In this document: positions 1-64,000 of the stretch, one piece after another | Layout of the letters: each line of letters opens with the position of its first letter | Position numbering within the stretch: position 1 is the first letter of the stretch | Assembly: GCA_964624115.1 (NCBI GenBank) | Contig: CAZUXI010000006.1 | Coordinates: forward strand, 1,060-65,059 | Length of the DNA: 64,000 bases | Source of the DNA: an uncultured Candidatus Peribacteria bacterium | GTDB lineage: Bacteria > Patescibacteriota > Gracilibacteria > UBA1369 | Reading direction: 5' to 3' | The notes under the pieces: model-generated | The model's database searches: none | Told to the model about the DNA's origin: nothing | What the model saw: the letters and a program-made list of their open reading frames with translations, nothing else | Program-made: the position numbers and the translations under genes

Positions 1-2154
1 TGGAACGGGAAAAAGACCAATGGTGACTACGTTCCAAACGGTACTTACTATTATAAAGTATCTGCTGAAGCAGTAATCAACGGCGTAACCGTTGGTGATG
101 AAAAAACTGGTTCATTCTCAGTAAGTGTTTCAACAACACCTACAGAAACTAAACCAAGTTTTAGTTGTATTGCTTTAAGTGAAAATCCGTTTGATCCCAA
201 CAACGAACAAACATTGATCTCTTATACTGCAACGAACTCTCCAACCACAGTAACAGCAGCAATTTACGATACAAGCATTTCAACGACAAACCCAATTGAA
301 ACACTTACTTCTACCACAAACTCAGTAGGTGGATGTTCAAAAGGTTTCTACTGGGATGGAAAAAATAGCAATGGAAACCCATATCCTGAAAAGGCTTATC
401 GTTACAAACTCACCGCAACCAACTCAGCAGGTACCGAAACTCGTGAAGGTGACGTAACCATTGACTACGACTCAGTTACACCAACCAACGGAACACCCGT
501 GATCACTTCACACTATGTTACCAAATCACCATTTAACCCTGACGACGAAAGTACAACGATCGTTTTCAAAGTTGATCGTGAAGCAAAAGTAAAAGTAGAA
601 ATTCTTGATACCTCAGTATTCACAACTTCTACTTCAGCTGACGTAGTAGTAAAACTCCTCGATACCACCAAAGATTGTACCGACGAATGTCGTGTATCTT
701 GGGATGGTTACGATTCAGACGATGATCAGGTTGCTGACGATACCTATACCTATCGTATTACTGCAACCAACAAAAACGACAGTGATCTCAAAGATGTTGA
801 AGGAAGCCAAGTTCGTGTTGATACTGATTCAACCGATAATAACAACTCAGACGATCTCATTTCAAATCTTGAAGTAAAAGATGCAACTTTTGATCCAACC
901 GAGAGTGAACGTGCACGACTTTACTTTGACGTTGAAAACGATGATACCGATATTACCATTGTAATTATCGACGAAGATGGTGACACCGTTCGTGAACTCG
1001 TTGATGGTATGAACTACGATGAAAGTAACGACAACATTGTGACTTGGAATGGTCGTGATGATGATAATGACATCGTTGACGATGGTGATTATCAATTCAA
1101 AATTAAAGCTGAAAAAGGAAATGACGATCAGGTTGAATACGAAGATACAACCGTTGATACAGATGGAAACACTGACAATAACAATAACGACGATGACGAT
1201 TATGGTGATCTCATCGATAACGTAGAAACTGACGTTGATTATTTTGATCCAAAGGATGGTGAAAAAGGAAAAATTTCCTTCGACGTTCTTGAAGACAATG
1301 TAAACGTAAAAGTTCAAATCCTTGATGGTTCAAAAGTACTCCGCACACTTGTAACCAAAGAGTACGATGAAGACGACAACTACGGTGTATTCTGGAACGG
1401 TCGTGATGCCGATAACGATATCGTAAAAGACGATGTGTATCGCTTCAAAATTACTGCAGAAAAAGGAAATAAAGATGAAGTGGCATATCGTTACATTGAA
1501 GTGGATACCGATGGAATCATCATTGGTTTCCCTGATGATAACGGTGGCTACTGTGCAGGATTTACTGATGTTCCAAAGAGCAGCGCTTACTGTAAAGCAA
1601 TTGAATACCTCAAGCTTCGTGGAGTATTCCAAGGTTACCCAGATGGTACCTTTGGTCCAAACTCACCAATCAATCGTGCTGAAACCACACGTGTTGTTCT
1701 CCTCGCACTTGGCGTGAAGATCATGAAAGATGATGGAAGCAACCTTGGATTCTGGGATGTGGTAAAAAATAGTTACTACATGCCTTATCTCCGAACTGCA
1801 AAAGCCTACGGTATCATTCGTGGTTATCCAGATGGTAGTTTCAAACCAGGTAAAACAGTGAACCGTGTTGAGCTCCTTCGAATCTTCCTTGAAGCTGTAA
1901 ATGTAAGCTTGCCATATTGTACTTCAAATGGATTCTCTGATACTGAAAACTACGCTTGGTACAATAAATACGTCTGCTATGCGATTGATAACAGTTTGAT
2001 GTCTGGTGATGGATTAAACAAATTCTATCCTGACCAGCCAATGACTCGTGGTGAAGTTGCCAATCTTTTCTACAACTTTGAAATGAAAAAATTGTATAAA
2101 TATGGCGACTACAGTAACTACGATATGAACTATAACTATTACTATTCTTACTAA
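1..2154 (+). CDS. Cell-surface protein, 5'-truncated by the window edge. Tandem FlgD-Ig-like repeats with acidic linkers, then three C-terminal SLH domains and a Tyr/Asn-rich tail.
   Basis: Frame 1 is open from nt 1, with no stop before the listed ORF at 214. The motif W(N/D)G.D..G..v.dG.Y.Y.(i/l).A recurs at least 5 times (e.g. WDGKNSNGNPYPEKAYRYKLTA). There are three SLH-like units (FTDVP...GYPDGTFGPNSPINRAE, FWDV...GYPDGSFKPGKTVNRVE, FSDT...FYPDQPMTRGE). Confidence 0.8.
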   Translation, partial: WNGKKTNGDYVPNGTYYYKVSAEAVINGVTVGDEKTGSFSVSVSTTPTETKPSFSCIALSENPFDPNNEQTLISYTATNSPTTVTAAIYDTSISTTNPIETLTSTTNSVGGCSKGFYWDGKNSNGNPYPEKAYRYKLTATNSAGTETREGDVTIDYDSVTPTNGTPVITSHYVTKSPFNPDDESTTIVFKVDREAKVKVEILDTSVFTTSTSADVVVKLLDTTKDCTDECRVSWDGYDSDDDQVADDTYTYRITATNKNDSDLKDVEGSQVRVDTDSTDNNNSDDLISNLEVKDATFDPTESERARLYFDVENDDTDITIVIIDEDGDTVRELVDGMNYDESNDNIVTWNGRDDDNDIVDDGDYQFKIKAEKGNDDQVEYEDTTVDTDGNTDNNNNDDDDYGDLIDNVETDVDYFDPKDGEKGKISFDVLEDNVNVKVQILDGSKVLRTLVTKEYDEDDNYGVFWNGRDADNDIVKDDVYRFKITAEKGNKDEVAYRYIEVDTDGIIIGFPDDNGGYCAGFTDVPKSSAYCKAIEYLKLRGVFQGYPDGTFGPNSPINRAETTRVVLLALGVKIMKDDGSNLGFWDVVKNSYYMPYLRTAKAYGIIRGYPDGSFKPGKTVNRVELLRIFLEAVNVSLPYCTSNGFSDTENYAWYNKYVCYAIDNSLMSGDGLNKFYPDQPMTRGEVANLFYNFEMKKLYKYGDYSNYDMNYNYYYSY

Positions 2155-2183
2155 GAAGAGTAAAAAGTTATCCAAGAAATATT

Positions 2184-2225
2184 AGCCCCAAAAGCTCCGT
2201 CTCAAAAACGGGGCTTTTGTTTTGC
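2184..2225 (+). terminator. Putative intrinsic terminator after the SLH protein gene
   Basis: AGCCCC (2184-2189) pairs with GGGGCT (2210-2215) and is followed by a T-rich run. The loop is long, so this is only moderate support. Confidence 0.4.
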
Positions 2226-2280
2226 TCTAAAAAAAACTAAAATTTAAACCAGAAAAACAAATCGTTAGACCCAAATTCCC

Positions 2281-4038
2281 ATGGCTACCAAGAAATATAC
2301 CTCATCATCCAAACCTGTCATTGGTATCATTGGCGGTCGTGGGAAAATGGGGGAGTACTTTGCGAAACTCTTTACTGAAACAGGTCATAAGGTGTTTGTT
2401 TCAGACCACAGAACCAAACTCACCAACGAGCAGCTAATCAAAAAATCTGACATTATCATCATTTCTGTCCCCATCGGAAAAACCGCTGATGTGATCAAAA
2501 AAATAGTACATTTAATCAAACCACATCAAACCCTCACTGACTTTACCTCACTCAAAGTTTTTCCCCTCAAGGAAATGGAAAAGGCCAATGGTGACGTCTT
2601 TGGCTTGCACCCAATGTTCAGTCATACAAATTCACTCCCTGGCCAAACCATCATCGCTTGTTTCCCAAAAGGAAGAAAAAAAGCAGCATCCCCGGGTTTT
2701 CAATACTTGAATAAATTATTTACTCAAAAAGGGGCTAAAATCATAGAAATTTCTCCTGAAAAACATGACCAAATAATGGCTATCGTTCAAGCCCTGGTGC
2801 ACTTTTCCGACATTGCCTTTGGCAAAACCCTTCAAGAACTCAAAATCCCTCTCAAAGAATATCTAGCTTTTGCGGGACCGGCTTCTGAACTTAAACTCGC
2901 TTTTGTCGCCCGTCTCCTTGCCCAAGATCCCGATCTTTACGCTCAAATTCAACTTCAAAACCCCTATGCTGAACCTATTCTCTCCAGCTACCAAAAAAGG
3001 CTCCAAGAACTCCTCGTGATTAATACTCAGCATGATGAAAAAAAGTTCCATCAGTACTTTCAAAAGGCTGCCTCACACCTCAAAAGTTACACGACAGAGG
3101 CACTCCAAGATACCAACAGTGTTATCTTTAGCCTCCTCCAAAATCGTCGCCAGAGATCGTACAAAAAAAATGATCAAGCTGAGTTGAATGTTGCCCTTGC
3201 AGCTTTAGGCCCCAAACAGACCAATACCGATTTGGCAGCTGAAAAATATCGCACACTTTGCGCCATAAAAGGAGAGAAAACGCTTTTCGGAAGTATTAAG
3301 GAAGTATTTCAAGCAGTTACTAACGGGCATGCAAAACAAGGAATTATACCGATTGAAAATCTCCTTCAAGGCACTATCCGTGAAACCTACGACGAACTTT
3401 TTACCCAGCAGGTAAAAGTAGTAATGCAAATAAGTCAAAAAATCACCTACGCTCTTGTGGCCATGCCGGGCGTAAGGATAAAAGAAATTACCTCAATTGC
3501 TTCACATGAACAAGCACTCAATCAATGTTCCACCTTTTTAAAAAAACAACTCCCCTCAGCTTTTCATGAAAGTTCAGCTTCAACAATGACTGCCTATGAA
3601 CGCATGGTCGGTCAAAGTAATCGCACCCAAGCGGTTATCGTCCCACTCGAAGTTGCAAAAAAACTACAACTCAACATCCTTAAAAAAGACATCCAAAACC
3701 ATCACGAGAATAAAACGACATTCATCGTTATTGAAAAATCAAAAAATTCTACTCCGCAACTGGAAAAACTCGCAAAAAAAGCTCACGAATCCATCATCGC
3801 GTTTACCTTCCACAAAGACCGTCCTGGCACCCTCTACGAAATCTTTGGTCTATTTTCGGAAAATAAGATAAATCTTACCAAAATTGAATCCCGCCCTAGC
3901 AAAACCGATCTCGGGAATCATATCTTTTTCCTTCATTTCCAAGGAAAAGCCGACGAGCCCAAAGCGCAAAAAGTTCTCACCCAAATGAAGCAAAAAACCG
4001 CCAAGCTCAAAATCTTCGGGAGCTTTCCTATCCTCTAA
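2281..4038 (+). CDS. Bifunctional prephenate dehydrogenase (TyrA-like, N-terminal) / prephenate dehydratase with ACT domain (PheA-like, C-terminal)
   Basis: N-terminal half: Rossmann motif IGIIGGRGKMG, HPMF, and KHDQIMAIVQALVHF...AQDPDLYAQIQ, resembling E. coli TyrA. C-terminal half: IPIENLLQGTI, SHEQALNQC, NKTTF, DRPGTL, NLTKIESRPSK, IFFLHFQG. No chorismate mutase segment is seen. Confidence 0.8.
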   Translation: MATKKYTSSSKPVIGIIGGRGKMGEYFAKLFTETGHKVFVSDHRTKLTNEQLIKKSDIIIISVPIGKTADVIKKIVHLIKPHQTLTDFTSLKVFPLKEMEKANGDVFGLHPMFSHTNSLPGQTIIACFPKGRKKAASPGFQYLNKLFTQKGAKIIEISPEKHDQIMAIVQALVHFSDIAFGKTLQELKIPLKEYLAFAGPASELKLAFVARLLAQDPDLYAQIQLQNPYAEPILSSYQKRLQELLVINTQHDEKKFHQYFQKAASHLKSYTTEALQDTNSVIFSLLQNRRQRSYKKNDQAELNVALAALGPKQTNTDLAAEKYRTLCAIKGEKTLFGSIKEVFQAVTNGHAKQGIIPIENLLQGTIRETYDELFTQQVKVVMQISQKITYALVAMPGVRIKEITSIASHEQALNQCSTFLKKQLPSAFHESSASTMTAYERMVGQSNRTQAVIVPLEVAKKLQLNILKKDIQNHHENKTTFIVIEKSKNSTPQLEKLAKKAHESIIAFTFHKDRPGTLYEIFGLFSENKINLTKIESRPSKTDLGNHIFFLHFQGKADEPKAQKVLTQMKQKTAKLKIFGSFPIL

Positions 4039-5335
4039 TCTGCTTCATCATCTCAACTCGCTTCTGGATAAGCGGCTGTGTTCCAATATCCTTCCGATGA
4101 AAGACCGGTCCTTTCACTGAACCACAACCGACCTCCGCCAATTGCTCCGCTTCTTCGATGGTATCCGCAACGCCCACCAGGCCCACAGCGCGCGAACTCC
4201 CCAAATAAAGCCCATCCTCTTTCTGATCCACATTCCCAAAATAAAGTTTTACCCCAGTCGGCAATTCATGAATCTCAATTCGCTCACCACTCCGCGGTTC
4301 ATCAGGATACCCTTCTGGTACCACATACTTACAAACAGTTGCCTTATGAGCAAAATCCAGCGCCAAACTCCCCAAATCGCCGTTCCAAATAGCATCGCAC
4401 ACCTGAACAAAATTTGTATTCAATAAAGAAAGAGCATTCAAAGCCTCCGGATCACCAAACCGCGCATTATACTCAATAACTTTTACCCCGTTCTTGGTCG
4501 CAATAAAACCACCATACATAATTCCTTTGTACTGAACCCCTGTCTCTTCTTCTAAAACCTTCATGAGCCGCTGGGTAATCTCGGCCGCATCCTGTACCTC
4601 AGAAAGCCTCAAAAAGGGGAGCGAATGATCCGGATAAGAGTATGTTCCCATTCCGCCAGTATTCGGACCAAAATCAGCCTCAAACGCCCGTTTATGATCT
4701 TGTATTGCCGGCATCACCCCTGTTGAAACTCCATCAGCAAAACTCATCAAACTAAACTCCTGGCCAATCAGTTTTTCTTCGATTACCACTTTCCCAGCAG
4801 CAATTAGGCATTCTTCGGCATAGGCCAAACCTTCATCAAGACTCTTCAGGTGTTCACCAGAAACTTTGACACCCTTCCCCCCCATAAGCCCATCGGCCTT
4901 CACCACATAATTTCCATCAAGTTTTTCCATAAATTCGCGCATTCCCATTGGCTCATAAAAGGTCCGAAATGCCGGATTAACTCCTAATTCATATTTTTCA
5001 ATCACATCCCTCGTAAACGACTTTGATGCCTCCAATCGGGCAACCGTTTGAAGCGGAGCCACTACCCGAAACCCGGCTTCAACCAAAACATCAGCAAGGC
5101 CACCGCCAATCGGATCATCGGGGCCAATAAAAACTAAATTTGGCTGAATCTTTTTCGCAAACTCACGAACAGCAGTAAAATCCATAACATTACCAACCTC
5201 AAAATGCTCAGCCAGACGGATCAATCCTGGGTTCCTCGTTTTTCCAAAAACAAACAGTTGTGCTCCACCTTTTACAAAACTTTCCCCAAGAATATGTTCT
5301 CGAGCCCCTTGTCCGATAAGAAGTACCTTGGTCAT
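4028..5335 (-). CDS. purD: Phosphoribosylamine-glycine ligase
   Basis: The 435-aa product has the N-terminus KVLLIGQGAREH and ATP-grasp-type central motifs, with PurD-like length and order. Its 3' end overlaps the convergent TyrA-PheA gene by 11 nt. Confidence 0.85.
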   Translation of the reverse strand: MTKVLLIGQGAREHILGESFVKGGAQLFVFGKTRNPGLIRLAEHFEVGNVMDFTAVREFAKKIQPNLVFIGPDDPIGGGLADVLVEAGFRVVAPLQTVARLEASKSFTRDVIEKYELGVNPAFRTFYEPMGMREFMEKLDGNYVVKADGLMGGKGVKVSGEHLKSLDEGLAYAEECLIAAGKVVIEEKLIGQEFSLMSFADGVSTGVMPAIQDHKRAFEADFGPNTGGMGTYSYPDHSLPFLRLSEVQDAAEITQRLMKVLEEETGVQYKGIMYGGFIATKNGVKVIEYNARFGDPEALNALSLLNTNFVQVCDAIWNGDLGSLALDFAHKATVCKYVVPEGYPDEPRSGERIEIHELPTGVKLYFGNVDQKEDGLYLGSSRAVGLVGVADTIEEAEQLAEVGCGSVKGPVFHRKDIGTQPLIQKRVEMMKQIRG

Positions 5336-5345
5336 AAATAATATT

Positions 5346-5398
5346 TGGCAAAAATCTTACGCTTATTTTAAACGCAAACATTGGATCCTCCAAGGTCT
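5346..5398 (+). repeat. Bipartite intergenic repeat copy (box A TGGCAAAAA, 27 nt, box B TGGATCCTCCAAGGTCT)
   Basis: Lies in the 67-nt gap between the stop of the 200-aa ORFan and the purD start. Matches the two-box consensus found at 6 other loci. Confidence 0.55.
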
Positions 5399-5402
5399 TT
5401 CG

Positions 5403-6005
5403 TCACTCCAAAACACCTTCCTCGTTGGAGAGTGCGGTTTCATGCATTAACCCAATCACCGTTTGCAGCCACTGACACAGTCCTTCCAGTTTTTCCTTAT
5501 ATTGCTCTTTGTATCCTTGCAGCGAGGCAAGGTGATGAAAACGATTACCAAATTTTTCAGCTTCTTTTCGAAGATCATGATCAGCAAAGAGCAAGTGAAC
5601 ATTGGGTTCGTAACCATCACGACTCATGATCCCCTGTTGAAGAAGTCGCAAATAAATCTGAATCTTTTGTAAAAAAGTATCAAAATCATCTTCAGTCTCA
5701 ATCTTTCGATACATTGGGGTAAGGTCAATACGGAGTCGTTGTGCCGTTTCAAAGAGTTGAAATAAAGTATTTCGTTGAGAATAATCGGAAAAACCGGTCG
5801 TTACGATCCGTTCAACTTCAGAAGCCGCGGGCGACATTTGAATAATTTCTGTTGTACCAACCGTTTTTCTTGAAATCGACTTCCTTATTCCGGTAATAAA
5901 ATCACGACACTTTTGTTCCTCATCAGGTGTTTGGACAGGAAGAATGTCAGCTTCACGAAAAAACTCATGGCTTCTTCCGTCGTTATCAAGAGGAATCTGC
6001 CCCAT
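5403..6005 (-). CDS. Hypothetical protein (200 aa), no recognisable motif
   Basis: Long ORF with an ATG start, co-oriented between purF and purD. Composition is protein-like. Confidence 0.6.
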   Translation of the reverse strand: MGQIPLDNDGRSHEFFREADILPVQTPDEEQKCRDFITGIRKSISRKTVGTTEIIQMSPAASEVERIVTTGFSDYSQRNTLFQLFETAQRLRIDLTPMYRKIETEDDFDTFLQKIQIYLRLLQQGIMSRDGYEPNVHLLFADHDLRKEAEKFGNRFHHLASLQGYKEQYKEKLEGLCQWLQTVIGLMHETALSNEEGVLE

Positions 6006-6089
6006 CGCGTGAGGTTATGAAATAAGGATTACTTAATAACACCCTTAAATCTTCAAGTCAAATTCATTCGCGATGAAGAGCACAACTCC

Positions 6090-7349
6090 TTAGTCTTTCT
6101 TTGGGACTTCGAGGGCAGCAACCGTATAGCTCGTGAAGAGTGGTTCATTATTTCGAGTCTGTTCAAGTCCACGCTGATGTTCTAAGAGTCCTTCAGCTTG
6201 GTGTTGAAGGGAAGTTTCCGAAACCAACACATATGTTCCAACATAACGCTGAAACCGTTCGTTAAAATCAAAATGAGGTTCATGAACTTTTTCTCCGAGC
6301 TCCTCACGGAATTGAGTTTCTAAAATCTGACGACTGGATGCAGGCAAAACCATGACACGCGTACCCGGTTCAACGGGAATTTTATAAGGGGTATTAAAAG
6401 TTTCTTGAACAATGCGATCGTAAACTTCACGTCGTTTGGATTCGGGGACCTCTTTCCCGTCAATTTCTCCGTAAGCATCGGCGAGTGTGTCAACATATTT
6501 CCGCTGCCAGTTGATGACATTTCCGTCAGCATCAATAACCAGAACTAAATTTGCTTGTTTCCCACGTTGAACAATCTCCAAAACATTATCTTTACTTAAG
6601 CGTACAAACGAAACAGAAATAGGTGCAGTTTCACGCAATCCCAACTGGTCATTTTCATGAAGTACCAAGCCCAATTGCAGTAAATCTTCGATGATTTCTT
6701 CAACCCGCATCCGGTTTTCTTTGGGAGCACGTCCAACGAGCAAATCATGCGCGGCGCTTACGGCAGAAAGTTTAGCGACCTCAATGTCAGCAGGAAAGTC
6801 GCCGGATGTATGACAAAGAACGAGGGTCATTTCCCCATTATGTGAATCATCATACATAACCGCACTTTCACGTGGAGTAGGGATATGAGTTGACTGAGCT
6901 TTTCCACGTGGGGATGGGAGTCCACTGTAGATGAGAGCGTTTCCTTCAGGACTCTGGACTTCAGCACGAACCAATGAACTATCAGGGGTTACTGTACTCC
7001 GACCACCGATCAAAGTGAGTCCTAAAGGTAACCTTCGGCGTTGTTTATCCAAAATCCCTCGCAAAAGCTCTTCTGCGGAAAAGAGTGTACTATCCTGAAA
7101 TTCTTGTCCTTCAAGCAGTCTTCGAATTTCCGTTACCACGCCTTCGGGAGATTTTGCCTTCGGAAGCTCAGCTGGTGGTTGTAAGTTTTCTAAGCGGACA
7201 TGTTCTAACCAAGTCTGAAAACTGTCACCATTTCGAACCATTGAATGTGGAGCAAGACTGGTGGGAACTGCATTCTCAGCACTTGCCTCTTCAGGCGCTG
7301 GAAGGTTTTGTCCATTATCTTCGTCAGGAACACGAGCAGTATTATTCAT
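6090..7349 (-). CDS. Hypothetical protein (419 aa from ATG 7349), no recognisable motif
   Basis: The long ORF is 6090..7442. The first ATG is at 7349 (MNNTARV...); upstream codons are AT-rich and I/F-rich, so probably non-coding. Confidence 0.6.
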   Translation of the reverse strand: MNNTARVPDEDNGQNLPAPEEASAENAVPTSLAPHSMVRNGDSFQTWLEHVRLENLQPPAELPKAKSPEGVVTEIRRLLEGQEFQDSTLFSAEELLRGILDKQRRRLPLGLTLIGGRSTVTPDSSLVRAEVQSPEGNALIYSGLPSPRGKAQSTHIPTPRESAVMYDDSHNGEMTLVLCHTSGDFPADIEVAKLSAVSAAHDLLVGRAPKENRMRVEEIIEDLLQLGLVLHENDQLGLRETAPISVSFVRLSKDNVLEIVQRGKQANLVLVIDADGNVINWQRKYVDTLADAYGEIDGKEVPESKRREVYDRIVQETFNTPYKIPVEPGTRVMVLPASSRQILETQFREELGEKVHEPHFDFNERFQRYVGTYVLVSETSLQHQAEGLLEHQRGLEQTRNNEPLFTSYTVAALEVPKKD

Positions 7350-7541
7350 AATTTTTGGGTCAAATCTAATTATTATATCATGAAATTGACATATATCAAT
7401 CAATATTGAGGAATGCCAAAAGTGATCAACCAGTATAACCAAATATACGATGGTGTATTACAAAATAATGACAAAAGAATTACAAAAACAAAAACACCAT
7501 GAAGACCGAAATCCTCATCAGGATACTAAATAAGGGATGAT

Positions 7542-9053
7542 TCAAATGAACGGAAGTTGTTCATCTTTTCCCCGTTCATCGTTCTCAGTATCATAAATTT
7601 CCGACCGGTGGGGAAGCACATTTCGATCAATTTCCGCTTTTTGTAACATCTCTTCAGTAATATCTTTAGTCGGATATTTCCCTCCCATACAAGCATAACA
7701 GTAATTGGTGACATCCGGATTCCCCTTAATCGCACTTTCCAATAAATCCTCAATTTTTTGATAAAAAAGCATATCGGCACCAATTTCTTGAGCAATCTCT
7801 TCCGTAGTTGCATCATTCGCCACAAAATCTTTGCGAGAAGGCATATCAACACCATAAACGCACGGATTGATGAGCGGAGGTGCGCATGAAGCAAAGAAAA
7901 CCTTTTTCGCTCCTGCTGCTCTCACCATCTCAATGATTTTTTTGGAAGTATTTCCTCGGACAATCGAATCATCAACGAGCAAAACATTACGATCCTGTAA
8001 TTCGAGTTTAATCGGGTTCAATTTATAATGAATCGACTTTTTCCGAATCTCTTGTCCGGGCATAATAAACGTACGCCCAATATAACGATTCTTAATCAAA
8101 CCTTCACGGTAGCGAATGCCCAATTCTTGAGCCAAAGTAAGTGCTGAACTGCGAGCAGAATCAGGAACAGGTACCACGACATCAATATCTAAATTGGCGG
8201 CTTTAATCTGCTGGGCGAGGGAAGTCCCCATGCGCATTCTGGCCTTATAAACACTCACCTTATCAATAATCGAATCCGGACGCGCAAGATACACATGCTC
8301 AAAAATGCACGGAGCCCAATTCTTTTTCACCACCTGTTTCCGAAACACCTGACGTTGCATATCAATAAATACCGCTTCTCCCGGCTGAATGTCATCCACC
8401 ATTTCAAACCCTAAAGTGTCCAACGCCACACTCTCAGAAGCAAAGGCATACTCAGGCATTAAGCCAGGTTCTCGTTTTCCGTAACAAAGTGGACGAATGC
8501 CCAACGGGTCACGGAAAGCCAATAATCCATAATTGGCAATCATGACAATGACCGAATAACTCCCTTTTAAACGTCTGAAAACACCTTCCATGGCTTTGAA
8601 CAAAAGCTCTGGGGTGAGCGTACTTTCTTTAAGATCCAGCATCTCATTGGCAACCACATTCAACAACAATTCTGAATCCGATTTTGTATTTAAATGACGA
8701 TTATTCACCGAGGTAACCTCTTTTTTTAAATCATCATAGTTCGTGAGATTCCCATTATGAATTAAAGAGATCCCAAAAGGGGAGTTCACATAAAACGGTT
8801 GTGCTTCCGCAGCATCATAACAACCGGCAGTCGGATACCGCACATGGCCAATACCCATATTCCCTTTTAATCGCACCATGTTTTTCGTATGAAAGACATC
8901 CCGAACAAGCCCATTCCCTTTTTTTAGATGGAAATGATCATCAAACGTCATAATCCCCGCACTATCTTGCCCTCGATGCTGGAGCACCACTAACCCGTCA
9001 TACAATTCCTGTGAAACCGGCTGGTTTGCCATGATGCCAATAATCCCACACAT
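7542..9053 (-). CDS. purF: Amidophosphoribosyltransferase
   Basis: MCGIIGI N-terminal nucleophile start, followed by a PRTase motif (VLLVDDSIVRGNTS). Confidence 0.9.
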   Translation of the reverse strand: MCGIIGIMANQPVSQELYDGLVVLQHRGQDSAGIMTFDDHFHLKKGNGLVRDVFHTKNMVRLKGNMGIGHVRYPTAGCYDAAEAQPFYVNSPFGISLIHNGNLTNYDDLKKEVTSVNNRHLNTKSDSELLLNVVANEMLDLKESTLTPELLFKAMEGVFRRLKGSYSVIVMIANYGLLAFRDPLGIRPLCYGKREPGLMPEYAFASESVALDTLGFEMVDDIQPGEAVFIDMQRQVFRKQVVKKNWAPCIFEHVYLARPDSIIDKVSVYKARMRMGTSLAQQIKAANLDIDVVVPVPDSARSSALTLAQELGIRYREGLIKNRYIGRTFIMPGQEIRKKSIHYKLNPIKLELQDRNVLLVDDSIVRGNTSKKIIEMVRAAGAKKVFFASCAPPLINPCVYGVDMPSRKDFVANDATTEEIAQEIGADMLFYQKIEDLLESAIKGNPDVTNYCYACMGGKYPTKDITEEMLQKAEIDRNVLPHRSEIYDTENDERGKDEQLPFI

Positions 9054-9092
9054 ACGAGAAAAAATAAGGAAAAATAAAAGAGGGCGTCAATT

Positions 9093-9950
9093 TTATGTCA
9101 TGATTATACCTTTTTTTGCAACTTTCACCACATTTTCCATCAAGCACGCGACTGTCATAAGGCCACACCCCCCAGGTACCGGAGTAATATACGAACTTTT
9201 CTGAGAAACATGATCAAAATCCACATCACCAACAATTTTTTCGTCCACACGGTTAATCCCCACATCAATGACAACGGCGCCTTCGGTTACCATATCAGCA
9301 GTAATAAATCCGGGTCTCCCCACCGCCACAATCAAAATTTCGGCTCGTAAACATTCCGCCTTCAAATCCACCGTTTTACTATGGCATACCGTCACCGTTG
9401 CCTTCCGATTGGTCAACATCACTGCAAGCGGTTTCCCCACAATATTACTCGATCCCACCACCGTCACCCGTTTCCCCACCACGTCAATTCCATAATGTTC
9501 AAGCATCCGAATCACTCCCATCGGCGTACACGGCGTCAAATCTTCCTGCTCTTTCCCCAAAAACATTTGCCCTACCTGAAGCGCAGAAAACCCATCCACA
9601 TCTTTTTTCGGATCCACCAGCTGAACAATCTTTTCACTCTCAATCGAATCCGGAAGCGGAAGCTGCACCAAAATTCCATGAACATCTTTTTGCCCATTCA
9701 GTTCCACAATTTTTTTCGCCAAACCATCCGTATCAATCGTACCCTCTTCATAATGCAAAAACTCGGTTTTTACCCCAATCTTCTCGGCATTTTTTAACTT
9801 CGACCGAATATAAGAAAGCGAAGAAGGATGATTCCCCACCAGCACAATAACTAAAAAAGGAACAACGCCCTGGTCTTTGAGGCCATCCACCTCATTTTTT
9901 AAACGAGAATAGACCGCTTCACTTACCAGTTTACCATCAAGAAGTTGCAT
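9093..9950 (-). CDS. folD: Bifunctional methylenetetrahydrofolate dehydrogenase/cyclohydrolase
   Basis: 285-aa product with a FolD-typical layout (SxxYxxxK region, GILVQLPLP, VVGxSNIVGKP, TPVPGGxGxMT). Confidence 0.9.
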   Translation of the reverse strand: MQLLDGKLVSEAVYSRLKNEVDGLKDQGVVPFLVIVLVGNHPSSLSYIRSKLKNAEKIGVKTEFLHYEEGTIDTDGLAKKIVELNGQKDVHGILVQLPLPDSIESEKIVQLVDPKKDVDGFSALQVGQMFLGKEQEDLTPCTPMGVIRMLEHYGIDVVGKRVTVVGSSNIVGKPLAVMLTNRKATVTVCHSKTVDLKAECLRAEILIVAVGRPGFITADMVTEGAVVIDVGINRVDEKIVGDVDFDHVSQKSSYITPVPGGCGLMTVACLMENVVKVAKKGIIMT

Positions 9951-10018
9951 GGCTGAAAAGAAGAAAAAAGTAACTCAAAACTACCATAAACTTCGGGTGA
10001 AACAAATTAAAAAATTCA

Positions 10019-10068
10019 TGGCAAAAACGAACGTTGTTTCCAAAGCAAGCGTTGGAGCCTCCAATTCT
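10019..10068 (+). repeat. Bipartite intergenic repeat copy (TGGCAAAAA, 25 nt, TGGAGCCTCCAATTCT)
   Basis: Lies between the Tmk-like stop (10080) and the folD start (9950). Box B here sits inside a 13-nt palindrome, TTGGAGCCTCCAA. Confidence 0.6.
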
Positions 10069-10079
10069 AATAGTATTTC

Positions 10080-10676
10080 CTAAACTTTCCTCGTATCTAA
10101 AAATGCTTTCACCAATTTCCAAATCTTCTCATGCGTCTCCTCAATCGAAGTCGTATCCACTTTTCCCCAACCCAACTTCCCAGAAAAATCATGAAGAATT
10201 CCAGTCACTCGAGTAATCAAACCATTATTCTGTTCATGAATATGCTGTTTCTCCTGCGCTTCCGTAAAACGTTTTCCTTCAATAAGAATCGATAAATCTT
10301 CAACAAGTAATCCCTTATTCAATTCCAAAACCTCATCCAAACTCAACCCTTTCGCCATCCCCCAAGCCATTCCTGTACCAATATAATCTTCAGCAATCAC
10401 CACTTTCCCATCCATAATCATTTGCTGAAGCTGCGGTTCAAAATCCCGCCGATTCAGACAATAAAGTTCCTGCAATTCCAATTCCGAAATCTTCTGTACC
10501 TCTCCACCCCGTAAAATCCGATTCAATTCAGGCCCCGTCGGCTCCAAATCATAAATGGGATACTTCAAAAGCACCGCATCAAAACCTTCTCGCTGCAATC
10601 GTTCAACCAAAAGCTTCGCTTGTGTCGACTTCCCAATATTATTCACCCCATACAAAGCAATAAAAGCACCTTTCAT
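10080..10676 (-). CDS. Thymidylate-kinase-fold nucleotide kinase (Tmk-like)
   Basis: P-loop YGVNNIGKST at the N-terminus, about 200 aa, immediately downstream of dut. The exact substrate cannot be determined from sequence alone. Confidence 0.55.
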   Translation of the reverse strand: MKGAFIALYGVNNIGKSTQAKLLVERLQREGFDAVLLKYPIYDLEPTGPELNRILRGGEVQKISELELQELYCLNRRDFEPQLQQMIMDGKVVIAEDYIGTGMAWGMAKGLSLDEVLELNKGLLVEDLSILIEGKRFTEAQEKQHIHEQNNGLITRVTGILHDFSGKLGWGKVDTTSIEETHEKIWKLVKAFLDTRKV

Positions 10677-10684
10677 AAATTTTT

Positions 10685-11113
10685 TTAACCAGTACTCCCA
10701 AACCCCCCTCGCGAATCTTTCCTCACCAACTCTTCTTCCAGCAATTCAAACCGATCAATTTTCACAAACACCGCCTGCGCAATCCGATCCCCCCGTTTCA
10801 CCTCAACGGCCTCATCCGTAAAATTATAAACCTGAATCTTAATCTCATCTTCAGGTCCACAATAATCCTGATCAATAATCCCAATCCCATGGGGCGGTAT
10901 TAAACCCTTTTTCATCGGCGTCGAACTTCGGGAAGCGACCACCAGCATGTAACCTTCCGGCACCTCCACCACCAAATTCCCCGGCACCAAAACAATCTTC
11001 CCCGCTTCAATCACTGTATCCACCCGCGCAATCAAATCCAGCCCCACCGAACCCCGAGTTTCATACTTCGGAAGCGGTAAATCCTTATCAATCCGCTGAA
11101 CTTTAATTTTCAT
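10685..11113 (-). CDS. dut: dUTP diphosphatase
   Basis: GSVGLDL, GIIDQDYCG and a C-terminal RGGFGSTG motif; 142 aa. Confidence 0.9.
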   Translation of the reverse strand: MKIKVQRIDKDLPLPKYETRGSVGLDLIARVDTVIEAGKIVLVPGNLVVEVPEGYMLVVASRSSTPMKKGLIPPHGIGIIDQDYCGPEDEIKIQVYNFTDEAVEVKRGDRIAQAVFVKIDRFELLEEELVRKDSRGGFGSTG

Positions 11114-11219
11114 AAGAAGAAAAAACGTAAACAGCCGAAGTGTACAACCTTCAGTTTTTCGAGTAAAGTACCGTCAAGAAACGAACAGAAAAAATTCTCA
11201 AAAAAATTATTCACCTCGC

Positions 11220-12233
11220 ATGTCAGAAACCTTAAACACCCAAACCCTCCCCAAAATCGACTTCGCCGTCGGCGGCCAAGCCCTCATCGAAGGCGTTATG
11301 ATGCGCTCCCCAAACTTCATCACCGCGGCCGTCCGCAAAACCAGCGGCGATCTCACGATCAAAAAAGACCCCTTCAAATCAATCGGAGTTCGCTTCCGTT
11401 TCCTTGGAGTTCCCTTTGTCCGAGGAGTCGTGAACCTTTTTGAAATGATGATCATCGGCATGAAAATGCTCAACTTTTCTGCAACAGTCCAACTCGACGA
11501 AACCCCAGCCGAAACCATCAACACCAAAACCGAAACCGACACTACCCCAAAAATCTCCAAAACCGAACAAATCATCACCACCGCATCTTTTGTATTTTCC
11601 ATTGTTTTTGCCCTCGGCCTCAGCCTCTTCCTCTTCAAATTTCTCCCCCTCTGGATTACTGACCTCCTCAGCAAAAGCTCTACGGTCATTAAAGACAACT
11701 ACCTCGTGTACAACCTCATCGACGGCGGCATCAAAACCGTATTTTTTGTGACCTACATTGGCATTCTCGGTCTCACCCCAAGCCTCAAACGTGTTTTCCA
11801 ATACCACGGCGCTGAACACAAATCCATCTTTACCTACGAGCGCGGCCTCGAACTCACCCCAGAAAACGCCGCCAAACAAACCCGTTTCCACCCTCGCTGC
11901 GGCACCAGTTTCATCCTCGTCGTCTTCATGCTCAGTATTTTTATCTATACCTTCGTTCCAAGACACCCCGACTTTTATACCAACTTCGGCATCCGCGTCC
12001 TTTTCCTCCCCCTCATCGCCGGAATCTCCTACGAATTCCTCCGTTTCTCCGCCAAAAACCAACAAAACCGCTTGGTAAACCTTCTGACCCTCCCCGGGCT
12101 CATGTTCCAACGCCTCACCACCAAAGAACCCGACCACAGCCAACTCGAAGTCGCCCTCACCGCCCTCAAAGCCGCCCTCGAACTCGAACACCAACGAGTC
12201 CTCCAGCCACAAACAGTCCCCAACGTTCCCTAA
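11220..12233 (+). CDS. DUF1385-family (YqhQ-like) membrane-associated protein
   Basis: GGQALIEGVMMRSP near the N-terminus and the conserved YHGAEHK motif, with hydrophobic segments in between. Confidence 0.75.
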   Translation: MSETLNTQTLPKIDFAVGGQALIEGVMMRSPNFITAAVRKTSGDLTIKKDPFKSIGVRFRFLGVPFVRGVVNLFEMMIIGMKMLNFSATVQLDETPAETINTKTETDTTPKISKTEQIITTASFVFSIVFALGLSLFLFKFLPLWITDLLSKSSTVIKDNYLVYNLIDGGIKTVFFVTYIGILGLTPSLKRVFQYHGAEHKSIFTYERGLELTPENAAKQTRFHPRCGTSFILVVFMLSIFIYTFVPRHPDFYTNFGIRVLFLPLIAGISYEFLRFSAKNQQNRLVNLLTLPGLMFQRLTTKEPDHSQLEVALTALKAALELEHQRVLQPQTVPNVP

Positions 12234-12249
12234 AGAAACCAGCCCCACC

Positions 12250-12537
12250 ATGTCCGAACGCCTCAAACAAAACCTCCCCATCATCATAGCGGTGCTCATC
12301 AGCACCGCCGCCCTCATCTACTATCTCCAAAGTGGGGGACTGAGCTTCGACCAAAAAATCCAAGAACTCAAACAATCCCCAACCGTCGAAAACGTCAGCA
12401 TGGAGTCCAGAAACCGCATCACCATCAAATGCAAAAACGGCACCTCCTACGAACTCCTCTTCAAAAAAGACAACCCCAACTTCGAACAGCTCATCTTTAA
12501 CGCCTGTGGCGCAGAAGGAACTCAAGAATCTGAGTAA
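12250..12537 (+). CDS. Small N-terminally membrane-anchored hypothetical protein (95 aa)
   Basis: ATG lies 16 nt after the DUF1385 stop. One hydrophobic helix (LPIIIAVLISTAALIYYL). Confidence 0.55.
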   Translation: MSERLKQNLPIIIAVLISTAALIYYLQSGGLSFDQKIQELKQSPTVENVSMESRNRITIKCKNGTSYELLFKKDNPNFEQLIFNACGAEGTQESE

Positions 12538-12538
12538 T

Positions 12539-12591
12539 TGGGAGCAAAGATCGAAGATTATGAAAAGCGCTGTCGATGGATCTTCCAATCC
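12539..12591 (+). repeat. Bipartite intergenic repeat copy (GGGAGCAAAGA, 26 nt, TGGATCTTCCAATCC)
   Basis: Starts 2 nt after the stop at 12537 and lies directly to the left of GC-rich island 1. Confidence 0.55.
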
Positions 12592-12599
12592 GTTTATTA

Positions 12600-12628
12600 T
12601 TGACAAAAGTAGTAAATGTACCTATTTT
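12600..12628 (+). promoter_or_regulatory. Candidate sigma70-type promoter (TTGACA, 17 nt, TATTTT)
   Basis: A perfect -35 hexamer at 12600-12605 and a -10-like hexamer at 12623-12628. It would give a leader of about 195 nt for the 12829 gene. Confidence 0.35.
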
Positions 12629-12828
12629 GCGCTCCACTCTCTCACGAGCGCCCTTTGAAAAACCAGAAAAGTCGAAGCCGGTAAAAATTTGTCCGTGCGA
12701 GAAAAGGTGTAAAAAAGCTCAGAGTAATCCGAGAAATTTTCCCTAATCGTGCCCGGACAGATGTCTTGCCGTGCTTCGCTTTACTAACATATTTTCACTC
12801 CAATGCGGCTTTGCCGCGAAAGGTTGTC

Positions 12829-14352
12829 ATGTCCACATCAAACCATGACCCACCCCCAGTGAAAACTGGGAAAGAGGTCGAGCCGCGCTTGGGCGCGGCC
12901 ACCTGGGAGGGGCGTAAAGCTCTCCTTGCTGAGGTACTTGAAGTGTACCCAGTAAAGAGCCTTTATCGCTTCTTGCTGCTTCACCTCCTTGCGCCTGAAA
13001 AGGCCAAGAGCCACGCTGAAGCGGCAGTGAGCGAAAAGAACCGCGATGAATACCCTCGCGGATACGACCTCGCAATCGCGCTCGACCGAATCGAGCAAAA
13101 CAAACGTCCCCGTTTCAACTGGGGCAACCGAAAGAGCGACTGGGACATCACCATTACGCTCCTTCTTCTCGAGCCGGGATCGTTCGTGGTTGAAGACCTA
13201 CTCGATGAAAACTCGAGGCAGTATTTCACGGTGCCGTTGCTGCTCAAGCTCTATCCTGAGCTCAAGCAGCGGGTACTCTTCCACCTCGCTCAGGCGAAGA
13301 GCGGAAGCTGGGAGCATCTCCTTGAGCTCCAAGGGATGGGGCACATCGGGCATGAAGACCTTAATTATGTGTACGAGAACCTACGCGCAGAGGGGAAATC
13401 TCGTCTCACACAACTCAAGCCCGACCACATCGGCAGCCTCGCCCGTCTCACGGGTAACACCGAACTGCTGGCCCTCTACCGGAGCAAAACCCCACTCTAC
13501 GAGCGTTTCCTCCAGGGAGATGTGACGAGTGACGAGCTCACCAAACTGCATGCCGATCTCCAAAAAGATCGCAACTGCCACGAGTGCAACCCCCGTGAAT
13601 TCTTCCGGGCCTGCGGGCAGGTCGTTCAGGTCAACCCTGAGGCAGTTACCAAGCTTATCGAGCTAGGAAAAAAACTCCTCGCGAGTGTAGAGCGCCTGCA
13701 AACTCAGCGGCAGGAAGTGCTGGAAGCGCTCGTAGGTCTCCATGGGAAGGTTGAAGACGAGGTGCTCGTTGGGGTAGTGGAGAATTTCCTCTACGTCCTC
13801 TACAAGACATCGAGCCTGGAGATAAACCTTCTCCCGCTCACGGCGTCTCAGCTTCACTTGCTCTGGGACGCTGCCCGTCGTACGGCCATGCACTGGTCCT
13901 GGCGTCGTGTTTGGCCTGAAACGGCTGAGCAAAAGAAACAATTCCAGAAGTGGGTAGCTCAACAGAGCCCCATCAAGGAACATGACGGCGAGTGGATCGT
14001 CCCGTGCGTCAGTGAGCAGCTCATTCATCTTGAGGAGCTCCAGCGGGCAACCCCTCCATTTCAAGTGCTCCTGGGACTGACGCACTTGTCCCATCCTGAG
14101 GTTCAAGCCTGGCTGCCAGCACAGCTGGACAAGCCCGCGGAACTCCAAACCTGCGGAGACACCAAGCTCCTGGATCTCCTTCGTCGATTTCCATCGCTCT
14201 TGATCAGCGTTTCAACTGCAGTCAAAACCCGTAATAAAAAACCGGGTAAGCGCCTCACGGACCTCATCAACAAGCTCGAATCCGAGTCAGCCGCCAAGCG
14301 TCCCGCAAGCAAGGTGCGAGGCGCGAAAAAGCCCCGAGCCAAGCGCAAGTGA
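12829..14352 (+). CDS. ORFan protein (507 aa from ATG 12829) in a GC-rich island, with a Lys/Arg-rich C-terminal tail
   Basis: It is the only long ORF in this segment. No motif is recognised. The tail is KRPASKVRGAKKPRAKRK. One hand-counted line (13021-13080) has 36/60 G+C, against 21/60 for line 14581-14640. Confidence 0.65.
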   Translation: MSTSNHDPPPVKTGKEVEPRLGAATWEGRKALLAEVLEVYPVKSLYRFLLLHLLAPEKAKSHAEAAVSEKNRDEYPRGYDLAIALDRIEQNKRPRFNWGNRKSDWDITITLLLLEPGSFVVEDLLDENSRQYFTVPLLLKLYPELKQRVLFHLAQAKSGSWEHLLELQGMGHIGHEDLNYVYENLRAEGKSRLTQLKPDHIGSLARLTGNTELLALYRSKTPLYERFLQGDVTSDELTKLHADLQKDRNCHECNPREFFRACGQVVQVNPEAVTKLIELGKKLLASVERLQTQRQEVLEALVGLHGKVEDEVLVGVVENFLYVLYKTSSLEINLLPLTASQLHLLWDAARRTAMHWSWRRVWPETAEQKKQFQKWVAQQSPIKEHDGEWIVPCVSEQLIHLEELQRATPPFQVLLGLTHLSHPEVQAWLPAQLDKPAELQTCGDTKLLDLLRRFPSLLISVSTAVKTRNKKPGKRLTDLINKLESESAAKRPASKVRGAKKPRAKRK

Positions 14353-14358
14353 ACCACA

Positions 14359-14450
14359 GCCGGAGTGAGACAATCTCACACGCCCTCACTCCGGCCCGAG
14401 CAGGCAAGACAAGACCTGACCCGCGGGAACGAAAGTTCTCGCGGGTTGTT
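14359..14450 (+). terminator. Two consecutive strong hairpins after the island-1 gene
   Basis: GCCGGAGTGAG (14359-14369) pairs perfectly with CTCACTCCGGC (14385-14395). CCCGCGGGAAC, a GAAA loop, and GTTCTCGCGGG span 14420-14445, followed by TTGTT. Confidence 0.55.
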
Positions 14451-14514
14451 CGCCATATACCAATTCACTCATCAAGAAAATTACAGTCTTTGGCGATTAA
14501 AATACTACGGCAAA

Positions 14515-14543
14515 TTGACAAAATATTAAAAATATTTTATTGT
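14515..14543 (+). promoter_or_regulatory. Candidate sigma70-type promoter (TTGACA, 17 nt, TATTGT)
   Basis: -35 at 14515-14520 and -10 at 14538-14543, 31 nt before ATG 14574. The spacer contains the inverted repeat AAAATATT/AATATTTT. Confidence 0.4.
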
Positions 14544-14573
14544 AAAGAGAGCATATCGTTACCTGAAGTAAAT

Positions 14574-14984
14574 ATGAGTATTCCAGAGATAAGAGAAGAT
14601 AATGATCGGTTGATTGCTCAACGTGATGAGAAATTAAATGTCAAAAAAAATTCTGAACAAGCAATAGAACTTCAACAAGCAAAAACTGCTCTTGAAATTT
14701 ATCTTCAAGAGCGCAATCCAACCTCAATACAAGAACTCAAAGACGCATTAAACGATTTTTCTGCAATAACAAAAGCAGTTTTTAGTGATCATGGGAAAGT
14801 GACTCAACAAAAACAGTTACCTGGTGATCCGATCAAGGTTTTTATTTTTCCGAAAAGTGATCACAAATCATCAGAGGTCGCAGTATTTATTTCCTATGAT
14901 TCTTTGGTAGGATTTAATATTCAGCTTTATTATAGAACCATGCTACCAAACGACACTGATACACCTTGGTATATGGTAGGTTAA
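14574..14984 (+). CDS. ORFan protein (136 aa), AT-rich
   Basis: The listed ORF is 14349..14984. The first ATG, at 14574, lies downstream of the promoter-like site. No motif is recognised. Confidence 0.5.
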   Translation: MSIPEIREDNDRLIAQRDEKLNVKKNSEQAIELQQAKTALEIYLQERNPTSIQELKDALNDFSAITKAVFSDHGKVTQQKQLPGDPIKVFIFPKSDHKSSEVAVFISYDSLVGFNIQLYYRTMLPNDTDTPWYMVG

Positions 14985-15021
14985 GGAGATAAATTTTTAC
15001 CAACGTAAGTGGAAGAAAAAA

Positions 15022-15050
15022 GGCTCAATTCCCAACAAGAGAATCGAGCC
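15022..15050. terminator. Bidirectional intrinsic terminator between convergent genes
   Basis: GGCTCAATTC pairs with GAATCGAGCC (one mismatch). An A-run lies on the left and a T-run on the right. Confidence 0.6.
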
Positions 15051-15070
15051 TTTTTATAATTTCCTAAACT

Positions 15071-15775
15071 CTATTTCAACTCAGTCATCGCTGAAGCCAT
15101 ATCGAGTTTTACGCCAGGACCCATAGTGGTCGCAAGGCTAATATTTTGAATATAAGTCCCTTTCACAGTTGAAGGTTTAGAATCCACCACCGCTTTAATG
15201 AAAGTCTTGAGGTTGTCTTTCAACTGATCTTCAGTGAAAGAAACTTTTCCAAATACCTGGTGAATCTGACCAAGTTTGTCCGTTCGGTATTCCACACGAC
15301 CTTTTTTAATCTCGGCGATAGTCTTTTCAATATCCATAGTAACTGTTCCTGCCTTTGGATTTGGCATCAAACCTTTAGTACCGAGAATTTTTGCCACTTT
15401 ACTCAAACTTTTCATTGCGTCCGGAGTAGCTACGGCAACATCAAAGTCCAAAAATCCTTTGACGATCTCTTCAATAAGCTCATCCATGCCGGCTTTAACG
15501 GCACCAGCAGCAGTTGCCTCTTTTACTTTATCTTCGGCTACAAAAGCAATCACCCGAACGGTTTTACCAGTACCATGAGGTAAAGCGATGGTTGAACGAA
15601 CCATCTGATCCGCATGGGTTGGATCTACTCCAAGTTTCATGTGAATTTCACAGCTAGAATCAAATTTGGTGACGGAAGTTTCTTTCAAAAGCTTAATGGC
15701 TTCATCAAGAGAAACAGCAGTAACACCTTCAAGCTTCTTAAGAGCTTGTTCATATTTTTTTCCACGTTTTGCCAT
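15071..15775 (-). CDS. rplA: 50S ribosomal protein L1
   Basis: The product MAKRGKKYEQALK... has typical L1 sequence and length. ATG at 15775. Confidence 0.9.
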   Translation of the reverse strand: MAKRGKKYEQALKKLEGVTAVSLDEAIKLLKETSVTKFDSSCEIHMKLGVDPTHADQMVRSTIALPHGTGKTVRVIAFVAEDKVKEATAAGAVKAGMDELIEEIVKGFLDFDVAVATPDAMKSLSKVAKILGTKGLMPNPKAGTVTMDIEKTIAEIKKGRVEYRTDKLGQIHQVFGKVSFTEDQLKDNLKTFIKAVVDSKPSTVKGTYIQNISLATTMGPGVKLDMASAMTELK

Positions 15776-15833
15776 ATAATATTGGGTTAAATGGTGCAAA
15801 CGGCCCTAAGGCCTCCCATAAATAGATATAAAT

Positions 15834-16292
15834 TTAGCTAACTTTTTTCTCTTTCCGACGGTATTCGCGTTGGATAATCATCCAGTGGAATAACCAGACC
15901 GGTAAGCCAACAACAATCTGAGCGAGTGAAATTGAAAACTCTCGACCAATTCTGTTTTTCATCTGTTGTTGATTCTGCTGTTCCAAACGTTCTTCGCATT
16001 TTTTTATCTCTTCCGGAGTTCGGGTCATCAATGCTGGAACATTAGGATCGGCATTTTTTAACATACTCGTATCATCACAAGGTCCGGTGCCAAGCGGACT
16101 TACATAAAAATAATCAGACTCGTTCACTTGAAACACAAAATTCATGAGGACATTATTCGTAATTCCCACACATCCGATAATAAAGGTAATAAGACCAATC
16201 ATTGAAACCAAATAGAGATAAACATTTCGTATCACTTGAAACGAACGATGTTTATCATGGTGTTCAGCCGGATGGAGAGACGCTTTGGGCAT
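15834..16292 (-). CDS. Two-TM membrane protein of unknown function, inserted between rplK and rplA
   Basis: ORF 15834..16310, with ATG at 16292; an alternative TTG at 16310 would overlap the rplK stop. Hydrophobic helices are VYLYLVSMIGLITFIIGCVGI and LAQIVVGLPVWLFHWMII. Confidence 0.6.
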   Translation of the reverse strand: MPKASLHPAEHHDKHRSFQVIRNVYLYLVSMIGLITFIIGCVGITNNVLMNFVFQVNESDYFYVSPLGTGPCDDTSMLKNADPNVPALMTRTPEEIKKCEERLEQQNQQQMKNRIGREFSISLAQIVVGLPVWLFHWMIIQREYRRKEKKVS

Positions 16293-16302
16293 GAAAGAAA
16301 AA

Positions 16303-16725
16303 TTATTCAACTTTTACTCCCATACTTCGAGCCGTACCCATAATACTGTTCATAGCAGTTTCAACCGTAGCAGCAGTAAGATCAGGCATTTTTTGTTCAG
16401 CAATTTGACGAACCTGGTCCATCGTAAGGGTACCAACTTTTGTCTTATTAGGTACTCCTGAACCTTTTGGAATCCCTAAAGCTTTCATAATCAAAACGGC
16501 AGCTGGAGGTGTTTTGGTAATAAAAGTGAAACTTTTATCCTCAAAAACGGTAATCTCAACCGGGACAATGGTATCACCCATTGGTGCGGTAAGCGCGTTA
16601 AATTGACTACAGAAGTTTGGAATGTTTACCCCGTGCTGACCCAAAGCGGGACCAATTGGAGGTGCTGGATTTGCTTTACCTGCAGCGATTTGCAGTTTGA
16701 TAATGGTGTGTACTTTCTTAGCCAT
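16303..16725 (-). CDS. rplK: 50S ribosomal protein L11
   Basis: [27 protein letters not shown] is a canonical L11 N-terminus. Confidence 0.92.
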
Positions 16726-16730
16726 AATAT

Positions 16731-17408
16731 TTAGAGTACTTTAGGTAATAGTGATAGAAGCATTTTGGCCGAGGCATGATATTCCTTCGGGTAAGCAAAA
16801 GCATACACATTCCCCCCTTGGTTGACAACTAAAAATGCACGGGTCTTTTGCTCCAAAAAATTTAAATAAAACGAGTTGTCGCCAAACTCATTAGTTTCGT
16901 TCAGTGAAGCATTGGTCGCTCCCTTGGCTTTTTCCTTTAAAAAAAGATAAACCTCTTTGGAAAGAAGGAAGCTGCTTGATGAAAATTCATAGAGGGTAGC
17001 TATTTTTTCCTGATTATTTTTTAAGAGGTGGTGTTGAAATACATTCACACTTTTGAGGTCGCGTAAGTCCAGCGCTTCAAAAATGAACCCATTAAACGGA
17101 ACACGTTGGAGTGTCATATCTTGAAAACCCGCTTGTTGGATAAGTCCAAATTTGATTTTCATCGCTGCATTATCGGGAAGCGTATTGAATGCAGGTAAAG
17201 ATTTGGTATCGGCTGAAACACTCGTTGTGTGTTTTTTTGGGGCACTATTCTGGGGTTTCACAAGGCCCTCAATTTGGGTTTGTAAAGCACTACTAAAAAC
17301 CTGTTGGCGTAAATCAGGGATACCTTCATAGTCATGACTGAGGATCTCAGCAAAAACAACCACAATGACCACAACAATAAACAGGGAAAAGAGGTTGAAT
17401 TTGGACAT
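16731..17408 (-). CDS. N-terminally anchored hypothetical protein (225 aa), inserted between nusG and rplK
   Basis: N-terminal helix [18 protein letters not shown]. No other motif. The intergenic gaps are 5 and 23 nt. Confidence 0.6.
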
Positions 17409-17431
17409 GCTTACGGAGGGGTCAGCAATGA

Positions 17432-17977
17432 CTACTTCTTTTTAACCTGGGTGAAATCAAGTTCAACAGGTGTTTCGCGACCGAAGAGGCTAATGAGAAC
17501 CTTGATTTTACCTTTCTCTTCATCAACTTTATTCACCAGACCATCGTAGTTGACAAACGGACCATCGAGAATAATAACGTTTTCACCAACCGCAAAATCA
17601 ATTTTGAATTTAGGTTCGGCTTCACCCATCCGTTTCTTAATCACTTTGAACTCGTCAGGTGAAACGGGCACAGGTGTAGTTCCTGAGCCTACAAACCCCG
17701 TAACGTTTGGTGTGTTTCGTACAACATACCATGAGTCATCGGTTACAATCATTTCAACTAAAACATAACCAGGAAAAATACGTTTCATTTCAGTCTTAGG
17801 TTCTCCTTTTTTAATCACAATCTGGGTTTCTTTCGGTACAACAACGTCAAAAATCATTTCCTGCATGCCAAGAGATTCGATACGCTGAAGAAGTGCTTCA
17901 CGTACTGCATCCTCATAGCCTGAATAGGTATGGACCACATACCAATGACGACCGGTATTTTCTGCTTGTTTTGCCAT
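17432..17977 (-). CDS. nusG: Transcription termination/antitermination factor NusG
   Basis: WYVVHTYSGYE NGN start and a C-terminal KOW region (GPFVNYDGLV). Confidence 0.9.
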   Translation of the reverse strand: MAKQAENTGRHWYVVHTYSGYEDAVREALLQRIESLGMQEMIFDVVVPKETQIVIKKGEPKTEMKRIFPGYVLVEMIVTDDSWYVVRNTPNVTGFVGSGTTPVPVSPDEFKVIKKRMGEAEPKFKIDFAVGENVIILDGPFVNYDGLVNKVDEEKGKIKVLISLFGRETPVELDFTQVKKK

Positions 17978-18022
17978 GGTAACAAAAATTATTGAACGAA
18001 GAAACGATGCGAGGGGGAATTT

Positions 18023-18394
18023 TTACTGTTGAGTCTGAGAAGTGGCCTGAGTAACTTGAGAAGTCTGTTGGGTCCCTTGCTGAGTGGACTCTTGAGTGGA
18101 AACCTGAACTTCAGAAATAGGGTTGGTGGTAAGAGGTGTTTCTTCAACAACCGCAGGAGGAACAGTGTCAACAAGTGCTCGATAACCAGAATTAAGTACA
18201 AAATCCAAAAGGCCAATGATTGCAGCAGCAGCAAAACAAAAGCCAAGCACGAGAATCGTGAGTCGAATCGCTTGCTGTTTGGTAGGCCAGGTAACTTTTC
18301 GAAGCTCTTCAAAACTATCCTTAACATAATTCACTGGACCGCCCTCATTCTTGGTTGAACTGTTTTTTGTTGATGGAGTGTTCTCTTTGCTCAT
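18023..18394 (-). CDS. secE: Preprotein translocase subunit SecE with a Gln/Thr-rich C-terminal extension
   Basis: From ATG 18394: ELRKVTWPTKQQ followed by a single TM, in the canonical position upstream of nusG. The tail reads ...STQESTQQGTQQTSQVTQATSQTQQ. Confidence 0.75.
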   Translation of the reverse strand: MSKENTPSTKNSSTKNEGGPVNYVKDSFEELRKVTWPTKQQAIRLTILVLGFCFAAAAIIGLLDFVLNSGYRALVDTVPPAVVEETPLTTNPISEVQVSTQESTQQGTQQTSQVTQATSQTQQ

Positions 18395-18598
18395 GGGAAA
18401 TATAAGTATTAAACATGTTTCGTAACCAGATCTTGATGAAAAATTTGCTACTTTGAAAAAGACCCCGAAACCACCGAGAAGTATACAAAGGATGCTGATG
18501 GAATGCAAGAAAACTTTCATCCACAATGTTTTATATTGCCAGAGGAACACCTGCTTGGATATAATCGAACGCGTTAATTTATAATTTTCATTTTTAAC

Positions 18599-19855
18599 AT
18601 GAAAAAAGAAGAAAAAAATCAAATGCCGTCGCGTGATGCAGGCAAAATTGGGGTAAGTAAGCTAGGTGTTGCTGCAATGGTTTTAAGCCTTACTCTTTTG
18701 ACAAATTTCGCTTTTGCTTCAATTGGTAGCACAAGTGTTTTAGTAGCCGCTGTTGAAACTCAGCAAACACAGCAGACCCAAATGGAAACTCAAATGACTC
18801 AACAAAGTCAAGAGACCCAGATGACTCAACAAACTCAGGAGACACAACAAACCCAAATGGAGACCCAGATGACTCAACAAACTCAGGAGACACAACAAAC
18901 CCAAATGGAAACCGAAGAAACCACCATGGAAGAACAAACAGAAACATCGCTTCCAGTGGTTGGATACTGTTCAGAATTGATGACGGCTCTTGGTAAAGTT
19001 GGTGTTGGCGATATGACGACCTATCAAACCCTTTGTCCAGAAGACAAACCGGTTGAAAACGTTTGCAGCAAATATGAAGAAATGAGTGATAAATATAATG
19101 CCGATCAAAAAGAAGCTTATGGTGACCTTTGTGTTAGTGTTGAAACCTATTCAAAAGAATCCACCTACTGTAAAGATCTTTGGGCAAATGTTCAAAAATA
19201 TACGAACAGCCAAGAAGGACAAGATTATGTTCTTGCGAAACAAAAATATACCCTCTACTGTGAAAAAATGATGCCAGTTATTGGCTTCGGTGATGCGGTT
19301 TTGGAAATGGGTGATGATACCGAAAACCCATTCAAAGATGTAAAACTTGAAACTCTTGAAGGAAAAGCGATTTTTGAGGTCTACCGCCGTGGTATTATTG
19401 CAGGTTATCCAGATGGAACTTTTGGCGGAGAAAAACCTGTTAACCGCGCTGAAGCGGCAAAATTCCTCCTCCTTGGTCGTTATGCTTCAGTCGAAGATAA
19501 AACATATAACAACACCTTCAAAGATGTTACCGGCTCTGAATGGTTTAAACGTTATGTGGTACGTGCAGCTGAACTCGGTGTGATTGCAGGTTATCCAGAT
19601 GGAACTTTTGTACCTGCACAAACTGTAAAAGTTGGTGAATTTACCAAAATGATTTCACTCGCTTTTGGTTTAAGCACTGACCTTCCATATGCTTATACTG
19701 ATGTAAAAACAACTGATTGGTACGCAAAATATGCTGGTGCTGCTGAGAAATACAAAATGTTCCCGAATTTCCCTGCAAAAATGCTCCAACCAGGAAAAGA
19801 ACTGACCCGAAATGAAGTTGCAGTTGCGATCTATCAAGTATTGGTAAACATGTAA
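18599..19855 (+). CDS. Secreted SLH-domain protein with a Gln/Thr/Met-rich tandem repeat
   Basis: Signal-like N-terminus, a TQQTQMETQMTQQ repeat, then SLH-like units (GYPDGTFGGEKPVNRAE, GYPDGTFVPAQTVKVGE). Confidence 0.75.
   Translation: MKKEEKNQMPSRDAGKIGVSKLGVAAMVLSLTLLTNFAFASIGSTSVLVAAVETQQTQQTQMETQMTQQSQETQMTQQTQETQQTQMETQMTQQTQETQQTQMETEETTMEEQTETSLPVVGYCSELMTALGKVGVGDMTTYQTLCPEDKPVENVCSKYEEMSDKYNADQKEAYGDLCVSVETYSKESTYCKDLWANVQKYTNSQEGQDYVLAKQKYTLYCEKMMPVIGFGDAVLEMGDDTENPFKDVKLETLEGKAIFEVYRRGIIAGYPDGTFGGEKPVNRAEAAKFLLLGRYASVEDKTYNNTFKDVTGSEWFKRYVVRAAELGVIAGYPDGTFVPAQTVKVGEFTKMISLAFGLSTDLPYAYTDVKTTDWYAKYAGAAEKYKMFPNFPAKMLQPGKELTRNEVAVAIYQVLVNM
18757..18910 (+). repeat. In-frame tandem repeat (48-nt unit)
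   Basis: 18815-18862 and 18863-18910 are near-identical (1 difference). More degenerate copies lie upstream. Confidence 0.85.
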
Positions 19856-19879
19856 TTCTTCATTCACGAAGAAAAAATC

Positions 19880-19911
19880 AAGCCCTTCCTTTGTCGGAAG
19901 GGCTTTTTTTT
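19880..19911 (+). terminator. Intrinsic terminator
   Basis: A perfect 10-bp stem, AAGCCCTTCC/GGAAGGGCTT, with a 6-nt loop and a T-run. Confidence 0.85.
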
Positions 19912-19919
19912 GGTATAAT
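19911..19919 (+). promoter_or_regulatory. Candidate extended -10 promoter element (TGGTATAAT)
   Basis: TGnTATAAT sits 24 nt upstream of ATG 19943. Confidence 0.4.
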
Positions 19920-19942
19920 ATCTGGATTATCTCTCAACGCGA

Positions 19943-20974
19943 ATGAATCTCATCAAAAAATCCGTGATTGTGTTAAGCCTAATGGTTCTTGTGCTTTCCA
20001 TCAATGCCCATGCGGTTTTGGCACAAACACCCGCTCAGTCGAATCAGACAAAACAGGTACTTTTTCTTCCGGGGTCATCTCAGTACGGTAATCTTCCGGC
20101 GCCCGTTTCAGGTGGTAGTGCCCAAGCGCAATTTGCTCAACTTGCCTATGGTGTGGTGAATAATGTCCGTTATGTTTTAGGTGCGCTCGCCATTGCCATG
20201 ATCATCTATTCAGGAATTCGTATGGTAACTGGCTGGGGAAATGATGACGTTTACACAAAACAAAGAACAAATCTTTTATGGGCGATTATCGGCCTCGCCG
20301 TGGTTGGTCTGGCCGGCGAACTTTCTCGAATACTTTTTGTAAGTTGTGGTCCGGGTGGATACACGCCACCAGGACAAACTGCCTTTACCTGTGAAGGGAA
20401 TTTCTTAAGCAGTCCAAATAATATCGTTCGTGCGAGTACTCTGTTCAGTCAACGAACTCAAATTATTATCACTTTTATCAAATATTTTATTGGTGGGGTC
20501 GCGGTGCTTATGCTCGTACGTAACAGTTTCCGTATGGTAACCATGGGCGGATCTGAAGACAAAATTGCACTCGATAAAAAGAACATCACGTACAACATCA
20601 TCGGATTAATCCTCATTATCGTTGCCGATAATGTTATTAATCAAGTGGTCTATAAACTTGATTCCACCCGTTACCCTTCAACGGGCGGTCCTCAACCGGC
20701 AATTGATGCGGCCCGAGGGGTACAAGAGCTGGTTGGCTTTACAAATCTCGTGGTAAGTATCGTCGGACCAGTTGCAATTATTTCGCTCGTGATTGGTGGT
20801 GTGATGTATATGACTGCAGCGGGAAAAGAGGAAACCATGGAAAAAGCCAAACGTCTCATCATTGCTTCTATCGTCGGAATTATCATTATTTATGGTGCAT
20901 TTGCCATTATTTCTACTTTTATTGCCGGAAACTTTAGCGGGCTCGAAGTCCCAAGTGATGTCACGGCCCAATAA
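19943..20974 (+). CDS. Membrane protein built from three tandem TrbC/VirB2-like (T4SS-pilin-like) hairpin modules, paralog 1
   Basis: Signal peptide (..SINAHAVLA), then three copies of TM, a short charged loop (GWGNDD / MGGSEDK / AAGKEETMEKAK), and a second TM. Confidence 0.6.
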   Translation: MNLIKKSVIVLSLMVLVLSINAHAVLAQTPAQSNQTKQVLFLPGSSQYGNLPAPVSGGSAQAQFAQLAYGVVNNVRYVLGALAIAMIIYSGIRMVTGWGNDDVYTKQRTNLLWAIIGLAVVGLAGELSRILFVSCGPGGYTPPGQTAFTCEGNFLSSPNNIVRASTLFSQRTQIIITFIKYFIGGVAVLMLVRNSFRMVTMGGSEDKIALDKKNITYNIIGLILIIVADNVINQVVYKLDSTRYPSTGGPQPAIDAARGVQELVGFTNLVVSIVGPVAIISLVIGGVMYMTAAGKEETMEKAKRLIIASIVGIIIIYGAFAIISTFIAGNFSGLEVPSDVTAQ

Positions 20975-21016
20975 CATGGAAGCTCCAAAGAAAGCAGTTT
21001 TACGAAAAACGAACCT

Positions 21017-22060
21017 ATGACCCAAAAAGTTACCAACATCTTGAGATCAATGATAAGTGTACTGGCCATCAGTGTGGTTATGTTTCAACTGACTTCAACG
21101 GTGACTTGGACAAATGCCTTGAGCGTTCCCACGGTAAAAGCACAAGCGGCCACCACAGTTGGTTCGGGTCTTGATGCTATTCGAAAAAACACGGGGCTTT
21201 CCGATTTTGATAGTCAGGGAATCGGTCACAGTAACTCTTCCTACGAGCCCGGGGCTTCCAACATTACCAGTGTAATCCTCTATGTGGTTGATCTTGCCCG
21301 TTACTTCCTTGGAACCGTGGCGGTACTGGTGATAATCATTTCAGGGGTGCGTTTGGTAACCACCACCAAAAATGTCGAAGATGTGGCTGAAAAACAAAAA
21401 GAAAATATCAAATATGCAGCCATTGGTTTAGTGGTGATTTTTATCTCTGAGGTCCTCGTTCGCCAGGTGTTTTACGGTGAAGCGGGGGAGGTAGTGAGCA
21501 GTCAAGCCAGCGCACAATTGGCGGCAGAACGTGGAACGGAACAACTCAGAGGTGTCTACTTCTTTGCCCAAGTATTTATTGGAGCGGTTTCAATTTTAAT
21601 GATCATTATTTCAGGAGTCATGATGGTTGCAAGTGGTGGGAACGAAGACCGAATTAAGAAAGCAAAAGATCAAATCATCTGGGCTGTAGCAGGAATCGTT
21701 TTAATTGGTCTCTCCGAACTGGTTATTAAAGATATCGTTTTCCCAGATCAAGGAACCAGACTTTCGGATGTGAACCGTTTTAGTCAGTTGACGGTACAAC
21801 TCACTAACTTTATTTCAAGCTTTATGGCCACCATCGCCATTGCACTGTTTATGTATGGTGGTTTTCTCTACGTTACGGGGGGACAAAACGAAGATAATAT
21901 TGGGAAAGCAAAAAAAGTTTTTACTGGAGCCGCAATCGGTTTAATCATTGCCATGGCTGCTTTTGGTATCGTGAATACCGTTATCAAATTTGAACCCCTT
22001 CCTGAAAACCCTACCACAACTCAAGAGGTTGGGACCGAAGAAACAAGTTTTGGGGTGTAA
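21017..22060 (+). CDS. Membrane protein built from three tandem TrbC/VirB2-like hairpin modules, paralog 2
   Basis: Same architecture as the upstream gene. Loops are TTTKNVEDVAEKQK, ASGGNEDRIKKAK and TGGQNEDNIGKAK. The third module begins TNFIS..., as in the next gene. Confidence 0.6.
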   Translation: MTQKVTNILRSMISVLAISVVMFQLTSTVTWTNALSVPTVKAQAATTVGSGLDAIRKNTGLSDFDSQGIGHSNSSYEPGASNITSVILYVVDLARYFLGTVAVLVIIISGVRLVTTTKNVEDVAEKQKENIKYAAIGLVVIFISEVLVRQVFYGEAGEVVSSQASAQLAAERGTEQLRGVYFFAQVFIGAVSILMIIISGVMMVASGGNEDRIKKAKDQIIWAVAGIVLIGLSELVIKDIVFPDQGTRLSDVNRFSQLTVQLTNFISSFMATIAIALFMYGGFLYVTGGQNEDNIGKAKKVFTGAAIGLIIAMAAFGIVNTVIKFEPLPENPTTTQEVGTEETSFGV

Positions 22061-22114
22061 ATTCAAAAACTCAAGCATCAACCATCAAATAAATTATAAA
22101 TTCCAAGGTATTTA

Positions 22115-22123
22115 TGCTATAAT
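22115..22123 (+). promoter_or_regulatory. Candidate extended -10 promoter element (TGCTATAAT)
   Basis: TGnTATAAT sits 26 nt upstream of ATG 22149. Confidence 0.35.
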
Positions 22124-22148
22124 AGCAAGATAAATTGCACCCTTTTCC

Positions 22149-25100
22149 ATGTCCACACTCAACAAAAACCAAAAAATGTCGACCATTCAAAAGAAATTTA
22201 CCTCAGGGATTCTTGTGACCCTCCTAAGCTTTTTTACCGTTTTTTCACTGAATTTTCATGGGAATATTGCTCATGCCGCACTCAGTGATGTGTTGAAAGG
22301 AAATGAAACATTGGGAGATTGGGCTCAAGGGGCAGGTGAAGATACCGTTGACTGTTTATTTGGTGGTGATTGTGGAAGTGGTTCCAAAGCTTCCACCAGT
22401 TTCACCGATTTCAAAGGTGGCATGACCGCACCAAGCAAAGAAGGATACAGCGAAGGACTTACGGCTTCAGATAATGCTCGGGATTTTATTTTAAACGTCA
22501 CCAACTTTATTCTCGGATTCCTAGGACTCCTCGCCGTTCTTATCATTATTTACGGTGGTTTTCTTTACATGACCGCAAATGGTGAACAGGATAAAGCAGA
22601 AAAGGGAAAGAAAAATATTACCTACGCTCTCGTTGGTATCATTATTATTCTCAGTTCATTTGCTCTTGTTTCCACCATTCTTCGGGCACCTACCGGAACC
22701 GACGAAAAGAAAGGTGCCGCTGAAGAACAGGTGACCGGAAGTGGTGTTCAAAAGAGCTTTAACCGACTCGCACTCCGTCTCCAAACCATGGCGAACGACA
22801 TTGTCAGCCTCTACCTATTTGAAGTAGAGGTGGCAACCGATTTTGCAAAAATTTCCACCAGCATCGATACCGCTTTTAATGAAATGTCTGCCTGTGCAGA
22901 AAGTGTAAAAGATGAAGATGCTCACGAAACTATGTGTGGTGATAACTGGGGTGATGGACTCAAACAAAAACTCGATACCTTTAAAGCAAATATTGATCAG
23001 GCGATTTCGCTCCTCAATAATATTCAACAAAAAATACCGGGCACAAATCTGACCTCACTCTCTAAAAAGGGTGAAGTAAAAGATTTAGCTGATGCTCTCA
23101 ATAATTATTGGATCGCTGCTATTGGTCGTGCTGAAGCAAAAGCGGCCGATGTTGGTTGTGATGACAAAGTAAGTTCAGAATGTCATGCGAGTGAAAATTC
23201 AGAAGTGTTTGCGGCTTTCCTCAATATGAAAGGACCGGGGAATGAGTTCGTTGGCATTGAAATCAAAAATCAATTGAGTGATTTGCAAGGAAGTATTACT
23301 GACTATTTCAAAGACACCATCAATCTTAAAAAAGCAGAACTCAAAGAGATTTACGATCAAGTATCTCCAGTCACGAACATTGCTGACACACAATTTGAAG
23401 CACTCGTGACATTAGCAAATTTGAAGGCAGAAAGTGGAATTGCTGACGACTGGGATGCTGCTGAGGGTTCATTAAAAAATCTGGTCGTTGCTTTTGAAAC
23501 TTATGCCAAAGCCAAAGGTGATGCGATGAAAACCACCAAAGATTCATTGGAAACACAACTTGCTACGGTCATTACGCAACTTTCAGAACTCTATAAAGTT
23601 CTCAAAGACATCCAATTTGTCGATACCCAACTCACCGCAAGTGTTGTTGAAGGGAACGCCCCACTGGTTGTAAATTTCAGCGCTATTGGTTCGTTAGATC
23701 CAACCGGGAAAACAATCCAAAATAATCAAATCGAATGGGATTTGGATGGAAACGGAACTGCAGGAGAAGGGCTTTTGAATAAAACAGGGAGTGATAAGGT
23801 GTTCCTCAATTGTAATGAAGGTGATAAAGCTGCTGTTGTCACAAATCCAAATCCAAATCCTGCTCAACAACAACCAGCATCAAATATCGACAAACAAAAC
23901 GTCAGCTGTACCTACAAAGCTGCAGGAACTTACCGGGTAAAACTTTTAATTAAATCCACCGATGCAAAAATCGGTGACGGTATTTCCACCGTCATCATTC
24001 AAGTCAATCCACCACAAAATAAAATTAACCTCAAACTCCTTCCGGGGAACGACACTCCAATCGACATTATTCAGTACAACCAAGACGGGTTCCTCATTAC
24101 CGATAAAGATGAAGTGACCGTACGTGCTTCCACAGCACTTAATCCAGGTATCACATTTGACGCCACCGCAACCCGTTCCAAAAACGACCTCCTCACTACT
24201 GAAGCCTCCGACGGCGCGAAAGTAAAATGGGACTATGGTGATGGTTCAAGTACAGACGACAACAAAAAAATCCTTGATGCGATTGCCGGAAATCTCAAAA
24301 AGACACATAAATATGAAAAAGCCGGAACGTATAACGTAAGCGTTGAAGTTACCGATAAAAACCGCATCATTGACCGGAAACTCTTTACCCTCAACGTACA
24401 AAATATTGCCGCTCAATTAAGTGTCAACAGTACAAATATCAAAGTAAACAATGAAGTTCGGTTTGACGGTTCCAGTTCCGTGAGTGATGGCGGAGAAATT
24501 TCTGCCTGGACCTGGGCACTCAGCCTGGTCGACCCACAAACCGGTAATCTCACTGCTGTAAACGACTTTAAAGCGAGCGAATTTGAAAATCAGGAAGAGG
24601 TAACTTACAACTTCAAGACATCAGGAAAATATCGCATGATGCTGACCATCACTGATAATCTTGGTCAGACCGACTCCGCGTCTGAAGATATTCTGGTGAC
24701 ATCCGAACCCCCCTCCTCACAGTTTAAAGTTACAACTCCAAGCGAAAAACAACCGGGGACAGTACTGGTTGATGGTTCAAGAAGTTACGATCCTGACAAC
24801 GCCAAAGCTGATCTGGTCTACGAATGGGAAATAAACGGTCAAAAAGTAACATCTCAAACTACTTCTGGGGTCGACTGGAAAATCGTTGATCTCGCCGCAT
24901 TCAACGAAAAAACAAATCAGTTCAAAGTAAAATTCTCAAAACCCGGAACCCAAACGATCACCCTTACGACCATTGATCCGAATGGGTATGGAAATGGCGT
25001 ACCACAACCTGGAAAAACCGTCGAAAAAGATATTACCATTGATAATGTACTTGATATCGATTGGGGCACCACCGACGAACCAACTGCTCAACTCAAACTT

Positions 25101-27128
25101 GATGACGCTTCAGGGCAGTACATTGCACCACTCACCGTCAATATCGTAAGTGAAAACGCCACTGACTATGAAGTCGACTTCGGTGATGGCACTGATGTTC
25201 AGGGCGGTGTTATGGACAGTAGTAACACGCAACCGGTCACCCATAACTATAAAGCGCCCGGAAACTACCTCGTCCGTGCGACCGTTTTTGATGAAGAAGA
25301 TAATGATAATGAAATCACACGAAAAGTATATGTCTCAGGTGCGGACACACCATTGGCGGTAGCCGGTATAAAAGTGAATGGTGAAGATATCGTGAGTGAT
25401 GGAGTGAACAGCATTAAAGTGAATCGCAAAGATGTCGTAACTTTCTACGCTTCAAAATCAAAGAATGTGGACGGAACCGGAAGGAGATTGTTATACAGTT
25501 GGGATTACGGTGTTGGGAAAAGTACCAAAGAGTCATTCACCAACACTTATAAAGATCTGGGTACCTATGATATTTCACTCAAAGTGACGAACGAAGCCGA
25601 TCAGAGCAAAACTTCGACGAATGGATTCACCCTTGAAGTGGTAGGGGAGGCACCTGATCTAAAAACTCTTACCGCTGTCCCAACCGGCAGCAGCTTAACC
25701 ACCCCGGTAACTGTCAATCTCACCGCGGTTGGTGCTGAAGATAAAGATGGTCAAATCACCCGCTATCGTTGGTGGTACTACGACCCCAACTTCAACACGG
25801 AAGAATTGGGGGTACAAGTATCAAACTCACCCAATGCCAGTGTGACAATCGGAACCCGTGGTGCCCAAGACGAGAAAAAAACATACAAATTTGCCGTAGC
25901 GATCACGGACGACGAAAACAACACCGTGAGCAGTGAAGACATCCTCGATGAAAATACCATACCGGAACTTGAAGTCGTCAACGGTCCAAACTCAGCTCCA
26001 GTAGCCAAGTTCAACGTCGATCGAACCAACATTATGGTTGGTGAATCCGTGAATTTCACCAGTGCATCCAGTGATCCAGATGGCACCATCAAAGCTTATT
26101 TCTGGGATTTTGAAGGCAACGGATTTTCTGATAACTCCAACTCGGAAGGTCCAAACTTGAGCCACACCTTTAACACTCCGGCCCGTGACGGTATTAAAGT
26201 TCGTTTAAAAGTTCGTGATAACAACGAATCTGAAGCCGTTTCTGATCCCATTACGATTTACGTTGATAGTACTTCACAACCACCGATCGCCGCCTTTACG
26301 ACCACAATCAACGACAAAACCGTTCAGTTCCAGGACAAATCTACCGCTGACGAAGGTCTCACCATCAGCAAATGGGCTTGGGATTTTGACACCAGTAAAG
26401 ACTCAAACGGGGACGGAACCAAAGATAATGACCTCGAGAGTACCAACCAAAATCCTACCCATACCTACGAAAACTACAGCACCTACTTTGCCCAACTCAC
26501 CGTTACCGATGATGAAGGAAATTCAGCAAAAGTAAAAAACCTTTTCTTGATCAAAAATCCCGTGACCCCAAAACCTGCCGCTCCGACCACCCAGCAAACT
26601 CAACCAAAACCCGCCGCTCCAACGACACAACAAACCCAACCAAAACCGGCGACTCCACCCCTTGATGCCCGCTTGATCACTACTCCGGCCCCAAGTTACA
26701 GCGACGGAAAAATTCATCTCAAAGGTACAAGTGCGAAAGTTCTTCTGGATTTCAGTACCTCCACCGGAAAAATCACGAAATATATCATCGATAAAAATGC
26801 AAACTTTGACACAAACGGAAACGCAGTAAAAGATGACGATGAAGATTTTACCGCAACCAAACCGGGGAGCTGGGAAACCGATTATTTTTCAGAATACGGA
26901 AAAATACGAGTTCGCCTGACCGTGATTGATGAAACCGGAAAAAAAGATTTTGTTGAACGTGAAATCATCTTTGATGATGCCAAACCTGCTCCGAACGCTT
27001 CAGGACTTCAAGCCAATCTTCTGGGAACAGGCCCCGAGGGGGTGAACGATATTTTTGCAGTCATTGTCAGCATCTTTGGACTTGGTGTAATGTATACCAG
27101 CCTTCGAAAACTCAAAAATCAAAAATAA
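22149..27128 (+). CDS. Giant envelope protein (1659 aa): signal peptide, one pilin-like hairpin module, a helical region, about 10 PKD-like domains, and a C-terminal TM with a basic tail
   Basis: The N-terminal module TNFILGFLGLLAVLIIIYGGFLYMTANGEQDKAEKGKK...IIILSSFAL is homologous to module 3 of the two upstream genes. PKD signatures recur (W.(W/F/Y)D(F/Y)GDG ... Y...G.Y.V.L.V.D). The C-terminus reads GTGPEGVNDIFAVIVSIFGLGVMYTSLRKLKNQK. Confidence 0.8.
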   Translation: MSTLNKNQKMSTIQKKFTSGILVTLLSFFTVFSLNFHGNIAHAALSDVLKGNETLGDWAQGAGEDTVDCLFGGDCGSGSKASTSFTDFKGGMTAPSKEGYSEGLTASDNARDFILNVTNFILGFLGLLAVLIIIYGGFLYMTANGEQDKAEKGKKNITYALVGIIIILSSFALVSTILRAPTGTDEKKGAAEEQVTGSGVQKSFNRLALRLQTMANDIVSLYLFEVEVATDFAKISTSIDTAFNEMSACAESVKDEDAHETMCGDNWGDGLKQKLDTFKANIDQAISLLNNIQQKIPGTNLTSLSKKGEVKDLADALNNYWIAAIGRAEAKAADVGCDDKVSSECHASENSEVFAAFLNMKGPGNEFVGIEIKNQLSDLQGSITDYFKDTINLKKAELKEIYDQVSPVTNIADTQFEALVTLANLKAESGIADDWDAAEGSLKNLVVAFETYAKAKGDAMKTTKDSLETQLATVITQLSELYKVLKDIQFVDTQLTASVVEGNAPLVVNFSAIGSLDPTGKTIQNNQIEWDLDGNGTAGEGLLNKTGSDKVFLNCNEGDKAAVVTNPNPNPAQQQPASNIDKQNVSCTYKAAGTYRVKLLIKSTDAKIGDGISTVIIQVNPPQNKINLKLLPGNDTPIDIIQYNQDGFLITDKDEVTVRASTALNPGITFDATATRSKNDLLTTEASDGAKVKWDYGDGSSTDDNKKILDAIAGNLKKTHKYEKAGTYNVSVEVTDKNRIIDRKLFTLNVQNIAAQLSVNSTNIKVNNEVRFDGSSSVSDGGEISAWTWALSLVDPQTGNLTAVNDFKASEFENQEEVTYNFKTSGKYRMMLTITDNLGQTDSASEDILVTSEPPSSQFKVTTPSEKQPGTVLVDGSRSYDPDNAKADLVYEWEINGQKVTSQTTSGVDWKIVDLAAFNEKTNQFKVKFSKPGTQTITLTTIDPNGYGNGVPQPGKTVEKDITIDNVLDIDWGTTDEPTAQLKLDDASGQYIAPLTVNIVSENATDYEVDFGDGTDVQGGVMDSSNTQPVTHNYKAPGNYLVRATVFDEEDNDNEITRKVYVSGADTPLAVAGIKVNGEDIVSDGVNSIKVNRKDVVTFYASKSKNVDGTGRRLLYSWDYGVGKSTKESFTNTYKDLGTYDISLKVTNEADQSKTSTNGFTLEVVGEAPDLKTLTAVPTGSSLTTPVTVNLTAVGAEDKDGQITRYRWWYYDPNFNTEELGVQVSNSPNASVTIGTRGAQDEKKTYKFAVAITDDENNTVSSEDILDENTIPELEVVNGPNSAPVAKFNVDRTNIMVGESVNFTSASSDPDGTIKAYFWDFEGNGFSDNSNSEGPNLSHTFNTPARDGIKVRLKVRDNNESEAVSDPITIYVDSTSQPPIAAFTTTINDKTVQFQDKSTADEGLTISKWAWDFDTSKDSNGDGTKDNDLESTNQNPTHTYENYSTYFAQLTVTDDEGNSAKVKNLFLIKNPVTPKPAAPTTQQTQPKPAAPTTQQTQPKPATPPLDARLITTPAPSYSDGKIHLKGTSAKVLLDFSTSTGKITKYIIDKNANFDTNGNAVKDDDEDFTATKPGSWETDYFSEYGKIRVRLTVIDETGKKDFVEREIIFDDAKPAPNASGLQANLLGTGPEGVNDIFAVIVSIFGLGVMYTSLRKLKNQK
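26568..26659 (+). repeat. In-frame 36-nt tandem repeat (PKPAAPTTQQTQ, about 2.5 copies)
   Basis: Units at 26568-26603 and 26604-26639, plus a partial third unit. Confidence 0.8.
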
Positions 27129-27137
27129 ATTGCCACT

Positions 27138-29582
27138 ATGATGGAACAAAATAATCCACAAAACCCACTGAATTCAGGTGCTGCTTCAGTCCCTCCAGCA
27201 CCAGCGCCAACCCCCGCGCCACAAAGTTCACCTGCAACCCCGGTGAATCCAACTTTTGGCGTTCCTTTAAGTGCTGCTCAACAACCACCTGCCACGCCAG
27301 TCCCTCCAGCACCCATTCAAGCGACCTCAGCACAGCCAGCACCTCAGCCAATCAATAACGTACCAACGCCTGCACCGGTTCCAACCCCAGCTGTTCCCCA
27401 AAATCAACCGATTCAGACACAAGCTCAATCCCTTAATTCTTCTTCTCAATCTTCCCCTTTGCCCGCGCCACGCCCCAACATGAATCAACCCAACCCCAAC
27501 CAACGCCCTGGCCAGGTAATGCGTCCGGGGACAATTCGTAAGCCCATGAATCCGCGTCGACTCATTATCGGATGTTTAGGTTGCAGTGGACTCGCTATTT
27601 TTCTCTTTGTCCTGCTGGTTTTTATCTTTGTGGCCCAAACCAGTGCCACCGGTGAAAATCCAATCGCCCGCTCACTCGGTGTGAATACCGCCAGCTTCAT
27701 CAATACGCTCATCCTGCTCGTAAACCTGATTTTTGGTGCCTTTACCATCGGACTTTTTCTTGCCTCAACCGCAGGTCTTTTCCGGATATTCCTGGCGAGA
27801 AAAGATGACCAGGTTGCCAGAAAAAATGGTATGACTCTCGCCGGAGTATCACTCTTATTAATGCTCGTTGTAGTATTTATCTGGGTAGGAACCTACTTTT
27901 TCTTAAGCTCAAAACGGGTTGCCGTACCGAAAACCACCACCTCAGCCATCGTAACGGTACCTGAAAGTACTCTCGGCCTCACGGCTCCGATTGAAGTGAA
28001 ATTCAGTTCAGAAAATCTTCCCATCAATACCAGAACCTATGACGTTCTTTCGTACCTCTGGAACTTCGGTGACGGTGTAACCTCTACGGTTGCTTCCCCT
28101 TCCAACATGTACGAAGACAAAGGTTCCAACAATGGAAGATACGACGTCACACTCTTGGTGACCAAACGAAATAAACAAACCAACGAAGAGAGTGTGGATA
28201 CCTATACCACCGTCGTCACAATTGCGAATGTGGAGATTAACGCGAGCTTTTCGGTCCAGCCAGAAAATGGTCCCGCCCCTCTTGATGTCAGTTTTGACGC
28301 CTCATCTTCAACAGCGCCCGCCGGACAAATTGTTACCTACGAATGGGATTTTAATAACGATAACGTTTTTAACGACGCGACCGGAGTCACCACTACCCAC
28401 ACCTTTGAACAAGTGGGAAAGTATACGGTAGGACTTCGCGTAACTGACAACACCGGACAGTATAAAATTAAAACCCTCGAAATTAACGTGACCGATGCGG
28501 AAATTCCAGTAGCAGTTATCAATGTCCCAACCACCGATGGGAAATACTACACCGGTTCTTCATATAACTTCGATGCTTCAGCTTCCACATCACCCAATGG
28601 CACGGTACAACTCTACGAATGGGATTTTGGTGATGGAACCGCCAAGGCGAACACCAGAACCGCCACGCACGTCTTCCGAAACCCAGGTGAATATAAAGTT
28701 CTCCTCACGGTGACTGATGACAATAAGGTGAGTTCACAAAGTACCAAAACGTTGAAAGTGGAAAATAAAGAAGCTGCACCGCTGGCCGCAATTACCACCA
28801 TTCCCGCGCCTGAAAAAAACGCCAATTTTATTGCCGGAACCGCTCCGTTTGAGGTGACTTTTGATGGAGCAAAAAGTCAAGACAGCGATAACAATATCGT
28901 TGATTACAAATGGGATTTTGATGGCGATGGCAAAGAAGATGCCGCAGGGAAACAGGTCACCTATATCTATAAGATTTCTGGAAGTTTTAACGCCACCTTA
29001 ACCGTTATTGACGCCCTTGGCAATGAAGGCCAAACCACATTCCCAATTAAGGTTGGATCACAACCGTTACAGGCACGTATAACTGCAGAACCATTTGAAG
29101 GAGTGGCTCCACTGACGGTAACATTTGATGCTGGGGGGTCCTCATATCCAAACGGCCAAATTGTTTCTTATGAGTGGGATTTTGGTGATGGGAGTCCAAA
29201 ACAGGTAAATACCTCAAAATTGGTCTATAAATACACCCAAATTGGAAGTTTTACCGCAAAAGTAACCGCCATTGGCTCTGATAACAGTCGGTCAACCGCA
29301 GAAATACCGGTGAACGTTCGTCCTGTTCCTCTCGCGGCTTGTTTTGAAGTCACCACCGAGCAAGGTCCGGCACCACTGACCGTTGAATTCGACCCCCGTT
29401 GTTCCACAGGTTCCGTAGCAAAATACAGCTGGGATTTTGGTAATAATTCCACCTCACGCACCCGAAAACCAACGCAAACTTTTGACAAACCCGGTTCATA
29501 TCAGGTAACTCTAGAAGTGTCTGACAATCAAAACGTCATTGACACTTTTACCAAAACCATCCTCGTAACCGGTAACATCTAA
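27138..29582 (+). CDS. Membrane protein (814 aa): Pro/Gln-rich N-terminus, a cluster of TM helices, and six PKD-like domains
   Basis: N-terminal 130 aa are P/A/Q-rich. TM segments include GCSGLAIFLFVLLVFIFV. There are six Y.WDFG(D/N).. + G.Y.V.L.V.D units. Confidence 0.8.
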   Translation: MMEQNNPQNPLNSGAASVPPAPAPTPAPQSSPATPVNPTFGVPLSAAQQPPATPVPPAPIQATSAQPAPQPINNVPTPAPVPTPAVPQNQPIQTQAQSLNSSSQSSPLPAPRPNMNQPNPNQRPGQVMRPGTIRKPMNPRRLIIGCLGCSGLAIFLFVLLVFIFVAQTSATGENPIARSLGVNTASFINTLILLVNLIFGAFTIGLFLASTAGLFRIFLARKDDQVARKNGMTLAGVSLLLMLVVVFIWVGTYFFLSSKRVAVPKTTTSAIVTVPESTLGLTAPIEVKFSSENLPINTRTYDVLSYLWNFGDGVTSTVASPSNMYEDKGSNNGRYDVTLLVTKRNKQTNEESVDTYTTVVTIANVEINASFSVQPENGPAPLDVSFDASSSTAPAGQIVTYEWDFNNDNVFNDATGVTTTHTFEQVGKYTVGLRVTDNTGQYKIKTLEINVTDAEIPVAVINVPTTDGKYYTGSSYNFDASASTSPNGTVQLYEWDFGDGTAKANTRTATHVFRNPGEYKVLLTVTDDNKVSSQSTKTLKVENKEAAPLAAITTIPAPEKNANFIAGTAPFEVTFDGAKSQDSDNNIVDYKWDFDGDGKEDAAGKQVTYIYKISGSFNATLTVIDALGNEGQTTFPIKVGSQPLQARITAEPFEGVAPLTVTFDAGGSSYPNGQIVSYEWDFGDGSPKQVNTSKLVYKYTQIGSFTAKVTAIGSDNSRSTAEIPVNVRPVPLAACFEVTTEQGPAPLTVEFDPRCSTGSVAKYSWDFGNNSTSRTRKPTQTFDKPGSYQVTLEVSDNQNVIDTFTKTILVTGNI

Positions 29583-29586
29583 AAAT

Positions 29587-29688
29587 ATGAAGAAAAAACA
29601 ACAATTTGCCCTAAAATTCATCAGTGTTCTGGCTCTCATTGGTCTTCTCATGGGAATGATACTCCCGTTTGTGAACGTCCCATACTAA
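29587..29688 (+). CDS. Micro-ORF encoding a 33-aa single-TM peptide (MKKKQQFALKFISVLALIGLLMGMILPFVNVPY)
   Basis: ATG lies 5 nt after the upstream stop. A basic N-terminus is followed by a hydrophobic helix, and a terminator begins 15 nt downstream. Not in the supplied ORF track because it is too short. Confidence 0.45.
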   Translation: MKKKQQFALKFISVLALIGLLMGMILPFVNVPY

Positions 29689-29702
29689 AAGAGTTTCCCC
29701 AA

Positions 29703-29733
29703 AGCCCCTTCTAACCGAAGGGGCTTTTTTTTT
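29703..29733 (+). terminator. Intrinsic terminator ending the 19943-29688 gene string
   Basis: 8-bp stem AGCCCCTT/AAGGGGCT, a 7-nt loop and a T9 run. Confidence 0.85.
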
Positions 29734-29784
29734 GCAAAAAACTAGGTGATCTTTGCCAGAGCAAACGGTGGAGCTTCCAATTCT
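29732..29784 (+). repeat. Bipartite intergenic repeat copy (TTGCAAAAA, 28 nt, TGGAGCTTCCAATTCT)
   Basis: Sits between the terminator and the promoter-like site of the next gene. Confidence 0.6.
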
Positions 29785-29805
29785 GAGGAAGAAACCTTGG
29801 CTTGT

Positions 29806-29834
29806 TTGACCAAAACCTCAATTTTTGATAAAAT
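29806..29834 (+). promoter_or_regulatory. Candidate sigma70-type promoter (TTGACC, 17 nt, TAAAAT)
   Basis: -35 at 29806-29811 and -10 at 29829-29834, 46 nt before ATG 29880. Confidence 0.45.
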
Positions 29835-29879
29835 ACCAAGATAAATTCTATCCAACTATCAACATAAACACCCACACCC

Positions 29880-32800
29880 ATGCTCGACAACACTCCAAAT
29901 CTTGGTCAGGGAACACCTGAAAACCCTGAACAAAAGCCAGAAATGAACCAAATGCCAGATCCCATGCCACCGTCAGTTCCGCCAGTTGGTACACCAGGTC
30001 CGGAAAAACCCGTTGACCTTGTTGGAAATCCATCAGATGATAAAAAGAAAAAAACTCTTCTTATTGCGGGAGCTGTTGTTGCCATCCTGGGTGTCGTGGG
30101 AGCAGCGGTGTATTTTGGGCAAGGGATGTTGTTTAAAGGGTCAGTGGAAGAAACGTACAAATTAGCTGCACCTGAACTTTGTCCGGATGGAATGTATTTT
30201 GATGAAACAGCAACAAATTCAGGTGTAATTACAGAACCTGCACGAACCGCCTCTGGAAATCTTTTAGAGCTCGGCCTTGGTGTTGCGAATGCACAGTCAA
30301 AAGAGGATGTTGTCACAACCTTCATTGATGAACCAGTTCAAGGAAACACAAATGGTTATCAATCACGTCCACCAACATGTGATCCTGCCAAAGGTGAATC
30401 ATTAAATTTTGAACAAACCGCCTGCGTGGATTGTACTGAAGTTATAAAAATTTACGCAAGCACCACCAATCCACTTGAAAAATCTTACTACGCTGCTCGA
30501 AACAAAATGTGCGTGACCCAAGGAATTACCGGCGGCGGAACTACTCCTGAGAGTGGGACCGGTACACCAACCGGTGATTTCCCTCCTGGTGGTGGGCAGA
30601 CAACTGGTACTCCAGACACAACCGGTACCGGAACAGGAACGTCAACTACGCCCAAAACACCTGTTACTTGTCCAAAAGATTCCGTCAAAGTGAACGTGGG
30701 GGAAGTGAAATCCATGGATACGTTCTTAACGAGCTTAAAGAACGTTACTTCAGATGAAAATCACGTAACCAAAGCAAAAACAGTTGTTTCTCTCTGGGAT
30801 GAACTGAGCAGTCTACCGCAGGACGACCAAGGAATCTGTTTGGACTGTTTATGGTACCAAAAAATTAAAAACTACATGATCACCCTTACGGATGACTTTG
30901 TAGCCCAATATCCTGAACACAAAACGTTATGGGATGCTGCAAAAGCAGATGTTAACGGGAAACTGACCGAAATTAAAAAGAGTCTTGATGACGCCGGGAT
31001 CGCATGTGATACCACCCCAGGGACTGAAATTCCACCAACCCGTGGGGGATCATGTGTACGAATTGACTATTGTGATCCAGACCTCGTTGCAAAACTCTTA
31101 AAAGATCCGGCAAAATATCACCTCAGTCCAAAAACACTCGAACTTCTCAAAACCGAACCAAGAAAATGTGAACGTGTGACCCAGGAAGTTGAATGTAAAG
31201 AGGGAACCGTTCAAATTGATCGAAAAGATCCTGCGTTTAACCTCACCACCGAAGAAAAAGCAACCATTTCGGCAGGTACCGCCGTTCTCAAAAAATATGA
31301 AAGTGACGTCAAAATGGAGGCACTGGTAGAAATTCGTTCCTACGCAAGTGACACCAGTTCAAAAAATGCTGATCAGGTGATGTCAGAAATACAAACGCTC
31401 ACCACATTAAATTCAAACGTATCGGCAGCGCGGACAACAACTGCATTACGGACAGATGCTGTCTCAAACCTGAGAAACGTAGAAACAACACAATGTCTTA
31501 ACTGTGAAGAACTTGATGAACTCTACAAAAAATTTGTAGATCTCTATACTCAACTTCTCGATAAATTTGAAGCGAATAAATCGGTTACCTCTGATCCAGC
31601 AGAATTGAAAAAAATCACCGATGCGGAAACAACCATCAAATCGTACATGGATCGGGTGACGAAAAAAATTGATGCCCTCAAAAAAGAAAATCGTTGTCCC
31701 GTTGAAATTGTTCAATGTACGAACGGGGTTGATCGGTTTCCAACCGACGGCTTTAAAACTATGAGTGATGCGCTCAAACCACTCGATCAACAAGTCCGAA
31801 ATATTGTAGCAAACTACGATGGGCCAAATTCAGAAAGTTCTCAAGTAATCAGAAAAGACGTTCTTATCGAGAAAAATGCTCCTGAGTCATCACTCAATAC
31901 AGCACGCATCAGAACCGATTACGCAGCGGGAATTCAGATGAAAATTTGTGATTGTGATACGCTTGCTCTATTTAAGGAACGTTATGAAAACGAATTGGCG
32001 CTTATGGAGTACGTCTTATCCCAGTTGAAAGCTCAAAACGCTGATGCGGCCATCATTGCCCAAGCTCAAACTGCTTTCGATAAAACGAAAGCCGCGTACG
32101 AAACTTGGAAAGCAACGGCAATAAAAAAACTCAACTGTCCTGAACGTGTGACTGAAATTCCTGTCTGTAAAGACACGACCTATAAATTAACGCCTGAGTT
32201 GAGTTCGGCAGGACAAAAACTTGGAGAAAAATTTGATTCGGTTCCTACTGCAGCTGAGTATCAAAAAGCCAAAACTTCTTGGGATGCGATTGGAAAGAGT
32301 GAAATTATGAAAAAATACACGACTGGCGAGAGTACCAAAACAGGTATGAATGCCCTCTGTCTTAACTGTGAAAGCCTGAAAGAGTTAGAGGCTTACCTCA
32401 ATGCCCAACTGGATAAAGTAAAATCAGAATTACCGGCAAACGACACCGTCATCAGTCCTGCACTTGCTGATTTTAAGTCAGAACTTCAAAAATTCTTTAC
32501 CCAGGCGAAGCGTGATCTCAAGTGTACAACCACGACGACCGTGGTTGAACGTGTTCCTGAACGAACACCGCTCGACACCTGTACCGACATCAAACAACAA
32601 GTGGTCAATAAACTCAACGGTCCTCTTGGTTCAACACGTGATGAAATCAAATCTTTCACTGATTTGGTAACTTCATACTTTGAGAACGACTGTGATAAAC
32701 TGGTTCGTTGTGAAGAAAAAGTAGCGAAAGTTGACTACTATCAAAAGCTTGCCGAAGCCGTAGACCAAACCACTTGGGATTCAGCAACGAAAACAGCAGT

Positions 32801-34307
32801 AAAAAGCGCCTTAACCTCACTCGCCAACAATGCCAAAAGGGATTATGAAAACACTTGTATGTTTAAGTGTCCCGTGGACATGAAAGAAACACCGGCTGAA
32901 CCACCTTCTGACAAACCATTTATCGATGAAACAGGGATGAAGAGTTTGGCAACCGATACCATCGCTTTTGTCCCTGGTATTCTTTCTGCCCATGCTGCTG
33001 TTGATCCGACCGATCTCTTCAACCTAACCACAAAACCAACGGAAGTGGGTATTCCCGCTGCGGTTGATCCCGCCAGTTGTCCAACACCCGAGCCACCAAA
33101 AGTAACTTGTGTTGCCCTTCCAACCGAAGCAAACCTGGGCCAAGATGTGAAATTTGAAGCAAACGTCACCAATTACACCGGAACAGATCTCACCTACACT
33201 TGGACCAATACTGGTTCAGTAAATTCAGGCAAAAGTATTACCACGAAATTTGACAAAACTGGATTCCAGGCCTCTGGAGTAAAAGTAACCAAAACCGATG
33301 GAACCGTGGTCGGTGAAGCCCGCTGTCCGGTGACCATTAAACCTCCAGTTCTCACCTGTAATCCACCAGACGCAGTTCAAGTTGGTCAATCTTCCAACTT
33401 TACCACTACACTCACCGGTCTTTCTCAAGACCAGATGACCGATGTGAAATACGTTTGGAGTGGTGATGTAACCCCTGAACAGGCAGAAGCCAATAAAACC
33501 AAATCAAACCTCAATCTCACCTATACCACCTCCGGATCAAAAACCGTAAAAGTTTCTGCTGTTCGTGATGGTTACTGGCAATCGAACGAAGCACTTTGTT
33601 CAACACGAATCACTGATACACCACCACGACGAGGTGAAAATCCAAGTCTCTCCTTGAGTTGTATTGGTACCCCAGGCTCAGTAAAAGCCGGTGAAGCCAT
33701 TACCTGGAAAGCAACCCTTACCGGTACCGACCCACAAAACGTTCCTTTTACCTGGTCTGGTAGTGAAAACCTGAGTGTGACCGGAAATGGAAAAACCAGC
33801 GTTACAAAAATCTACAACCAAACCAACAGTCAGGCTCAAGCAACGGTGAAAGTGGTCGTAAACAACGTCACCCTGCAAGTAACTTGTAATAACGTGGTGA
33901 TTGAGGAACCAACCGATCGTGAAATTCCACCCGGTGAAACCGATGATGATACACCTCCAAGAAGCGGTGGAAATGACGATGGAACAAGTACACTAACCCA
34001 AAATATTCCTGGCGACAACGATGATGACACCCCGCCACGTCGAACAGAAGTGACAAACAATAACCCCCCACGTGAAACATCTTCGAATAATCCTGGAGGT
34101 GACACCGAAACCAAAACCGGCATCTTTGGTGACAGCGATTCAACGGGAAGCACAACCGTCCGCCCTGCTGCTCCGGAAGGCGATATTACCAAAACCCCAG
34201 AAATTACCCCAACCGGTCCTGAAATGATCATCTACCTCTTTGGTGCCGCCGGCTCACAAGCTATTGTTTTCAGAAAAAAAATCGTGAAAAAACTTTTGAA
34301 AAAATAA
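29880..34307 (+). CDS. Giant envelope protein (1475 aa): N-terminal TM anchor, a Gly/Thr/Pro linker, repeated Cys-containing helical modules, three Ig-like repeats, an acidic/Pro tail, and a C-terminal TM with a basic tail
   Basis: TM LLIAGAVVAILGVVGAAVYF. CxxC motifs recur (CVDC, CLDC, CLNC twice, CDC). Three units of about 90 aa begin (V/L)(T/S)C. The C-terminus reads PTGPEMIIYLFGAAGSQAIVFRKKIVKKLLKK. Confidence 0.75.
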   Translation: MLDNTPNLGQGTPENPEQKPEMNQMPDPMPPSVPPVGTPGPEKPVDLVGNPSDDKKKKTLLIAGAVVAILGVVGAAVYFGQGMLFKGSVEETYKLAAPELCPDGMYFDETATNSGVITEPARTASGNLLELGLGVANAQSKEDVVTTFIDEPVQGNTNGYQSRPPTCDPAKGESLNFEQTACVDCTEVIKIYASTTNPLEKSYYAARNKMCVTQGITGGGTTPESGTGTPTGDFPPGGGQTTGTPDTTGTGTGTSTTPKTPVTCPKDSVKVNVGEVKSMDTFLTSLKNVTSDENHVTKAKTVVSLWDELSSLPQDDQGICLDCLWYQKIKNYMITLTDDFVAQYPEHKTLWDAAKADVNGKLTEIKKSLDDAGIACDTTPGTEIPPTRGGSCVRIDYCDPDLVAKLLKDPAKYHLSPKTLELLKTEPRKCERVTQEVECKEGTVQIDRKDPAFNLTTEEKATISAGTAVLKKYESDVKMEALVEIRSYASDTSSKNADQVMSEIQTLTTLNSNVSAARTTTALRTDAVSNLRNVETTQCLNCEELDELYKKFVDLYTQLLDKFEANKSVTSDPAELKKITDAETTIKSYMDRVTKKIDALKKENRCPVEIVQCTNGVDRFPTDGFKTMSDALKPLDQQVRNIVANYDGPNSESSQVIRKDVLIEKNAPESSLNTARIRTDYAAGIQMKICDCDTLALFKERYENELALMEYVLSQLKAQNADAAIIAQAQTAFDKTKAAYETWKATAIKKLNCPERVTEIPVCKDTTYKLTPELSSAGQKLGEKFDSVPTAAEYQKAKTSWDAIGKSEIMKKYTTGESTKTGMNALCLNCESLKELEAYLNAQLDKVKSELPANDTVISPALADFKSELQKFFTQAKRDLKCTTTTTVVERVPERTPLDTCTDIKQQVVNKLNGPLGSTRDEIKSFTDLVTSYFENDCDKLVRCEEKVAKVDYYQKLAEAVDQTTWDSATKTAVKSALTSLANNAKRDYENTCMFKCPVDMKETPAEPPSDKPFIDETGMKSLATDTIAFVPGILSAHAAVDPTDLFNLTTKPTEVGIPAAVDPASCPTPEPPKVTCVALPTEANLGQDVKFEANVTNYTGTDLTYTWTNTGSVNSGKSITTKFDKTGFQASGVKVTKTDGTVVGEARCPVTIKPPVLTCNPPDAVQVGQSSNFTTTLTGLSQDQMTDVKYVWSGDVTPEQAEANKTKSNLNLTYTTSGSKTVKVSAVRDGYWQSNEALCSTRITDTPPRRGENPSLSLSCIGTPGSVKAGEAITWKATLTGTDPQNVPFTWSGSENLSVTGNGKTSVTKIYNQTNSQAQATVKVVVNNVTLQVTCNNVVIEEPTDREIPPGETDDDTPPRSGGNDDGTSTLTQNIPGDNDDDTPPRRTEVTNNNPPRETSSNNPGGDTETKTGIFGDSDSTGSTTVRPAAPEGDITKTPEITPTGPEMIIYLFGAAGSQAIVFRKKIVKKLLKK

Positions 34308-34324
34308 GGTATTCCCAATGACTC

Positions 34325-34358
34325 AAAAATAGACCTCTGAACAGAGGTCTATTTTTTT
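34325..34358. terminator. Bidirectional intrinsic terminator
   Basis: AGACCTC pairs with GAGGTCT, flanked by an A-run on the left and a T-run on the right, between convergent genes. Confidence 0.8.
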
Positions 34359-34359
34359 A

Positions 34360-35097
34360 TTATCTTCCAAAATAAACATCTTTAAGTTTTTCATCTTCCA
34401 AAATCTGTTTTGGTGTGCCTTGCATATAAATTTTCCCTTCCACCAAAACAATAACCCGATCCACAATATCAAAAAGAAACTTGAGGTCATGCTCAACAAG
34501 AATCATACTCCGGTTTTTTTCGTGAGCGAGTTCACGAATCGTTTGAGCTAAAACCTGTTTCATTAACGGTGAAACCCCCGCAGTAGGCTCATCAATGAGC
34601 AGCATTTTTCCTTTGCTTACATGAAGTCGCATGAGTTCAAGTAAACGCAGCTGCCCCCCTGAAAGCACCCCAGCCAACGAGTGTTTATGCGCTAATAATC
34701 CAACTTTTTCCAGAATCGTCACAACCTTTCGTTCAACGTTGGTTCTTTTTTCTCGAGAAAATTTCCACCACCAGGGATATTTTTCCGCATACTCCAAAGC
34801 AACCACTAAATTTTCTACCAATGTCATTTCCCGAAACACACCTGCGGACTGAAAACTTCTCCCAAAACCGAATCGCGCCCTTTCCGAGGGTGAAGCAGAA
34901 GAAATATCTTCATCAGCATAGGTGACTGTGCCACCATCAAGAGGAATGAAGCCCGAAAGTGTATTGAGCAGCGTCGTTTTCCCCGAACCATTCGGTCCAA
35001 TCAAACCAACAATCTCCCCAGGTTGAACCGAAAAAGAAACATCCTGAAGGACAAAACTTTTATCAAATTTAACCGAAATATGTTCAAGGGTAAGCAT
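34360..35097 (-). CDS. ABC transporter ATP-binding protein, LivG/LivF-like
   Basis: Walker A GPNGSGKTT, signature LSGGQLRLLEL and Walker B MLLIDEP. Confidence 0.85.
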   Translation of the reverse strand: MLTLEHISVKFDKSFVLQDVSFSVQPGEIVGLIGPNGSGKTTLLNTLSGFIPLDGGTVTYADEDISSASPSERARFGFGRSFQSAGVFREMTLVENLVVALEYAEKYPWWWKFSREKRTNVERKVVTILEKVGLLAHKHSLAGVLSGGQLRLLELMRLHVSKGKMLLIDEPTAGVSPLMKQVLAQTIRELAHEKNRSMILVEHDLKFLFDIVDRVIVLVEGKIYMQGTPKQILEDEKLKDVYFGR

Positions 35098-35106
35098 AAA
35101 ATGGTG

Positions 35107-35961
35107 TTAAAAAGAACGTTGTGATATCGAAATTCTTTTCCTGAAAAGTAAAAGAAAACCAATAAGAAACATTGAATAAATAAGTATGCGTAAATACCCA
35201 AACATGCTCGTTGGCAAAGGCAAAAACCTTAAAACTTCCGGAAGGAAAACAACAAAAAGTGCCCCAAAAACTGAAAACCTTACCTTGGGCTTTAAGGCAA
35301 TAATTCCAAGAGTAAAAAGCTCAATAAGCAGAGGAAGTCCTCCAAAACTCGGATCAATAAACTGAACCTGCCACAGGGTAAACATTCCACCAATCCCCAG
35401 CAATAAATTTGAAATCAGCAGAACACACACCGCAACCTTTCGAGATGAAACCCCTTGTGCCTCAAGATACTGTGGCTGTTCTTTAAAAGCCCTTAAATAT
35501 CTTCCATACCGCGTTTGTAAAAAGACATACTCAAAGATCAGGCAGCTAAGAGCCAAAACTACGGTCACCAGGGAAAAGAAAGGTGCCGATTGCATAAACT
35601 CTGGACGTACAATTCCAGGTAAACCCAAAACCCCATTGGTTACCGAGTCCCAGGAACGTGCCAGCGCCTCAGTGGCTACAATGCTCACGAGGCCTAAGAC
35701 CGCAAAACTATCAGAAGAAAGTTTTAAAAACAAAATCCCAAAAAAAAGTCCACTGAGCAGGGAAGTGACTATCCCAATCCCAAAAGCCAACTCAGGTGAG
35801 ACACCGTTCCGTTCACTAATCGCCAGAGCATACGAACTCACTTTTACCACCGTTGGAAAGCCCAGAAAAAACATTCCTCCAATGGAAAAAGTCAGGTGAA
35901 CCCCTGTTCCCATTAAAAAAGTTTGACCCAGCCGATTAATAAGAAGAAAAAAGTATCCCAT
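35107..35961 (-). CDS. Branched-chain amino acid-type ABC permease, LivM-like
   Basis: Polytopic membrane protein adjacent to the LivH-like and ATPase genes. Confidence 0.7.
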   Translation of the reverse strand: MGYFFLLINRLGQTFLMGTGVHLTFSIGGMFFLGFPTVVKVSSYALAISERNGVSPELAFGIGIVTSLLSGLFFGILFLKLSSDSFAVLGLVSIVATEALARSWDSVTNGVLGLPGIVRPEFMQSAPFFSLVTVVLALSCLIFEYVFLQTRYGRYLRAFKEQPQYLEAQGVSSRKVAVCVLLISNLLLGIGGMFTLWQVQFIDPSFGGLPLLIELFTLGIIALKPKVRFSVFGALFVVFLPEVLRFLPLPTSMFGYLRILIYSMFLIGFLLLFRKRISISQRSF

Positions 35962-36840
35962 TTATGTTTTTCTTACGGAAATATGAAACAGACCTTTCGG
36001 CTTCAGAAGTAAAATGAAGAAGGCAAACAGGAACACAATGACCAACCTCCAGGCCTCAGAAAAATTAAAACCACCCACCGAGAAAGAAATAAAAATTTCC
36101 GGCAGAAGAACAAAAAGATACGAGGCCAAAACCATTCCTCGAAAAGAATGAACTCCACCTACCAAGAGAGCCACAAAAGCAAGAATAACTGGGTCACTTC
36201 CCGCCGTTGGCGAAATCCCGTTATTCATTCCCGTTAAAATACCAATACAACCACTCAGCGCTCCAGCAATCAAGAAAATAAACCTCTGAACCCTTTGAAC
36301 TTTTATCCCCATCAAACTTGCACATTCGGGATGTTGTGCAATGGCTCTAACCGCAAGTCCAAAAGGAAACATTTGAAAAAGAGTCCAAAAAGTAACCGTA
36401 CATCCAATTCCTAAGAGAAGAGTATAAACTCCAACCTCGGTCAGAAAAATTCCACCAAAATTATAGGTTTTTAACACATCATCAAAAAGAAATTTACCTC
36501 CCGAACCAAAACTCAAAGCTAACACGGCTTGATGGAGAAGCCACAAAGCAATACTTACCAATAAAGCTAAAAGCTCTTTTTTTTCTTGGAGAAAAGGGAG
36601 GAGCAGACGGTAATGAAGAAAACCTAAAATGGCCGAACCAATAATCCCACTTACGACCCCTCCAATAATCCCCAAAAAAGGGATGAAAAAATAACTCAAA
36701 TACGCTCCGCTCACTAAAATTCCACTCAACCCAATATGGTACACCCGGCACACGGAATAAATTAGGTAAAGTGCTGCCGCAAGCAGCAGCACTTGAGTCC
36801 CAGAGACCAGACTATTGAGTAAAATTTGAAGGACAAACAT
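35962..36840 (-). CDS. Branched-chain amino acid-type ABC permease, LivH-like
   Basis: Polytopic membrane protein. Its stop abuts the LivM-like start. Confidence 0.7.
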   Translation of the reverse strand: MFVLQILLNSLVSGTQVLLLAAALYLIYSVCRVYHIGLSGILVSGAYLSYFFIPFLGIIGGVVSGIIGSAILGFLHYRLLLPFLQEKKELLALLVSIALWLLHQAVLALSFGSGGKFLFDDVLKTYNFGGIFLTEVGVYTLLLGIGCTVTFWTLFQMFPFGLAVRAIAQHPECASLMGIKVQRVQRFIFLIAGALSGCIGILTGMNNGISPTAGSDPVILAFVALLVGGVHSFRGMVLASYLFVLLPEIFISFSVGGFNFSEAWRLVIVFLFAFFILLLKPKGLFHISVRKT

Positions 36841-36858
36841 ACAATCGAGCAGTGGAAT

Positions 36859-38025
36859 TTAATTTTTAGGAACAATTTTCCCGTCACGGATTTCAAAACG
36901 AGCGACCTCAATTAATTCAACAAAAGTTTTTCCCTTAAAACGTAAGGTGCCAAGATTTCCCAAAAATTCAACATTTCGAAATTTCTGTTTAATTTTTTCA
37001 GAATCGCTCTCATTTTCCATAATGACTTGAGTGAGAATATTCATTGCATCCAATGTTGCTGCAGTATAGTAACTTCCTAAGTTATCTAAGCTCCCACGTT
37101 CTGAAACAATCCGATTCATCACCGCGGTAAACTCAGGTGAATTAATTTTAGGTGCATCAAAAAGAACGGTACCTTCAAGTGTTTCAGGTGAAATTTTTAA
37201 AATATTTTCTCCCATAAGGGTAAACGCCCCAACTTTGGCAAACTTCCAATCTTTCATTTCAGCCAATTGTTTAACCATTGCCTCAGCAGTAGCTCCAACA
37301 TTTGGATTCAAAAACACTACTTCTGGATTTGCTTCCTTCATTTTAGTAAGCTGGTTTCTAAAATTTAAATTACTTTTTGCAAAATCTTCATTAAATACAA
37401 CCTCCGTTTTTGGATATTTTTCAGCAAGAACTTTGGTCACATTGGATTTAAACGCCTGATTATAATCATTTTGTTCATTGATCAGTGCCACCCGCGTATA
37501 CTTTCCAAGTTCATCAGCAAGCGCTTTTGCCACGCCATCATCACTATAAGATAACGAAAATAAATTTGGACTTTTCCCTTCTACTTCAGGACTTGAAGAC
37601 CAAGGAGTGAGTGCAAAAACATTTTTTTGTTCCAAAAGTGGCGCAAATCCAAGTGTTTCTGAAGAACAGGTTCCGCCCAGAATAAACCGAACACCATCAA
37701 CCGCGGTCAGTTTTTCAAAAGCCGTAACCGCATCGATCCCTGAACATTTTCCATCCTCAAAAATAAAATCAAACTCATAACCTTTCGCTTTTGCCGCTTC
37801 GTTGACGAAAGGAATTTGATAATCGAGAACACGCTTAATCTCTTCTCCAAATGCGGCTGCATCGCCAGTGAGTGGAAGAATGACGCCGATTTTTACTTTT
37901 TTCATTTCAGAATTTTGTGTTGTTGAACCTGAACTGTTTTGATTTTGGTTCCGAGTTTCGATGTCAGAACAACCTGTCAGCAGAAGTGCTGAGATCATTC
38001 CCATCGAGAAGAGTAACTTTTTCAT
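36859..38025 (-). CDS. Lipoprotein substrate-binding protein of the Liv-type ABC importer
   Basis: Lipobox LLTGC. A periplasmic-binding-protein type I-like sequence (KIGVILPLTGDAAAFG). Confidence 0.75.
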   Translation of the reverse strand: MKKLLFSMGMISALLLTGCSDIETRNQNQNSSGSTTQNSEMKKVKIGVILPLTGDAAAFGEEIKRVLDYQIPFVNEAAKAKGYEFDFIFEDGKCSGIDAVTAFEKLTAVDGVRFILGGTCSSETLGFAPLLEQKNVFALTPWSSSPEVEGKSPNLFSLSYSDDGVAKALADELGKYTRVALINEQNDYNQAFKSNVTKVLAEKYPKTEVVFNEDFAKSNLNFRNQLTKMKEANPEVVFLNPNVGATAEAMVKQLAEMKDWKFAKVGAFTLMGENILKISPETLEGTVLFDAPKINSPEFTAVMNRIVSERGSLDNLGSYYTAATLDAMNILTQVIMENESDSEKIKQKFRNVEFLGNLGTLRFKGKTFVELIEVARFEIRDGKIVPKN

Positions 38026-38134
38026 GTGAGAAATATAAAAAATAATTGAGTACTCTATCCTTTCGTATTATCTTCGACAGATCAAGTTAGGTAATTGTAA
38101 TAAATGCTTTACTTCAGTAATAAAGCGGTGTATT

Positions 38135-38160
38135 AATTGTGTCGAAAAATTCCGACAATT
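38135..38160. promoter_or_regulatory. Imperfect inverted repeat (AATTGTGTCG, 8 nt, CGACAATT), candidate operator
   Basis: Lies in the divergent region between the liv operon and the TrmB-family regulator, 22 nt before ATG 38182. Confidence 0.3.
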
Positions 38161-38181
38161 TGGGAATTTAACCTTGAACAC

Positions 38182-38901
38182 ATGAATCCACATCAATTTC
38201 AACAACTCGGTTTCAACGAAAAAGAGGCCAAAGTATACCTTGCACTGAATAAAATCGGTCAAGCTCCCGCCTCAGTTCTCGCTCGCCTCTGTAACCTCAA
38301 ACGGACCTCCATCTATGACATTCTCGGAACACTCCTTGAACGAAATCTCGTCACAACAGTAAAGCAGGGAACCCATACTTACTACGCCATCGACGACCAC
38401 CGCAAAATCTACTACGAAGCAAAAGAACGGTTAGATACAGCAAAAATCCTTCTCGAACAACTCAAGTCCGAACAACAATCCCCAGAAATTGAAGTAAACT
38501 ACTATAAAGGGAAAGAAGGCTATATTGAAATGTACAATCACATTTTAGCCCAAAACCCCAAGGAACTTTTAGGTTGGATGCATCTCGATAAATTTTACCT
38601 GGCTCTTGATCCTGTTTACGAAGAGAACTGGACGAAAAAACGAATCGAACAAAATATCCATGTTCGTCTCCTCCTCCAAAAAACACCCCTCACGATAAAT
38701 TTCCAATCCAAAGATCCTGTTTCCAAACGCGAAACCAAATTCATCCCTCCAGATAAACCTTTCAACACCACCTGTTTTCTCTACGAAAACTACGTCACCT
38801 TTTTTGATTCCAGCAAAAACATCACGGGAATTCGAATCCACCATCCTCAGCTCTACCAGATGCAAAAACAGATTTTTGAAATGAACTGGTCTTCCCTCTA
38901 A
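38182..38901 (+). CDS. TrmB-family transcriptional regulator
   Basis: N-terminal wHTH LGFNEKEAKVYLALNKIGQAPASVLARLCNLKRTSIYDILGTLLERNLV. Confidence 0.75.
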   Translation: MNPHQFQQLGFNEKEAKVYLALNKIGQAPASVLARLCNLKRTSIYDILGTLLERNLVTTVKQGTHTYYAIDDHRKIYYEAKERLDTAKILLEQLKSEQQSPEIEVNYYKGKEGYIEMYNHILAQNPKELLGWMHLDKFYLALDPVYEENWTKKRIEQNIHVRLLLQKTPLTINFQSKDPVSKRETKFIPPDKPFNTTCFLYENYVTFFDSSKNITGIRIHHPQLYQMQKQIFEMNWSSL

Positions 38902-40991
38902 AACGGCCAATTATTGTCGAACTCTCTTCCCGTAAACCAATGTGAACGTTGCGCTTGAAAATAACGTTTTGCAACCTCTTCACCATGAGCAGTAGTGAAA
39001 TGAGTTTCCCCAACCTTACGGGCAACAGGAACATCATAGTATCTTTCTGCACCATCGTAGGCATGATAAAGAACAACATCATAAGAAAACTCTCCATAAA
39101 AATCTTCACAATGCCGAACCGTGTAAAGCCGTACATCTTCATCTGAAATCGTTACTGGAAACGGGGAATAATTAAAATAATGTGGATTAAAAGCAATGTT
39201 AAAAGCACGTTCCAAATCTTCAACACAAAGCAGATCATATTTTCTCATCGCATCCTGATATTTTTCCGCGGCTCTTTTTCCTTCGACACTGGTATAGTAA
39301 TGAATGCCTTCGCCATACTTTTCTTTAAAACGGTCACGTGCTAAAAGGTGAACCCCTGCTTGATCGGTATAAATACCCAGCTCATAGGGGGCAATAAGAT
39401 ATTTTACGGAGGGCATAAAGCCGCCAATCATACGAAAATTTCCGACTGCAAATTTGTCACCTGTTAATACATCCAGATTCCAACTTCCAGGAGTACTGTT
39501 TGCCTTCACGGGGTGAACGATTTCAGCCGGATCTTCCATGATTTTTTTATGGTCCCGCAAATAAGGAGCCAAATGAGCGTTTGGTCGACCAATCTGAATT
39601 CCCTTATGTTGAAAATAGAGAGTACGTTCTTTAAGAAACAAATCAATATATTTCATGAGCAAGGCACTATCATGAGACATTCGATCGAGCATTTTTTTAT
39701 TTTGAAGAAGATACTCTTCAATAAACGGACGTAATTCATGAATAATACCTTCCGAAATTCCATAGCGCAGCATGAGTTGTTCTTCAAAGTTTTTTTGAAT
39801 CGACTGAAAATGATTCACGTTAAATTTTTTTGGAATCGGAAATTTGGGGCCATCTTCCAAATAAAAAGTTTCTTCTTTCAGTTGATCAGCAATCGTTCCG
39901 CGAACTAACATTTGCTTCTCTTCATGTTCTGTACGTTCTCGGTATTTACCTGTTTCATAAAGACCAACACCTGCTGTTAAAGTCATAGTTGCGGCCACGG
40001 CCACTCGGGTCCAAGCTTGAGCTTTAACCCGAGCTAAATGGAAATAATTTTTTTTCGTATCCACATGGACCGTTTCAAATCGACTCCCTTCAAATAACTT
40101 CAAGAGCGGCTCTAATTCCTGGATATTTTTATACCCACCCTTTTTCCCCTTCACAATTTTTTCAATGACATCATCATAAACCCCTTGGCGATCCACCCCC
40201 ATATGAATATTCCTCCCACATAAAATTTCCCGTAAACGAATCGCAATCTCGGTTAGTCCATAATATTTTGCAAGTCCTAACTTTGATTTATTTTGGCGAA
40301 TTTTTTCAGGAACGGTATGAATAAAAACATTCTCCAAAATCGAATTTTTTTTCATCGCCTCGTGGAGAAATTTGGCAATCATCAAAGTTGACGGATTGGC
40401 TCCTAAAGCCACTTCACCACCACCAAATGCAGCTTCAATGTCCATCACTCCATCACTTTTGACACAGCTTCGAAGTTTTTCAAACAACTCCAGATGTTCT
40501 GGCAACATTTCAATATTAACCACCTCTAAAGCGTCAGGACCTTTCTTAAATTTTCTCTTCGCAATATCAGAAATTTTCTTCATCTCATCCTCGACTGAAA
40601 TTGCCCCCTTCAAATCATCATCACCATTAAAAATCTCGCTCAATGCCCTCGCCACAATAACCTGTCCTTTTTCACCTTCAGCGAGATGAGTAAATAAATA
40701 ATCGAGGGCTGCTTCCAAAAACGCATCTGAATAAATCTGCTCCGGCGCACCCCAACCGGCAAAACGTTGAAAACCTTCAGCAAAAGTATCCTCAAAAAAC
40801 TTCCCAACATAAACCCCATGATTTTTACTCGTAAGCACGGGTTCTTCAACCTTTTCAAGGGTTTTTCCCTGAAAAGTTAGTTCATGACTTATATAACTCT
40901 GATCCTTCGGAAGAATCAAAAAAGCATCCCGCACCGTTTGGGGCAGAGGAATAGATTCAAAACGACTGGTAGGAACTGAAGCTTTCGCCAT
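38898..40991 (-). CDS. ORFan protein (about 697 aa), no recognisable motif
   Basis: ORF 38898..41009 begins with a TTG; the first ATG is at 40991. Its 3' end overlaps the TrmB regulator gene by 4 nt. Confidence 0.6.
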   Translation of the reverse strand: MAKASVPTSRFESIPLPQTVRDAFLILPKDQSYISHELTFQGKTLEKVEEPVLTSKNHGVYVGKFFEDTFAEGFQRFAGWGAPEQIYSDAFLEAALDYLFTHLAEGEKGQVIVARALSEIFNGDDDLKGAISVEDEMKKISDIAKRKFKKGPDALEVVNIEMLPEHLELFEKLRSCVKSDGVMDIEAAFGGGEVALGANPSTLMIAKFLHEAMKKNSILENVFIHTVPEKIRQNKSKLGLAKYYGLTEIAIRLREILCGRNIHMGVDRQGVYDDVIEKIVKGKKGGYKNIQELEPLLKLFEGSRFETVHVDTKKNYFHLARVKAQAWTRVAVAATMTLTAGVGLYETGKYRERTEHEEKQMLVRGTIADQLKEETFYLEDGPKFPIPKKFNVNHFQSIQKNFEEQLMLRYGISEGIIHELRPFIEEYLLQNKKMLDRMSHDSALLMKYIDLFLKERTLYFQHKGIQIGRPNAHLAPYLRDHKKIMEDPAEIVHPVKANSTPGSWNLDVLTGDKFAVGNFRMIGGFMPSVKYLIAPYELGIYTDQAGVHLLARDRFKEKYGEGIHYYTSVEGKRAAEKYQDAMRKYDLLCVEDLERAFNIAFNPHYFNYSPFPVTISDEDVRLYTVRHCEDFYGEFSYDVVLYHAYDGAERYYDVPVARKVGETHFTTAHGEEVAKRYFQAQRSHWFTGREFDNNWPF

Positions 40992-41074
40992 ACTTTTTGG
41001 ATTGCTCAAAGGTGCATTTTATAAGACAAAGCATTCGTTTTGTCAAGAAATCACTTGGTAAATTCCAAGCTTTC

Positions 41075-41148
41075 CAAGCATCAAACCCTCAAATAAATTC
41101 TAATTTAAAATTTAGAATATTAAATATTCATTGGTCGGTTGATGCTTG
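41075..41148. repeat. Nested AT-rich inverted repeat in a divergent promoter region
   Basis: Outer arms are CAAGCATCAAACC (41075-41087) and GGTTGATGCTTG (41137-41148). The inner palindrome is ATTCTAA (41097-41103) / TTAGAAT (41112-41118). Confidence 0.6.
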
Positions 41149-41236
41149 ATTATTAGAATTTACCCCCTGTAGCTTTTTCCCAAAAAAGTAAGCATACTCG
41201 CAATAGCGAAAAGCGGTACAAATTTATGCCTTCACC

Positions 41237-44200
41237 ATGGACCACGACCTCAGAAAATCTCTCGAACACAAATTCCAAGAACGCTACCAAAACCTCAACC
41301 CAGAGCAAAAATCAGCCGTTGATACCATTGAGGGGCCGGTTCTTGTTATCGCGGGTCCTGGTTCTGGAAAAACCGAACTCTTAAGTCTGCGGGTATGTAA
41401 CATCCTCCAACTCACCGACACCCTTCCATCCTCCATCCTCTGCCTTACCTTTACTGATGCCGCCGCCATCAATATGAAAAAACGCCTCGCCAGTCTCATC
41501 GGGCAAGAAGCCTATCGCGTAGCCATCCATACTTTCCATAGTTTCGGCGCCGAAATCATCAACCGTAACCCTGAGTACTTTTATGAAGGTGCAGAGTACA
41601 AAGCAGCAGACCAGCTCACCCAGTACGCCATTATTGAAAAAATTCTCAAAGAGCTCCCTCACAATGCTCAGCTCAACTCCTACCATCCTGATCAGGGATA
41701 CACATACCTCTCCTCAATTCTCAACAAAATCAGTGAACTGAAAAAAGGGGGCTTAACTCCAAAAAACTTTGACGAAATTTTGGAAGAAAATAAAAAATTT
41801 CTTGAACAAGCAAATCCACTCCTCGGTGAAACCTTCACCGACCGCATCTCGAAACAAACCATCGAAAAAATTCCTGAACTCATTACTCAGCTTGAACAAA
41901 TCCCTGAATCACCTCGGTCCTTTCAACTCCCATACCTCACCCTTCAGGAGATCATCATCACGAGTCTTAAACAGGCCTACGCTGAAGCTACTGAAGAAAA
42001 ACTCAATACCAAACCCATCACCACCTGGAAAAACACCTATACCAAAAAAAATGCCAAAAAGGAGACCGTCCTTGTTGACCTCGAACGTCTAAAAAAACAC
42101 AAAGAACTCGCCCACATCTACACCGAATACCAAAAACAGCTCCATACCCAAGGCTACTTCGATTTCGACGACATGCTTTTGGATACCACCCAAGCCCTCC
42201 AAAACAATCCCGAACTCAAATACAACCTCCAAGAACGTTATCAGTATATCCTCGTGGACGAGTTTCAAGACACCAACGGCGTCCAAATGCGCCTCCTCGA
42301 ACAACTTCTCGACGCTAAAATCAACGAAGGGCGCCCAAATATTCTCGCGGTAGGGGACGACGACCAGGCCATTTATAAATTTCAAGGTGCCAACATCGAC
42401 AACATTCTCGGCTTCCACGAAAAATACCGTGAACCTGTTACCATCGTTCTCCAAAAAAACTACCGTTCCACCCAACCCATCTTAGACTTTGTCCGCAAAA
42501 TCATCCTCACTGGCTCTGACCGCCTCGAAACCCGCCTTCCCGAACAAATGACCAAAGATCTCCAAGCCGCCAACCTTGAACTTAAACCCGGTGAAATTCT
42601 CGAAAAAGAGTTTCCCACCAACCTTCACGAACTCATCTGGATTGCTCATCACATCAAGCAAAAACTAGAAACAAAAGAGTGTGAACCTTCCGAAATCGCC
42701 ATCATTGGACCAAAACATAAACTTCTCGAACAAGCCGCCAAAGTCTTCGATTATTTTGGAATCAGTGTTGCCTACGAACGAAAAAAAGATCTCCTCAAAC
42801 AAACCCATATCGCCGAGCTGGTCAACATGCTCCACTTCATCAACTCCATTGCCCGCCACGACCAGGCGGAAGCCGACGAATATCTTCCTCCCATTCTCAG
42901 CTACCCTTTCTGGAACCTTCAAACCATCGAGATCTGGCAAATTTCCGTCAAAGCCCATAAAGAAAAAAAACGCTGGATGGAAATCATGCTCGAAAGTGAA
43001 GACGAAAAACTCCATTCCATTGCACAGTTCTTTATCACCCTCGGTGTACTCGCGAAAGAAAAAACCGCCGAGGAAATCATTGATCTCATCACGGGAATCA
43101 CCATTGAAAAAAACGCCGACCAGTCTTTCCAAAGCCCTTACAAAAACTTCTACTTTCAAACGAGTGAACTCCAAACCACCTCCCTCGAATACCTTGACCG
43201 TCTCCAAAGCCTCCAATCTTTCATCCAAGAACTCCGCGCTTATAAAGGCATTGGTGTCCTCAGCCTCAGTGATGCCATCGAATTCCTCGATCTCCATGAA
43301 AAGCATCGTCTTTCCCTTTACTATAAAAGCAATTTCAATAACGACAAAACCGCCGTCAACCTCATCACCGCACACGGTGCCAAAGGTCTCGAATTCGAAA
43401 ACGTCTACATTATCAACTGTGAAGAAGAGGAGTGGATTAAAAAAGGAAACTTGAACAAAATCACCTTCCCGACCAACCTCCCACTTGCACCAGAAAACGA
43501 AAACATCGACGACCAACTCCGCCTCTTTTACGTAGCTCTCACCCGCGCCAAACGTAACCTCTACCTCACCAGACATCAGTACACCAAAGAAGGAAATGAA
43601 AACCTCAGACTCCGTTTTTTAGAAAACGAAACCAACGCTACCGAAAAGAAAAAGAAAGAAAACATCAGTGCCGCAACCATCGACCAACTCCAATCTGATC
43701 TCAAAGGCACCGAAGAAACCGCCAAGCTCCTTGAACTCTTTTCAATCATCCAAAAACACGAAGTCCGCAACACCAGCCAGCAAGAACTCCTCAAAAATCT
43801 CCTCAATGAATACAAACTCAGTGTCACCCATCTCAATAATTTCCTCGATCTCACCGAAGGAGGGCCCCAAACTTTTATCGAAAAAAATCTCCTCCGTTTC
43901 CCACAAAAAATAAATTCCAGTGGAGCCTACGGTTCAGCCATCCACCAAGCCCTCAACTGTCTTTCCTTTGAACTCAAAAAAACTCACATTCTGCCCCCGG
44001 TTGAGTACCTCCTCCAAGAGTTCGAAAAATCTCTCACCACTCAGCGACTCAACCGCCTCGACGACAAAAAATTCCGTGCCAAAGGCCTTGAACATTTGAA
44101 AACTTATTACGAACAACGCAAAGACACTTTCCATGAAGACGACCAAGCCGAATTCGACTTTCGTCGACAGGGAGTCGTCATCGGCTCTGGTCCCTACGCC

Positions 44201-44626
44201 GCAGAAATCACCGGGAAAATCGACAAAATGACCTTCCACCCCGAAGCCCAAGAAATCACCGTCTACGACTACAAAACCGGTAAAGCCCTCAAAGATTGGG
44301 ACCACGGCACCGAATACCAAAAAATCAAAAGCTGGAAATACCGCAACCAACTTATTTTCTATAAACTCCTCGTCGAAAACGCCCGCGACTTCAAATCTCA
44401 CTATCGCGTCCACACCGGCTATCTCGAATTTATCGAACCCCTCGACGACAAAATTCAGCTCCTCCAGCTCAGTATTACTCCGGAAGAAACCGAAAAAATG
44501 CGCAAACTCATCCAAGTCGTCTCCAAAAAAATCATGACCCTTGATTTCCCTGACATCAGCTTCTACCCCAAAACCCTCGATGGCATCAAAGGCTTCACCG
44601 AAGAACTCCTCAGCGAAAATATCTAA
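41237..44626 (+). CDS. UvrD/PcrA-family helicase fused to a C-terminal RecB-like PD-(D/E)XK nuclease (AddA/RecB-like)
   Basis: Helicase motifs AGPGSGKTE, VDEFQDTN, GDDDQAIYKFQGA, YRS and LTRAK. The C-terminus has GKIDKM...VYDYKTGK...QLIFYKLL. Confidence 0.85.
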   Translation: MDHDLRKSLEHKFQERYQNLNPEQKSAVDTIEGPVLVIAGPGSGKTELLSLRVCNILQLTDTLPSSILCLTFTDAAAINMKKRLASLIGQEAYRVAIHTFHSFGAEIINRNPEYFYEGAEYKAADQLTQYAIIEKILKELPHNAQLNSYHPDQGYTYLSSILNKISELKKGGLTPKNFDEILEENKKFLEQANPLLGETFTDRISKQTIEKIPELITQLEQIPESPRSFQLPYLTLQEIIITSLKQAYAEATEEKLNTKPITTWKNTYTKKNAKKETVLVDLERLKKHKELAHIYTEYQKQLHTQGYFDFDDMLLDTTQALQNNPELKYNLQERYQYILVDEFQDTNGVQMRLLEQLLDAKINEGRPNILAVGDDDQAIYKFQGANIDNILGFHEKYREPVTIVLQKNYRSTQPILDFVRKIILTGSDRLETRLPEQMTKDLQAANLELKPGEILEKEFPTNLHELIWIAHHIKQKLETKECEPSEIAIIGPKHKLLEQAAKVFDYFGISVAYERKKDLLKQTHIAELVNMLHFINSIARHDQAEADEYLPPILSYPFWNLQTIEIWQISVKAHKEKKRWMEIMLESEDEKLHSIAQFFITLGVLAKEKTAEEIIDLITGITIEKNADQSFQSPYKNFYFQTSELQTTSLEYLDRLQSLQSFIQELRAYKGIGVLSLSDAIEFLDLHEKHRLSLYYKSNFNNDKTAVNLITAHGAKGLEFENVYIINCEEEEWIKKGNLNKITFPTNLPLAPENENIDDQLRLFYVALTRAKRNLYLTRHQYTKEGNENLRLRFLENETNATEKKKKENISAATIDQLQSDLKGTEETAKLLELFSIIQKHEVRNTSQQELLKNLLNEYKLSVTHLNNFLDLTEGGPQTFIEKNLLRFPQKINSSGAYGSAIHQALNCLSFELKKTHILPPVEYLLQEFEKSLTTQRLNRLDDKKFRAKGLEHLKTYYEQRKDTFHEDDQAEFDFRRQGVVIGSGPYAAEITGKIDKMTFHPEAQEITVYDYKTGKALKDWDHGTEYQKIKSWKYRNQLIFYKLLVENARDFKSHYRVHTGYLEFIEPLDDKIQLLQLSITPEETEKMRKLIQVVSKKIMTLDFPDISFYPKTLDGIKGFTEELLSENI

Positions 44627-44755
44627 GAAAACTTTTCAATTCACCCAGCATCAAACCTTTTTCAGTGCTGTAAACATAGTTCCTCATCGATCTTCCCATC
44701 CCTAACCCCCACCCACCTCCTAAGGGGAAGGGTACATTCCAAAAATAAAATACTT

Positions 44756-45478
44756 CTAAAACAGCGTCGGCTGTAAATAATACTCCAGCGTATGCACCAA
44801 ATTCTCATTCTGCTCTGAGCTCTTTTTCTGCGTCTCACTTCCATAAAGCCACTCAATATATCCCCGATCCCGCGCAAAAACTTCTTCAAAACTTTTGCCC
44901 TTATATTTCCCAAATCCAAAAGTTGAAAGCAACAGGGGAGTCGTACTTAACTCCATCATCTTTTCCAAAATCTCAGTTTCTGAAAGTTCGGGATATTTTT
45001 TCCCCGCCACCGTTTTTAAATGAAAAAAAAGTTTCTCTAAAACCAAAACATCCGTCAAAGCATTGTGTGCGGCCCCCTCCACATTCAGTCCCAAAAAATA
45101 TCGTAAATACTGAAGATTATGCTCTTCACTTACAACCAAATGCCGAGCCACCTGCAAAGTATCAAGCGCCTTCGGAACCTCCACCTCTTCATTCTTCAAA
45201 ATATTCACATCAAAAACCGCATTGTGCGCTACCACCACTGAACTCTGCAACAACTCCGTTAATCGCAAACAAACTTCACTCCCCGCAAAAACCGGTTTCT
45301 CTCGTACCATCTCATTCGTAATGTGGTGCGTCGCCATCGCCCCAAAAGTAATTGGAATCGGTGGACAAAAATACTCACTCACCACCTCACCATTCGCAGA
45401 ATTTTTGTACGCCAGTTGCACTAACCTCGCCCCTTCGTCAATCCCCGTCGTTTCCGTATCGAGAAAAAGCAGTTGCAT
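44756..45478 (-). CDS. exoX: DEDDh 3'-5' exonuclease, ExoX-like
   Basis: LFLDTETTG and HNAVFDVN. The C-terminal FGFGKYKGKSFEEVFARDRGYIEWL matches the E. coli ExoX C-terminal segment (FGKYRGKAVSDVAERDPGYLRWL). Confidence 0.8.
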   Translation of the reverse strand: MQLLFLDTETTGIDEGARLVQLAYKNSANGEVVSEYFCPPIPITFGAMATHHITNEMVREKPVFAGSEVCLRLTELLQSSVVVAHNAVFDVNILKNEEVEVPKALDTLQVARHLVVSEEHNLQYLRYFLGLNVEGAAHNALTDVLVLEKLFFHLKTVAGKKYPELSETEILEKMMELSTTPLLLSTFGFGKYKGKSFEEVFARDRGYIEWLYGSETQKKSSEQNENLVHTLEYYLQPTLF

Positions 45479-45568
45479 AGGAAAATACAAAAATAAAATT
45501 ATTCATAATTTACAATAAAATAGTCTATGATAAAACCAGAAAAATGAGGACCTCTTAATTTTATCTTT

Positions 45569-45997
45569 ATGGCCGAACTCAAAACCCAGAAAAATAATGC
45601 CAGTGTAACCGCATTCATCGATACCATTGAAGACGAACAAAAACGCAAAGATTCCCACGAACTTTTAAAAATTTTCCAGGAAGTCACCAAAGAAAAACCG
45701 GTCATGTGGGGAACCGCTATCATCGGCTTTGGCCAATACCACTACAAATCCGAGCGAAGCAAACAGGAAGGCGACTGGCCACTCACCGGTTTTTCACCAA
45801 GAAAACAAAACCTCACCATTTACATCATGTCCGGTTTTGGTGACCAAAAAAAGCTTCTCGAAAAAATCGGCAAACACAAAATAAGTAGCGGCTCCTGCCT
45901 CTATATTAAACGCTTATCAGATATCGATGTTGGAATATTAAAACAACTCATTAAAGCCTCATTCGAATATATGAACGAAAAACACAACGTGAAATAA
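45569..45997 (+). CDS. DUF1801 (YdhG-like) domain protein
   Basis: VTAFIDTIEDEQKRKDSHELLKIF...MWGTAIIGFGQYHYK pattern; 142 aa. Confidence 0.65.
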   Translation: MAELKTQKNNASVTAFIDTIEDEQKRKDSHELLKIFQEVTKEKPVMWGTAIIGFGQYHYKSERSKQEGDWPLTGFSPRKQNLTIYIMSGFGDQKKLLEKIGKHKISSGSCLYIKRLSDIDVGILKQLIKASFEYMNEKHNVK

Positions 45998-46135
45998 AAC
46001 TCCATTATTTTTTCCCCCGATCCATAACACTCCCCACCTTCTTCCCAGTCGATTGATAAAACAGCACCCTCTATTTCTAGTCAGCAAAAATAAAAGTGAT
46101 CCACATCACCATTTGTTCTTTTGATACAAAAATCT

Positions 46136-46210
46136 TGGCTGGGGATGAGGGATTCGAACCCCCGAATGTCGGCTTCAAAGGCCGATGCCTTACCGCTTGG
46201 CGAATCCCCA
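46136..46210 (-). tRNA. tRNA-Gln (anticodon TTG), CCA encoded
   Basis: The reverse complement folds as a cloverleaf. Acceptor stem TGGGGAT/ATCCCCA, D-arm GCCAAGCGGTAAGGC, anticodon stem TCGGC/GCCGA with loop CTTTGAA, T-arm GGGGGTTCGAATCCCTC, and a 3' GCCA. Confidence 0.9.
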
Positions 46211-46301
46211 GCATATGTTCCACAACTCTTACTCTCAGCAGAACGGAATAAATGTAGCAAAAACCGTTTGAAAGTCAAACGAAGCGTATCAACACTTCAG
46301 A

Positions 46302-46355
46302 AGATCTGGGAAGCTCCACCGCCCGCCTGTTCAACAATTCTCGATCTTTGCCAAA
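46302..46355 (-). repeat. Bipartite intergenic repeat copy (reverse orientation: TTGGCAAAGA, 26 nt, TGGAGCTTCCCAGATCT)
   Basis: Lies between tRNA-Gln and the SIMPL gene. Confidence 0.55.
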
Positions 46356-46475
46356 AAATAAATTGGCAATATGTCCATCATATCTCCTAAGCAGAAAACA
46401 AAAAAATGTAATACATTATCAAAGACCAAGTTTCACTAGATAGAAAATCATCTTACTTCTTAACTTCATAATTTT

Positions 46476-47210
46476 ATGAAAAGATTTTCATTGAAATCAG
46501 GGATCATTACATCTGCACTTACCATGGCAGTTGTTTTGGTACCAGCAACCACTCAGCTCGCTTTTGCTGCTGAACCAGTAACTCCAACCGTATCAGTTTC
46601 TGGCCAAGGCCATGTTATGGCAGCTCCGGACCGTGCGATGATGAGTGTCACCCTCGACTCAGCACAACAAAAAACTGCTGCTGAAGCGAAGAAAAAAGTA
46701 AACGACCAGCTCGCTACTTTGCAAAAAACTTTGAGTGCGTATGGTGTCACCAATAAAGACATTCAAACCACTTGGTACAGTGTCTACCCACAATACGACT
46801 ACTCTTATGCTGAGACAAAAGGTGAACCAGCAACACAAAAAATCATTGGTTACACCGCAAGCCGAAGCGTAACAGTTACATTGAAAGATGTGAAAAAAGT
46901 TTCTGAAGCTTTTGATAAACTCCTTGATGCCAACTTCAGCAACATTGGTGGAATTAACTACGATATCAAAGACAACAGTGCTTACATTGACAAAGCACGA
47001 GAAGCTGCAGTTAAAAATGCCGCTGATAAAGCCGGTAAACTCGCAAAACTCATGAACTTCAAACTTGGAAAAGTACAGAGTGTTTATGAAAACCAAAGTT
47101 ACAATGGATACTCTCCAATGTATAACAGCATGGGATACGGTAGTTCAATCGAACCAATGGATCTCGATGTAACTCTTGATCTCAACGTAACATACGAACT
47201 CGTTCAGTAA
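46476..47210 (+). CDS. SIMPL/DUF541-family secreted protein
   Basis: Signal peptide, then VSVSGQGHVMAAPDRAMMSVTL, typical of the family; 244 aa. Confidence 0.7.
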   Translation: MKRFSLKSGIITSALTMAVVLVPATTQLAFAAEPVTPTVSVSGQGHVMAAPDRAMMSVTLDSAQQKTAAEAKKKVNDQLATLQKTLSAYGVTNKDIQTTWYSVYPQYDYSYAETKGEPATQKIIGYTASRSVTVTLKDVKKVSEAFDKLLDANFSNIGGINYDIKDNSAYIDKAREAAVKNAADKAGKLAKLMNFKLGKVQSVYENQSYNGYSPMYNSMGYGSSIEPMDLDVTLDLNVTYELVQ

Positions 47211-47243
47211 GAAATTTTCTCACGACGCGAAGAATAAAATCAA

Positions 47244-47277
47244 AAGCCCCGGAAGTTAAGGCTGCCGGGGCTTTTTT
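47244..47277 (+). terminator. Intrinsic terminator
   Basis: 9-bp stem AAGCCCCGG/CCGGGGCTT followed by a T-run. Confidence 0.85.
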
Positions 47278-47330
47278 GATGACAAATACAAACACTCAAA
47301 AATTTAACATTTCAGTCCCTTTGATCTAAA

Positions 47331-47963
47331 ATGAAAATATTCTCCACCACCCATCTTATGATCAAAAAACATCACATCTCCGCGTTCATTATTTTTATTG
47401 GGGTCATCATACTTTTTCTGGTTTTTACCTCACCCAAACAAGTCATTGCTCCAGCCAAAGACGAAGACAGTGGACTCAAACCTTTAACCTCAATCCAAAT
47501 GGTTCTTGAAAGTTTAGCGTTCCCACCCGAAACCGCGCTTCCACCAAAATTTACCTGCGATGCCGAAAATATCAGCCCCCCACTTGAATGGAAAAATGTT
47601 CCCGATGGTACCAAAACTTTCGCCCTCATTATGAGTGACCCTGACGCACCAAGTGGAGACTGGGTTCACTGGATCATATGGAACATTCCGGGAACTACTC
47701 GTCTGATTCAAGAAAAATACGCCCCTGAAGGTGCCATGGTCGGAAACAATGATTTTGGAACTCCAAGCTGGTCAGGGCCGTGTCCGCCTTCCGGGACTCA
47801 TCGTTATGTTTTTGCTCTCTACGCACTTGATGTTGAACTCAACCTTCCCGAAAATACTAAAAAAGATGATCTCTTAAAAGCGATGAACGGTCATGTTCTT
47901 GCTCAAGCCGAGCTTATGGCGCCTTACAAGCGTTTGAATCAACCAACAACGGAACAAAATTAA
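47331..47963 (+). CDS. PEBP (YbhB/YbcL) family protein with an N-terminal membrane anchor
   Basis: FTCDAENISPPLEWKNVPDGTKTFALIMSDPDAP...WVHWIIWNIP and GPCPPSGTHRYVF. Confidence 0.8.
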   Translation: MKIFSTTHLMIKKHHISAFIIFIGVIILFLVFTSPKQVIAPAKDEDSGLKPLTSIQMVLESLAFPPETALPPKFTCDAENISPPLEWKNVPDGTKTFALIMSDPDAPSGDWVHWIIWNIPGTTRLIQEKYAPEGAMVGNNDFGTPSWSGPCPPSGTHRYVFALYALDVELNLPENTKKDDLLKAMNGHVLAQAELMAPYKRLNQPTTEQN

Positions 47964-48640
47964 GGACCTCTCCATTTTCCTTTGGCATCATAAGAAAATG
48001 CCGAATTACAATGAGGCGCCAGAACGCACTTGTCACACTGTGGGCGTTGCGATTTACACACGGCTCTTCCGTGTTCAATGTGCCAATAAGAAAAGTGTTC
48101 CCATTCCTTTTGTGGAACAATCTTCATGAGATCTTGTTCAATTTTGATCGGACTGACTTCCTGAGTAAAACCAATACGCCGTGAGAGCCTTTGGACATGA
48201 GTATCCACAACCACACCCACGAGTTTCCCAAATGCATTTTGGAGAACCACATTCGCGGTTTTCCTCGCTACACCTGGAAGTAACAACAGTTCCTCCATCG
48301 TAGCCGGAACATTTCCCTGGAAATCTTGAACCATCATACGGCAAGCCCCTTGAATATTTTTAGCCTTACTCCGAAAAAATCCTGTTGATCGAATAAACTC
48401 CTGGAGCTCGTTTTCATCTGCTTCAGCATAATCAAGGGCGGTAGGGAAACGCTTAAAAAGCGCAGGAGTTACCTTGTTCACCCGCACATCTGTACATTGG
48501 GCCGAAAGAATTGTAGCCACCAAAATTTCCAGCGGATTGGAAAAAGTTAACGCCGTTTTCGGATTCGGATAGAGCAAGCGAAACTGCTGAAGAATCCACT
48601 CCATTTTTTTCTTCACATTGTCTTTTTTTGGTTTCACCAT
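47960..48640 (-). CDS. nth: Endonuclease III
   Basis: ILSAQCTDVRVN, the HhH-GPD region LPGVARKTANVV, and the Fe-S cluster C..C..C..C at the C-terminus. Confidence 0.9.
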   Translation of the reverse strand: MVKPKKDNVKKKMEWILQQFRLLYPNPKTALTFSNPLEILVATILSAQCTDVRVNKVTPALFKRFPTALDYAEADENELQEFIRSTGFFRSKAKNIQGACRMMVQDFQGNVPATMEELLLLPGVARKTANVVLQNAFGKLVGVVVDTHVQRLSRRIGFTQEVSPIKIEQDLMKIVPQKEWEHFSYWHIEHGRAVCKSQRPQCDKCVLAPHCNSAFSYDAKGKWRGP

Positions 48641-48681
48641 AGAATAGAAAGCGTATCTGTATTCTACTCGCCAAAGCCTCC

Positions 48682-49329
48682 ATGGTAAACATCCTCCGCT
48701 GGTTCGACCAGCTCAAACGTCACGATCGATCCCTGAAAATTTTGATTGGCCTCAACATTTTTATGGCAATTGCCTCGAATATTGTAGACTATCCCTGGCT
48801 TGCCAGCGTCAAATGGTACCTCCTGCCCTTGACTCCCATCTGCTCCCTCTACCCGCTGACCTTGGCCATCTGGTTTACCATTTACCGCCAAAAGAAAACC
48901 GTCCCCCCTTGGTACACCACTTTTATTCTGATGGGAATCATCGGTTACGGAATCATGGCCCAAGTCTACTACCCCTTTTACATGAGCTGGGATGGTGTCA
49001 CCTGGCGTTACATCGGGAACATGATCTGGGTTGCCATCTACGCGTCACAGGCTTTAACGCTCAAATCTGAAATCAAAAAAATCCCCCCCATTCAGTATTT
49101 GTTGATTTTTGGGTACTTTGCCCTCAAAGATTACGCCGATCGTTACCTCGGAACTTTCCTTGATATTCTTCGTCCGGATTTTCCGCAGTGGCACATCGAC
49201 CTTCTGTTCCCACTCCTGCTCACTGTGCATATTTTAGCGGCACTTTGGATTCTAAAAACCGCTTTTTATTCAAAAGTATCTCAGGTGGAAGCGGTCGCTG
49301 CTTCAGGTGTCACCACCGGAGCCAACTGA
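48682..49329 (+). CDS. Polytopic membrane protein (possibly DUF1405-like)
   Basis: Five or six hydrophobic helices. The family assignment is from memory only and is weak. Confidence 0.6.
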   Translation: MVNILRWFDQLKRHDRSLKILIGLNIFMAIASNIVDYPWLASVKWYLLPLTPICSLYPLTLAIWFTIYRQKKTVPPWYTTFILMGIIGYGIMAQVYYPFYMSWDGVTWRYIGNMIWVAIYASQALTLKSEIKKIPPIQYLLIFGYFALKDYADRYLGTFLDILRPDFPQWHIDLLFPLLLTVHILAALWILKTAFYSKVSQVEAVAASGVTTGAN

Positions 49330-50924
49330 TGTGCTCCACCACTCTCAACATTTTTACGGAGATCAGCATCGTTCCCGATGGTTTCTTCGTTCGGTGCCGT
49401 TCGTTTGACCTTAGCCGCTTCACCCGTGACCCGGTTTTTGTATTTTTCCGGTAACGAATCCAGCGCCAAAGAAGTAAGCGGTAAATAATCCAAGGGGTCA
49501 ACATATTTGCCACCCTTCAAAACTTCAAAGTGGAGATGGGCCCCTGTGGTCATAAGTCCCGCACCTTTTGAACCCGGTGTTCCACCGGTGAGGGCAACCG
49601 TTTGACCTTGATAAACCTTTTGTCCCGGAACCACTTTAAATTCAGAAACGTGACCATAGACCGTCATCAGGCCGCCCGAATGAGCAATAATCAAATAACT
49701 GTACCCATATCCGTTATCTTTTACTTTATAAACCACCCCATCGGCGGGAGCCTTAATGGCAGTCCCTTGGGTTTCGCGAATATCTATCGCATTGTGCTGC
49801 ATGCCCATCGCTCGTCGATATGAATCATCATGAAAATAAGCAGTGATACCCCGACTTGGACTCACCGGCCAGCGGAATTGGAGCCCTTCGGTCTCATTCG
49901 CCGTTTGTTTCATATAAAGGTAAACGGAAGTCACCTCAGGCGCGAGCATTTTTGAATACGTAGCAATATCAAAGTCATCGCCAAGTTCCGTCATTTTTTT
50001 CTGGAGGAAAACCAGATTATCCTGCAGAACCTGAATATCCTGTTCAATTTGATCCTGTTGTTTTTTTGACTCGTCCAAAAGTTTTTCATAAATCTTTTCT
50101 TCACCTTTTGTTTGTTCAAGAAGATAAGATTTTCCTTCTTTTTGAACACGATAATTCTCTTTTTCGGTCACCAATTGGGTTTTTAAAAGTTCCAATTTTG
50201 CCCTGCTCGCTTCCACTTTTTGCTGATCCTCTTCAAGTGAAGCCACCAGAGTTTCCAAAGTTTCAAATACCTCATGTCCAACCGACTCCAAGACATTAAA
50301 ATACTTCAATTGCTGTAACTGATCACCCACCGATACATCACTCATGAGGAGTTTGACCACATTCATCTGCTGCTCTTCGTCAAAAGTATCCTTAACACTG
50401 TTTTCTTGTTCATAGAGTGCCATCAAGTACTCCATGAGGAGCTTTTTCTGTTGTTCAATTTCAATCTCTTTTTCTTCAATATCGTTCATGAGCACGGTAA
50501 TTTCACGTTCTTTTTCAGTAATTTGCCATTCCACATTCGTAATCATACTCTCGGTATTCACCAGTTGTTCATCCAGATTGCGAATTTGATCCGCTAAAGT
50601 CTGCACTTTAATTTGGGAATCTAAGAGCTTTTCCGTCGCTTCATCGGTTGTTTTTTTGACATCCGAAAGGTCGCTCTTAGAAGTTCGAATTTGATCTTTA
50701 ATCCGTTCAAGAAACTGCATACGTTGAATTGCTTTTTTTGAAACTTCATCAGTAATTTCTTGCGTAGCGATCGGGGCAGGGAGGAGCTGGTCCACTTTCA
50801 CCAAACTGGAGGGTTGGGCAGGTTCAGTCGCAACCGGTTCCGTTTGTGCCTGTAAGAGGTGACTCTGAAAGAGGAGGGAAGAGGTAAAAATGCCCAGAGC
50901 AATGTAAATATTTGTTTTTTTCAT
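49281..50924 (-). CDS. Secreted coiled-coil M23 metallopeptidase (EnvC-like)
   Basis: Signal peptide from ATG 50924, a long coiled coil, then HNAIDI...HLHFEV LytM motifs. Its 3' end overlaps the convergent gene by 49 nt. Confidence 0.85.
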   Translation of the reverse strand: MKKTNIYIALGIFTSSLLFQSHLLQAQTEPVATEPAQPSSLVKVDQLLPAPIATQEITDEVSKKAIQRMQFLERIKDQIRTSKSDLSDVKKTTDEATEKLLDSQIKVQTLADQIRNLDEQLVNTESMITNVEWQITEKEREITVLMNDIEEKEIEIEQQKKLLMEYLMALYEQENSVKDTFDEEQQMNVVKLLMSDVSVGDQLQQLKYFNVLESVGHEVFETLETLVASLEEDQQKVEASRAKLELLKTQLVTEKENYRVQKEGKSYLLEQTKGEEKIYEKLLDESKKQQDQIEQDIQVLQDNLVFLQKKMTELGDDFDIATYSKMLAPEVTSVYLYMKQTANETEGLQFRWPVSPSRGITAYFHDDSYRRAMGMQHNAIDIRETQGTAIKAPADGVVYKVKDNGYGYSYLIIAHSGGLMTVYGHVSEFKVVPGQKVYQGQTVALTGGTPGSKGAGLMTTGAHLHFEVLKGGKYVDPLDYLPLTSLALDSLPEKYKNRVTGEAAKVKRTAPNEETIGNDADLRKNVESGGAHQLAPVVTPEAATAST

Positions 50925-51067
50925 GTTGGCTGAAAATTTAACTGAGAACATATCTTTACATTATAGCAAAAAATGCCCGATCTGTAACCCGCAAGCGGAC
51001 AGTTTTTACTTGCCTCGTGGGCAAAATTTGGTTAATATCACCTGGCTTTAACAGTAATAAAAGAACT

Positions 51068-51427
51068 ATGGCACATAAAAAAGCCGCAGGTTCGACCCAA
51101 AATGGACGCGATTCTCAGGCGAAACGCCTTGGTGTAAAAGTATTCGGAGGTCAAACCGTTGTTGCCGGCAATATCATCATCCGCCAACGTGGGAATAAAT
51201 ATCACGCTGGAAAAAACGCAGGTGTTGGAAAAGATCACACCATTTTTGCTCTTGCAGATGGGATTGTGAGCTTCCAGGAAAAGAAATTTGTGAAATTTGA
51301 CGGACGCGTATTTAAAGAACGTCTCGTGAATATTTTGCCACCAGCAGCAGCGAAAGCGAAAAAAGCAGCTCCTGTAGCAAAAGCAACAGCAAAAAGTGGT
51401 GCAGGAAGAACAAAAATCGCTCGATAA
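51068..51427 (+). CDS. rpmA: 50S ribosomal protein L27 with an Ala/Lys-rich C-terminal extension
   Basis: [24 protein letters not shown]... is a canonical L27 start. The tail is [29 protein letters not shown]. Confidence 0.9.
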
Positions 51428-51447
51428 AAAATACCTAAGCAAGTTTC

Positions 51448-52137
51448 ATGGCCGACCTCGAATCCTTTTCGTCAGCAGATAGTGGCGCTGAAGGATCCGA
51501 TCCCGCGGCCTTGGAACGCTTACGTGAACGCATGGCCAACGCCTCCGCGCAAATCAAAGCTATGCAAGTGGGGGAGCAAAAGCAACGAAAAAACGAAAGC
51601 GAACTCATCAAAATCCTTCTCAAATTCATCAAAAGCCGGCAAAAAGGTGACCAGCTTCTTCTGGTTGCCCGCCTTTTAGACGAAAACATCCCCGCAAACT
51701 TCATTGTGAGCCTTCTTGCCCTCTCCAATCACGAAATTAGAGAAGAACTGGGAATCAAACTGTTGCCTTCACTGGAACAGGAGCAGCAAATCGCCCTCGA
51801 TACCCGCAACCTGCCCGATATTCCCATTGGAGACGCCGTCCTTCCCCTCAAAATCAAAATTGCCCTCACTACCTGGTTTGAAGAGATCTACCGCCGCAGC
51901 TCCGAAGTCCCCGATCGCCTCCTCAAAACCATCTACGATGCTGATGGTGGTATGAAACTTGCGGCTGTTCAACTCGCCACCTTTAACCTCCGCGATTTTT
52001 TAGAGGAACAAAACGCCCCCCAAGACTACCAGGATATGAAAAATTTCCTGGAAGCCATTCTCCAAAGCATTCTTCAGCGCATCCACTACGAATTCGAAAG
52101 CCGAGGAAAACTTAAAGGCCCCCAGGAGCGAAATTAG
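51448..52137 (+). CDS. Hypothetical protein (229 aa)
   Basis: ORF starts 21 nt after rpmA. No motif recognised. Confidence 0.55.
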   Translation: MADLESFSSADSGAEGSDPAALERLRERMANASAQIKAMQVGEQKQRKNESELIKILLKFIKSRQKGDQLLLVARLLDENIPANFIVSLLALSNHEIREELGIKLLPSLEQEQQIALDTRNLPDIPIGDAVLPLKIKIALTTWFEEIYRRSSEVPDRLLKTIYDADGGMKLAAVQLATFNLRDFLEEQNAPQDYQDMKNFLEAILQSILQRIHYEFESRGKLKGPQERN

Positions 52138-52142
52138 TTTTA

Positions 52143-52193
52143 TGGCAAAAATCAAGCACTCTTTAAGATGCTTCCGATGGAGCCTCCAATTCG
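52143..52193 (+). repeat. Bipartite intergenic repeat copy (TGGCAAAAA, 26 nt, TGGAGCCTCCAATTCG)
   Basis: Starts 5 nt after the stop at 52137, between convergent genes. Confidence 0.6.
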
Positions 52194-52196
52194 TAG

Positions 52197-52215
52197 AGCG
52201 TTAAAAACGCTTTTT
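52197..52215 (+). terminator. Small hairpin plus T-run
   Basis: AGCGTT, AAA loop, AACGCT, followed by TTTTT. Confidence 0.4.
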
Positions 52216-52435
52216 ACATTGCTTCCCTCAGCTTCTCAAAAATCTCCTCTTCCGGAAGCTCAATCCAGTGGTTTTTCACCAAAAGCTCACAAACCCGCTT
52301 CACCTTGGTCATACTCGGATGTTCAATTTTTACCAAAATCCGCTCAATTTTTTCCTCTTTTGCTTCATTCAAACCATTCTCCGCTCCAAAAATCACCAAA
52401 AACTCCCGCAACTTCTCCGGATCAATTTTGGTCAT
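52214..52435 (-). CDS. Small helical hypothetical protein (73 aa)
   Basis: ATG-initiated ORF downstream of tRNA-His on the same strand. Sequence is protein-like and charged/helical. Confidence 0.45.
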   Translation of the reverse strand: MTKIDPEKLREFLVIFGAENGLNEAKEEKIERILVKIEHPSMTKVKRVCELLVKNHWIELPEEEIFEKLREAM

Positions 52436-52510
52436 AAAGAAAACGAAAAAAAATAAACGCGCACAGCGACCAACCTAAATTCTTAATCTCAATTCTAAAC
52501 ACTTTAACTC

Positions 52511-52588
52511 TGGGGTGTCCAATGGGGGTCGAACCCACGACCTCCGGGACCACAACCCGGCGCTCTAACCAACTGAGCTATGGACACC
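52511..52588 (-). tRNA. tRNA-His (anticodon GTG) with genomically encoded G-1 and CCA
   Basis: Reverse complement: G-1, acceptor stem GTGTCCA/TGGACAC, D-arm GCTCAGTTGGTTAGAGC, anticodon stem CCGGG/CCCGG with loop TTGTGGT, T-arm GTGGGTTCGACCCCCAT, discriminator C, then CCA. Confidence 0.9.
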
Positions 52589-52661
52589 ACAAGGAAAGCC
52601 TCCATATTATAGAGAACTTTATCCTGAAGGCAAGCTTCTCTAAGAAGCCCCGGGAACAACG

Positions 52662-52784
52662 GTAAAGAATTCAAAAAGGGTCTATTGCAAGGAAGGAAAA
52701 AATTTCAACCGGAGTGTATTCAAATATACATGAGGCTTGAAATTTTTTCCTGACGCAGCAAGAGGCCCTTTTTCAATTCTTTAC
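52662..52784. repeat. 123-nt imperfect palindrome (long hairpin)
   Basis: The inner arms are a perfect 14 bp (GGAAAAAATTTCAA 52695-52708 / TTGAAATTTTTTCC 52737-52750). The outer arms match 21 of 24 positions (AAGAATTCAAAAAGGGTCTATTGC versus the reverse complement of GCAAGAGGCCCTTTTTCAATTCTT). Confidence 0.7.
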
Positions 52785-52785
52785 A

Positions 52786-52817
52786 ACCAAAAAGAGGCAG
52801 TGACTTGCACCGCCTCT
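52786..52817 (-). terminator. Intrinsic terminator of the metalloprotease gene
   Basis: On the minus strand: AGAGGC, a 13-nt loop, GCCTCT, followed by TTTTT. Confidence 0.6.
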
Positions 52818-52892
52818 CATATGGGTCTTAGGAGTATCAACGCCCTAGAAAAGCCTTAATATCCTAAAACAGTTTTCAATGGGATGAACCAT

Positions 52893-53816
52893 TTACGTAA
52901 CAAAGAACTCTCGTAAATCATAAGGGAGAACCGTAACGTCAAAGTGACGTTCCGCAACCGACTTCACCGAAGTCAGATCTCCATTAAAGTACTCTTTACC
53001 CGCAAACACTTTATACTTCAAGAAATCGTATTTTTGTTGTAACCGATCGTTGTACTTGGCGAGGAGCCGAAACTCTTGGCCGTGGAGAATATAATAAGCA
53101 AATGATTCAGCAAAGTCTTCGAATGGATCCGTCATGGCATAACCAGAAACAAAATCCAGATCAGTGCTATCAGCTTTCAAACTTTGAGTGTCTGAAAAAC
53201 TAATCGCATAGAACTCTGAACTCACATCGTCTTGGTAAATGGAAAGTTTCCCGTCCATAAAACCACTTTCTCCAGACGCTGCACTTCCCTGCATCACACC
53301 GGTGTCCAGAATATGACCTATCTCATGAGTGAGAACCCCCACCAATTCTTCATCTGTCACATTTTGACAGCGCAGAACAATGGTAGATCCACCTCCCAAA
53401 CCCCGACGACCTTCGTCGTTAAAGTAAAGAGTAAGATGTTTCAACTGAGCAACCGGCTCTTGAGGCAAAGACATGAGAGTCTTATACACGAGCGATTTAC
53501 AATGTTTCAAAGAACTTTGATCAATACTTTCAGCACTTACCTCATGAGAACTTTCATCACGACTATACTTGATAGTTAAGCCAGAATCAGCAGCGTAGGT
53601 ATCGAGCTCTTCACTCAAGATCTTATCACTTACGAGTGTAAGTCCAGACCGAGTTTCGAGAGCTTTTTGATTATACTCAGTACTCACATTTTCAGCAAGG
53701 GTCGGTTTTAATAAATCTTGGAAAAGGGAAGCAGTTGTAAGATCTTGAAACGTGAGACCCAAGAAAGAGGAGAATAAGAACCCAAGATTGAAAAAGGTAA
53801 AAGTTATTTTCTTCAT
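52893..53816 (-). CDS. Secreted putative zinc metallopeptidase
   Basis: N-terminal signal-like helix and the HExxH motif (LTHEIGHILD). Confidence 0.6.
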   Translation of the reverse strand: MKKITFTFFNLGFLFSSFLGLTFQDLTTASLFQDLLKPTLAENVSTEYNQKALETRSGLTLVSDKILSEELDTYAADSGLTIKYSRDESSHEVSAESIDQSSLKHCKSLVYKTLMSLPQEPVAQLKHLTLYFNDEGRRGLGGGSTIVLRCQNVTDEELVGVLTHEIGHILDTGVMQGSAASGESGFMDGKLSIYQDDVSSEFYAISFSDTQSLKADSTDLDFVSGYAMTDPFEDFAESFAYYILHGQEFRLLAKYNDRLQQKYDFLKYKVFAGKEYFNGDLTSVKSVAERHFDVTVLPYDLREFFVT

Positions 53817-53945
53817 AGAGAAGTAATCAATATAACTTTTTCTTTTTGAGTTCTATTTTCGCTGTAAGAATCTTTCAAAATCCAAACAGAAAGTGACCTT
53901 ATCACATATATCGAAACCTGTCAAGGGTCGAGGTAAGACAACCAA

Positions 53946-53965
53946 ATCTGTGCCCGGGCACAGAT
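53946..53965. repeat. Perfect 20-bp palindrome ATCTGTGCCCGGGCACAGAT
   Basis: Read directly. It is GC-rich within AT-rich intergenic DNA. Confidence 0.9.
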
Positions 53966-53990
53966 CCAGCAAGTTACATAATAAAAAATC

Positions 53991-54096
53991 AGCAAAAATC
54001 AAAAGAGACGGAGCGCACGTAGTATTTATATTTTAGGGTCTTGTGGGTCCCAAAAATAGAAATGCGAAGTTAAGCGCAGTCACTTTTGATTTTTGA
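53991..54096. repeat. Imperfect nested hairpin of about 106 nt
   Basis: The outer arm AGCAAAAATCAAAAGAGACGGAGCGC matches the reverse complement of AGCGCAGTCACTTTTGATTTTTG. The inner arms are ATTTATATTTT and AAAAATAGAAAT. Confidence 0.55.
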
Positions 54097-54262
54097 CTTT
54101 AAAGGAAGGGTGGGCCTACGGGAGGGAAACCCCGTTTCCCTTTCGTTACATGTTGAACAGGGGACACCGAACCTCAGGTGAGCAGCTCAAGGTCTTACGA
54201 CCGAGCACTCATGAGTGTTTTCAATGGTGTCCCCTGATCTCTGTTTCAGGGGGGTTGAGTCG

Positions 54263-54880
54263 CTACTTGGCGGCGCGTGAGACCGCGCCGCCGAAGATGA
54301 ACATGGTGAGAAGGATGAGGCCCATGGTCGCCCACGGTGCCTCGAGGAGGCCGTTGATCAGGCCTCCAATCGCCTTGATGATCAGGAAGCCGATCATCAA
54401 GATGTTGGGGATCGCCACGATGGCGATCTTACCTTCCTCCTCTTCACTGACTAGCCCCTTCAAGAAAAGCAAAGCTCCGGGGATTATATTGCAGAGGATG
54501 ACGGCCCAGGTGAGCCCCAGGTCGGGCGCCCTGAGGGTGGTGATGGCCAAGACGCCAAACCCCACAATGAGGGCCCCCTCGACCGGCTGCTCCGCCCGCC
54601 CAAAGAAGATGCCGGGGATCAAAAAAATGATCAAGAGTGGCACGCCTGCGATGAGACAGGCAACAATGAACCACGCTTGCGCGTAGCCCAACTGCTGTCC
54701 CACCTTGATCACATGGTGTTCGATCCTCCCTCCAGGGCTGGTGACAGGTGCCACCTCCCCGGTCCGTGTGGACCCGATCGGGTTGGGCGAATCGTGATAA
54801 TTCGCCCCACACCCCACCATCCCAAACAGTCCACAGACGACCAAAACAACAAAAACAAGTTTCTTGACGAGATTGGACAT
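54263..54880 (-). CDS. GC-rich ORFan: putative lipoprotein with several TM helices (205 aa from ATG 54880)
   Basis: AAGGAG lies 7 nt upstream of the ATG. Lipobox-like FGMVGC, then 4 or 5 hydrophobic helices. Line 54301-54360 has 37/60 G+C by hand count. Confidence 0.65.
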   Translation of the reverse strand: MSNLVKKLVFVVLVVCGLFGMVGCGANYHDSPNPIGSTRTGEVAPVTSPGGRIEHHVIKVGQQLGYAQAWFIVACLIAGVPLLIIFLIPGIFFGRAEQPVEGALIVGFGVLAITTLRAPDLGLTWAVILCNIIPGALLFLKGLVSEEEEGKIAIVAIPNILMIGFLIIKAIGGLINGLLEAPWATMGLILLTMFIFGGAVSRAAK

Positions 54881-54909
54881 GATGAGTCTCCTTTGTATCC
54901 TCAACCGTT

Positions 54910-54961
54910 GAGGACATTTCAAGCTACCTTTTACCATCAAAAGGCAATTTGAAATGTCCTC
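54910..54961 (-). promoter_or_regulatory. Strong hairpin in the 5' leader of the GC-rich gene
   Basis: Perfect 13-bp arms, GAGGACATTTCAA (54910-54922) / TTGAAATGTCCTC (54949-54961), plus an inner 6-bp stem CCTTTT/AAAAGG. An adjacent alternative stem CCTCAA/TTGAGG (54899-54913) shares nucleotides with it. Confidence 0.5.
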
Positions 54962-55167
54962 GTAATATATACCCATGAAACAGAGAATCGGTTTGTACTT
55001 GAGCAAATCTGGCTGGGAAATCCAGGAGAAATCTCAGGCACAAACCATTCTCTATTAAGATTTCAAAGAGCAAGAACCGAAATAGTACTATAATTTAAGA
55101 AAAAATCAAGTTTTTTGACCAAAAAGCTCGAGGGAAAGCAAAAAAAATAGCATCGGAAAATAACGAT

Positions 55168-55185
55168 AGAATTTGAAGCTTCCCA
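55168..55185 (-). repeat. Degenerate partial copy of box B of the bipartite repeat
   Basis: The reverse complement TGGGAAGCTTCAAATTCT resembles box B. No box A partner is found. Confidence 0.3.
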
Positions 55186-55237
55186 CTTCGCTCCTAAAAA
55201 TGGAGCTACGAGGGACGCAGCCACTTAAAAAAACGTT

Positions 55238-55290
55238 AGAATTAGAGGCTCCACCGGTTGCATTTTTTACAATGAAAGACCTTTGCCCAA
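55238..55290 (-). repeat. Bipartite intergenic repeat copy (reverse orientation: TTGGGCAAAGG, 26 nt, TGGAGCCTCTAATTCT)
   Basis: Starts 3 nt after the stop of the 824-aa gene (55294), upstream of GC-rich island 2 on the minus strand. Confidence 0.6.
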
Positions 55291-55293
55291 AAC

Positions 55294-57768
55294 TTAAATA
55301 ATTTTGTCTCCTGATTTTACGCCTTTAACATAATCTTCACATTTCACCTGATAGTAGGCTAATAAACTATCGGGCCAAGCTTTAGGTGAAACTAAACTTC
55401 CATCATTAGTCCCTGGCTTTAAACCAGGTATTTCACTACCTTTCGAATCCTTTAGTCCCGCAAAGTATGACAAGGCATCTGGATCCTGCAAAATCGCAAG
55501 TCTCACCTTATAGCCTAAACTTTTTCTCATTTGCCATTGGAGTGCTTCATAGGCGTCGACATTACCCTCTTTCCAAAACTTCAAAGTATTGAGAATACTT
55601 GAATCAATCTTTGCAGCTGCGTTTTTTTCGATATCCTTAATTTCAGATAACTTAGGAGCTAAGATCCCTTCATAATTGAATAAATTTCTTTTTATTCCCG
55701 AAAGCGCCTTCAAACACTCCTCCTTATCCCCATCATCCTCCATCACCTTCTTCATCACCGTACTATCCAAAAGGTTCCGTCCTTTATACTTCATCGTAAA
55801 CCAATCCAAAATCTGTTGCGCTTCTGTTCCCTGGGTATGATCCAAGGCAAATCGCACCCGGAGCTGCTCCTGCTGCCACGGTGCAAAGCCGGTATAAACC
55901 AGATTTTCATTGATAAAATAATCGAGTCCAGCGCCCTCTTTTCGCTCTTCTATGGCTGGAATTCCGGTAGTAAGAGCACCATATTCAATGGTCCCTTGTG
56001 CCGGTACACGGAAGTACACTTGGAGTTTTTTTCCATCAGCAATATAAACATTCCCTGCCACTTTCAAGAGTTTTTGCAGTTGATCATCAGGTAGAGCCTT
56101 ATAGTCTGGATGAGTCTTGAGAATACGAGTTTTAACATCCTCAATCGCTTTTCCAAGGGCTTCCTGCAAACCTGCATCGCTGCCCGATTTGCTTAAATCA
56201 ACGGTCTGGGCTGTCGTCATATAAAGGCTATCTTGGGCAACTGAACTTATTTTAATAGTATTCGGTGCAACGGTACCGAGTCCTTTAAACGCCTTTGCCG
56301 AATCCTTACTATAATTCTGATCCACGTGAGCAGGTAAATCCGCCTCTTGAATCACACTAAACTTATTTTTTCCACTTCCCAGGCTTTCAATCCATTTTTT
56401 GACCTCTTCGGTTGTTCCTGGTTTTCCCCAAACTTTTTGGTAAAGCCATGGACTCAAACCGGTAAGCCCTTCGCCCGCCCACATCCAGTTCCAACCACGG
56501 GTGACCTTATCTTCCACCTGATGTTCAACTCGATCAGGAAAAGAGGCATCAACTTTAAGATAATCTTTTGAAATCATTTGTTCAGCAACCAGATCCACAA
56601 AGGTTCGGCTGGTTCGGCCTGAAGTCGAATAATGCTGCTCAAGCTTCGTAAGCCAGGCGAGCATTTTTGTTTTATCCTGAGCCTCACTACCCGCCATTTT
56701 TTTGAAAAACTTATCAAGTCCCTGATACATTTTATCTGCTGGCAAACCTTTTTGATCCACTCCCTTGACCGTAATTTTCCCACTTCCATCAGCCAAAGCC
56801 TGTTTATATTTTCGAATAACCTCGGTCGCTGGTTGATCTCCAAGCTTCACAATACAATCACGAATTGCTGCCGCCTGAGCTTCATCCGCCTGAAACTGTT
56901 CTTTCCAAAAGGCCGGATTTCCAGCCGTAGAACTAAAACCTTCACCCAACATGGTAAGAGCAGATTTACCGGTGAAAAGTTTGGTTAAATAGTTTCCTCC
57001 AACTCCGGCGAGGCCAATTCCTATAATGTATTTCCCCGCAACTTTGAGTTGATCACGAACTTTCGATACACTTTCATTTTTAGTGGTCGCCACATAGATA
57101 CTAATCGCCAAGAGAGAAGCGAGTGCAGCAAACTTCTCCTTGGAGTCCATATGATCAAAATTCTTTTTGAGATCACGAAACACCTCTTTTACATCACTCA
57201 TGATGGATTTTGCTTCGGTCTCTTTCTTAAACCCTGCCCGTTCCTGGGTAAATTTAAGTCGATATTCCATCGATTTTTCTGCATTCTGACGGATCGCGCG
57301 ATAGGTCAAATAAGCCTTTAAGAGCTCTTCACTCTTCACCGACCGTTTATTTTTTGCGTCCAATGGATTCGTTCCATCGGGAATAATAAGGAGCAGATAT
57401 TTATTGACCGTACTGAGAAACGCCGCGCTACTCGGAGCTTCAAAAACAGAAGTATCAAAACCATCCTGCTTGCTGTCGGTCACGAAGGTCTTGGCACTAT
57501 TGAGGACTTTTGCCATTTCAACTTCACCAACCGCTTTTCCCTGCTCAGCAATATCTAGTGCCGTTCCAAACTTAAAGTTCTCTTTAAAATACTTTTGGGA
57601 AGTCTTTAAATCAGCGCCCATAAACTGATGATCCTGCAAATACGACCGAATACGCTCAGGCTCAAGGGTTTCTTGATCTGGAGTTTTTTCGCCCAAGGCA
57701 TTTTTTTTATCCAGTTTCTGGTATTCAGAGACCAAATCCGCCGCTTTATAATCGATTCCACCTGCCAT
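55294..57768 (-). CDS. ORFan protein (824 aa) with two internal hydrophobic segments; last gene of the five-gene operon
   Basis: No catalytic or known motif, and no signal peptide. Hydrophobic stretches are FAALASLLAISIYVATT and YIIGIGLAGVGGNYLTKLF. Confidence 0.65.
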   Translation of the reverse strand: MAGGIDYKAADLVSEYQKLDKKNALGEKTPDQETLEPERIRSYLQDHQFMGADLKTSQKYFKENFKFGTALDIAEQGKAVGEVEMAKVLNSAKTFVTDSKQDGFDTSVFEAPSSAAFLSTVNKYLLLIIPDGTNPLDAKNKRSVKSEELLKAYLTYRAIRQNAEKSMEYRLKFTQERAGFKKETEAKSIMSDVKEVFRDLKKNFDHMDSKEKFAALASLLAISIYVATTKNESVSKVRDQLKVAGKYIIGIGLAGVGGNYLTKLFTGKSALTMLGEGFSSTAGNPAFWKEQFQADEAQAAAIRDCIVKLGDQPATEVIRKYKQALADGSGKITVKGVDQKGLPADKMYQGLDKFFKKMAGSEAQDKTKMLAWLTKLEQHYSTSGRTSRTFVDLVAEQMISKDYLKVDASFPDRVEHQVEDKVTRGWNWMWAGEGLTGLSPWLYQKVWGKPGTTEEVKKWIESLGSGKNKFSVIQEADLPAHVDQNYSKDSAKAFKGLGTVAPNTIKISSVAQDSLYMTTAQTVDLSKSGSDAGLQEALGKAIEDVKTRILKTHPDYKALPDDQLQKLLKVAGNVYIADGKKLQVYFRVPAQGTIEYGALTTGIPAIEERKEGAGLDYFINENLVYTGFAPWQQEQLRVRFALDHTQGTEAQQILDWFTMKYKGRNLLDSTVMKKVMEDDGDKEECLKALSGIKRNLFNYEGILAPKLSEIKDIEKNAAAKIDSSILNTLKFWKEGNVDAYEALQWQMRKSLGYKVRLAILQDPDALSYFAGLKDSKGSEIPGLKPGTNDGSLVSPKAWPDSLLAYYQVKCEDYVKGVKSGDKII

Positions 57769-57826
57769 TTTGACTTACACAATTGATAAAATCTTCTTAT
57801 TATACCAAAAAATCAGCAAAAACGCA

Positions 57827-58240
57827 CTATTTCTGGAGTTTTTTCCTCAATTCCTCAATCTGATTCGTCTGTTGCATCCCTCGGTGCTCCTCTAAATCCT
57901 TCACCGCCGTGTTTTCGGCCAGCGCGACCTCATCCTTATAAGCTTTCATCACTGCGGCGTACACCTCCGGCTGTTTTTCCGCCATTTCCCGTAAATCCAC
58001 CATAAACGTCTGATTTCGGTTCTGAAACTCAGCTCGGAGGGTTTCTAAAGCCTGGCGAGCTTTCTCCAATTGCTCCTGATTATGGGCCTGAGCTTCTTCA
58101 ATTTCAGAGAGCAGGCGTTGGATCTCCTCAGCATCAAGTTCGGGATTATTCAGCTGATTGGTCCAGTACTCCTTGCGCTCAGCAGAAAAGTCACTGTGAA
58201 GGAGAAGTTGTAAAAGCTCGGGGAAGAGAGAAGTATTCAT
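57827..58240 (-). CDS. Small acidic coiled-coil protein (137 aa)
   Basis: Glu/Gln-rich helical sequence, separated by 20 nt and 58 nt from its neighbours. Confidence 0.6.
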   Translation of the reverse strand: MNTSLFPELLQLLLHSDFSAERKEYWTNQLNNPELDAEEIQRLLSEIEEAQAHNQEQLEKARQALETLRAEFQNRNQTFMVDLREMAEKQPEVYAAVMKAYKDEVALAENTAVKDLEEHRGMQQTNQIEELRKKLQK

Positions 58241-58260
58241 AAAATTGAGAAGTGAAAAAA

Positions 58261-60276
58261 TTACGCGACTTTGTTCCCCATGAGAGGAATTTTTCTACTA
58301 CTTTTCTTTTTCTTGTTAAGCTCTTTCTGAATGGTATCAAAAGTGACTTCATCAAGTTCCTGAAAGCTTTTTCCCCGATATTTATCATTCATCGTGAAAT
58401 ACTCAAAAACCTTTTGAATTTGAGGAATTTTAGGAGTCTTTTGAACAAAAAGCTTGGTTCGTTCAAATGCCAGCGCTAAATCGTTTGCTTGAGGTTTTAA
58501 GAGTCGCTGGGTGTCAAAAACTACTTTCGATTTTTGAATCCCTTGAAAAAAGAAAGAAAAAATCGTTTGGTACCCGGAATTTTTTAAAAACGCCGAAAGG
58601 TCGGCAGTATTCACCTTCTGTTTACGCATCAGTTTAGCCCATTCTTGAACCTCATTTTCTGGCACAGTAACGCGGGTAAGAGTTCTTAACCGGCCACCAA
58701 GATCTTTCAATTCAGCTTCAGTAAGTTGAGCTTCAGGAATCTTTGGAGGCGCTTCGTTTGCCAGGAATTTTTCAAAATTCGTATCAAAATCATCGAAAGA
58801 AGTGTGTCCCCATTTTTTTGCAAAATCTTTCAATTTATCTTCCAGGTCCGTGAGTCCCTTCTTCTGAACATCAATCGCATAACCCAGTAGGGAAGCAAGA
58901 TGTTCTTTTCGGAAACTGACCCGTTTTTCTGCTGTTAAAACCTCTTTTCCAGAAGGAAGTTTTCCTTGGAATAAAAACTGGAGAACTTTGACCCGTACAT
59001 CCGTATTGAGATTAACTTTCCCGTCATTAAGTTCAGTAAGAAATGCCGGCTGTTTTTGTCGTAACACCTTAATATAAGCATCAATTTCCCCCTGATCCAT
59101 TTTCTGCCCGGAAATTTCCAGAAAAAACCGTTGGGAAATTGCGGCTTCACGTGCCTTTTCTTTGGCAGAAACCGGTTCTTTATATTCAGGTGAAGTCGTT
59201 GCCGCAGACCGATGTTCAATTCCTAAAGTTTCATCCATAAAGTAACTGAGATCCTGAAGTCCCGTCTCCTTACTAAAAGCTCCAATTTGACTGCGAAGAG
59301 TAGCAACTTCATGTTCAAACTCTTCTGGATACATCGTAGCCTTTTGTTCTTTCAGAAGTTTTACCTGATCCCCAAATGCCTGGTTATAAACTTCCCGTCC
59401 CTTTTCACGAATCTCCTCAAGTTGTTGTTGAACATTCGCAATAATTTTTCGATTTTTTTCGAGTTGGGAACCTTTTTCTCGTAACTCTTTTTTCGCAACT
59501 TTTAAGGCTTCATTACGTCCCTGTTCAGTAATGCTGTTGAGTTTAAAAGCTTCCGCCGCACTTTTTGCCGCAGTTGCCACGAGTGAATCTCTTCCACTCA
59601 CAAGAACAGAAGCGGTACCACCTCTCGCCGCCACCTTACTTTCATGAATCTTTTTCGCAAGTTCGTACATCTGAGTATAAGATTTTTCACTCGCGACTAA
59701 TCGGGCCACTTCAGCTTCTTTTCCCTTAATATCTCCTTCAAGTTTTTCCGTGTCGGTAACAAGCTTATCAAAATCATCAGCGGTGAACCGAAAATCCATC
59801 AGTCTTCGCGCCGTCATTCCAGCACCAACTCCTGCAAGAATTGAACCGGTTGCCACGCCAACACCAATCGCCGCAGGCAAAGCTGCATACCGAAGAAGTT
59901 TTTTCCCCATGGCTGCCGCACTTCCTTTCAACCCAACCGCCGTAACACTTTCATCCAGCTTAAACTCATTGGAAACACCCGCGGGAACATATTTCCCTGA
60001 CACCTGGGTAATCTGACCTTTATATTTATCCATAATTTCAGCCTCCCGGGTATCACGAGCTTTTTGCTGCATTTCTGCGACACGCCCATTCACAAGTTTG
60101 GTAAACTTGGCGAGATCCGTCTGAAAGAGCTGTTCCTGGGTATGCATCCGCTTGATGATTTCATCCACATCCGCATCGGGACTCAGGGGCCGAACAATCC
60201 TGCGGGCCGTTTCATCAACCGCAGCTTCCAGATAGCGTTGCTCGACATCATTATTGTTGGAATTTGGTGTATTCAT
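58261..60276 (-). CDS. ORFan protein (671 aa) with an internal Gly/Ala-rich hydrophobic hairpin-like segment and coiled-coil regions
   Basis: Hydrophobic segment LLRYAALPAAIGVGVATGSILAGVGAGMTA. No known motif. Confidence 0.65.
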   Translation of the reverse strand: MNTPNSNNNDVEQRYLEAAVDETARRIVRPLSPDADVDEIIKRMHTQEQLFQTDLAKFTKLVNGRVAEMQQKARDTREAEIMDKYKGQITQVSGKYVPAGVSNEFKLDESVTAVGLKGSAAAMGKKLLRYAALPAAIGVGVATGSILAGVGAGMTARRLMDFRFTADDFDKLVTDTEKLEGDIKGKEAEVARLVASEKSYTQMYELAKKIHESKVAARGGTASVLVSGRDSLVATAAKSAAEAFKLNSITEQGRNEALKVAKKELREKGSQLEKNRKIIANVQQQLEEIREKGREVYNQAFGDQVKLLKEQKATMYPEEFEHEVATLRSQIGAFSKETGLQDLSYFMDETLGIEHRSAATTSPEYKEPVSAKEKAREAAISQRFFLEISGQKMDQGEIDAYIKVLRQKQPAFLTELNDGKVNLNTDVRVKVLQFLFQGKLPSGKEVLTAEKRVSFRKEHLASLLGYAIDVQKKGLTDLEDKLKDFAKKWGHTSFDDFDTNFEKFLANEAPPKIPEAQLTEAELKDLGGRLRTLTRVTVPENEVQEWAKLMRKQKVNTADLSAFLKNSGYQTIFSFFFQGIQKSKVVFDTQRLLKPQANDLALAFERTKLFVQKTPKIPQIQKVFEYFTMNDKYRGKSFQELDEVTFDTIQKELNKKKKSSRKIPLMGNKVA

Positions 60277-60289
60277 AAAAAGATATCAA

Positions 60290-60640
60290 TTAACGTGTGG
60301 AAAGGAGACGATCAATTTCTTGAGCGTCATAAATAAGTTCTTCATAAAGTGACTGAATCTCTCGCTCAATTCGTTCTTTAAGTCCAGGAATTTGTGGTGC
60401 AATCATCATAATTGCGTCCAGTTCATCAATCTCTTGATGATCCAATAAAATTCGTTCAAACATATCCAGTTCTTTGTCCATAAAGCTATCAATCACCGTA
60501 TCCATCACTCGTTGTGACAACCTCATAACAATGCCAAGTTTAAGCTCTTCAGCACTTTCCGAAGTTTTATCCTGAACCTTCAAGGCATCCAAAACATCAT
60601 TGACGAACTCCTCATATTTGAAATAACGAACTTGTGACAT
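60290..60640 (-). CDS. Small acidic helical protein (116 aa)
   Basis: Asp/Glu-rich, with 13-nt and 16-nt gaps to its neighbours. Confidence 0.6.
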   Translation of the reverse strand: MSQVRYFKYEEFVNDVLDALKVQDKTSESAEELKLGIVMRLSQRVMDTVIDSFMDKELDMFERILLDHQEIDELDAIMMIAPQIPGLKERIEREIQSLYEELIYDAQEIDRLLSTR

Positions 60641-60656
60641 AAAAAAAATTTAATAA

Positions 60657-63578
60657 TTACGAAGAAGTAGGGGCATCTGGGGGATTACTTTTCCACCAAC
60701 TGCCTCTAAGTTTAGAAGAAACCCAATTCAGGACACGTCCAGGTGCACGATAAACATATTTAATCGGGTCAACGATGAAGGTTTCACCCAACGGTTTGAG
60801 TCCACGATTCCAAAGTTTATTGACCACATTAGCCCCACCTTCATACACAAATCCGGTCCCTCCACGAATCTTTCCCCAAGCACTGCCTGCAACCCGTTTG
60901 GTCATGTCATAGGTTTCATAGGCTTGAACTGCTGAACTTAAGACTGAAGCAGCCGTCATCAATCCTTCACTGCTTAAATAATCCTGGGCTTTTTTCCCTT
61001 TCATATTGTTGGCTTTGATGTACTGATAGGCTTGCTTTAACTTGTCGAAATATTTGTCCTTCAAAACATCTTTTGCAAACTCCCGTTTCCATTCGGCCAT
61101 CTCGGAAGCATTATTTCCCAGAAGCTCTAAAATGCCCCGAACCTCGTTTCGATCAGCCTGTTGATCATCAAGAATTCTTTGGAGAAAGAGAGCGTTTCGA
61201 TCACCTTCCATTCCGCGCACGGTTTCCGCGTATCGACCGGTTCTTAACTCGCGTTTAACAATCTGCAAGTTTTTAATAATCGAACGCATACTCTTCACGT
61301 CCTTGTCGTAGAGTTCCACTTTCCCCCCGTCATTAAGAAGTTCAAAAGATTCCAAGATTTGGGTCAGTTTTTCTTCAAACTCTTTCAACTTGGCTTCAGG
61401 AATTTTATTTTTCGCAATAAAGTCACGTGCCTCACTCAAAGTGGCATCAGGGGGTAAATCTTTAAAGACATAGAGTGACTTATCAAATCCAGAAACATAA
61501 GTAATAACATCCTGTGCTTTATAAACATTTCGTTTCGCAAAATTGGCTAAAAACCACTTTTTAAACCGGTTCAGACGTCGTGATCCTAAAGTCTCGGCCC
61601 CCAGCCGTTCGCTGTGTTCACGGTTTTCAGCACGCGCTAAACGAATTCCATGTTCAGCTTCATCCACCTGTTCCAGCATCGTCTTAAACGCATTAATTTT
61701 CCGGCTTTCAGGATTGGTATTTCCACGTCGTTCAAAATCCGTTTCATTGAGCATAAACAGAAGTTGTCGGGTGGTAATTTTTTCCCGCTTTCGGAAAAGG
61801 GGAATAAACTCATTATTTATTTCCCGAGTCATATTAGACATCTGGGTATTGGTAAACGTGTTCAAATGAACTTGAAAATCTGAAAATGGATTAGGTCCAC
61901 CTCGCGGTGGACGCGGTCCCGCAACAAGAGGAATAACCGGTTCAGTTTGTCCAAATAATTGTTCTTCAGTAGATTCTCCAGGCGCAAAAGCCACCGCCTG
62001 ATAAGTAACAAAATTCGGAACAGGATTCGCGGGAGTCTGTCCCGTAAGGGTCACCACCAGCTCATTTCGTGTTTGCCGATAGTTTTTTTCCAGATTATTA
62101 ATCTCTGCCTGGAGTCGTGTTTTTTCTTTATCCGTGGCATTAATCTGCGCCACCGTTTCTCGGTAGCCAGTATCAATCACCCCACCGCCAGGAACAGCAG
62201 CCGGAGGAGGTAACCCGGCGAGCGTCCTTCGTAAGTTATAGAGATTCGCTCCCGAAGTATCCGCATCAGTATAAAGTTTTGATAAGTTACGGTGCATTTC
62301 GGCCACATTTCGTGTCAATTCCTGAATACGTTCCACCTGCTGAAGTTCCGGTGAAGGTTCCTGCCCTGCCTGTCGGGTCTCCACCACCGGCGCTAAGCGT
62401 CCACGAATAAGCATAAGGACTTCACGAAGTCGTTCTGGCGTTCGATTGAAATTTGGTTGTGCCGGATCGTTCCGGTTTTCCGCATACTCCTCTAAGTATT
62501 TAATCAAAGCACTCGCATCCACAGAGTTTTCAATCGTATAAAAACTATCATCCACCAGAATCTGATCAATAAGTTCACGAATCGTGGTATTCGGTGCAGC
62601 GCCAGGGGGCAGAGGAATAACCCGTAACCGTTCCAAAACCTGTTGAAGCCTTCGATGATCATAAACCATCGTCATATTCTGGTCCCGACGTTCTTCGAGT
62701 TCAACCGATCGCATTTCAATCAGTCGATCCAGAGGTGTTGCCGGTGGTTCCGGTGGCATCGTTGGATCCACCAGGCCGATTGGGGGTTGTTGAAAAATTA
62801 AACCACCACCCGGATTCATCACATTTGCCCGAAGCTGTCGCAACTGGTGAGCGGTAGCATTGCTGAGTTGTAATGCCTGTGGATTCACTCCTGCAGGTGC
62901 CCCCGCGGGAAATACTACTCCCAATGCAATCAAATACATCTGAATTTGAAGCTGTTGGGCAGCATTGAGCGGAGCCAAAACATCATTCGCCAATCGCAGT
63001 CGAATGGCTTCATGTTGAAGATTTGGTCCTCCAACAAAATTGCGTACCGTACCCAAAACCCCAGCTGCTGGATTTTGGAGGCCGTAGAGCTCTTCCATCC
63101 GTCGACCAACCGCATCACCATTTTCCCTAAAAATACCAATAATTGACCGTAATCCACTCCATCCTTTCAGAGCAATTTTTCCCAAAGTACCTCGGCGTTG
63201 CCGTTCCAAACTCATCTCTCGTGCCACACTGCTCCGAAGTGCATGCTGAACCCGTAAATCCATCACTTTTTCTTCAGCGGGACGATTGGGATCATCATAC
63301 CGGCCAATCGCATTATGAATCGCTTCATTCGTTCCCATCCAGATGTTCGTCACCACTTGATTGCCTAAATCCATTGCCCCTTCATACTCTTTGCGCGGCT
63401 GCCGTTCCTGACGCACCATTTCACTGCTTTGCCCATGCAAAAAATGCTGCTGGTCCTGGAGCGGTTCAGACCGGTCTTTTTTAGGAACAAACCATATTAA
63501 GCGCGAATTAGAAATAACCGCATTGTCCTGCTGTTTTTTTTGAGGGACGTGCCGGGAATTTCGCCAAAAATCACACAT
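60657..63578 (-). CDS. ORFan protein (about 973 aa from ATG 63578; the ORF opens at TTG 63599); first gene of the five-gene operon
   Basis: No known motif. Pro-rich stretches and one hydrophobic segment (MYLIALGVVFPAGAPAGV). The start codon is uncertain. Confidence 0.6.
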   Translation of the reverse strand: MCDFWRNSRHVPQKKQQDNAVISNSRLIWFVPKKDRSEPLQDQQHFLHGQSSEMVRQERQPRKEYEGAMDLGNQVVTNIWMGTNEAIHNAIGRYDDPNRPAEEKVMDLRVQHALRSSVAREMSLERQRRGTLGKIALKGWSGLRSIIGIFRENGDAVGRRMEELYGLQNPAAGVLGTVRNFVGGPNLQHEAIRLRLANDVLAPLNAAQQLQIQMYLIALGVVFPAGAPAGVNPQALQLSNATAHQLRQLRANVMNPGGGLIFQQPPIGLVDPTMPPEPPATPLDRLIEMRSVELEERRDQNMTMVYDHRRLQQVLERLRVIPLPPGAAPNTTIRELIDQILVDDSFYTIENSVDASALIKYLEEYAENRNDPAQPNFNRTPERLREVLMLIRGRLAPVVETRQAGQEPSPELQQVERIQELTRNVAEMHRNLSKLYTDADTSGANLYNLRRTLAGLPPPAAVPGGGVIDTGYRETVAQINATDKEKTRLQAEINNLEKNYRQTRNELVVTLTGQTPANPVPNFVTYQAVAFAPGESTEEQLFGQTEPVIPLVAGPRPPRGGPNPFSDFQVHLNTFTNTQMSNMTREINNEFIPLFRKREKITTRQLLFMLNETDFERRGNTNPESRKINAFKTMLEQVDEAEHGIRLARAENREHSERLGAETLGSRRLNRFKKWFLANFAKRNVYKAQDVITYVSGFDKSLYVFKDLPPDATLSEARDFIAKNKIPEAKLKEFEEKLTQILESFELLNDGGKVELYDKDVKSMRSIIKNLQIVKRELRTGRYAETVRGMEGDRNALFLQRILDDQQADRNEVRGILELLGNNASEMAEWKREFAKDVLKDKYFDKLKQAYQYIKANNMKGKKAQDYLSSEGLMTAASVLSSAVQAYETYDMTKRVAGSAWGKIRGGTGFVYEGGANVVNKLWNRGLKPLGETFIVDPIKYVYRAPGRVLNWVSSKLRGSWWKSNPPDAPTSS

Positions 63579-63722
63579 ATTGAGAATAAAATCCCTCAAT
63601 TATACCATAAAAACGCATCTCCGAGAAATGACATATCCACCTTTTCCTTTCATGACCCGTTGCACCGAAAAACCATCAATGTTAGCATGACCGGGTAAAA
63701 ATTCCTTTTATCAAAGAAAACG

Positions 63723-64000
63723 ATGAACATCACTGTGAGTAACCCATCAAAATCTGAGATCACTCTCACCATCGAATTAACCGAAGAACAAACCGAAAAA
63801 TATCTCAATCAAGCGGCCGCGGAAGTGGCGAAAATGGTCAAAATTCCCGGTTTTAGACCTGGAAAAGCACCTCGAGAAGTTCTCGAAAAACATGTCCGCC
63901 CAGAAGCCCTTGATTCACACATGGTCGATATCGCCCTCCCTCCAACCTACTCTGAGGCGATTCTCAAAGAAAAAATTCAGGCGATTTCCCGTCCAAAAAT
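63723..64000 (+). CDS. tig: Trigger factor, 3'-truncated by the window edge
   Basis: MNITVSNPSKSEITLTIELTEEQ...IPGFRPGKAPREVLEK is a canonical trigger factor N-terminal domain. The reading frame is open to nt 64000. Confidence 0.85.
   Translation, partial: MNITVSNPSKSEITLTIELTEEQTEKYLNQAAAEVAKMVKIPGFRPGKAPREVLEKHVRPEALDSHMVDIALPPTYSEAILKEKIQAISRPK

Follow-up and report, generated by a model that had tools for sequence, protein, structure and literature searches.

Short intergenic repeats and recombination sites of several kinds have been described in bacteria. The REP/BIME sequences of proteobacteria are linked to RAYT transposases and are binding sites for gyrase and, in BIME-1, for IHF. 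Other small units are the bacterial MITEs (Correia/NEMIS, RUP, BOX) and the minimal elements derived from IS200/IS605 (PATEs, REPINs). Site-specific recombination takes place at integron attC sites, at pdif modules (XerC/D) and at the res sites of Sin/beta-type serine recombinases. The latter consist of protein-binding dyad subsites and an A/T-rich stretch open to a DNA-bending protein, with a total length of 60-90 bp. We analysed a stretch of 64 kb (here called the window) from an uncultured CPR bacterium, probably a member of the Peregrinibacteria, and found a genuine, lineage-specific repeat family that is dispersed over the intergenic regions. The element most likely belongs to a new family.

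The window contains exactly seven full copies of the repeat (c1-c7, Table 1). In an nhmmer scan of the 64 kb, with an HMM built from the copies, these seven scored 40.7-53.3 bits and the next best match 8.3 bits, leaving a 'decayed copy' suspected earlier near 7413-7467 without support. The pattern GCAAA-N27-30-TGGAKCYTC matched seven times in the window, against 0.02 matches expected in shuffles; the two boxes thus co-occur beyond chance in this DNA. The box B 18-mer was found four times with up to 3 mismatches (0.07 expected), and the core TGGAGCYTCCA ten times at eight sites with up to 1 mismatch (1.8 expected in the window). All eight core sites are located in the intergenic DNA, which makes up 7% of the window and about 9% of which is occupied by the element. 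When box A was searched alone in the window, the number of matches was not significant. The density of the repeat is about one copy per 9 kb.

The coordinates and orientations listed for the seven copies in the first-pass annotation of this DNA were all confirmed, as was the strictly intergenic position of every copy. A supposed box B remnant at 55168-55185 proved to be part of a degenerate full-length tandem copy (c7'). This copy is made up of a T-run, TGGCTGCG, a 34-nt centre with a hairpin and the box B variant GTGGGAAGCTTCAAATTCTATCGTTATT, and 22 nt of it are 91% identical to the tail of the copy in strain contig L028 (see below).

Table 1. Positions of the repeat copies, partial copies and GC-rich islands in the window.
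Feature	Position	Strand	HMM score (bits)	Description and setting
c1	5339..5397	+	40.7	takes up the gap (67 nt) from purD (4028-5335, -) to an ORFan (5403-6005, -)
c2	10010..10068	+	49.5	between tmk (10080-10676, -) and folD (9093-9950, -)
c3	12534..12592	+	48.1	begins at the stop codon of a conserved 95-aa gene (12250-12537, +); upstream of GC-rich island 1
c4	29726..29784	+	46.7	directly after an intrinsic terminator; TTGACC-17-TAAAAT promoter of a 1475-aa ORFan (29880-34307, +) ~25 nt downstream
c5	46303..46361	-	53.1	divergent gap between tRNA-Gln (46136-46210, -) and a gene (46476-47210, +); sense to tRNA-Gln, 92 nt upstream
c6	52135..52193	+	52.8	76-nt gap between the convergent stop codons of a gene (51448-52137, +) and a 73-aa ORF (52214-52435, -); followed by a small hairpin (52198-52212)
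c7	55238..55296	-	53.3	past the stop codon of a gene (55294-57768, -); upstream of GC-rich island 2
c7'	about 55159..55232	-		degenerate tandem copy, head to tail with c7
Solitary box B core TGGAGCTTCCA	20977..20987	-		42-nt gap between two T4SS-pilin genes
GC-rich island 1	12766..14984	+		two ORFs (528 and 211 aa) without Pfam family
GC-rich island 2	54263..54880	-		205-aa membrane or lipoprotein gene

The unit is a discrete, asymmetric and continuous block with sharp edges. Counted from TGGA, its core runs from -43 to +15 (about 59 nt); the length is about 68 nt with the tail AATTCTAACGTTATT / TAACGTTATT, which is present in some copies only. The tail is preceded, in this order, by a T-run with box A (TTGGCAAARRTC, dyad TTTG-G-CAAA), an A/T-rich centre under loose constraint (ATTnTTnAAAA) and box B with its extension (GCaaaCGG-TGGAGCYTCCA-ATTCT). 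Both boxes are dyads, as had been reported. The pair identity was 0.75 in box B, 0.60 in the box B extension, 0.53 in box A and 0.44 in the centre; it was 0.24-0.30 in both flanks, at a background of 0.26. The centre had been described as a non-conserved spacer. However, its mean pair identity was reached by none of 2000 random sets, and T(-16), GC(-8,-7) and C(-3) are invariant (ungapped alignment anchored on TGGA). The picture of conserved boxes across an unconserved spacer was therefore overstated, because the whole 59 nt are homologous with graded conservation. The spacing, described as fixed, varies slightly; GCAAA and TGGA are 32-35 nt apart, with 33 nt as the value of four copies. The copy-versus-copy identity matrix is star-like (49-68%), which, together with the homology across the whole unit, indicates common descent and not independently evolved binding sites. 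Neither terminal inverted repeats beyond TTGG/CCAA nor target-site duplications were found at the copies.

The orientation of the copies relative to the flanking genes is mixed, as noted before. With respect to co-directional flanking genes, c1 and c2 are antisense (each to both neighbours) and c3, c4 and c7 are sense. In agreement with the earlier count, the distance to a stop codon is at most 11 nt for five copies (c1 4, c2 11, c3 0-1, c6 5 and c7 3 nt). Lineage-specific ORFans are present on the box B side in 5 of the 7 cases, an excess that is not statistically significant (n=7). The GC-rich islands that c3 and c7 had been said to adjoin (12.7-14.5 kb and 54.0-54.9 kb) do lie next to these copies and are accessory DNA, island 1 on the box B side of c3 and island 2 on that of c7 and c7'. 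Unlike native genes, the gene of island 2 has AAGGAG 7 nt before its ATG; the Shine-Dalgarno sequence of island 1 is at most weak. The distance from the 95-aa gene to rplA is 2533 nt in the window versus 67-83 nt, with convergent neighbours, in the relatives L023 and L024. Compared with the relatives, island 1 is an insertion.

The element was not found in 54 kb from three syntenic relatives (protein identity about 55-90%), where the HMM gave nothing and no box B core was present. The tmk-folD gap measures 129 nt in the window; the orthologous gaps of L023 (49 nt) and L024 (121 nt) both lack the element. Both the tmk-folD and the purF-purD junctions differ across relatives. Among viral, GTDB-representative and JGI metagenome contigs, only single chance-level matches were obtained, with a scan pattern that fits just 2 of the 7 copies.

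Comparison with strain contigs revealed that the element is polymorphic between strains, with a breakpoint at its left edge. The one full strain breakpoint (n=1) was seen where a short metagenomic contig, L028, comes to its end; this contig is 99.6% identical to the window up to the left edge of c3. There are 6 mismatches in the 1563 nt up to 12532 and 64 in the next 90 nt. The homology ends at 12533, at most 1 nt from the left edge as defined by conservation. Past the break, L028 has a different repeat copy (31.5 bits, with the HMM built without this copy) and different downstream DNA; in the window, the GC-rich insertion is found at this same site (c3). In L032, the DNA upstream of tRNA-His is replaced and a half copy (box A and centre) is present. 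Copy c1 is identical in L001 and c6 is identical in L029, L030 and L032, while L031 ends within c6; these two copies are therefore stable where they can be compared.

We regard the repeat as a mobile or recombination element that is specific to the lineage, recognised by a protein and not autonomous, a reading to which we give a probability of roughly 45%. It is the most likely one in view of the absence of the element in the relatives, the lack of RNA structure and the break of L028 at the element. The first-pass annotation had likewise favoured recognition of the DNA by a protein, or a REP-like element, over a simple terminator. That interpretation, which we also infer, fits all findings. 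Its option of a recombinase site or REP-like element has gained support from the L028 break at c3 and the absence in syntenic relatives; nothing speaks in favour of a partition site.

We infer from the copies that a protein binds the element, that the element is mobile and which type of enzyme is involved, as follows. The element would act as double-stranded DNA, as suggested by the mixed orientation relative to transcription, the position of c6 between convergent stop codons and the lack of RNA structure. The dyad boxes, box B above all, may be the recognition sites of a sequence-specific protein. The likeliest candidate is a transposase or site-specific recombinase whose gene would lie elsewhere than on this contig; within the 64 kb, no gene for a transposase, a recombinase or a RAYT was found. 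This enzyme would insert or exchange the unit in gene-free gaps, alone or with cargo DNA on the box B side. If only units with intact boxes were propagated, the boxes would stay 55-75% identical while the centre drifts. The degenerate tandem copy c7' and the solitary box B core support this reading. The lack of such an enzyme gene in the window and of terminal inverted repeats and target-site duplications counts against it, and recent transposition is not indicated, since even the closest pair of copies is only 68% identical.

Alternatively, the copies could be bound by a protein of the host, such as a global regulator, a nucleoid-associated protein or one that acts as insulator or roadblock. 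They would then be selected at each locus and not mobile, in the form of a composite operator of two dyads with a bendable A/T-rich linker. The dyads in both boxes suit dimeric DNA-binding proteins, the A/T tracts of the left half are spaced in approximate phase with the helix, and a repeat that takes up this share of the intergenic DNA is easier to keep in a small compact genome if it is useful. Despite the age of the copies, the boxes have diverged much less than the centre, which is equally expected for host-selected binding sites, and the unchanged c1 and c6 in the strains compared also run counter to mobility. A break such as that in L028 is also possible by homologous replacement of a variable region that starts with a host binding site. 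However, the syntenic relatives have the same genes and gene order and lack the element, so there is no conserved regulon, and the neighbours share no function (purD, folD, tRNA-Gln, surface ORFans, convergent gap). The sharp edges, the homology of the centre, the tandem copy, the half copies and the non-orthologous copy in L028 look insertional. Stable host sites are therefore a rather unlikely explanation. Another one is suggested by the position of the two GC-rich islands, each immediately on the box B side of a copy in the same orientation. Here the unit would be a cassette-junction site that forms the 5' boundary of horizontally acquired cassettes at many intergenic positions and is served by a dedicated site-specific recombinase, similar in function to integron attC or pdif modules and unrelated in sequence. 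The exact L028 break with different DNA downstream, the clear Shine-Dalgarno sequence of the island 2 gene (at most a weak one in island 1), the insertion of island 1 relative to the relatives, the variable purF-purD and tmk-folD junctions and the head-to-tail pair of c7 and c7' would agree with this. It is nevertheless improbable, as c2 and c5 have nothing but conserved genes or a tRNA on their box B side, neither island is bounded by a second site at its far end, a recombinase gene is absent from the window, the ORFan excess is not significant with seven copies and the hallmarks of attC are missing.

It is very improbable that the unit works as transcribed RNA, be it a small RNA, a motif of the 5'- or 3'-UTR or a site at which RNA is bound by protein. 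The five copies that begin close to a stop codon would belong to mRNA, and a small variable hairpin is present just 5' of box B in c2, c4, c6, c7' and the L028 copy. However, the copies occur in both orientations relative to co-directional flanking genes, RNAalifold gave only the 4-bp box B dyad as consensus structure, with no covariation, and the fold z-scores of single copies were between -1.4 and +1.9 and averaged close to 0 (RNA of both strands, ssDNA of the forward strand). Box B with full 5-bp arms, in the TGGAGCCTCCA form, has a loop of only 1 nt, and Rfam yielded no match to the element even at E up to 5. It is also very improbable that the unit serves as a transcription terminator or as a promoter, be it for sigma-70 or for another sigma factor (sigma-54, for example). 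Box A does have a T-run and then TTGGCA, which matches TTGACA at 5 of 6 positions; in reverse orientation it is preceded, at 5 nt, by an aAnAAT hexamer. In addition, c3, c4 and c5 are sense and upstream of genes, and box B with its extension resembles the sigma-54 GG-N-GC on the reverse strand. However, there is no conserved -10 at 16-18 nt from TTGGCA and no -35 correctly spaced from aAnAAT, and in the copies counted GG and GC are offset by 13, versus 12 in sigma-54 promoters. Copy c6 has no gene start on either side, and c1, c2, c4 and c7 would produce antisense RNA in one reading or the other. Genuine promoters (T-run and TGnTATAAT) are found elsewhere and next to c3, c4 and c5. A G+C-rich stem with a T-run behind it is missing from the element, and canonical terminators occur separately from it. 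The earlier rejection of a simple terminator thus stands, and an RNA is disfavoured as well, given the lack of a fold and of an Rfam match, the mixed orientation and c6 in its convergent gap.

Compared with known systems, the element resembles REP/BIME in being short, dense, strictly extragenic, often just past stop codons, in either orientation, lineage-specific, clustered or in tandem, and with a role as DNA or protein-binding sites. Unlike REP, it has no stable imperfect palindrome and no GTAG/CTAC head, it is asymmetric with two different dyad boxes, and there is no RAYT gene in the window. With bacterial MITEs it shares small, non-coding, dispersed units with sharp edges in intergenic DNA only, presence/absence or replacement between strains, and ends better conserved than the interior. 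In addition, the right tail of c3 and of the L028 copy enters a -35-like hexamer (TTGACA and TTGCAA, respectively), which recalls the outward promoters of some MITEs. However, terminal inverted repeats beyond TTGG/CCAA and target-site duplications are missing, 59-68 nt is at the extreme low end of the size range, and we know of no parent IS.

Like integron attC and pdif sites, which are recombination sites of roughly 60 bp with conserved ends and a variable centre, the unit is found at boundaries of acquired genes near stop codons, and the site at one position varies by strain. It has no RYYYAAC / GTTRRRY boxes, attC-type hairpin or 11-6-11 Xer architecture, the copies are outside any cassette array and the window has no integrase. 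Res sites are one per replicon, versus about one copy of the element per 9 kb, they have no sequence similarity to it, and no recombinase gene is nearby; the two dyad subsites around an A/T-rich stretch are similar. The minimal elements derived from IS200/IS605 differ in that the dyads of the present element are only 4-5 bp, with no stable ssDNA fold predicted, no common target tetranucleotide 5' of the copies and no Y1 transposase gene in the window. They resemble it in their asymmetric ends free of terminal inverted repeats and target-site duplications, in a small dyad at each end (here TTTT-GGC-AAAA and TGGA-GCY-TCCA) and in head-to-tail neighbours.

The dispersed intergenic repeat is a real family, statistically solid and well delimited. 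An HMM trained on the seven full copies (c1 to c7) scored them at 40.7–53.3 bits. The best other match in 64 kb reached only 8.3 bits, which fixes the number of full copies in this stretch at exactly seven, and their coordinates and orientations agree with those of the first-pass annotation. Co-occurrence of the two boxes was compared with shuffled sequence, and the pattern GCAAA-N27-30-TGGAKCYTC gave 7 matches where 0.02 were expected. Box B alone is highly specific: its 18-mer, with at most 3 mismatches, matched 4 times (0.07 expected), and its 11-mer core, with at most 1 mismatch, gave 10 matches at 8 sites (1.8 expected). Box A alone was not significantly enriched in the window. All 8 box B sites fall in the approximately 7% of the window that is intergenic, which bears out the strictly intergenic position claimed earlier. 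In total the window holds seven full copies, one degenerate copy and one solitary box B, all intergenic, and about 9% of the intergenic DNA in the 64-kb stretch consists of this one repeat family.

The copies are spread over 50 kb in both orientations (see table). As had been noted from the sequence alone, five lie within 11 nt of a stop codon, and the orientation relative to flanking transcription is mixed.

Location and setting of the copies of the repeat and of the adjoining GC-rich islands
Feature	Coordinates	Strand	Setting	Remark
c1	5339..5397	+	between co-directional minus-strand genes	antisense to both
c2	10010..10068	+	between co-directional minus-strand genes	antisense to both
c3	12534..12592	+	between co-directional genes	sense orientation
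c4	29726..29784	+	between co-directional genes	sense orientation
c5	46303..46361	-	divergent gap	92 nt upstream of tRNA-Gln
c6	52135..52193	+	between two convergent stop codons	occupies most of 76-nt gap
c7	55238..55296	-	between co-directional genes	sense orientation
c7'	55159..55232	-		degenerate tandem copy
Solitary box B core	20977-20987		between two pilin genes	
Island 1	12766-14984		adjoins c3	ORFan-encoding; GC 0.50-0.55 for the islands vs 0.43 overall
Island 2	54263-54880		adjoins c7	ORFan-encoding; GC 0.50-0.55 for the islands vs 0.43 overall

The copies were aligned without gaps, anchored on the invariant TGGA of box B. The stretch between the boxes had been described as a non-conserved spacer; however, relative to TGGA the positions T(-16), GC(-8,-7) and C(-3) are invariant and a centre ATTnTTnAAAA is visible. 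Mean pair identity was 0.53 in the T-run, 0.53 in box A, 0.44 in the centre, 0.60 in the box B extension and 0.75 in box B, and dropped to 0.24–0.30 in both flanks (background 0.26). Of 2000 sets of seven 16-mers drawn at random from intergenic DNA, none reached the identity of the centre. Identity throughout the centre, together with the drop in the flanks, shows that the unit is a continuous block of ~59 nt with sharp edges and graded conservation. Its consensus ends are T-run-TTGGCAAA and TCCAATTCT(AACGTT), and the distance from GCAAA to TGGA is 32–35 nt (33 nt in four copies). The identity matrix between copies is star-like, with values of 49–68%. A further tail, AATTCTAACGTTATT, is common to c7, c7' and a copy in a contig from another strain (L028), and is partly present in c2 and c3. 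What had been taken for a box-B-only remnant at 55168-55185 is actually part of the degenerate full-length copy c7', which lies head to tail with c7; a decayed copy proposed near 7413 found no support in the HMM search. A CRISPR-like array was rejected for c7 and c7', as the units are only ~75% alike and differ by indels. A coding reading was also rejected, since spacer length differs by non-multiples of 3.

The window makes up nearly all of a 65.5-kb contig. For its thymidylate kinase the best homologues are 60% identical and, where named, belong to Candidatus Peregrinibacteria or the Patescibacteria group. The genes include purD, purF, folD, dut, tmk, rplA, rplK, nusG and T4SS-type pilins, and SLH and PKD surface proteins are encoded as well as many ORFans. 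No gene for a transposase, recombinase, integrase or RAYT (Y1 transposase) was found within the 64-kb window. A surface/pilus cluster (18599-34307) encodes an SLH protein, two T4SS-type pilins and then proteins of 1659, 814 and 1475 aa; its upstream regions share CAAGATAAATT after the -10, and it is syntenic with pilin-PKD clusters in relatives. Just before c4, a small ORF for a hydrophobic 34-aa product (29586-29690) separates the 814-aa PKD-domain gene from a strong intrinsic terminator. Native leaders are short and T/C-rich, with promoters of a T-run plus TGnTATAAT close to the ATG (e.g. upstream of 4028-5335, 7542-9053 and 36859-38025); Shine-Dalgarno sequences are lacking, an SD-like 4-mer occurring within 20 nt before the start in only 2 of 48 ORFs.

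Three relatives (L023, L024 and L025) keep the gene order secE-nusG-x-rplK-rplA, DUF1385 and dut-tmk-folD-purF ... purD, with ~55–90% protein identity to the window. Their 54 kb contain neither a copy of the element nor a box B core, and repeat finding yielded no comparable repeat of their own. The tmk-folD gap measures 49 or 121 nt in the relatives and 129 nt in the window. Absence from these syntenic relatives indicates a repeat family that is young relative to this lineage. Comparison of window 4028-11113 with L023-L025 showed that genes are inserted preferentially at the purF-purD and tmk-folD junctions across the bacterial family, which makes both of them hot spots. The purF-purD interval has no gene in L025, 3 in L024 and 2 in the window; the tmk-folD interval has none in L023 and L024 and 3 in L025, and in the window it contains c2 alone. 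A scan for the two-box pattern in IMG/VR, GTDB representative genomes and JGI metagenome contigs gave only single chance-level matches of at most 15 bits, and box B in viral contigs likewise gave chance matches only (at most 17 bits). The two-box scan did not recover the window's own contig, which places the source outside these collections. Of the 7 copies in the window, the two-box pattern fits no more than 2, and diverged families may therefore have escaped it. Literature searches turned up no account of a repeat of this kind in CPR bacteria.

Comparison with other strains proved the most informative. The species is present in JGI 3300045372, in runs SRR26721176, SRR17786453 and SRR13208889, and in ENA ERZ27258501 and ERZ27258528. 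In same-species contigs of 99.4–100% overall identity, from several public samples, c1 and c6 are identical. The JGI contig L028 shows 6 mismatches in 1563 nt to window 10970-12532 and, from 12533 on, 64 mismatches in 90 nt. The switch point is the last sense codon of a conserved 95-aa gene, at most 1 nt from the left edge of c3 as defined by conservation. Past the switch L028 has a different copy, in which the boxes follow the consensus, the centre is GC-rich and palindromic, and the tail is present; this copy scored 31.5 bits against an HMM built without it. The copies that the two strains have at this site are thus non-orthologous. After the site comes, in the window, the 2.2-kb GC-rich island 1, which compared with L023 and L024 is an insertion between the 95-aa gene and rplA, genes that lie 67–83 nt apart there. 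Island 2 lies on the box B side of c7 and c7'. Its gene has a clear Shine-Dalgarno sequence, AAGGAG, 7 nt before the ATG, unlike native genes, and therefore looks horizontally acquired.

A second contig, L032 (ENA ERZ27258501), diverges from the window directly upstream of tRNA-His (window 52592-52760; L032:1-158). Its replacement DNA contains a half copy (box A plus centre) that includes an exact 11-mer of box A and occurs in this one strain only; this DNA also carries its own promoter-like TATATC upstream of tRNA-His. Observations bearing on a possible insertion polymorphism are the absence from syntenic relatives, one locus with the copy exchanged and one half copy; no clean empty site was seen. 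The strain evidence consists of two contigs differing at or near the element. Further strain contigs examined were short and had no copy. In the 305-nt non-coding stretch from tRNA-His to a peptidase gene, a long inverted repeat AGGAAAAAATTTCAA ... TTGAAATTTTTTCCT with a loop of ~28 nt is present at window ~52690-52790, and L029:381-521 has 139 nt of unrelated sequence in place of the window's adjoining 53 nt (52730-52782). Contig L026 (run SRR26721176) is 96.4% identical at window 59936-60953, compared with 99.4–99.8% elsewhere for other contigs of the same run, which suggests either that this ORFan cluster diverges faster locally or that a second strain is present.

A function in RNA or transcription was considered from several sides. 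Only two tRNAs reached the Rfam gathering score, and at E values up to 5 no match overlapped a copy. RNAalifold recovered the dyad in box B (4 bp), as annotated before, on either strand, but no covariation. Folds of single copies, as RNA of both strands and as ssDNA of the forward strand, had z-scores near 0 (-1.4 to +1.9), and the only recurrent pairing in the copies is the box B dyad of 4–5 bp. When box A-box B pairing was compared by hand, changes between copies did not compensate. Several copies have a small hairpin directly 5' of box B; it is not counted as conserved structure because c1, c5 and c7 lack one. Promoters of the sigma-70, extended -10, Bacteroidetes-type -33/-7 and sigma-54 classes were rejected on spacing, unconserved hexamers and copy positions. 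For sigma-70, no conserved partner hexamer lies 16–18 nt from TTGGCA or the reverse-strand aAnAAT in either orientation. Sigma-54 promoters need a distance of exactly 12 nt from GG to GC (TGGCAC-N5-TTGC); in the copies counted it is 13 on the reverse strand, and on the forward strand no TTGC follows TGGCAA. In addition, c6 has no gene start beside it on either side, and for several copies the transcript would be antisense. Beside copies there are promoters of ordinary type (T-run plus TGnTATAAT, or TTGACx-16/17-TAnnnT). The view that the repeat is not a simple terminator held up, as the unit lacks a G+C-rich stem-loop plus T-run; canonical intrinsic terminators, separate from the unit, flank c4 and c6. 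Among known operators, PurR/PurBox (tried since c1 and c2 precede purD and folD), LexA and CIRCE matched single copies only in part and at chance level. Taken together, the RNA, promoter and terminator readings are improbable.

We favour the reading, with a probability of about 0.45, that the element is a lineage-specific, non-autonomous mobile or recombination unit. It would act as double-stranded DNA, and an enzyme encoded elsewhere in the genome would recognise its dyad boxes, chiefly box B. Such a unit explains why the edges are sharp, why homology runs through the centre and why the boxes are better kept. It also fits the absence from relatives, the existence of tandem and partial copies, a strain breakpoint that falls at the edge, and the association with foreign DNA. 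Against this reading, the copies have no inverted terminal repeats or target duplications, none is recent, no gene for such an enzyme was found in the window, and the single clean breakpoint lies where a short contig ends. In the main rival, the unit is bound by a host protein that organises the nucleoid, insulates or regulates. This would explain the conserved dyads and the stable copies but leaves the insertional features and the lack of a shared regulon unaccounted for; we consider it rather unlikely.

The mobile or recombination reading has a more specific version, a scattered cassette-junction site. The element would then be the recognition site of a new site-specific insertion system in CPR bacteria, each unit marking the 5' junction of a horizontally acquired cassette in an intergenic gap. 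Gene capture would be integron-like or pdif-like, but at sites dispersed along the chromosome whose sequence has no relation to attC or dif. On their box B side, 5 of the 7 copies have lineage-specific ORFans, which at n=7 is a trend only; a search for an inverted box where island 1 ends on its far side gave only a chance-level box A-like 11-mer. We regard this version as unlikely.

CPR bacteria (Patescibacteria) have tiny, compact genomes in which repeats and mobile DNA are generally said to be scarce, and to our knowledge repeat families have rarely been described in them. Here the element stands at the boundary of strain-specific, compositionally foreign genes. If it is a handle for mobility or recombination, it would show how uncultured, host-dependent bacteria gain accessory genes, and would provide a simple sequence marker for such junctions and a way to the responsible enzyme. 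If it is a host binding site, it would be among the very few global DNA-binding specificities known in the CPR radiation. At present the finding is descriptive, with seven window copies and two contigs from other strains, and support for a mechanism is thin. The family coincides with a strain-level junction of accessory DNA.

Among known systems, REP/BIME sequences share with the element the many extragenic copies. However, the element lacks a 20–40 nt imperfect palindrome forming a stable hairpin, and the GTAG/CTAC tetranucleotide is absent from its consensus; without stable palindrome and GTAG head it is not a REP. Its ends share only TTGG/CCAA (5 of 12 positions match when compared ungapped) and no direct repeats indicative of target-site duplication flank any copy, so that, lacking terminal inverted repeats and target duplication, it is not a MITE either. 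The integron core sites RYYYAAC ... GTTRRRY are absent from the ends, minimum-free-energy folds as ssDNA leave the ends unpaired except weakly in c3, and there is no cassette array next to intI; having neither R''/R' boxes nor an attC hairpin, the element is not attC. IS200/IS605-derived elements (PATE) resemble it in their asymmetric ends without inverted repeats or target duplications, but the ends of the element are dyads of 4–5 bp, each with a 3-nt centre, too weak and short to call hairpins. Like REP/BIME sequences and bacterial MITEs it is small, dense, extragenic, near stop codons, found in either orientation and lineage-specific, and we therefore file it as a small dispersed bacterial repeat that is not a member of any named family.

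What the first reader, a model, noticed from the sequence alone, without database searches (positions are those of the whole stretch)
19943..29688. Envelope locus built around T4SS-pilin-like hairpin modules: two triple-module paralogs, a pilin-PKD giant, a PKD membrane protein and a micro-ORF
**Module.** A module of about 55 aa recurs seven times across three consecutive genes. Each copy is a TM helix, a short Lys/Asp/Glu-rich loop containing G-G-x-E-D-like and KAK-like motifs, and a second TM helix.
- 19943-20974 carries three copies behind a signal peptide.
- 21017-22060 carries three copies behind a signal peptide.
- 22149-27128 carries one copy at the N-terminus of the 1659-aa protein.
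- The third module of the second paralog (21017-22060) and the giant's module both start TNF(I)...; the first paralog's third module starts TNLVV. All three run through (Y/I)GG(F/V)(L/M)Y(V/M)T(A/G).

**Resemblance.** The module looks like TrbC/VirB2-type conjugative pilins and the pilin-like family I recall from candidate-phyla bacteria.

**What is unusual.**
- Triplication within one polypeptide.
- Direct fusion of one module to about 10 PKD domains that end in a C-terminal TM anchor.
- No VirB4/VirD4/VirB6-type gene anywhere in the 64 kb.

**Topology.** It is self-consistent: cleaved signal peptide, K-rich loops inside, PKD array outside, basic tail inside.

**Operon.** The string continues with an 814-aa protein carrying 6 PKD domains and a 33-aa single-TM peptide, then ends at a strong terminator (29703-29733). 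That implies one transcription unit.

**Hypothesis.** This could be a fibre or attachment apparatus in which pilin-like hairpins form a membrane base and PKD arrays the adhesive shaft.
Basis: partly seen in the sequence, partly recalled or inferred. Interest (0 to 1): 0.8.

Follow-up and report, generated by a model that had tools for sequence, protein, structure and literature searches.

The report
Pilin-hairpin and PKD surface operon
A five-gene operon, found at the same chromosomal spot in every Peribacteria genome examined, encodes membrane proteins built from repeated conjugative-pilin-type hairpins plus long PKD-domain arrays; it is probably an undescribed cell-surface attachment structure of these uncultured ultrasmall bacteria.

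Summary
Three consecutive genes carry seven copies (3+3+1) of a ~68-aa two-helix module that passes Pfam's cutoff for T4SS_pilin (PF18895). A profile of this module type aligns end to end with real VirB2 pilins (HHalign 93.8%). The third protein adds 10 PKD domains and a C-terminal anchor. A fourth has 3 TM helices plus 6 PKD domains. A 33-aa TM peptide follows, and promoter-like and terminator-like sites bracket the five genes.

The cassette is a lineage-wide core locus, not a one-off. It lies divergent from secE-nusG in 43 species-level Peribacteria/Peregrinibacteria genomes. Variant cassettes with 4-, 6-, 7- and 8-module "poly-pilins", a 6-PKD partner and the micropeptide occur in other lineages.

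No VirB4, VirB6 or VirD4 was found in the window, and no candidate ATPase lies within 10 kb in the loci screened. One distant relative has the poly-pilin pair 5-10 kb from a VirB3-like gene.

Function is inferred. My best reading is a surface contact apparatus built on VirB2-family hairpins, probably working with a dispersed type IV secretion system. A secretion-system-independent membrane complex remains a strong rival.

Patescibacterial VirB2-like pilin gene arrays are already published. I found no description of this architecture, so I rate it a new variant of a known kind.

The parts
19880..19919 (+). Upstream boundary: terminator-like hairpin of the preceding SLH gene (19880-19905), overlapped by a promoter-like site (TTGTCG-17-TATAAT with TG extension, 19891-19919), 24 nt before the pilA start codon
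19943..20974 (+). pilA: 343-aa triple-module pilin-family protein with an N-terminal signal-peptide-like segment. It forms its own orthologous group, 30-57% identical in relatives
20132..20341 (+). pilA hairpin module 1 (aa 64-133)
20444..20653 (+). pilA hairpin module 2 (aa 168-237). The linker before it contains two Cys residues (SCGPGG...FTCEG)
20720..20926 (+). pilA hairpin module 3 (aa 260-328)
21017..22060 (+). pilB: 347-aa triple-module pilin-family protein and a second orthologous group (31-63% identical in relatives, only about 30% identical to pilA). The linkers between modules are conserved (FFGEQGEV..AAERG and FPxQG)
21263..21475 (+). pilB hairpin module 1 (aa 83-153)
21536..21742 (+). 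pilB hairpin module 2 (aa 174-242)
21779..21988 (+). pilB hairpin module 3 (aa 255-324)
22149..27128 (+). Giant: 1659-aa protein made of a signal-peptide-like N-terminus, one pilin module, an unassigned region, 10 PKD domains and a C-terminal TM anchor
22476..22685 (+). Giant's hairpin module (aa 110-179). It is the most canonical of the seven: 115 bits against a profile built from this segment plus 57 standalone CPR pilins, so part of the score is circular. The standalone pilins are up to 72% identical to it over the module
22716..23618 (+). Giant aa ~190-490: region between the hairpin and the PKD array with no family match above threshold
23622..26981 (+). Giant's array of 10 PKD-like domains (aa 492-1611)
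27039..27128 (+). Giant's C-terminal TM helix (aa 1631-1649) and basic tail. It is preceded by LQANLL, which corresponds to the GAN(I/L)F motif of orthologues
27138..29582 (+). K: 814-aa protein with a Pro-rich N-terminus, about 3 TM helices (aa 147-250) and six PKD domains (aa 268-814). Orthologues have six PKD domains in nearly all Peribacteria loci and in all three loci of two other lineages examined
29587..29688 (+). Micro-ORF: 33-aa peptide with a basic N-terminus, one TM helix and a conserved Pro near the C-terminus. It is conserved directly after K in at least 21 of 35 loci, including two other lineages
29701..29737 (+). Terminator-like hairpin (11 bp stem, 6 GC pairs) plus T-run that closes the unit

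Best explanation
This is a conserved five-gene operon for a cell-surface contact or adhesion apparatus built on VirB2-family (T4SS-pilin-type) helical hairpins.

**Shown.**
- pilA and pilB each carry three hairpin modules and the giant carries one.
- The module type is homologous to genuine VirB2 pilins.
- The giant adds 10 PKD domains. K adds about 3 TM helices and 6 PKD domains. A TM micropeptide follows.
- The set is co-transcribed by all sequence signals.
- It is inherited vertically as a core locus of Peribacteria.

**Inferred.**
- After Sec export and signal-peptide cleavage, every hairpin sits in the cytoplasmic membrane like a pilin before polymerisation. The termini and the conserved inter-module linkers face outside and the K-rich loops face inside.
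- The 3+3+1 hairpins of pilA, pilB and the giant pack together. K and the micropeptide are membrane partners.
- The PKD arrays of the giant and K are thereby displayed outward as the binding surface.
- The hairpin assembly most likely works as the pilin/adhesin arm of the lineage's dispersed type IV secretion-like machinery. VirB4, VirB3/PrgI and TrsD-type genes would be encoded elsewhere.
- In that reading the giant supplies the adhesin function that no one has found for patescibacterial T4SSs, and its near-canonical module lets it join assemblies of the standalone pilins.
For: **Family membership and homology.**
- PF18895 passes its cutoff in all three proteins.
- NF045849, a pilin-like conjugal transfer protein model, passes in pilB and the giant.
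- HHalign of the module profile against Agrobacterium VirB2 plus six TrbC/VirB2 proteins flanked by VirB1 and VirB3 gives 93.8%, E 1.7e-7, over 96 columns running from the AxAQ cleavage site to the C-terminus. The control against ATP synthase subunit c gives 0.3%.
- AlphaFold predicts three helical hairpins in pilB and one in the giant's module.

**Conservation in Peribacteria.**
- 43 species-representative loci were found.
- 40 of 43 have two triple-module genes.
- Of the 28 loci with enough downstream sequence, 26 have a giant with one module and 9-11 PKD domains, and 27 have a K-type protein with six PKD domains.
- The cassette is always divergent from secE-nusG.

**Conservation of partners in other lineages.** K, the micro-ORF and pilin-module proteins also co-occur in two other lineages in different genomic contexts.

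**Hints of co-function of pilA and pilB.** An 8-module single protein stands where the pilA+pilB pair would be.

**Link to a T4SS.**
- VirB2-like pilins lie near virB4 in 1,135 Patescibacteria assemblies, and VirB4 was found in 2,417 of 3,035 (PMC12102498).
- T4SS genes are scattered in Gracilibacteria.
- In Southlakia the pilins are essential (PMC10633639).
- No PrgB-like adhesin is known for these systems.
- A pilA-like/pilB-like pair lies 5-10 kb from PrgI (40 bits) and two standalone pilins in L058.
- The giant's module is closest to the standalone pilins of the same lineage.
Against: - No T4SS gene was detected in the window. No Walker-A ORF of 350 aa or more, other than PKD proteins, lies in any of the 48 Peribacteria-type loci. 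The precomputed Pfam tables of the six loci of other lineages and the three standalone-pilin loci list no VirB4, VirB6 or VirD4. In total these are 57 loci from several lineages.
- I could not show that any Peribacteria genome encodes VirB4.
- The L058 linkage is one locus, and unrelated genes lie between the elements.
- The giant is anchored at both ends in most lineages, and K is polytopic. That fits a fixed membrane complex better than an extruded pilus.
- Extracting a 6-16-helix poly-pilin from the membrane has no precedent.
- Fold searches give only generic hairpins.
- The window's proteins fall just short of the TrbC/VirB2 Pfam cutoff: 26.6 and 24.7 bits against 27.9.
- No member of PF18895 has, to my knowledge, been shown experimentally to form a filament.
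Confidence: 0.4

Rival explanations
1. A T4SS-independent, static envelope complex. VirB2-derived hairpins have been co-opted as a membrane-embedded ring or bundle, comparable to the multiplied c-subunit hairpins of A/V-ATPase rotors. This base anchors PKD fibres from the giant and K. No ATPase is involved and nothing is extruded.
For: - No ATPase or other T4SS gene lies in the window or in the 48 Peribacteria-type loci screened for Walker A. The Pfam tables of the other-lineage and standalone-pilin loci list no VirB4, VirB6 or VirD4.
- All five products are integral membrane proteins.
- The giant has a C-terminal TM anchor in most lineages.
- The ecto-linkers between modules are strongly conserved, with invariant F152, G157 and A169, and F242, P243 and G246 at least 90% conserved.
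- The position next to secE-nusG is housekeeping-like in all 43 species.
- Tandem fusion of hairpins is what ring-forming membrane subunits do. That last point rests on established knowledge of A/V-ATPase c subunits and was not tested here.
Against: - The number of modules per cassette varies between lineages: 7, 10, and at least 12. That sits badly with a ring of fixed stoichiometry.
- One subclade's giant lacks the C-terminal anchor.
- Elsewhere the family is tied to T4SS clusters (PMC12102498), and in L058 the pair lies near PrgI.
Confidence: 0.3
2. A channel or conduit component rather than an adhesin anchor. The hairpin proteins line a trans-envelope pore for uptake or exchange of material with a host or the environment. 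VirB2-type subunits are needed for substrate transfer even in T4SSs that make no pilus. In this reading the PKD proteins dock the pore to a target.
For: [quoted passage not shown]
- NF045849 models a pilin-like conjugal-transfer protein of Mycoplasma ICEs. By my own knowledge, not tested here, those are wall-less monoderms with no known pilus. The model passes its cutoff in pilB and the giant.
- The charged G-x-E-E/D...KAKK loops are conserved.
Against: - No substrate-handling component such as an ATPase or coupling protein is nearby.
- Nothing in the sequences indicates a pore.
- The structure models give no information on oligomers.
Confidence: 0.12
3. The hairpins are only membrane anchors. 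The homology to pilins is real, but the modules do not assemble with each other. The operon is then simply a set of co-expressed surface PKD proteins plus polytopic membrane proteins of unrelated role.
For: - Foldseek sees only generic helical hairpins.
- Other single-module fusions to Ig-like domains exist without any cassette, for example P0123 with Big_5, which has no partners nearby.
Against: - pilA and pilB have no ectodomain to anchor, yet both are kept as separate orthologous groups in 40 of 43 genomes.
- Their linkers are conserved.
- An 8-module fused form and the fixed co-occurrence with K and the micropeptide across lineages argue for a joint assembly.
Confidence: 0.1
4. pilA and pilB are pilin polyproteins. 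They would be cut in the external linkers into three ordinary ~70-100-aa pilins each, and these would polymerise like normal T4SS pilins.
For: - The second helix of each module has the orientation of an internal signal peptide. This follows from the topology inferred.
- Classical VirB2 and TrbC are heavily processed (established knowledge).
Against: - No conserved A-x-A-type cleavage motif follows the second helices. Instead the linkers carry conserved F(F/P)xxQG(E/S) and AAERG motifs.
- Standalone pilin genes exist in the same lineage, so a polyprotein route is not needed.
Confidence: 0.05

Closest known systems
VirB2-like pilin genes and pilin gene arrays of Patescibacteria (Pfam PF18895; Southlakia epibionticum T4SS pilins; Quinonero-Coronel et al. 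2025, PMC12102498; Wang et al. 2023, PMC10633639)
   Same: The hairpin module belongs to the same Pfam family and passes its cutoff. The bacterial group is the same. Several divergent pilin-type units are encoded side by side, no relaxase is present, and the context is chromosomal and non-mobile.
   Different: - Published arrays are 2-11 separate small genes, often next to virB4.
- Here the units are fused inside polypeptides (3+3), and one is fused to about 1,450 aa of ectodomain.
- The fixed partners are a TM-6xPKD protein and a micropeptide.
- No T4SS gene was detected in the flanks (up to 10 kb each side) of any Peribacteria locus.
- That paper never mentions PKD (0 occurrences), and in the parts I read it does not describe multi-module proteins.
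VirB2 / TrbC / TraA conjugative pilins of diderm T4SSs (Agrobacterium T-pilus, F-pilus)
   Same: There is a signal peptide ending in A-x-A-Q, two hydrophobic helices joined by a short loop, and profile-profile homology over the whole pilin (93.8%).
   Different: - Classical pilins are single modules of about 70-120 aa and are encoded beside VirB1, VirB3 and VirB4.
- The window's proteins miss the PF04956 cutoff narrowly.
- They show no sequence match to solved pilin structures and no tblastn match in 72,556 plasmids.
Amplified pilin paralogues of Bartonella Trw (trwL/trwJ) and Anaplasma VirB2 families
   Same: VirB2-type units are multiplied and diversified in a system used for contact with another cell rather than for conjugation.
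   Different: In those systems amplification is by tandem gene copies. The copies are not intragenic repeats and are not fused to adhesin domains. This rests on the literature as cited in PMC12102498 and was not tested here.
Mbov_0395-family pilin-like conjugal transfer protein of Mycoplasma ICEs (NCBIfam NF045849)
   Same: It is a hairpin protein of a monoderm T4SS. The model's cutoff of 40 bits is passed by pilB (45.4) and the giant (41.1).
   Different: The model is an equivalog for an ~80-aa single-hairpin ICE protein. Here the match is one domain within much larger chromosomal proteins, so they are not equivalent.
Multiplied c/K-subunit hairpins of A- and V-type ATPase rotor rings
   Same: This is an analogy only: helical TM hairpins are fused in tandem within one polypeptide and pack into a membrane assembly.
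   Different: There is no homology (HHalign 0.3%), no ion-binding motif and no ATPase genes.
Pam pili of CPR bacteria (Troman et al. 2026 preprint, 10.64898/2026.03.03.709456)
   Same: Both are CPR-specific surface appendage systems with Ig-like domains.
   Different: Pam pilins are Ig-fold, donor-strand-exchange subunits assembled with chaperone/usher-like factors. The only link found here is a 47.8-bit hit to PamR, whose cutoff is 300 bits. That is generic similarity between Ig-like and PKD domains.

Membership tests
Pfam PF18895 T4SS_pilin (CPR VirB2-like pilin family) | HMM score at or above the gathering cutoff (26.6 bits) | tested here: met
   pilA scores 88.6 bits (3 stretches), pilB 90.8 (3 stretches) and the giant 43.2 (1 stretch).
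Pfam PF18895 T4SS_pilin (CPR VirB2-like pilin family) | Typical member is a small single-module protein (~120-140 aa) | tested here: not met
   The window's proteins are 343, 347 and 1659 aa with 3, 3 and 1 modules. The closest single-module relatives are 109-165 aa.
TrbC/VirB2 conjugative pilins (Pfam PF04956) | HMM score at or above the gathering cutoff (27.9 bits) | tested here: not met
   pilA scores 26.6 bits and the giant 24.7 bits, just below the cutoff. Many orthologues carry a precomputed PF04956 hit. The L058 pilB-like protein scores 28.1.
TrbC/VirB2 conjugative pilins (Pfam PF04956) | Homology to an experimentally established pilin across the whole mature protein | tested here: met
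   HHalign of A2 (the giant's module plus standalone CPR pilins) against A3 (Agrobacterium VirB2, verified at 100% identity, plus 6 TrbC/VirB2 proteins flanked by VirB1 and VirB3) gives 93.8%, E 1.7e-7, 96 columns. The control against ATP synthase c gives 0.3%. The triple-module profile A1 against A3 is weak (4.6%) but aligns its third module in register.
TrbC/VirB2 conjugative pilins (Pfam PF04956) | Fold: hairpin of two long helices matching solved pilin structures | tested here: inconclusive
   AlphaFold predicts hairpins with pLDDT 72-74. Foldseek against the PDB finds nothing with E<1. The Aeropyrum conjugative pilus 8dfu is only rank 12 among generic hairpins.
Type IV secretion system (as a gene system) | VirB4-family ATPase encoded with the pilin genes | tested here: not met
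   The larger window ORFs scanned give no Pfam or NCBIfam hit, and the unassigned ORFs have no Walker A motif. None was found in the flanks (up to 10 kb each side) of the 48 Peribacteria-type loci.
Type IV secretion system (as a gene system) | VirB4, VirB3 or TrsD present elsewhere in the same genome | not testable with these tools
   Whole Peribacteria chromosomes could not be read. The only indirect support is that T4SS genes are scattered in Gracilibacteria (PMC12102498) and that PrgI lies near a pilA/pilB-like pair in L058.
Type IV secretion system (as a gene system) | Formation of an extracellular pilus, or a requirement of the pilin for transfer | not testable with these tools
   This needs cryo-ET, genetics or proteomics.
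PKD domain (Pfam PF18911 / PF00801) | HMM score above the cutoff, in repeated copies | tested here: met
   The giant scores 204.6 bits and K 285.8 bits for PKD_4. An iterated profile finds 10 and 6 domains.
NCBIfam NF045849 (Mycoplasma ICE pilin-like conjugal transfer protein, equivalog) | Score at or above 40 bits and equivalent full-length architecture (~80 aa) | tested here: not met
   The score passes in pilB (45.4) and the giant (41.1), but the match is a single domain of much longer proteins.
CPR Pam pilus system (NF058578 PamR) | Score at or above 300 bits | tested here: not met
   The scores are 47.8 and 20.8 bits.
Sortase-anchored surface proteins (LPXTG) | LPXTG motif before a C-terminal TM helix and basic tail | tested here: not met
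   The TM helix and basic tail are present, but the preceding motif is LQANLLGTGPEG in the window and GAN(I/L)F in orthologues, not LPXTG.

The most novel reading that the evidence does not exclude
VirB2-type pilin hairpins have been turned into a new kind of envelope organelle. Covalently concatenated pilins (3 to 8 per chain) would form a membrane base or short stalk that carries giant PKD fibres. It would be assembled without any type IV secretion ATPase and would be universal in Peribacteria and related lineages. That would make it an appendage class distinct from T4SS pili, type IV pili, sortase pili, chaperone-usher pili and Pam pili.
Probability: 0.3. Interest if true: 0.8.

Novelty: new variant of a known kind. 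Interest (0 to 1): 0.6.

Why it matters
Patescibacteria (CPR) make up a large share of bacterial diversity and are thought to live attached to other cells. How they make contact is largely unknown outside Saccharibacteria.

Their T4SS is essential in the one species tested. Unusually for monoderms, it comes with VirB2-like pilins, and no adhesin has been identified for it.

This locus offers three things:
- a candidate adhesin, physically fused to a pilin module;
- evidence that pilin modules are routinely concatenated within single chains, which constrains any model of how such "pilins" assemble;
- a cassette conserved across a whole class that can be used as a marker and as a target for cryo-ET, proteomics and structure prediction.

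If the apparatus turns out to be independent of VirB4, it would be a new use of the VirB2 fold.

Tried and rejected
- **Genome scan with the single pilB protein.** It found no confirmed relative. The repeat with an alignment worked.
- **Homologue search with the giant's first 536 aa.** The word index saturated and only 3 hits came back. A 110-aa module query worked instead.
- **Foldseek of both AlphaFold models against the PDB.** Nothing scored with E<1. Helical hairpins are too generic, so the fold test is inconclusive.
- **Profile searches of A1 and A2 against PDB sequences.** They returned only chance matches to GPCRs and rhodopsins.
- **tblastn of pilB against 72,556 plasmids.** No match.
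- **HHalign of A2 against a single VirB2 sequence.** This gave only 2%. It needed a VirB2 alignment to reach 93.8%.
- **PamR hit.** Rejected as generic similarity between Ig-like and PKD domains (47.8 bits against a 300-bit cutoff).
- **Hidden VirB4 or VirB6 among the five unassigned ORFs at 55294-63599.** None has a Walker A motif and none has more than one TM.
- **VirB4 status of Peribacteria from the T4SS paper's supplement.** The stored table is cut and holds no Peribacteria or Peregrinibacteria rows. The 2016 Peribacteria genome paper mentions T2SS, type IV pili, sortase and an S-layer, but no T4SS.
- **Taxon names for the other lineages.** The cluster look-up returned none.
- **GC-rich stretch at 12-14 kb.** It is not an rRNA gene.
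- **Polyprotein processing.** I considered it and rate it unlikely because no conserved cleavage motif is present.

Full report
**1.

The five ORFs lie on the + strand exactly as described: 19943-20974 (343 aa, called pilA here), 21017-22060 (347 aa, pilB), 22149-27128 (1659 aa, the giant), 27138-29582 (814 aa, K) and 29587-29688 (33 aa).

Pfam's T4SS_pilin model (PF18895, cutoff 26.6 bits) scores 88.6 bits with three matched stretches in pilA, 90.8 bits with three in pilB, and 43.2 bits with one in the giant. A module HMM I built from the seven copies places them at pilA aa 64-133, 168-237 and 260-328; pilB aa 83-153, 174-242 and 255-324; giant aa 110-179. It finds no further copy anywhere in the window. 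The copies are 20-41% identical to each other.

An iterated PKD profile counts 10 PKD-like domains in the giant (aa 492-1611) and 6 in K (aa 268-814). Hydropathy gives an N-terminal hydrophobic segment plus six TM segments in each paralog. In the giant it gives an N-terminal segment, the hairpin and a C-terminal TM helix (aa 1631-1649) followed by SLRKLKNQK. K has about three TM helices and the micro-ORF has one.

Gene gaps are 42, 88, 9 and 4 nt. A terminator-like hairpin (19880-19905) and a promoter-like site (19891-19919) precede pilA. A strong terminator-like hairpin (29701-29727 plus a T-run) follows the micro-ORF. Base composition across the locus is like the rest of the window.

**2. 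No secretion-system machinery in the window**

Pfam on the larger (>=110 aa) ORFs of the 64 kb that were scanned, and NCBIfam on the unassigned ones, give no VirB4, VirB6, VirD4, VirB3/PrgI or relaxase. The unassigned ORFs have no Walker A motif and at most one TM helix. The neighbours are housekeeping genes. On the minus strand, just upstream, lie secE-nusG-(225-aa unknown)-rplK-(DUF5671)-rplA. An SLH-domain gene sits between secE and pilA.

**3. The module is a real VirB2 relative**

- The window's proteins fall just short of the TrbC/VirB2 Pfam cutoff: 26.6 and 24.7 bits against 27.9. They pass NCBIfam NF045849, a pilin-like conjugal transfer protein of Mycoplasma ICEs, in pilB (45.4) and the giant (41.1) against a cutoff of 40.
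- A search with the giant's module returned 117 proteins. Nearly all are standalone 109-165-aa PF18895 pilins, up to 72% identical over the module.
- I aligned 57 of them with the giant's module (A2) and compared that profile with Agrobacterium VirB2 plus six TrbC/VirB2 proteins, each flanked by VirB1 and VirB3 genes on MPF_T plasmids (A3). My recalled VirB2 sequence was verified at 100% identity to annotated virB2 genes.
- HHalign gives 93.8% probability, E 1.7e-7, over 96 columns from the A-x-A-Q signal-peptidase site to the C-terminus.
- The same profile against ATP synthase subunit c, an unrelated TM hairpin, gives 0.3%. The match is therefore not a composition artefact.
- AlphaFold predicts three helical hairpins in pilB (mean pLDDT 73.5, pTM 0.47) and one in the giant's module (pLDDT 71.8).
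- Foldseek finds nothing significant, only generic hairpins. PDB sequence-profile searches are also empty. The fold neither adds to nor detracts from the case.
- Against the A2 profile the giant's module scores 115 bits, although that profile contains the giant's own segment, so part of this score is circular. The third modules of pilB and pilA score 67 and 55, and the other four score 39-45. The giant carries the most canonical pilin unit.

**4. It is a lineage-wide core locus**

- pilB has 169 database relatives. The best 120 are 41-61% identical, mostly 290-400 aa long, and all carry PF18895. The named ones come from Peregrinibacteria, Gracilibacteria or Altimarinota.
- A scan of GTDB species representatives with an alignment of this family found 43 loci. 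Most are titled Peribacteria, Peregrinibacteria or Gracilibacteria, a few carry only generic labels, and five sit in MAGs titled Nitrospirota or Alphaproteobacteria, presumably mis-binned. Four of the loci lie on closed chromosomes.
- In every locus long enough to show it, the order is folD-tmk-dut ... rplA-DUF5671-rplK-x-nusG-secE on one strand and pilA-pilB-giant-K on the other.
- 40 of 43 loci have two triple-module genes. The other three are cut by contig ends.
- Of the 28 loci with at least 8 kb downstream, 26 have a giant with one module and 9-11 PKD domains, and 27 have a K-type protein with six PKD domains. The exceptions look like frameshifted assemblies.
- pilA and pilB are separate orthologous groups. 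Each genome has one of each, and they are only 22-33% identical to each other.
- The linkers between modules are strongly conserved, with FFGEQGEV..AAERG and FPxQG motifs. In pilA one linker contains two cysteines, which fits an extracytoplasmic location.
- The micro-ORF is a real gene. A 27-37-aa peptide with a basic N-terminus, one TM helix and a conserved Pro follows K in at least 21 of 35 loci.
- The SLH gene between secE and pilA is peculiar to the window.

**5. The theme extends beyond Peribacteria**

- A profile search of 1.84 billion cluster representatives gives 47,535 hits at E<=1e-3 and 355 at E<=1e-30. Many are 450-900 aa long with 2-6 matched stretches.
- L049/L050 carry an 8-module protein, a 155-aa pilin, a 383-aa pilin-PKD protein, a 718-aa 6-PKD protein and a micro-ORF, next to recO and ftsX.
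- L052/L053 carry two 4-module proteins, two single-module proteins, a 6-PKD K orthologue (33% identical, including the TM region) and a micro-ORF, next to a sigma-70 gene.
- L054 carries two 6-module proteins that are readable only with UGA=Gly.
- L051 carries a 7-module protein.
- Multi-module "poly-pilins" are therefore common. K plus the micropeptide are fixed partners of pilin-module proteins across lineages.
- No candidate ATPase lies in any of the 48 Peribacteria-type loci. The precomputed Pfam tables of the other loci list no VirB4, VirB6 or VirD4.

**6. Relation to a type IV secretion system**

Published work puts VirB4 in 2,417 of 3,035 Patescibacteria assemblies. VirB2-like pilins lie near virB4 in 1,135 assemblies, and there are arrays of 2-11 separate pilin genes. 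T4SS genes are scattered in the class Gracilibacteria, and no PrgB-like adhesin has been found (PMC12102498). In Southlakia the T4SS and its pilins are essential (PMC10633639; PMC12857230).

Standalone pilins of Peregrinibacteria-type genomes sit alone among housekeeping genes. In one more distant genome (L058), a pilA-like and a pilB-like gene lie 5-10 kb from PrgI/VirB3-like (40 bits), a "TraC-like" gene and two standalone pilins.

I could not read whole Peribacteria chromosomes, so whether they encode VirB4 remains untested. The 2016 Peribacteria genome paper lists T2SS, type IV pili, sortase and an S-layer, but no T4SS.

**7. Interpretation**

Shown:
- the architecture;
- family membership and homology to VirB2;
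- the operon signals;
- clade-wide synteny;
- conserved partners;
- lack of nearby T4SS genes.

Inferred:
- the topology, with termini and linkers outside and K-rich loops inside;
- co-assembly of the 3+3+1 hairpins;
- outward display of the PKD arrays;
- an adhesive role.

I commit to a surface contact apparatus built on VirB2-family hairpins, most likely the pilin/adhesin arm of a dispersed T4SS-like machinery (0.40). A T4SS-independent static membrane complex is the main rival (0.30). Lesser rivals are a conduit role (0.12), mere anchoring (0.10) and polyprotein processing (0.05).

Two observations argue against a ring of fixed stoichiometry. The module number per cassette varies (7, 10, at least 12), and one subclade's giant lacks the C-terminal anchor. 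Three others argue against a classical extruded pilus: the giant is anchored at both ends, K is polytopic, and no ATPase is linked.

**8. Novelty**

VirB2-like pilins and pilin gene arrays in Patescibacteria are published, and NCBI already labels some of these proteins "pilin". My library searches did not find any description of intragenic poly-pilins, the pilin-PKD giant, the 6-PKD partner with its micropeptide, or the fixed position beside secE-nusG. The T4SS survey never mentions PKD. I therefore rate it a new variant of a known kind, with interest 0.6.

Noticed in passing
window 15834-17408 (- strand): Two extra genes sit inside the normally invariant secE-nusG-rplK-rplA cluster. One is a 225-aa ORF with no family match, between nusG and rplK. 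The other is a DUF5671 gene between rplK and rplA. Both insertions are kept in nearly all 43 Peribacteria loci.
   Followed up: partly
window 27000-27128 and 34190-34307; giant orthologues in L001-L048: Most giant orthologues end with a conserved GAN(I/L)F motif 12-15 aa before a TM helix and basic tail. One subclade (L028, L031, L034-L036, L041, L042) lacks the whole anchor. In the window both the giant (GTGPEG + TM + RKLKNQK) and the downstream 1475-aa protein (TPTGPE + TM + KK-rich tail) end in a similar way. This may be a C-terminal sorting signal that is not LPXTG.
   Followed up: partly
window 18599-19855 (+): A gene for an SLH-domain protein with TQQTQ/METQ repeats, carrying its own terminator, is inserted between secE and pilA. 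It is absent from that position in all relatives examined. A second SLH protein with FlgD-Ig domains lies at 214-2154.
   Followed up: partly
window 55294-63599 (- strand): Five consecutive ORFs (824, 137, 671, 116 and 980 aa) have no Pfam or NCBIfam match, no Walker A motif and at most one TM helix. This is an unassigned gene block.
   Followed up: partly
window 29880-34307 (+): A 1475-aa protein with an N-terminal TM helix, a C-terminal TM helix and no family match follows the operon under its own promoter-like site (29806-29834). It has no blastp counterpart downstream of the cassette in relatives.
   Followed up: partly
window 12000-14400: GC content is 0.535 here against about 0.42 elsewhere. 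There is no rRNA or other Rfam match. The stretch contains a 528-aa ORF (12766-14352) with no family match, and overlapping long ORFs on both strands at 11220-12317.
   Followed up: partly
L058 6100-17810 (GCA_974487895.1, 744-kb contig): A pilA-like (315 aa) and pilB-like (338 aa) pair occurs here without a giant or K. It lies 5-10 kb from PrgI/VirB3-like (PF12666, 40 bits), a 'TraC-like' gene and two standalone pilins.
   Followed up: yes
L054 84-3799 (Logan SRR7968363): Two adjacent six-module poly-pilin genes are broken by in-frame TGA under the standard code and read through with UGA=Gly (code 25). The family therefore extends into recoded lineages.
   Followed up: partly
L055 6591-8327 (P0123): A 578-aa protein fuses an N-terminal pilin module to Big_5 Ig-like domains in a 'Patescibacteria group' MAG, with no cassette partners nearby. 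Fusions of pilin modules to Ig-like domains therefore occur outside the cassette.
   Followed up: partly

Follow-up and report, generated by a model that had tools for sequence, protein, structure and literature searches.

The window (the whole 64-kb stretch of DNA that was analyzed) contains a cluster of five genes, here called A to E, that is vertically inherited and lineage-specific to Peregrinibacteria-type bacteria of the candidate phyla radiation (CPR). We tentatively propose that the cluster encodes a lineage-specific complex of several proteins at the cytoplasmic face of the membrane, a plausible reading to which we give somewhat less than an even chance. Co-conservation, a fixed genome position, the core and accessory make-up, charge complementarity, the lack of an export signal, a hydrophobic hairpin in E, the C-terminus of the A family, signs that the proteins are real and constrained, and separate promoter-like elements count in favor of such an assembly. 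Against it stand the marginal hydropathy of the segments, the region-wide synteny, the lack of a known family or fold that would point to any one function, and the fast divergence, since this would also fit a role in host interaction or conflict. The first-pass annotation of this DNA had named a membrane-associated scaffold among its possible interpretations, and this fits the data; candidate roles might include an envelope or shape scaffold, an attachment structure, or another function. Most CPR genes have no known function, and the interactions of Peregrinibacteria with other cells are unexplained. The cluster gives structural biology and enrichment culture something definite to aim at, because every related locus that was retrieved contains it, because the confidently predicted folds of A and E match nothing solved, and because it offers conserved basic/acidic pairs, a candidate membrane-hairpin signature in E, and a variable A-B module.

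Gene layout and promoter-like elements

The five genes are same-strand ORFs with gaps of 16, 13, 20, and 58 nt, and the ORF coordinates bear out the layout, sizes, and gaps described previously. The block is bounded by the divergent tig gene on one side and by a terminator-like hairpin on the other, although terminator-like sites in the region are no more numerous than expected by chance. The genes, boundaries, and promoter-like elements are as follows:

63726..64000, plus strand: 5' end of tig (trigger factor), from its translation; divergent, upstream boundary of the cluster
63591..63607, minus strand: promoter-like element 5' of A, TGGTATAAT followed by N4 and GGAT, with a T-run before it
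60657..63578, minus strand: gene A, ORF of 973 aa counted from the ATG at 63578; core member, basic, all-helical in the AF2 model; the ORF extends to a TTG at 63599 (980 aa)
60290..60640, minus strand: gene B, ORF of 116 aa, acidic (pI 4.4); best-conserved core member
58261..60276, minus strand: gene C, ORF of 671 aa, basic; accessory, found only with D
57827..58240, minus strand: gene D, ORF of 137 aa, acidic (pI 4.8); accessory partner of C
57791..57807, minus strand: promoter-like element in the D-E gap, TGGTATAAT AAGA AGAT, an exact match to the pattern
55294..57768, minus strand: gene E, ORF of 824 aa; core member, multi-domain, with a novel predicted fold
55204..55222, minus strand: terminator-like hairpin 72 nt past the stop codon of E, from a consensus scan only

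All five are genuine genes, because each has homologs and because pN (0.11–0.31) is far below pS (0.63–0.85) for A to E; with dS saturated, dN/dS is not quantifiable and the excess of pS over pN is the sole usable measure. The start of A is more likely the ATG at 63578 (codon 8) than the annotated TTG (63599), because the TTG overlaps the −10 of the promoter-like element and because of the start-codon context.

The window contains seven copies of the pattern TGnTATAAT-N4-AGAT, where 0.24 would be expected. An equivalent promoter-like element precedes the E homologs in 14 of the 15 other loci examined, and the A homologs in most related loci are preceded by the same element. A-B-(C-D) and E stand behind separate conserved promoter-like elements, each made up of a T-run, TGnTATAAT, and N4-AGAT, and the single five-gene operon proposed earlier is doubtful given the conserved element for E in the 58-nt gap.

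Conservation, divergence, and strain variation

The genes had been labeled ORFans, and this label does not hold: among the cluster representatives, full HMMER searching recovers 62 homologs of E, 25 of them with E-values below 1e-30, and orthologs of every one of A to E are present in related loci. Word-index homology searches (with E, with C, and with an alignment of the E family) had returned only the query, and the full scan identifies these results as false negatives. In fast-evolving lineages, a faster (word-index) search is not a sufficient basis for calling a gene an ORFan.

In 14 related, non-redundant loci, one and the same genome position is occupied by tig and by A-B, a variable middle, and E. 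A, B, and E are found in all 14 and form the core; the accessory genes C and D occur in 7 of the 14, never one without the other. Homologs of A occur in 13 of 13 other non-redundant loci (17–33% identity) and homologs of B in all loci (23–48%). Orthologs of C are found in six other non-redundant loci (20–25%), and those of D are confined to loci with C. Replacement of the middle genes and of the tig-A spacer leaves A, B, and E together. The 14 loci support the block as a co-conserved multi-component unit, in line with the multi-component system suggested in the first-pass annotation. The middle proteins of loci L014 and L016 were considered as distant homologs of C and rejected (hhalign negative); both are coiled-coil, and that of L016 has an ATG16-like coiled-coil match. 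In L007, L008, L011–L014, and L016, tig and A are transcribed divergently, and the downstream order is usually a Peptidase_Mx gene, then L27 and M23.

The cluster keeps a fixed position amid housekeeping genes (tig, L19, RNase HII, and L27) and does not lie on an island. A genomic island at tRNA-His was considered and rejected, as the cluster is not on the side to which the 3' end of the tRNA points and a search for an integrase gave none. Because the entire 20-kb neighborhood is syntenic across the clade, adjacency alone is weak evidence of a functional link. A look-up of contigs encoding the window A or E gave no record, scans of genome contigs with C and of metagenomes with A gave no match, and a genome-contig scan with the tig fragment returned only relatives at ≤42% identity and without synteny.

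The cluster proteins diverge about twice as fast as the flanking genes, with identities of 21–30% compared to 68–76% for L27 and 42–56% for tig. In one pair of co-occurring, otherwise near-identical strains, the A-B alleles are very different, and in this pair the variable A-B module is recombination-bounded between nearly identical flanks. Members of the A family align over their full length and show no exchange of the C-terminal domain; in the comparison of L023 with L024, conservation of A is higher at its 3' end than elsewhere in the gene.

It might further be that A, B, and E, with C and D as optional parts, form an undescribed membrane-associated machine of Peregrinibacteria-type CPR bacteria, made of proteins with new folds, whose A-B part is exchanged or diversified between co-occurring strains because it mediates contact with host cells (attachment, feeding) or with phage. 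We regard this extension as doubtful; if true, the A-B module would be a strain-specific determinant of which hosts these episymbionts can live on.

Charge pairing, hydrophobic segments, and predicted folds

The pairing of large and small acidic proteins described previously holds across all loci in the form of basic/acidic A/B and C/D pairs. By family, pI values are 8.0–9.8 for A and 4.3–5.2 for B, and 6.6–9.2 for C and 4.4–4.8 for D. In the window the large proteins have a pI of 8.6–9.2 and the small ones of 4.4 (B) and 4.8 (D), and the acidity reported for the small proteins is found in both families. Pro and Gly together make up ~6% of B and D, and paralogy between the two was rejected (BLASTP and hhalign negative). 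B may be a divergent, DUF5663-like protein: one of the 14 B-family members matches Pfam DUF5663 (PF18908) at an E-value of 4.8e-5, and the link to the window B, which has no match at an E-value ≤1, is transitive through the 23–48% identity within the family. Both are small bacterial proteins (B is ~120 aa), and since DUF5663 has no assigned function and no mention in the literature searched, the link says nothing about mechanism. When D was compared with WXG100, DUF3130, and DUF3958, the only relevant match was DUF3958 at an E-value of 0.19, among many coiled-coil chance matches. No WXG motif is conserved in the alignments of B or D, unlike in WXG100 or LXG-Lap proteins of the T7SS.

In agreement with the earlier observation that the large proteins lack signal peptides, A, C, and E have no hydrophobic N-terminal segment. 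Internal hydrophobic segments had been described as a feature of all three; those quoted do exist, but they are not a shared feature. Two are located as follows:

59809..59898, minus strand: Gly/Ala-rich hydrophobic insertion in C (aa 127–156), present in this window only
56959..57150, minus strand: hydrophobic Gly-rich hairpin of E (aa ~207–270), conserved family-wide

The insertion in C reaches a Kyte-Doolittle 19-residue maximum of 1.76, and its site is a gap in five of the six orthologs and a polar insert in the sixth (L015). The internal hydrophobic segment of A is likewise not conserved. The paired segments of E are conserved in the family, with the signature NFxxMxGxEK, a hydrophobic helix, an S-x-NE-V-K loop, a Gly-rich hydrophobic helix, and KLFTGK. 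The hairpin is kept in close homologs and in 9 of the 12 further homologs compared, several of them distant, and the most distant matches to E cover only residues ~147–430, hairpin included. The lobes are ~15–17 residues long, their 19-residue Kyte-Doolittle maximum is 1.3 for the window protein and ≤1.72 for relatives, and they are parted by a conserved charged loop of ~15–20 residues. The A-family C-terminus is rich in W, F, K, and G and is TM-like (Kyte-Doolittle 1.44–1.66) in L007, L009, L013, L017, and L020; the window A lacks the hydrophobic C-terminal segment found in some relatives. As membrane helices, the hydrophobic segments are borderline overall (Kyte-Doolittle mostly <1.6), and they could alternatively be buried helices or partner-binding sites. 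A short C-terminal motif of C and E had been taken as a sign of paralogy; its conservation is limited to the E family, and paralogy among A, C, and E was rejected by BLASTP and hhalign.

None of A to E has a significant match in Pfam, NCBIfam, PHROG, PADLOC, or the PDB sequences. The first reading had recognized no motif in these proteins, and sensitive family searches of the window proteins likewise gave nothing significant; the check for housekeeping homology returned no confident match to a known family in Pfam, NCBIfam, or the PDB sequences. The AF2 model of E (pLDDT 77.7) is confident in regions 10–180 and 285–824, and the hairpin (pLDDT <50) is the only long low-confidence stretch, lying between the two confidently folded parts. 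The model of A (pLDDT 68.5, pTM 0.62) is all helices, with long ones at 410–455 and 470–512. Foldseek found no match for the E model in the PDB or BFVD and none for the A model in the PDB; part of E resembles ribosomal protein eS24 with a probability of 0.25–0.44, below significance. Judging from the model, E is a multi-domain protein with a novel fold.

In the proposed assembly, each small acidic protein would bind its large basic neighbor and act as an assembly factor, adaptor, or stabilizer. The conserved Gly-rich helical hairpin would hold E in the membrane with both large domains in the cytoplasm, and the aromatic and basic C-terminal region would bring A to the membrane; in several relatives this region may be hydrophobic enough for a tail anchor.

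Alternative readings and known systems

One alternative, which we consider unlikely, is that A, C, and E are host-directed effectors exported non-classically and that B and D are dedicated small chaperones. The hairpin of E would then insert in a target membrane, and B and D would keep their partners export-competent. This would agree with the large/small-acidic layout and conserved charge pairing, with the divergence at about twice that of flanking genes, with the near-identical co-occurring strains that carry very different A-B alleles, and with the T4SS-pilin-like genes elsewhere in the window. In addition, CPR bacteria are thought to be host-dwelling (PMC4736985). However, no secretion chaperone or effector family matches in Pfam and NCBIfam, no secretion ATPase or apparatus gene adjoins the cluster in any locus, and the cluster is present in one copy at a fixed spot among housekeeping genes rather than on an island. 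The low pN relative to pS gives no sign of pervasive positive selection, and the hydrophobic lobes are short and weak. The first-pass annotation had proposed this interpretation, and nothing found points there in the way of a chaperone family, a secretion signal, or adjacent machinery.

The T3SS translocator and class II chaperone (IpaB/IpgC) and the T4SS pair VirE2/VirE1 also set a large, often basic protein beside a small acidic partner, and a large protein with two hydrophobic segments is a further shared trait, seen here in E. The cluster differs from such pairs in that it lacks both a chaperone signature of the TPR or CesT type and any family match; for example, neither B and D nor their homologs match a TPR chaperone of the CesD/SycD/LcrH type in Pfam or NCBIfam. 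It also differs in its fixed core-genome position, in the lack of conservation of two of its three hydrophobic features, and in having no adjacent secretion apparatus: none of those ORFs of the 64-kb window that were scanned matched a T3SS apparatus protein, and apparatus genes were found beside the cluster in no locus. Chlamydial Inc proteins, with their bilobed hydrophobic domain, share with E two close hydrophobic stretches. Inc-like proteins have lobes of ~20 residues, a short loop, and a hydrophobic domain of 40–60 residues, whereas the lobes of E are shorter and of marginal hydropathy, with a charged loop between them, and lie mid-protein (824 aa) with large folded domains on either side; no sequence relationship was found.

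Decidedly unlikely is a cytoplasmic housekeeping complex for protein synthesis or folding, kept next to tig, L19, and L27 because it works with ribosomes or nascent chains, in which the hydrophobic segments would be buried or bind partners. In all loci the cluster adjoins trigger factor and is close to ribosomal-protein genes; this invariant site would suit such a complex, as would vertical inheritance, an apparently single copy per locus, and the weak resemblance of part of E to eS24. Against it, housekeeping ribosome partners are usually slow-evolving, and the cluster proteins, at 21–30% identity, fall far below L27 (68–76%) and tig (42–56%). The eS24 matches are below significance, and regional synteny suffices to explain the neighbors.

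It is very unlikely that the cluster is no functional unit at all, but a set of unrelated lineage-specific genes kept adjacent by clade-wide gene order. Synteny of the whole 20 kb, the promoter-like element of E, and the varying middle of the cluster would fit this explanation. Against it, the genes of A-B and of C-D remain closely spaced and their products complementary in charge, D is present wherever C is, and A, B, and E persist together despite replacement of the middle genes and the tig-A spacer.

Least probable is a conflict system, in which large toxins would be paired with small acidic proteins for immunity, or else one of anti-phage defense, which would share the large-then-small-acidic layout and explain the A-B cassette that differs strongly in two otherwise near-identical co-occurring strains, but is opposed by the lack of a significant PADLOC match, of a toxin domain in Pfam, and of mobile-element genes nearby, and by the full-length alignment of A, which has no variable C-terminal toxin domain and whose more conserved 3' end in L023/L024 is the reverse of polymorphic toxins. 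The best PADLOC hits had E-values of ~1e-3 over short stretches of unrelated models (JukA, HamB, PDC-M18A), and the best PHROG hit (E-value 0.0012) was to a family of unknown function. Tape-measure entries in BFVD reached a Foldseek probability of ≤0.09, and the neighbors are housekeeping genes; a prophage, defense-system, or toxin identity was rejected as without support from PHROG, PADLOC, or BFVD.

For the membrane-associated assembly that we favor, DivIVA/Scy/FilP-type scaffolds and Mycoplasma terminal-organelle proteins offer an analogy only, as no homology was detected. Such scaffolds consist of large, helical proteins of the cytoplasm that carry no enzymatic motifs, contain long helices and Pro-rich regions, and are lineage-specific and fast-evolving, much like the cluster proteins. 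The model of A (pTM 0.62) is a compact helical assembly rather than an extended filament-forming coiled coil.

Gene order and promoter-like elements

Genes A to E lie on the minus strand, and the five ORFs of the first-pass annotation were found with exactly the layout, lengths and gaps that it had given (gaps of 16, 13, 20 and 58 nt for A-B, B-C, C-D and D-E). Every ORF reads through under genetic code 11. Shine-Dalgarno sequences are absent from the genes of this genome, and a promoter-like motif (T-run, TGnTATAAT, N4, AGAT) has 7 matches in the window, where 0.24 are expected by chance.

Cluster genes, boundaries and promoter-like motif copies (motifs by pattern scan)
63726 onward, plus: start of tig (trigger factor), divergent, upstream of the cluster; based on translation
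63607-63591, minus: motif directly before A
63599-60657, minus: A, 980 aa, TTG start
60640-60290, minus: B, 116 aa
60276-58261, minus: C, 671 aa
58240-57827, minus: D, 137 aa
57807-57791, minus: motif directly before E
57768-55294, minus: E, 824 aa
55222-55204: terminator-like hairpin 72 nt past E, by consensus scan only, such sites not being enriched regionally
7364-7380, minus: motif copy
19911-19927, plus: motif copy
22115-22131, plus: motif copy
29826-29842, plus: motif copy
50952-50968, minus: motif copy

Since the TTG start of A overlaps a -10-like element, translation more likely begins at the ATG at 63578 (codon 8). The genes had been read as a single five-gene operon; the spacing is indeed tight, but a single transcription unit is doubtful, as E has its own promoter-like element. 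Almost every related locus has the TGnTATAAT-N4-AGAT element ahead of its A and E homologues, and the gap before E is the widest in the cluster at every locus (~40–130 nt). Because of this conserved element before each and the wide gap, A-B-(C-D) and E probably have separate promoters, with read-through from D into E possible alongside. Elsewhere in the window, the copy at 50952-50968 reaches to within 1 nt of the M23 peptidase ATG, suggesting a leaderless transcript for that gene.

Protein families and a possible membrane assembly

The label "ORFan" fails for these genes. Scanned in full with HMMER, 1.84 billion cluster representatives yielded 62 homologues of E at E ≤ 1e-3, 25 of them at E < 1e-30 and the best at 5e-93, the top matches aligning near full length at ~29–34% identity, and all five proteins have homologues in related loci (L007 to L024, on other contigs). 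A word-index protein search with E, C or an E-family profile returned the query alone, and "no homologue" from such a search is unreliable for these K/E/L-rich proteins. None of the five had a significant match in searches of Pfam, NCBIfam, PHROG, PADLOC or PDB sequences.

The AF2 model of E (30-sequence alignment, mean pLDDT 77.7) has a confident helical N-domain (10-180) closing with a 49-residue helix, a low-confidence stretch (183-280), and a confident remainder (285-824) made up of a helical region, then a small alpha/beta subdomain (about 475-600), and helices again at its end. Foldseek found no match for it in either the PDB, where the best E was 0.71, or BFVD, where it was 0.016 at a probability of 0.09. 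The paired hydrophobic segments noticed earlier in E are present, fall within the low-confidence stretch, and belong to a signature of the family as a whole: NFxxMxGxEK, a hydrophobic helix, a loop containing S-x-NE-V-K, a Gly-rich hydrophobic helix, and KLFTGK. A comparison with 12 further homologues, several of which are distant, found the hydrophobic signature retained in 9. It lies in residues about 147-430, the sole region matched by the most distant homologues, and is of borderline hydropathy for transmembrane helices. The model of A (11-sequence alignment, mean pLDDT 68.5, pTM 0.62) is all-helical, with long helices at 410-455 and 470-512 and disordered ends, and had no Foldseek match in the PDB (best E 1.1). 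Both A and E have novel predicted folds.

Hydrophobic segments had been described in all three large proteins, and conservation was found for those of E but not for the internal segment of A or that of C. In C, the Gly/Ala segment (aa 127-156) is an insertion absent from five of six orthologues, the L015 orthologue having a polar insert at this site. Across the family, Trp, Phe, Lys and Gly are abundant in the C-terminal region of A; in five relatives the C-terminus is TM-like, often followed by a Gly/His-rich tail, while that of the window's A is neither TM-like nor His-rich. Conservation within the cluster is highest for B, and one member of the B family matches Pfam DUF5663 (E = 4.8e-5), which the window's B does not; no mention of DUF5663 was found in the literature searched.

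Isoelectric points in the window (family range)
A: 9.2 (8.0-9.8)
B: 4.4 (4.3-5.2)
C: 9.2 (6.6-9.2)
D: 4.8 (4.4-4.8)
E: 8.6 (5.0-8.7)

The reported acidity of the small proteins is therefore kept across both families, and A, C and E lack an N-terminal hydrophobic segment, in agreement with the reported absence of signal peptides. BLASTP and profile-profile comparison revealed no kinship linking A, C and E to one another, nor B to D. A shared C-terminal motif had been taken to hint at paralogy of C and E; WFT..YK is conserved in the E family and not in the C family. The motif (L/F)FTGK recurs (KLFTGK in E; FLFTGKL and FFFxGKF in C), too short to tell from chance.

Relatives' cluster proteins also carry His-rich low-complexity stretches (e.g., GHGGGHGG...HH tails, HDEHGEHGEKHDEGHDEDHG), which the window's versions lack and which may bind metal.

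His-rich stretches in related loci
3473-3910: L009
9291-9902: L011
9285-9875: L012
C-terminal tails of A: L007, L009, L011, L012, L017, L020

The cluster holds two conserved pairs of a large basic and a small acidic protein, a conserved hydrophobic hairpin in E, and no export signal. We tentatively propose that its proteins together make up a lineage-specific assembly at the membrane's inner face, in which B would bind A, D would bind C, the hairpin would anchor E with both domains cytoplasmic, and A would join the membrane via its C-terminus. An effector/chaperone system, put forward earlier from the alternation of large and small acidic proteins, appears unlikely.

A core of A, B and E with an accessory pair

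Fourteen non-redundant loci, including the window, were gathered from contigs of E homologues and a metagenome scan, and the cluster gene content of each was established by local jackhmmer across all their ORFs. The relatives are labeled Candidatus Peregrinibacteria or Candidatus Gracilibacteria at NCBI. The cluster has a core of A, B and E, co-conserved in every locus whose contig covers the position, and an accessory pair, C and D, found in seven loci (the window, L007, L009, L015, L017, L020 and L021) and never one without the other. L013, L023 and L024 have A-B-E alone. The middle gene of L011 and L012 encodes a His/Asp-rich protein of 196-203 aa, that of L016 a 589-aa coiled-coil protein, and L014 has three middle proteins (327, 778 and 64 aa). 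No kinship to C is detectable in any of these. Among C/D-bearing loci, L007, L009 and L017 have an extra small gene between B and C, absent from the window, and L020 and L021 have a B-C gap of 226-385 nt with no clear gene inside. In L023 and L015, a divergent two-gene insert directly upstream of A (in L023 between tig and A) encodes a TPR-containing protein of 850-890 aa and a protein of 334-352 aa.

Inheritance is vertical at one genomic position, constant in loci with long enough contigs, the window agreeing. Upstream are L19 and divergent tig, preceded by RNase HII in most loci; downstream is a Peptidase_Mx gene, in some loci after a small membrane protein, and further on L27, the M23 peptidase and HhH-GPD. 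With such neighbors, a housekeeping complex tied to translation or folding is conceivable but quite unlikely, and it is very unlikely that the five are unrelated neighbors whose adjacency is held by synteny alone, C and D being present or missing as a pair.

Against the same relatives, the flanking genes of the window show 68–76% (L27), 43–53% (M23), 45–56% (Peptidase_Mx) and 42–56% (tig N-terminus) identity, whereas A, C, D and E show just 21–30% and B 24–51%. In two closer locus pairs, pN (0.11–0.31) is far below pS (0.63–0.85) for all five genes, which marks them as coding sequences under constraint; with dS saturated, the dN/dS ratio is meaningless. Evolution of the cluster is thus fast yet constrained. 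Two contigs of one metagenome (Ga0315275), L023 (6418-10886) and L024 (1-4562), share 96% nucleotide identity at the tig 5' end and 98% protein identity in E, but merely 64% protein identity in B and 34% in A, with nucleotide identity rising from ~50–70% to 90–99% inside the B-E intergenic region. In this one pair of strains, one contig of which is short, A-B behaves as a recombination-bounded variable cassette. A toxin-immunity or defense system is highly improbable. The cluster belongs to no known kind, because none of the known systems tested showed its defining feature here and the DUF5663 link is functionally uninformative; CPR genomes commonly hold conserved clusters of unknown function.

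Other features of the window and relatives

Peregrinibacteria are reported to have nucleotide-synthesis and S-layer genes (PMC4736985), and the window also encodes purine-synthesis enzymes. Further observations are listed below.

Additional features
214-2154, plus, and 18599-19855, plus: two SLH-domain proteins with paralogous SLH regions, one with a FlgD-Ig domain
19943-29582, plus: tandem paralogous T4SS-pilin (PF18895/TrbC) proteins, including a 1659-aa member and an 814-aa neighbor, both with many PKD domains
29880-34307, plus, and 38898-41009, minus: large ORFs (1475 and 703 aa) without Pfam match, the former preceded by a promoter-like motif copy
54263-55006, minus, likely start near 54877: multi-pass membrane protein 288 nt past E, with an N-terminus (LFGMVGC) that resembles a lipoprotein signal; L007, L009 and L019 have homologues of it downstream of their E genes
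15005-16350 of L013: reverse-transcriptase fragment and bAvd gene, a few kb beyond the cluster on its downstream side, both being parts of a diversity-generating retroelement
51017-51427, plus: L27 with about 30-45 extra residues at its C-terminus, rich in Lys/Ala and absent from relatives' L27 (85-95 aa)

L27 proteins usually start MAHKK, and the annotated GTG start of the window's L27 is for this reason probably too far upstream.
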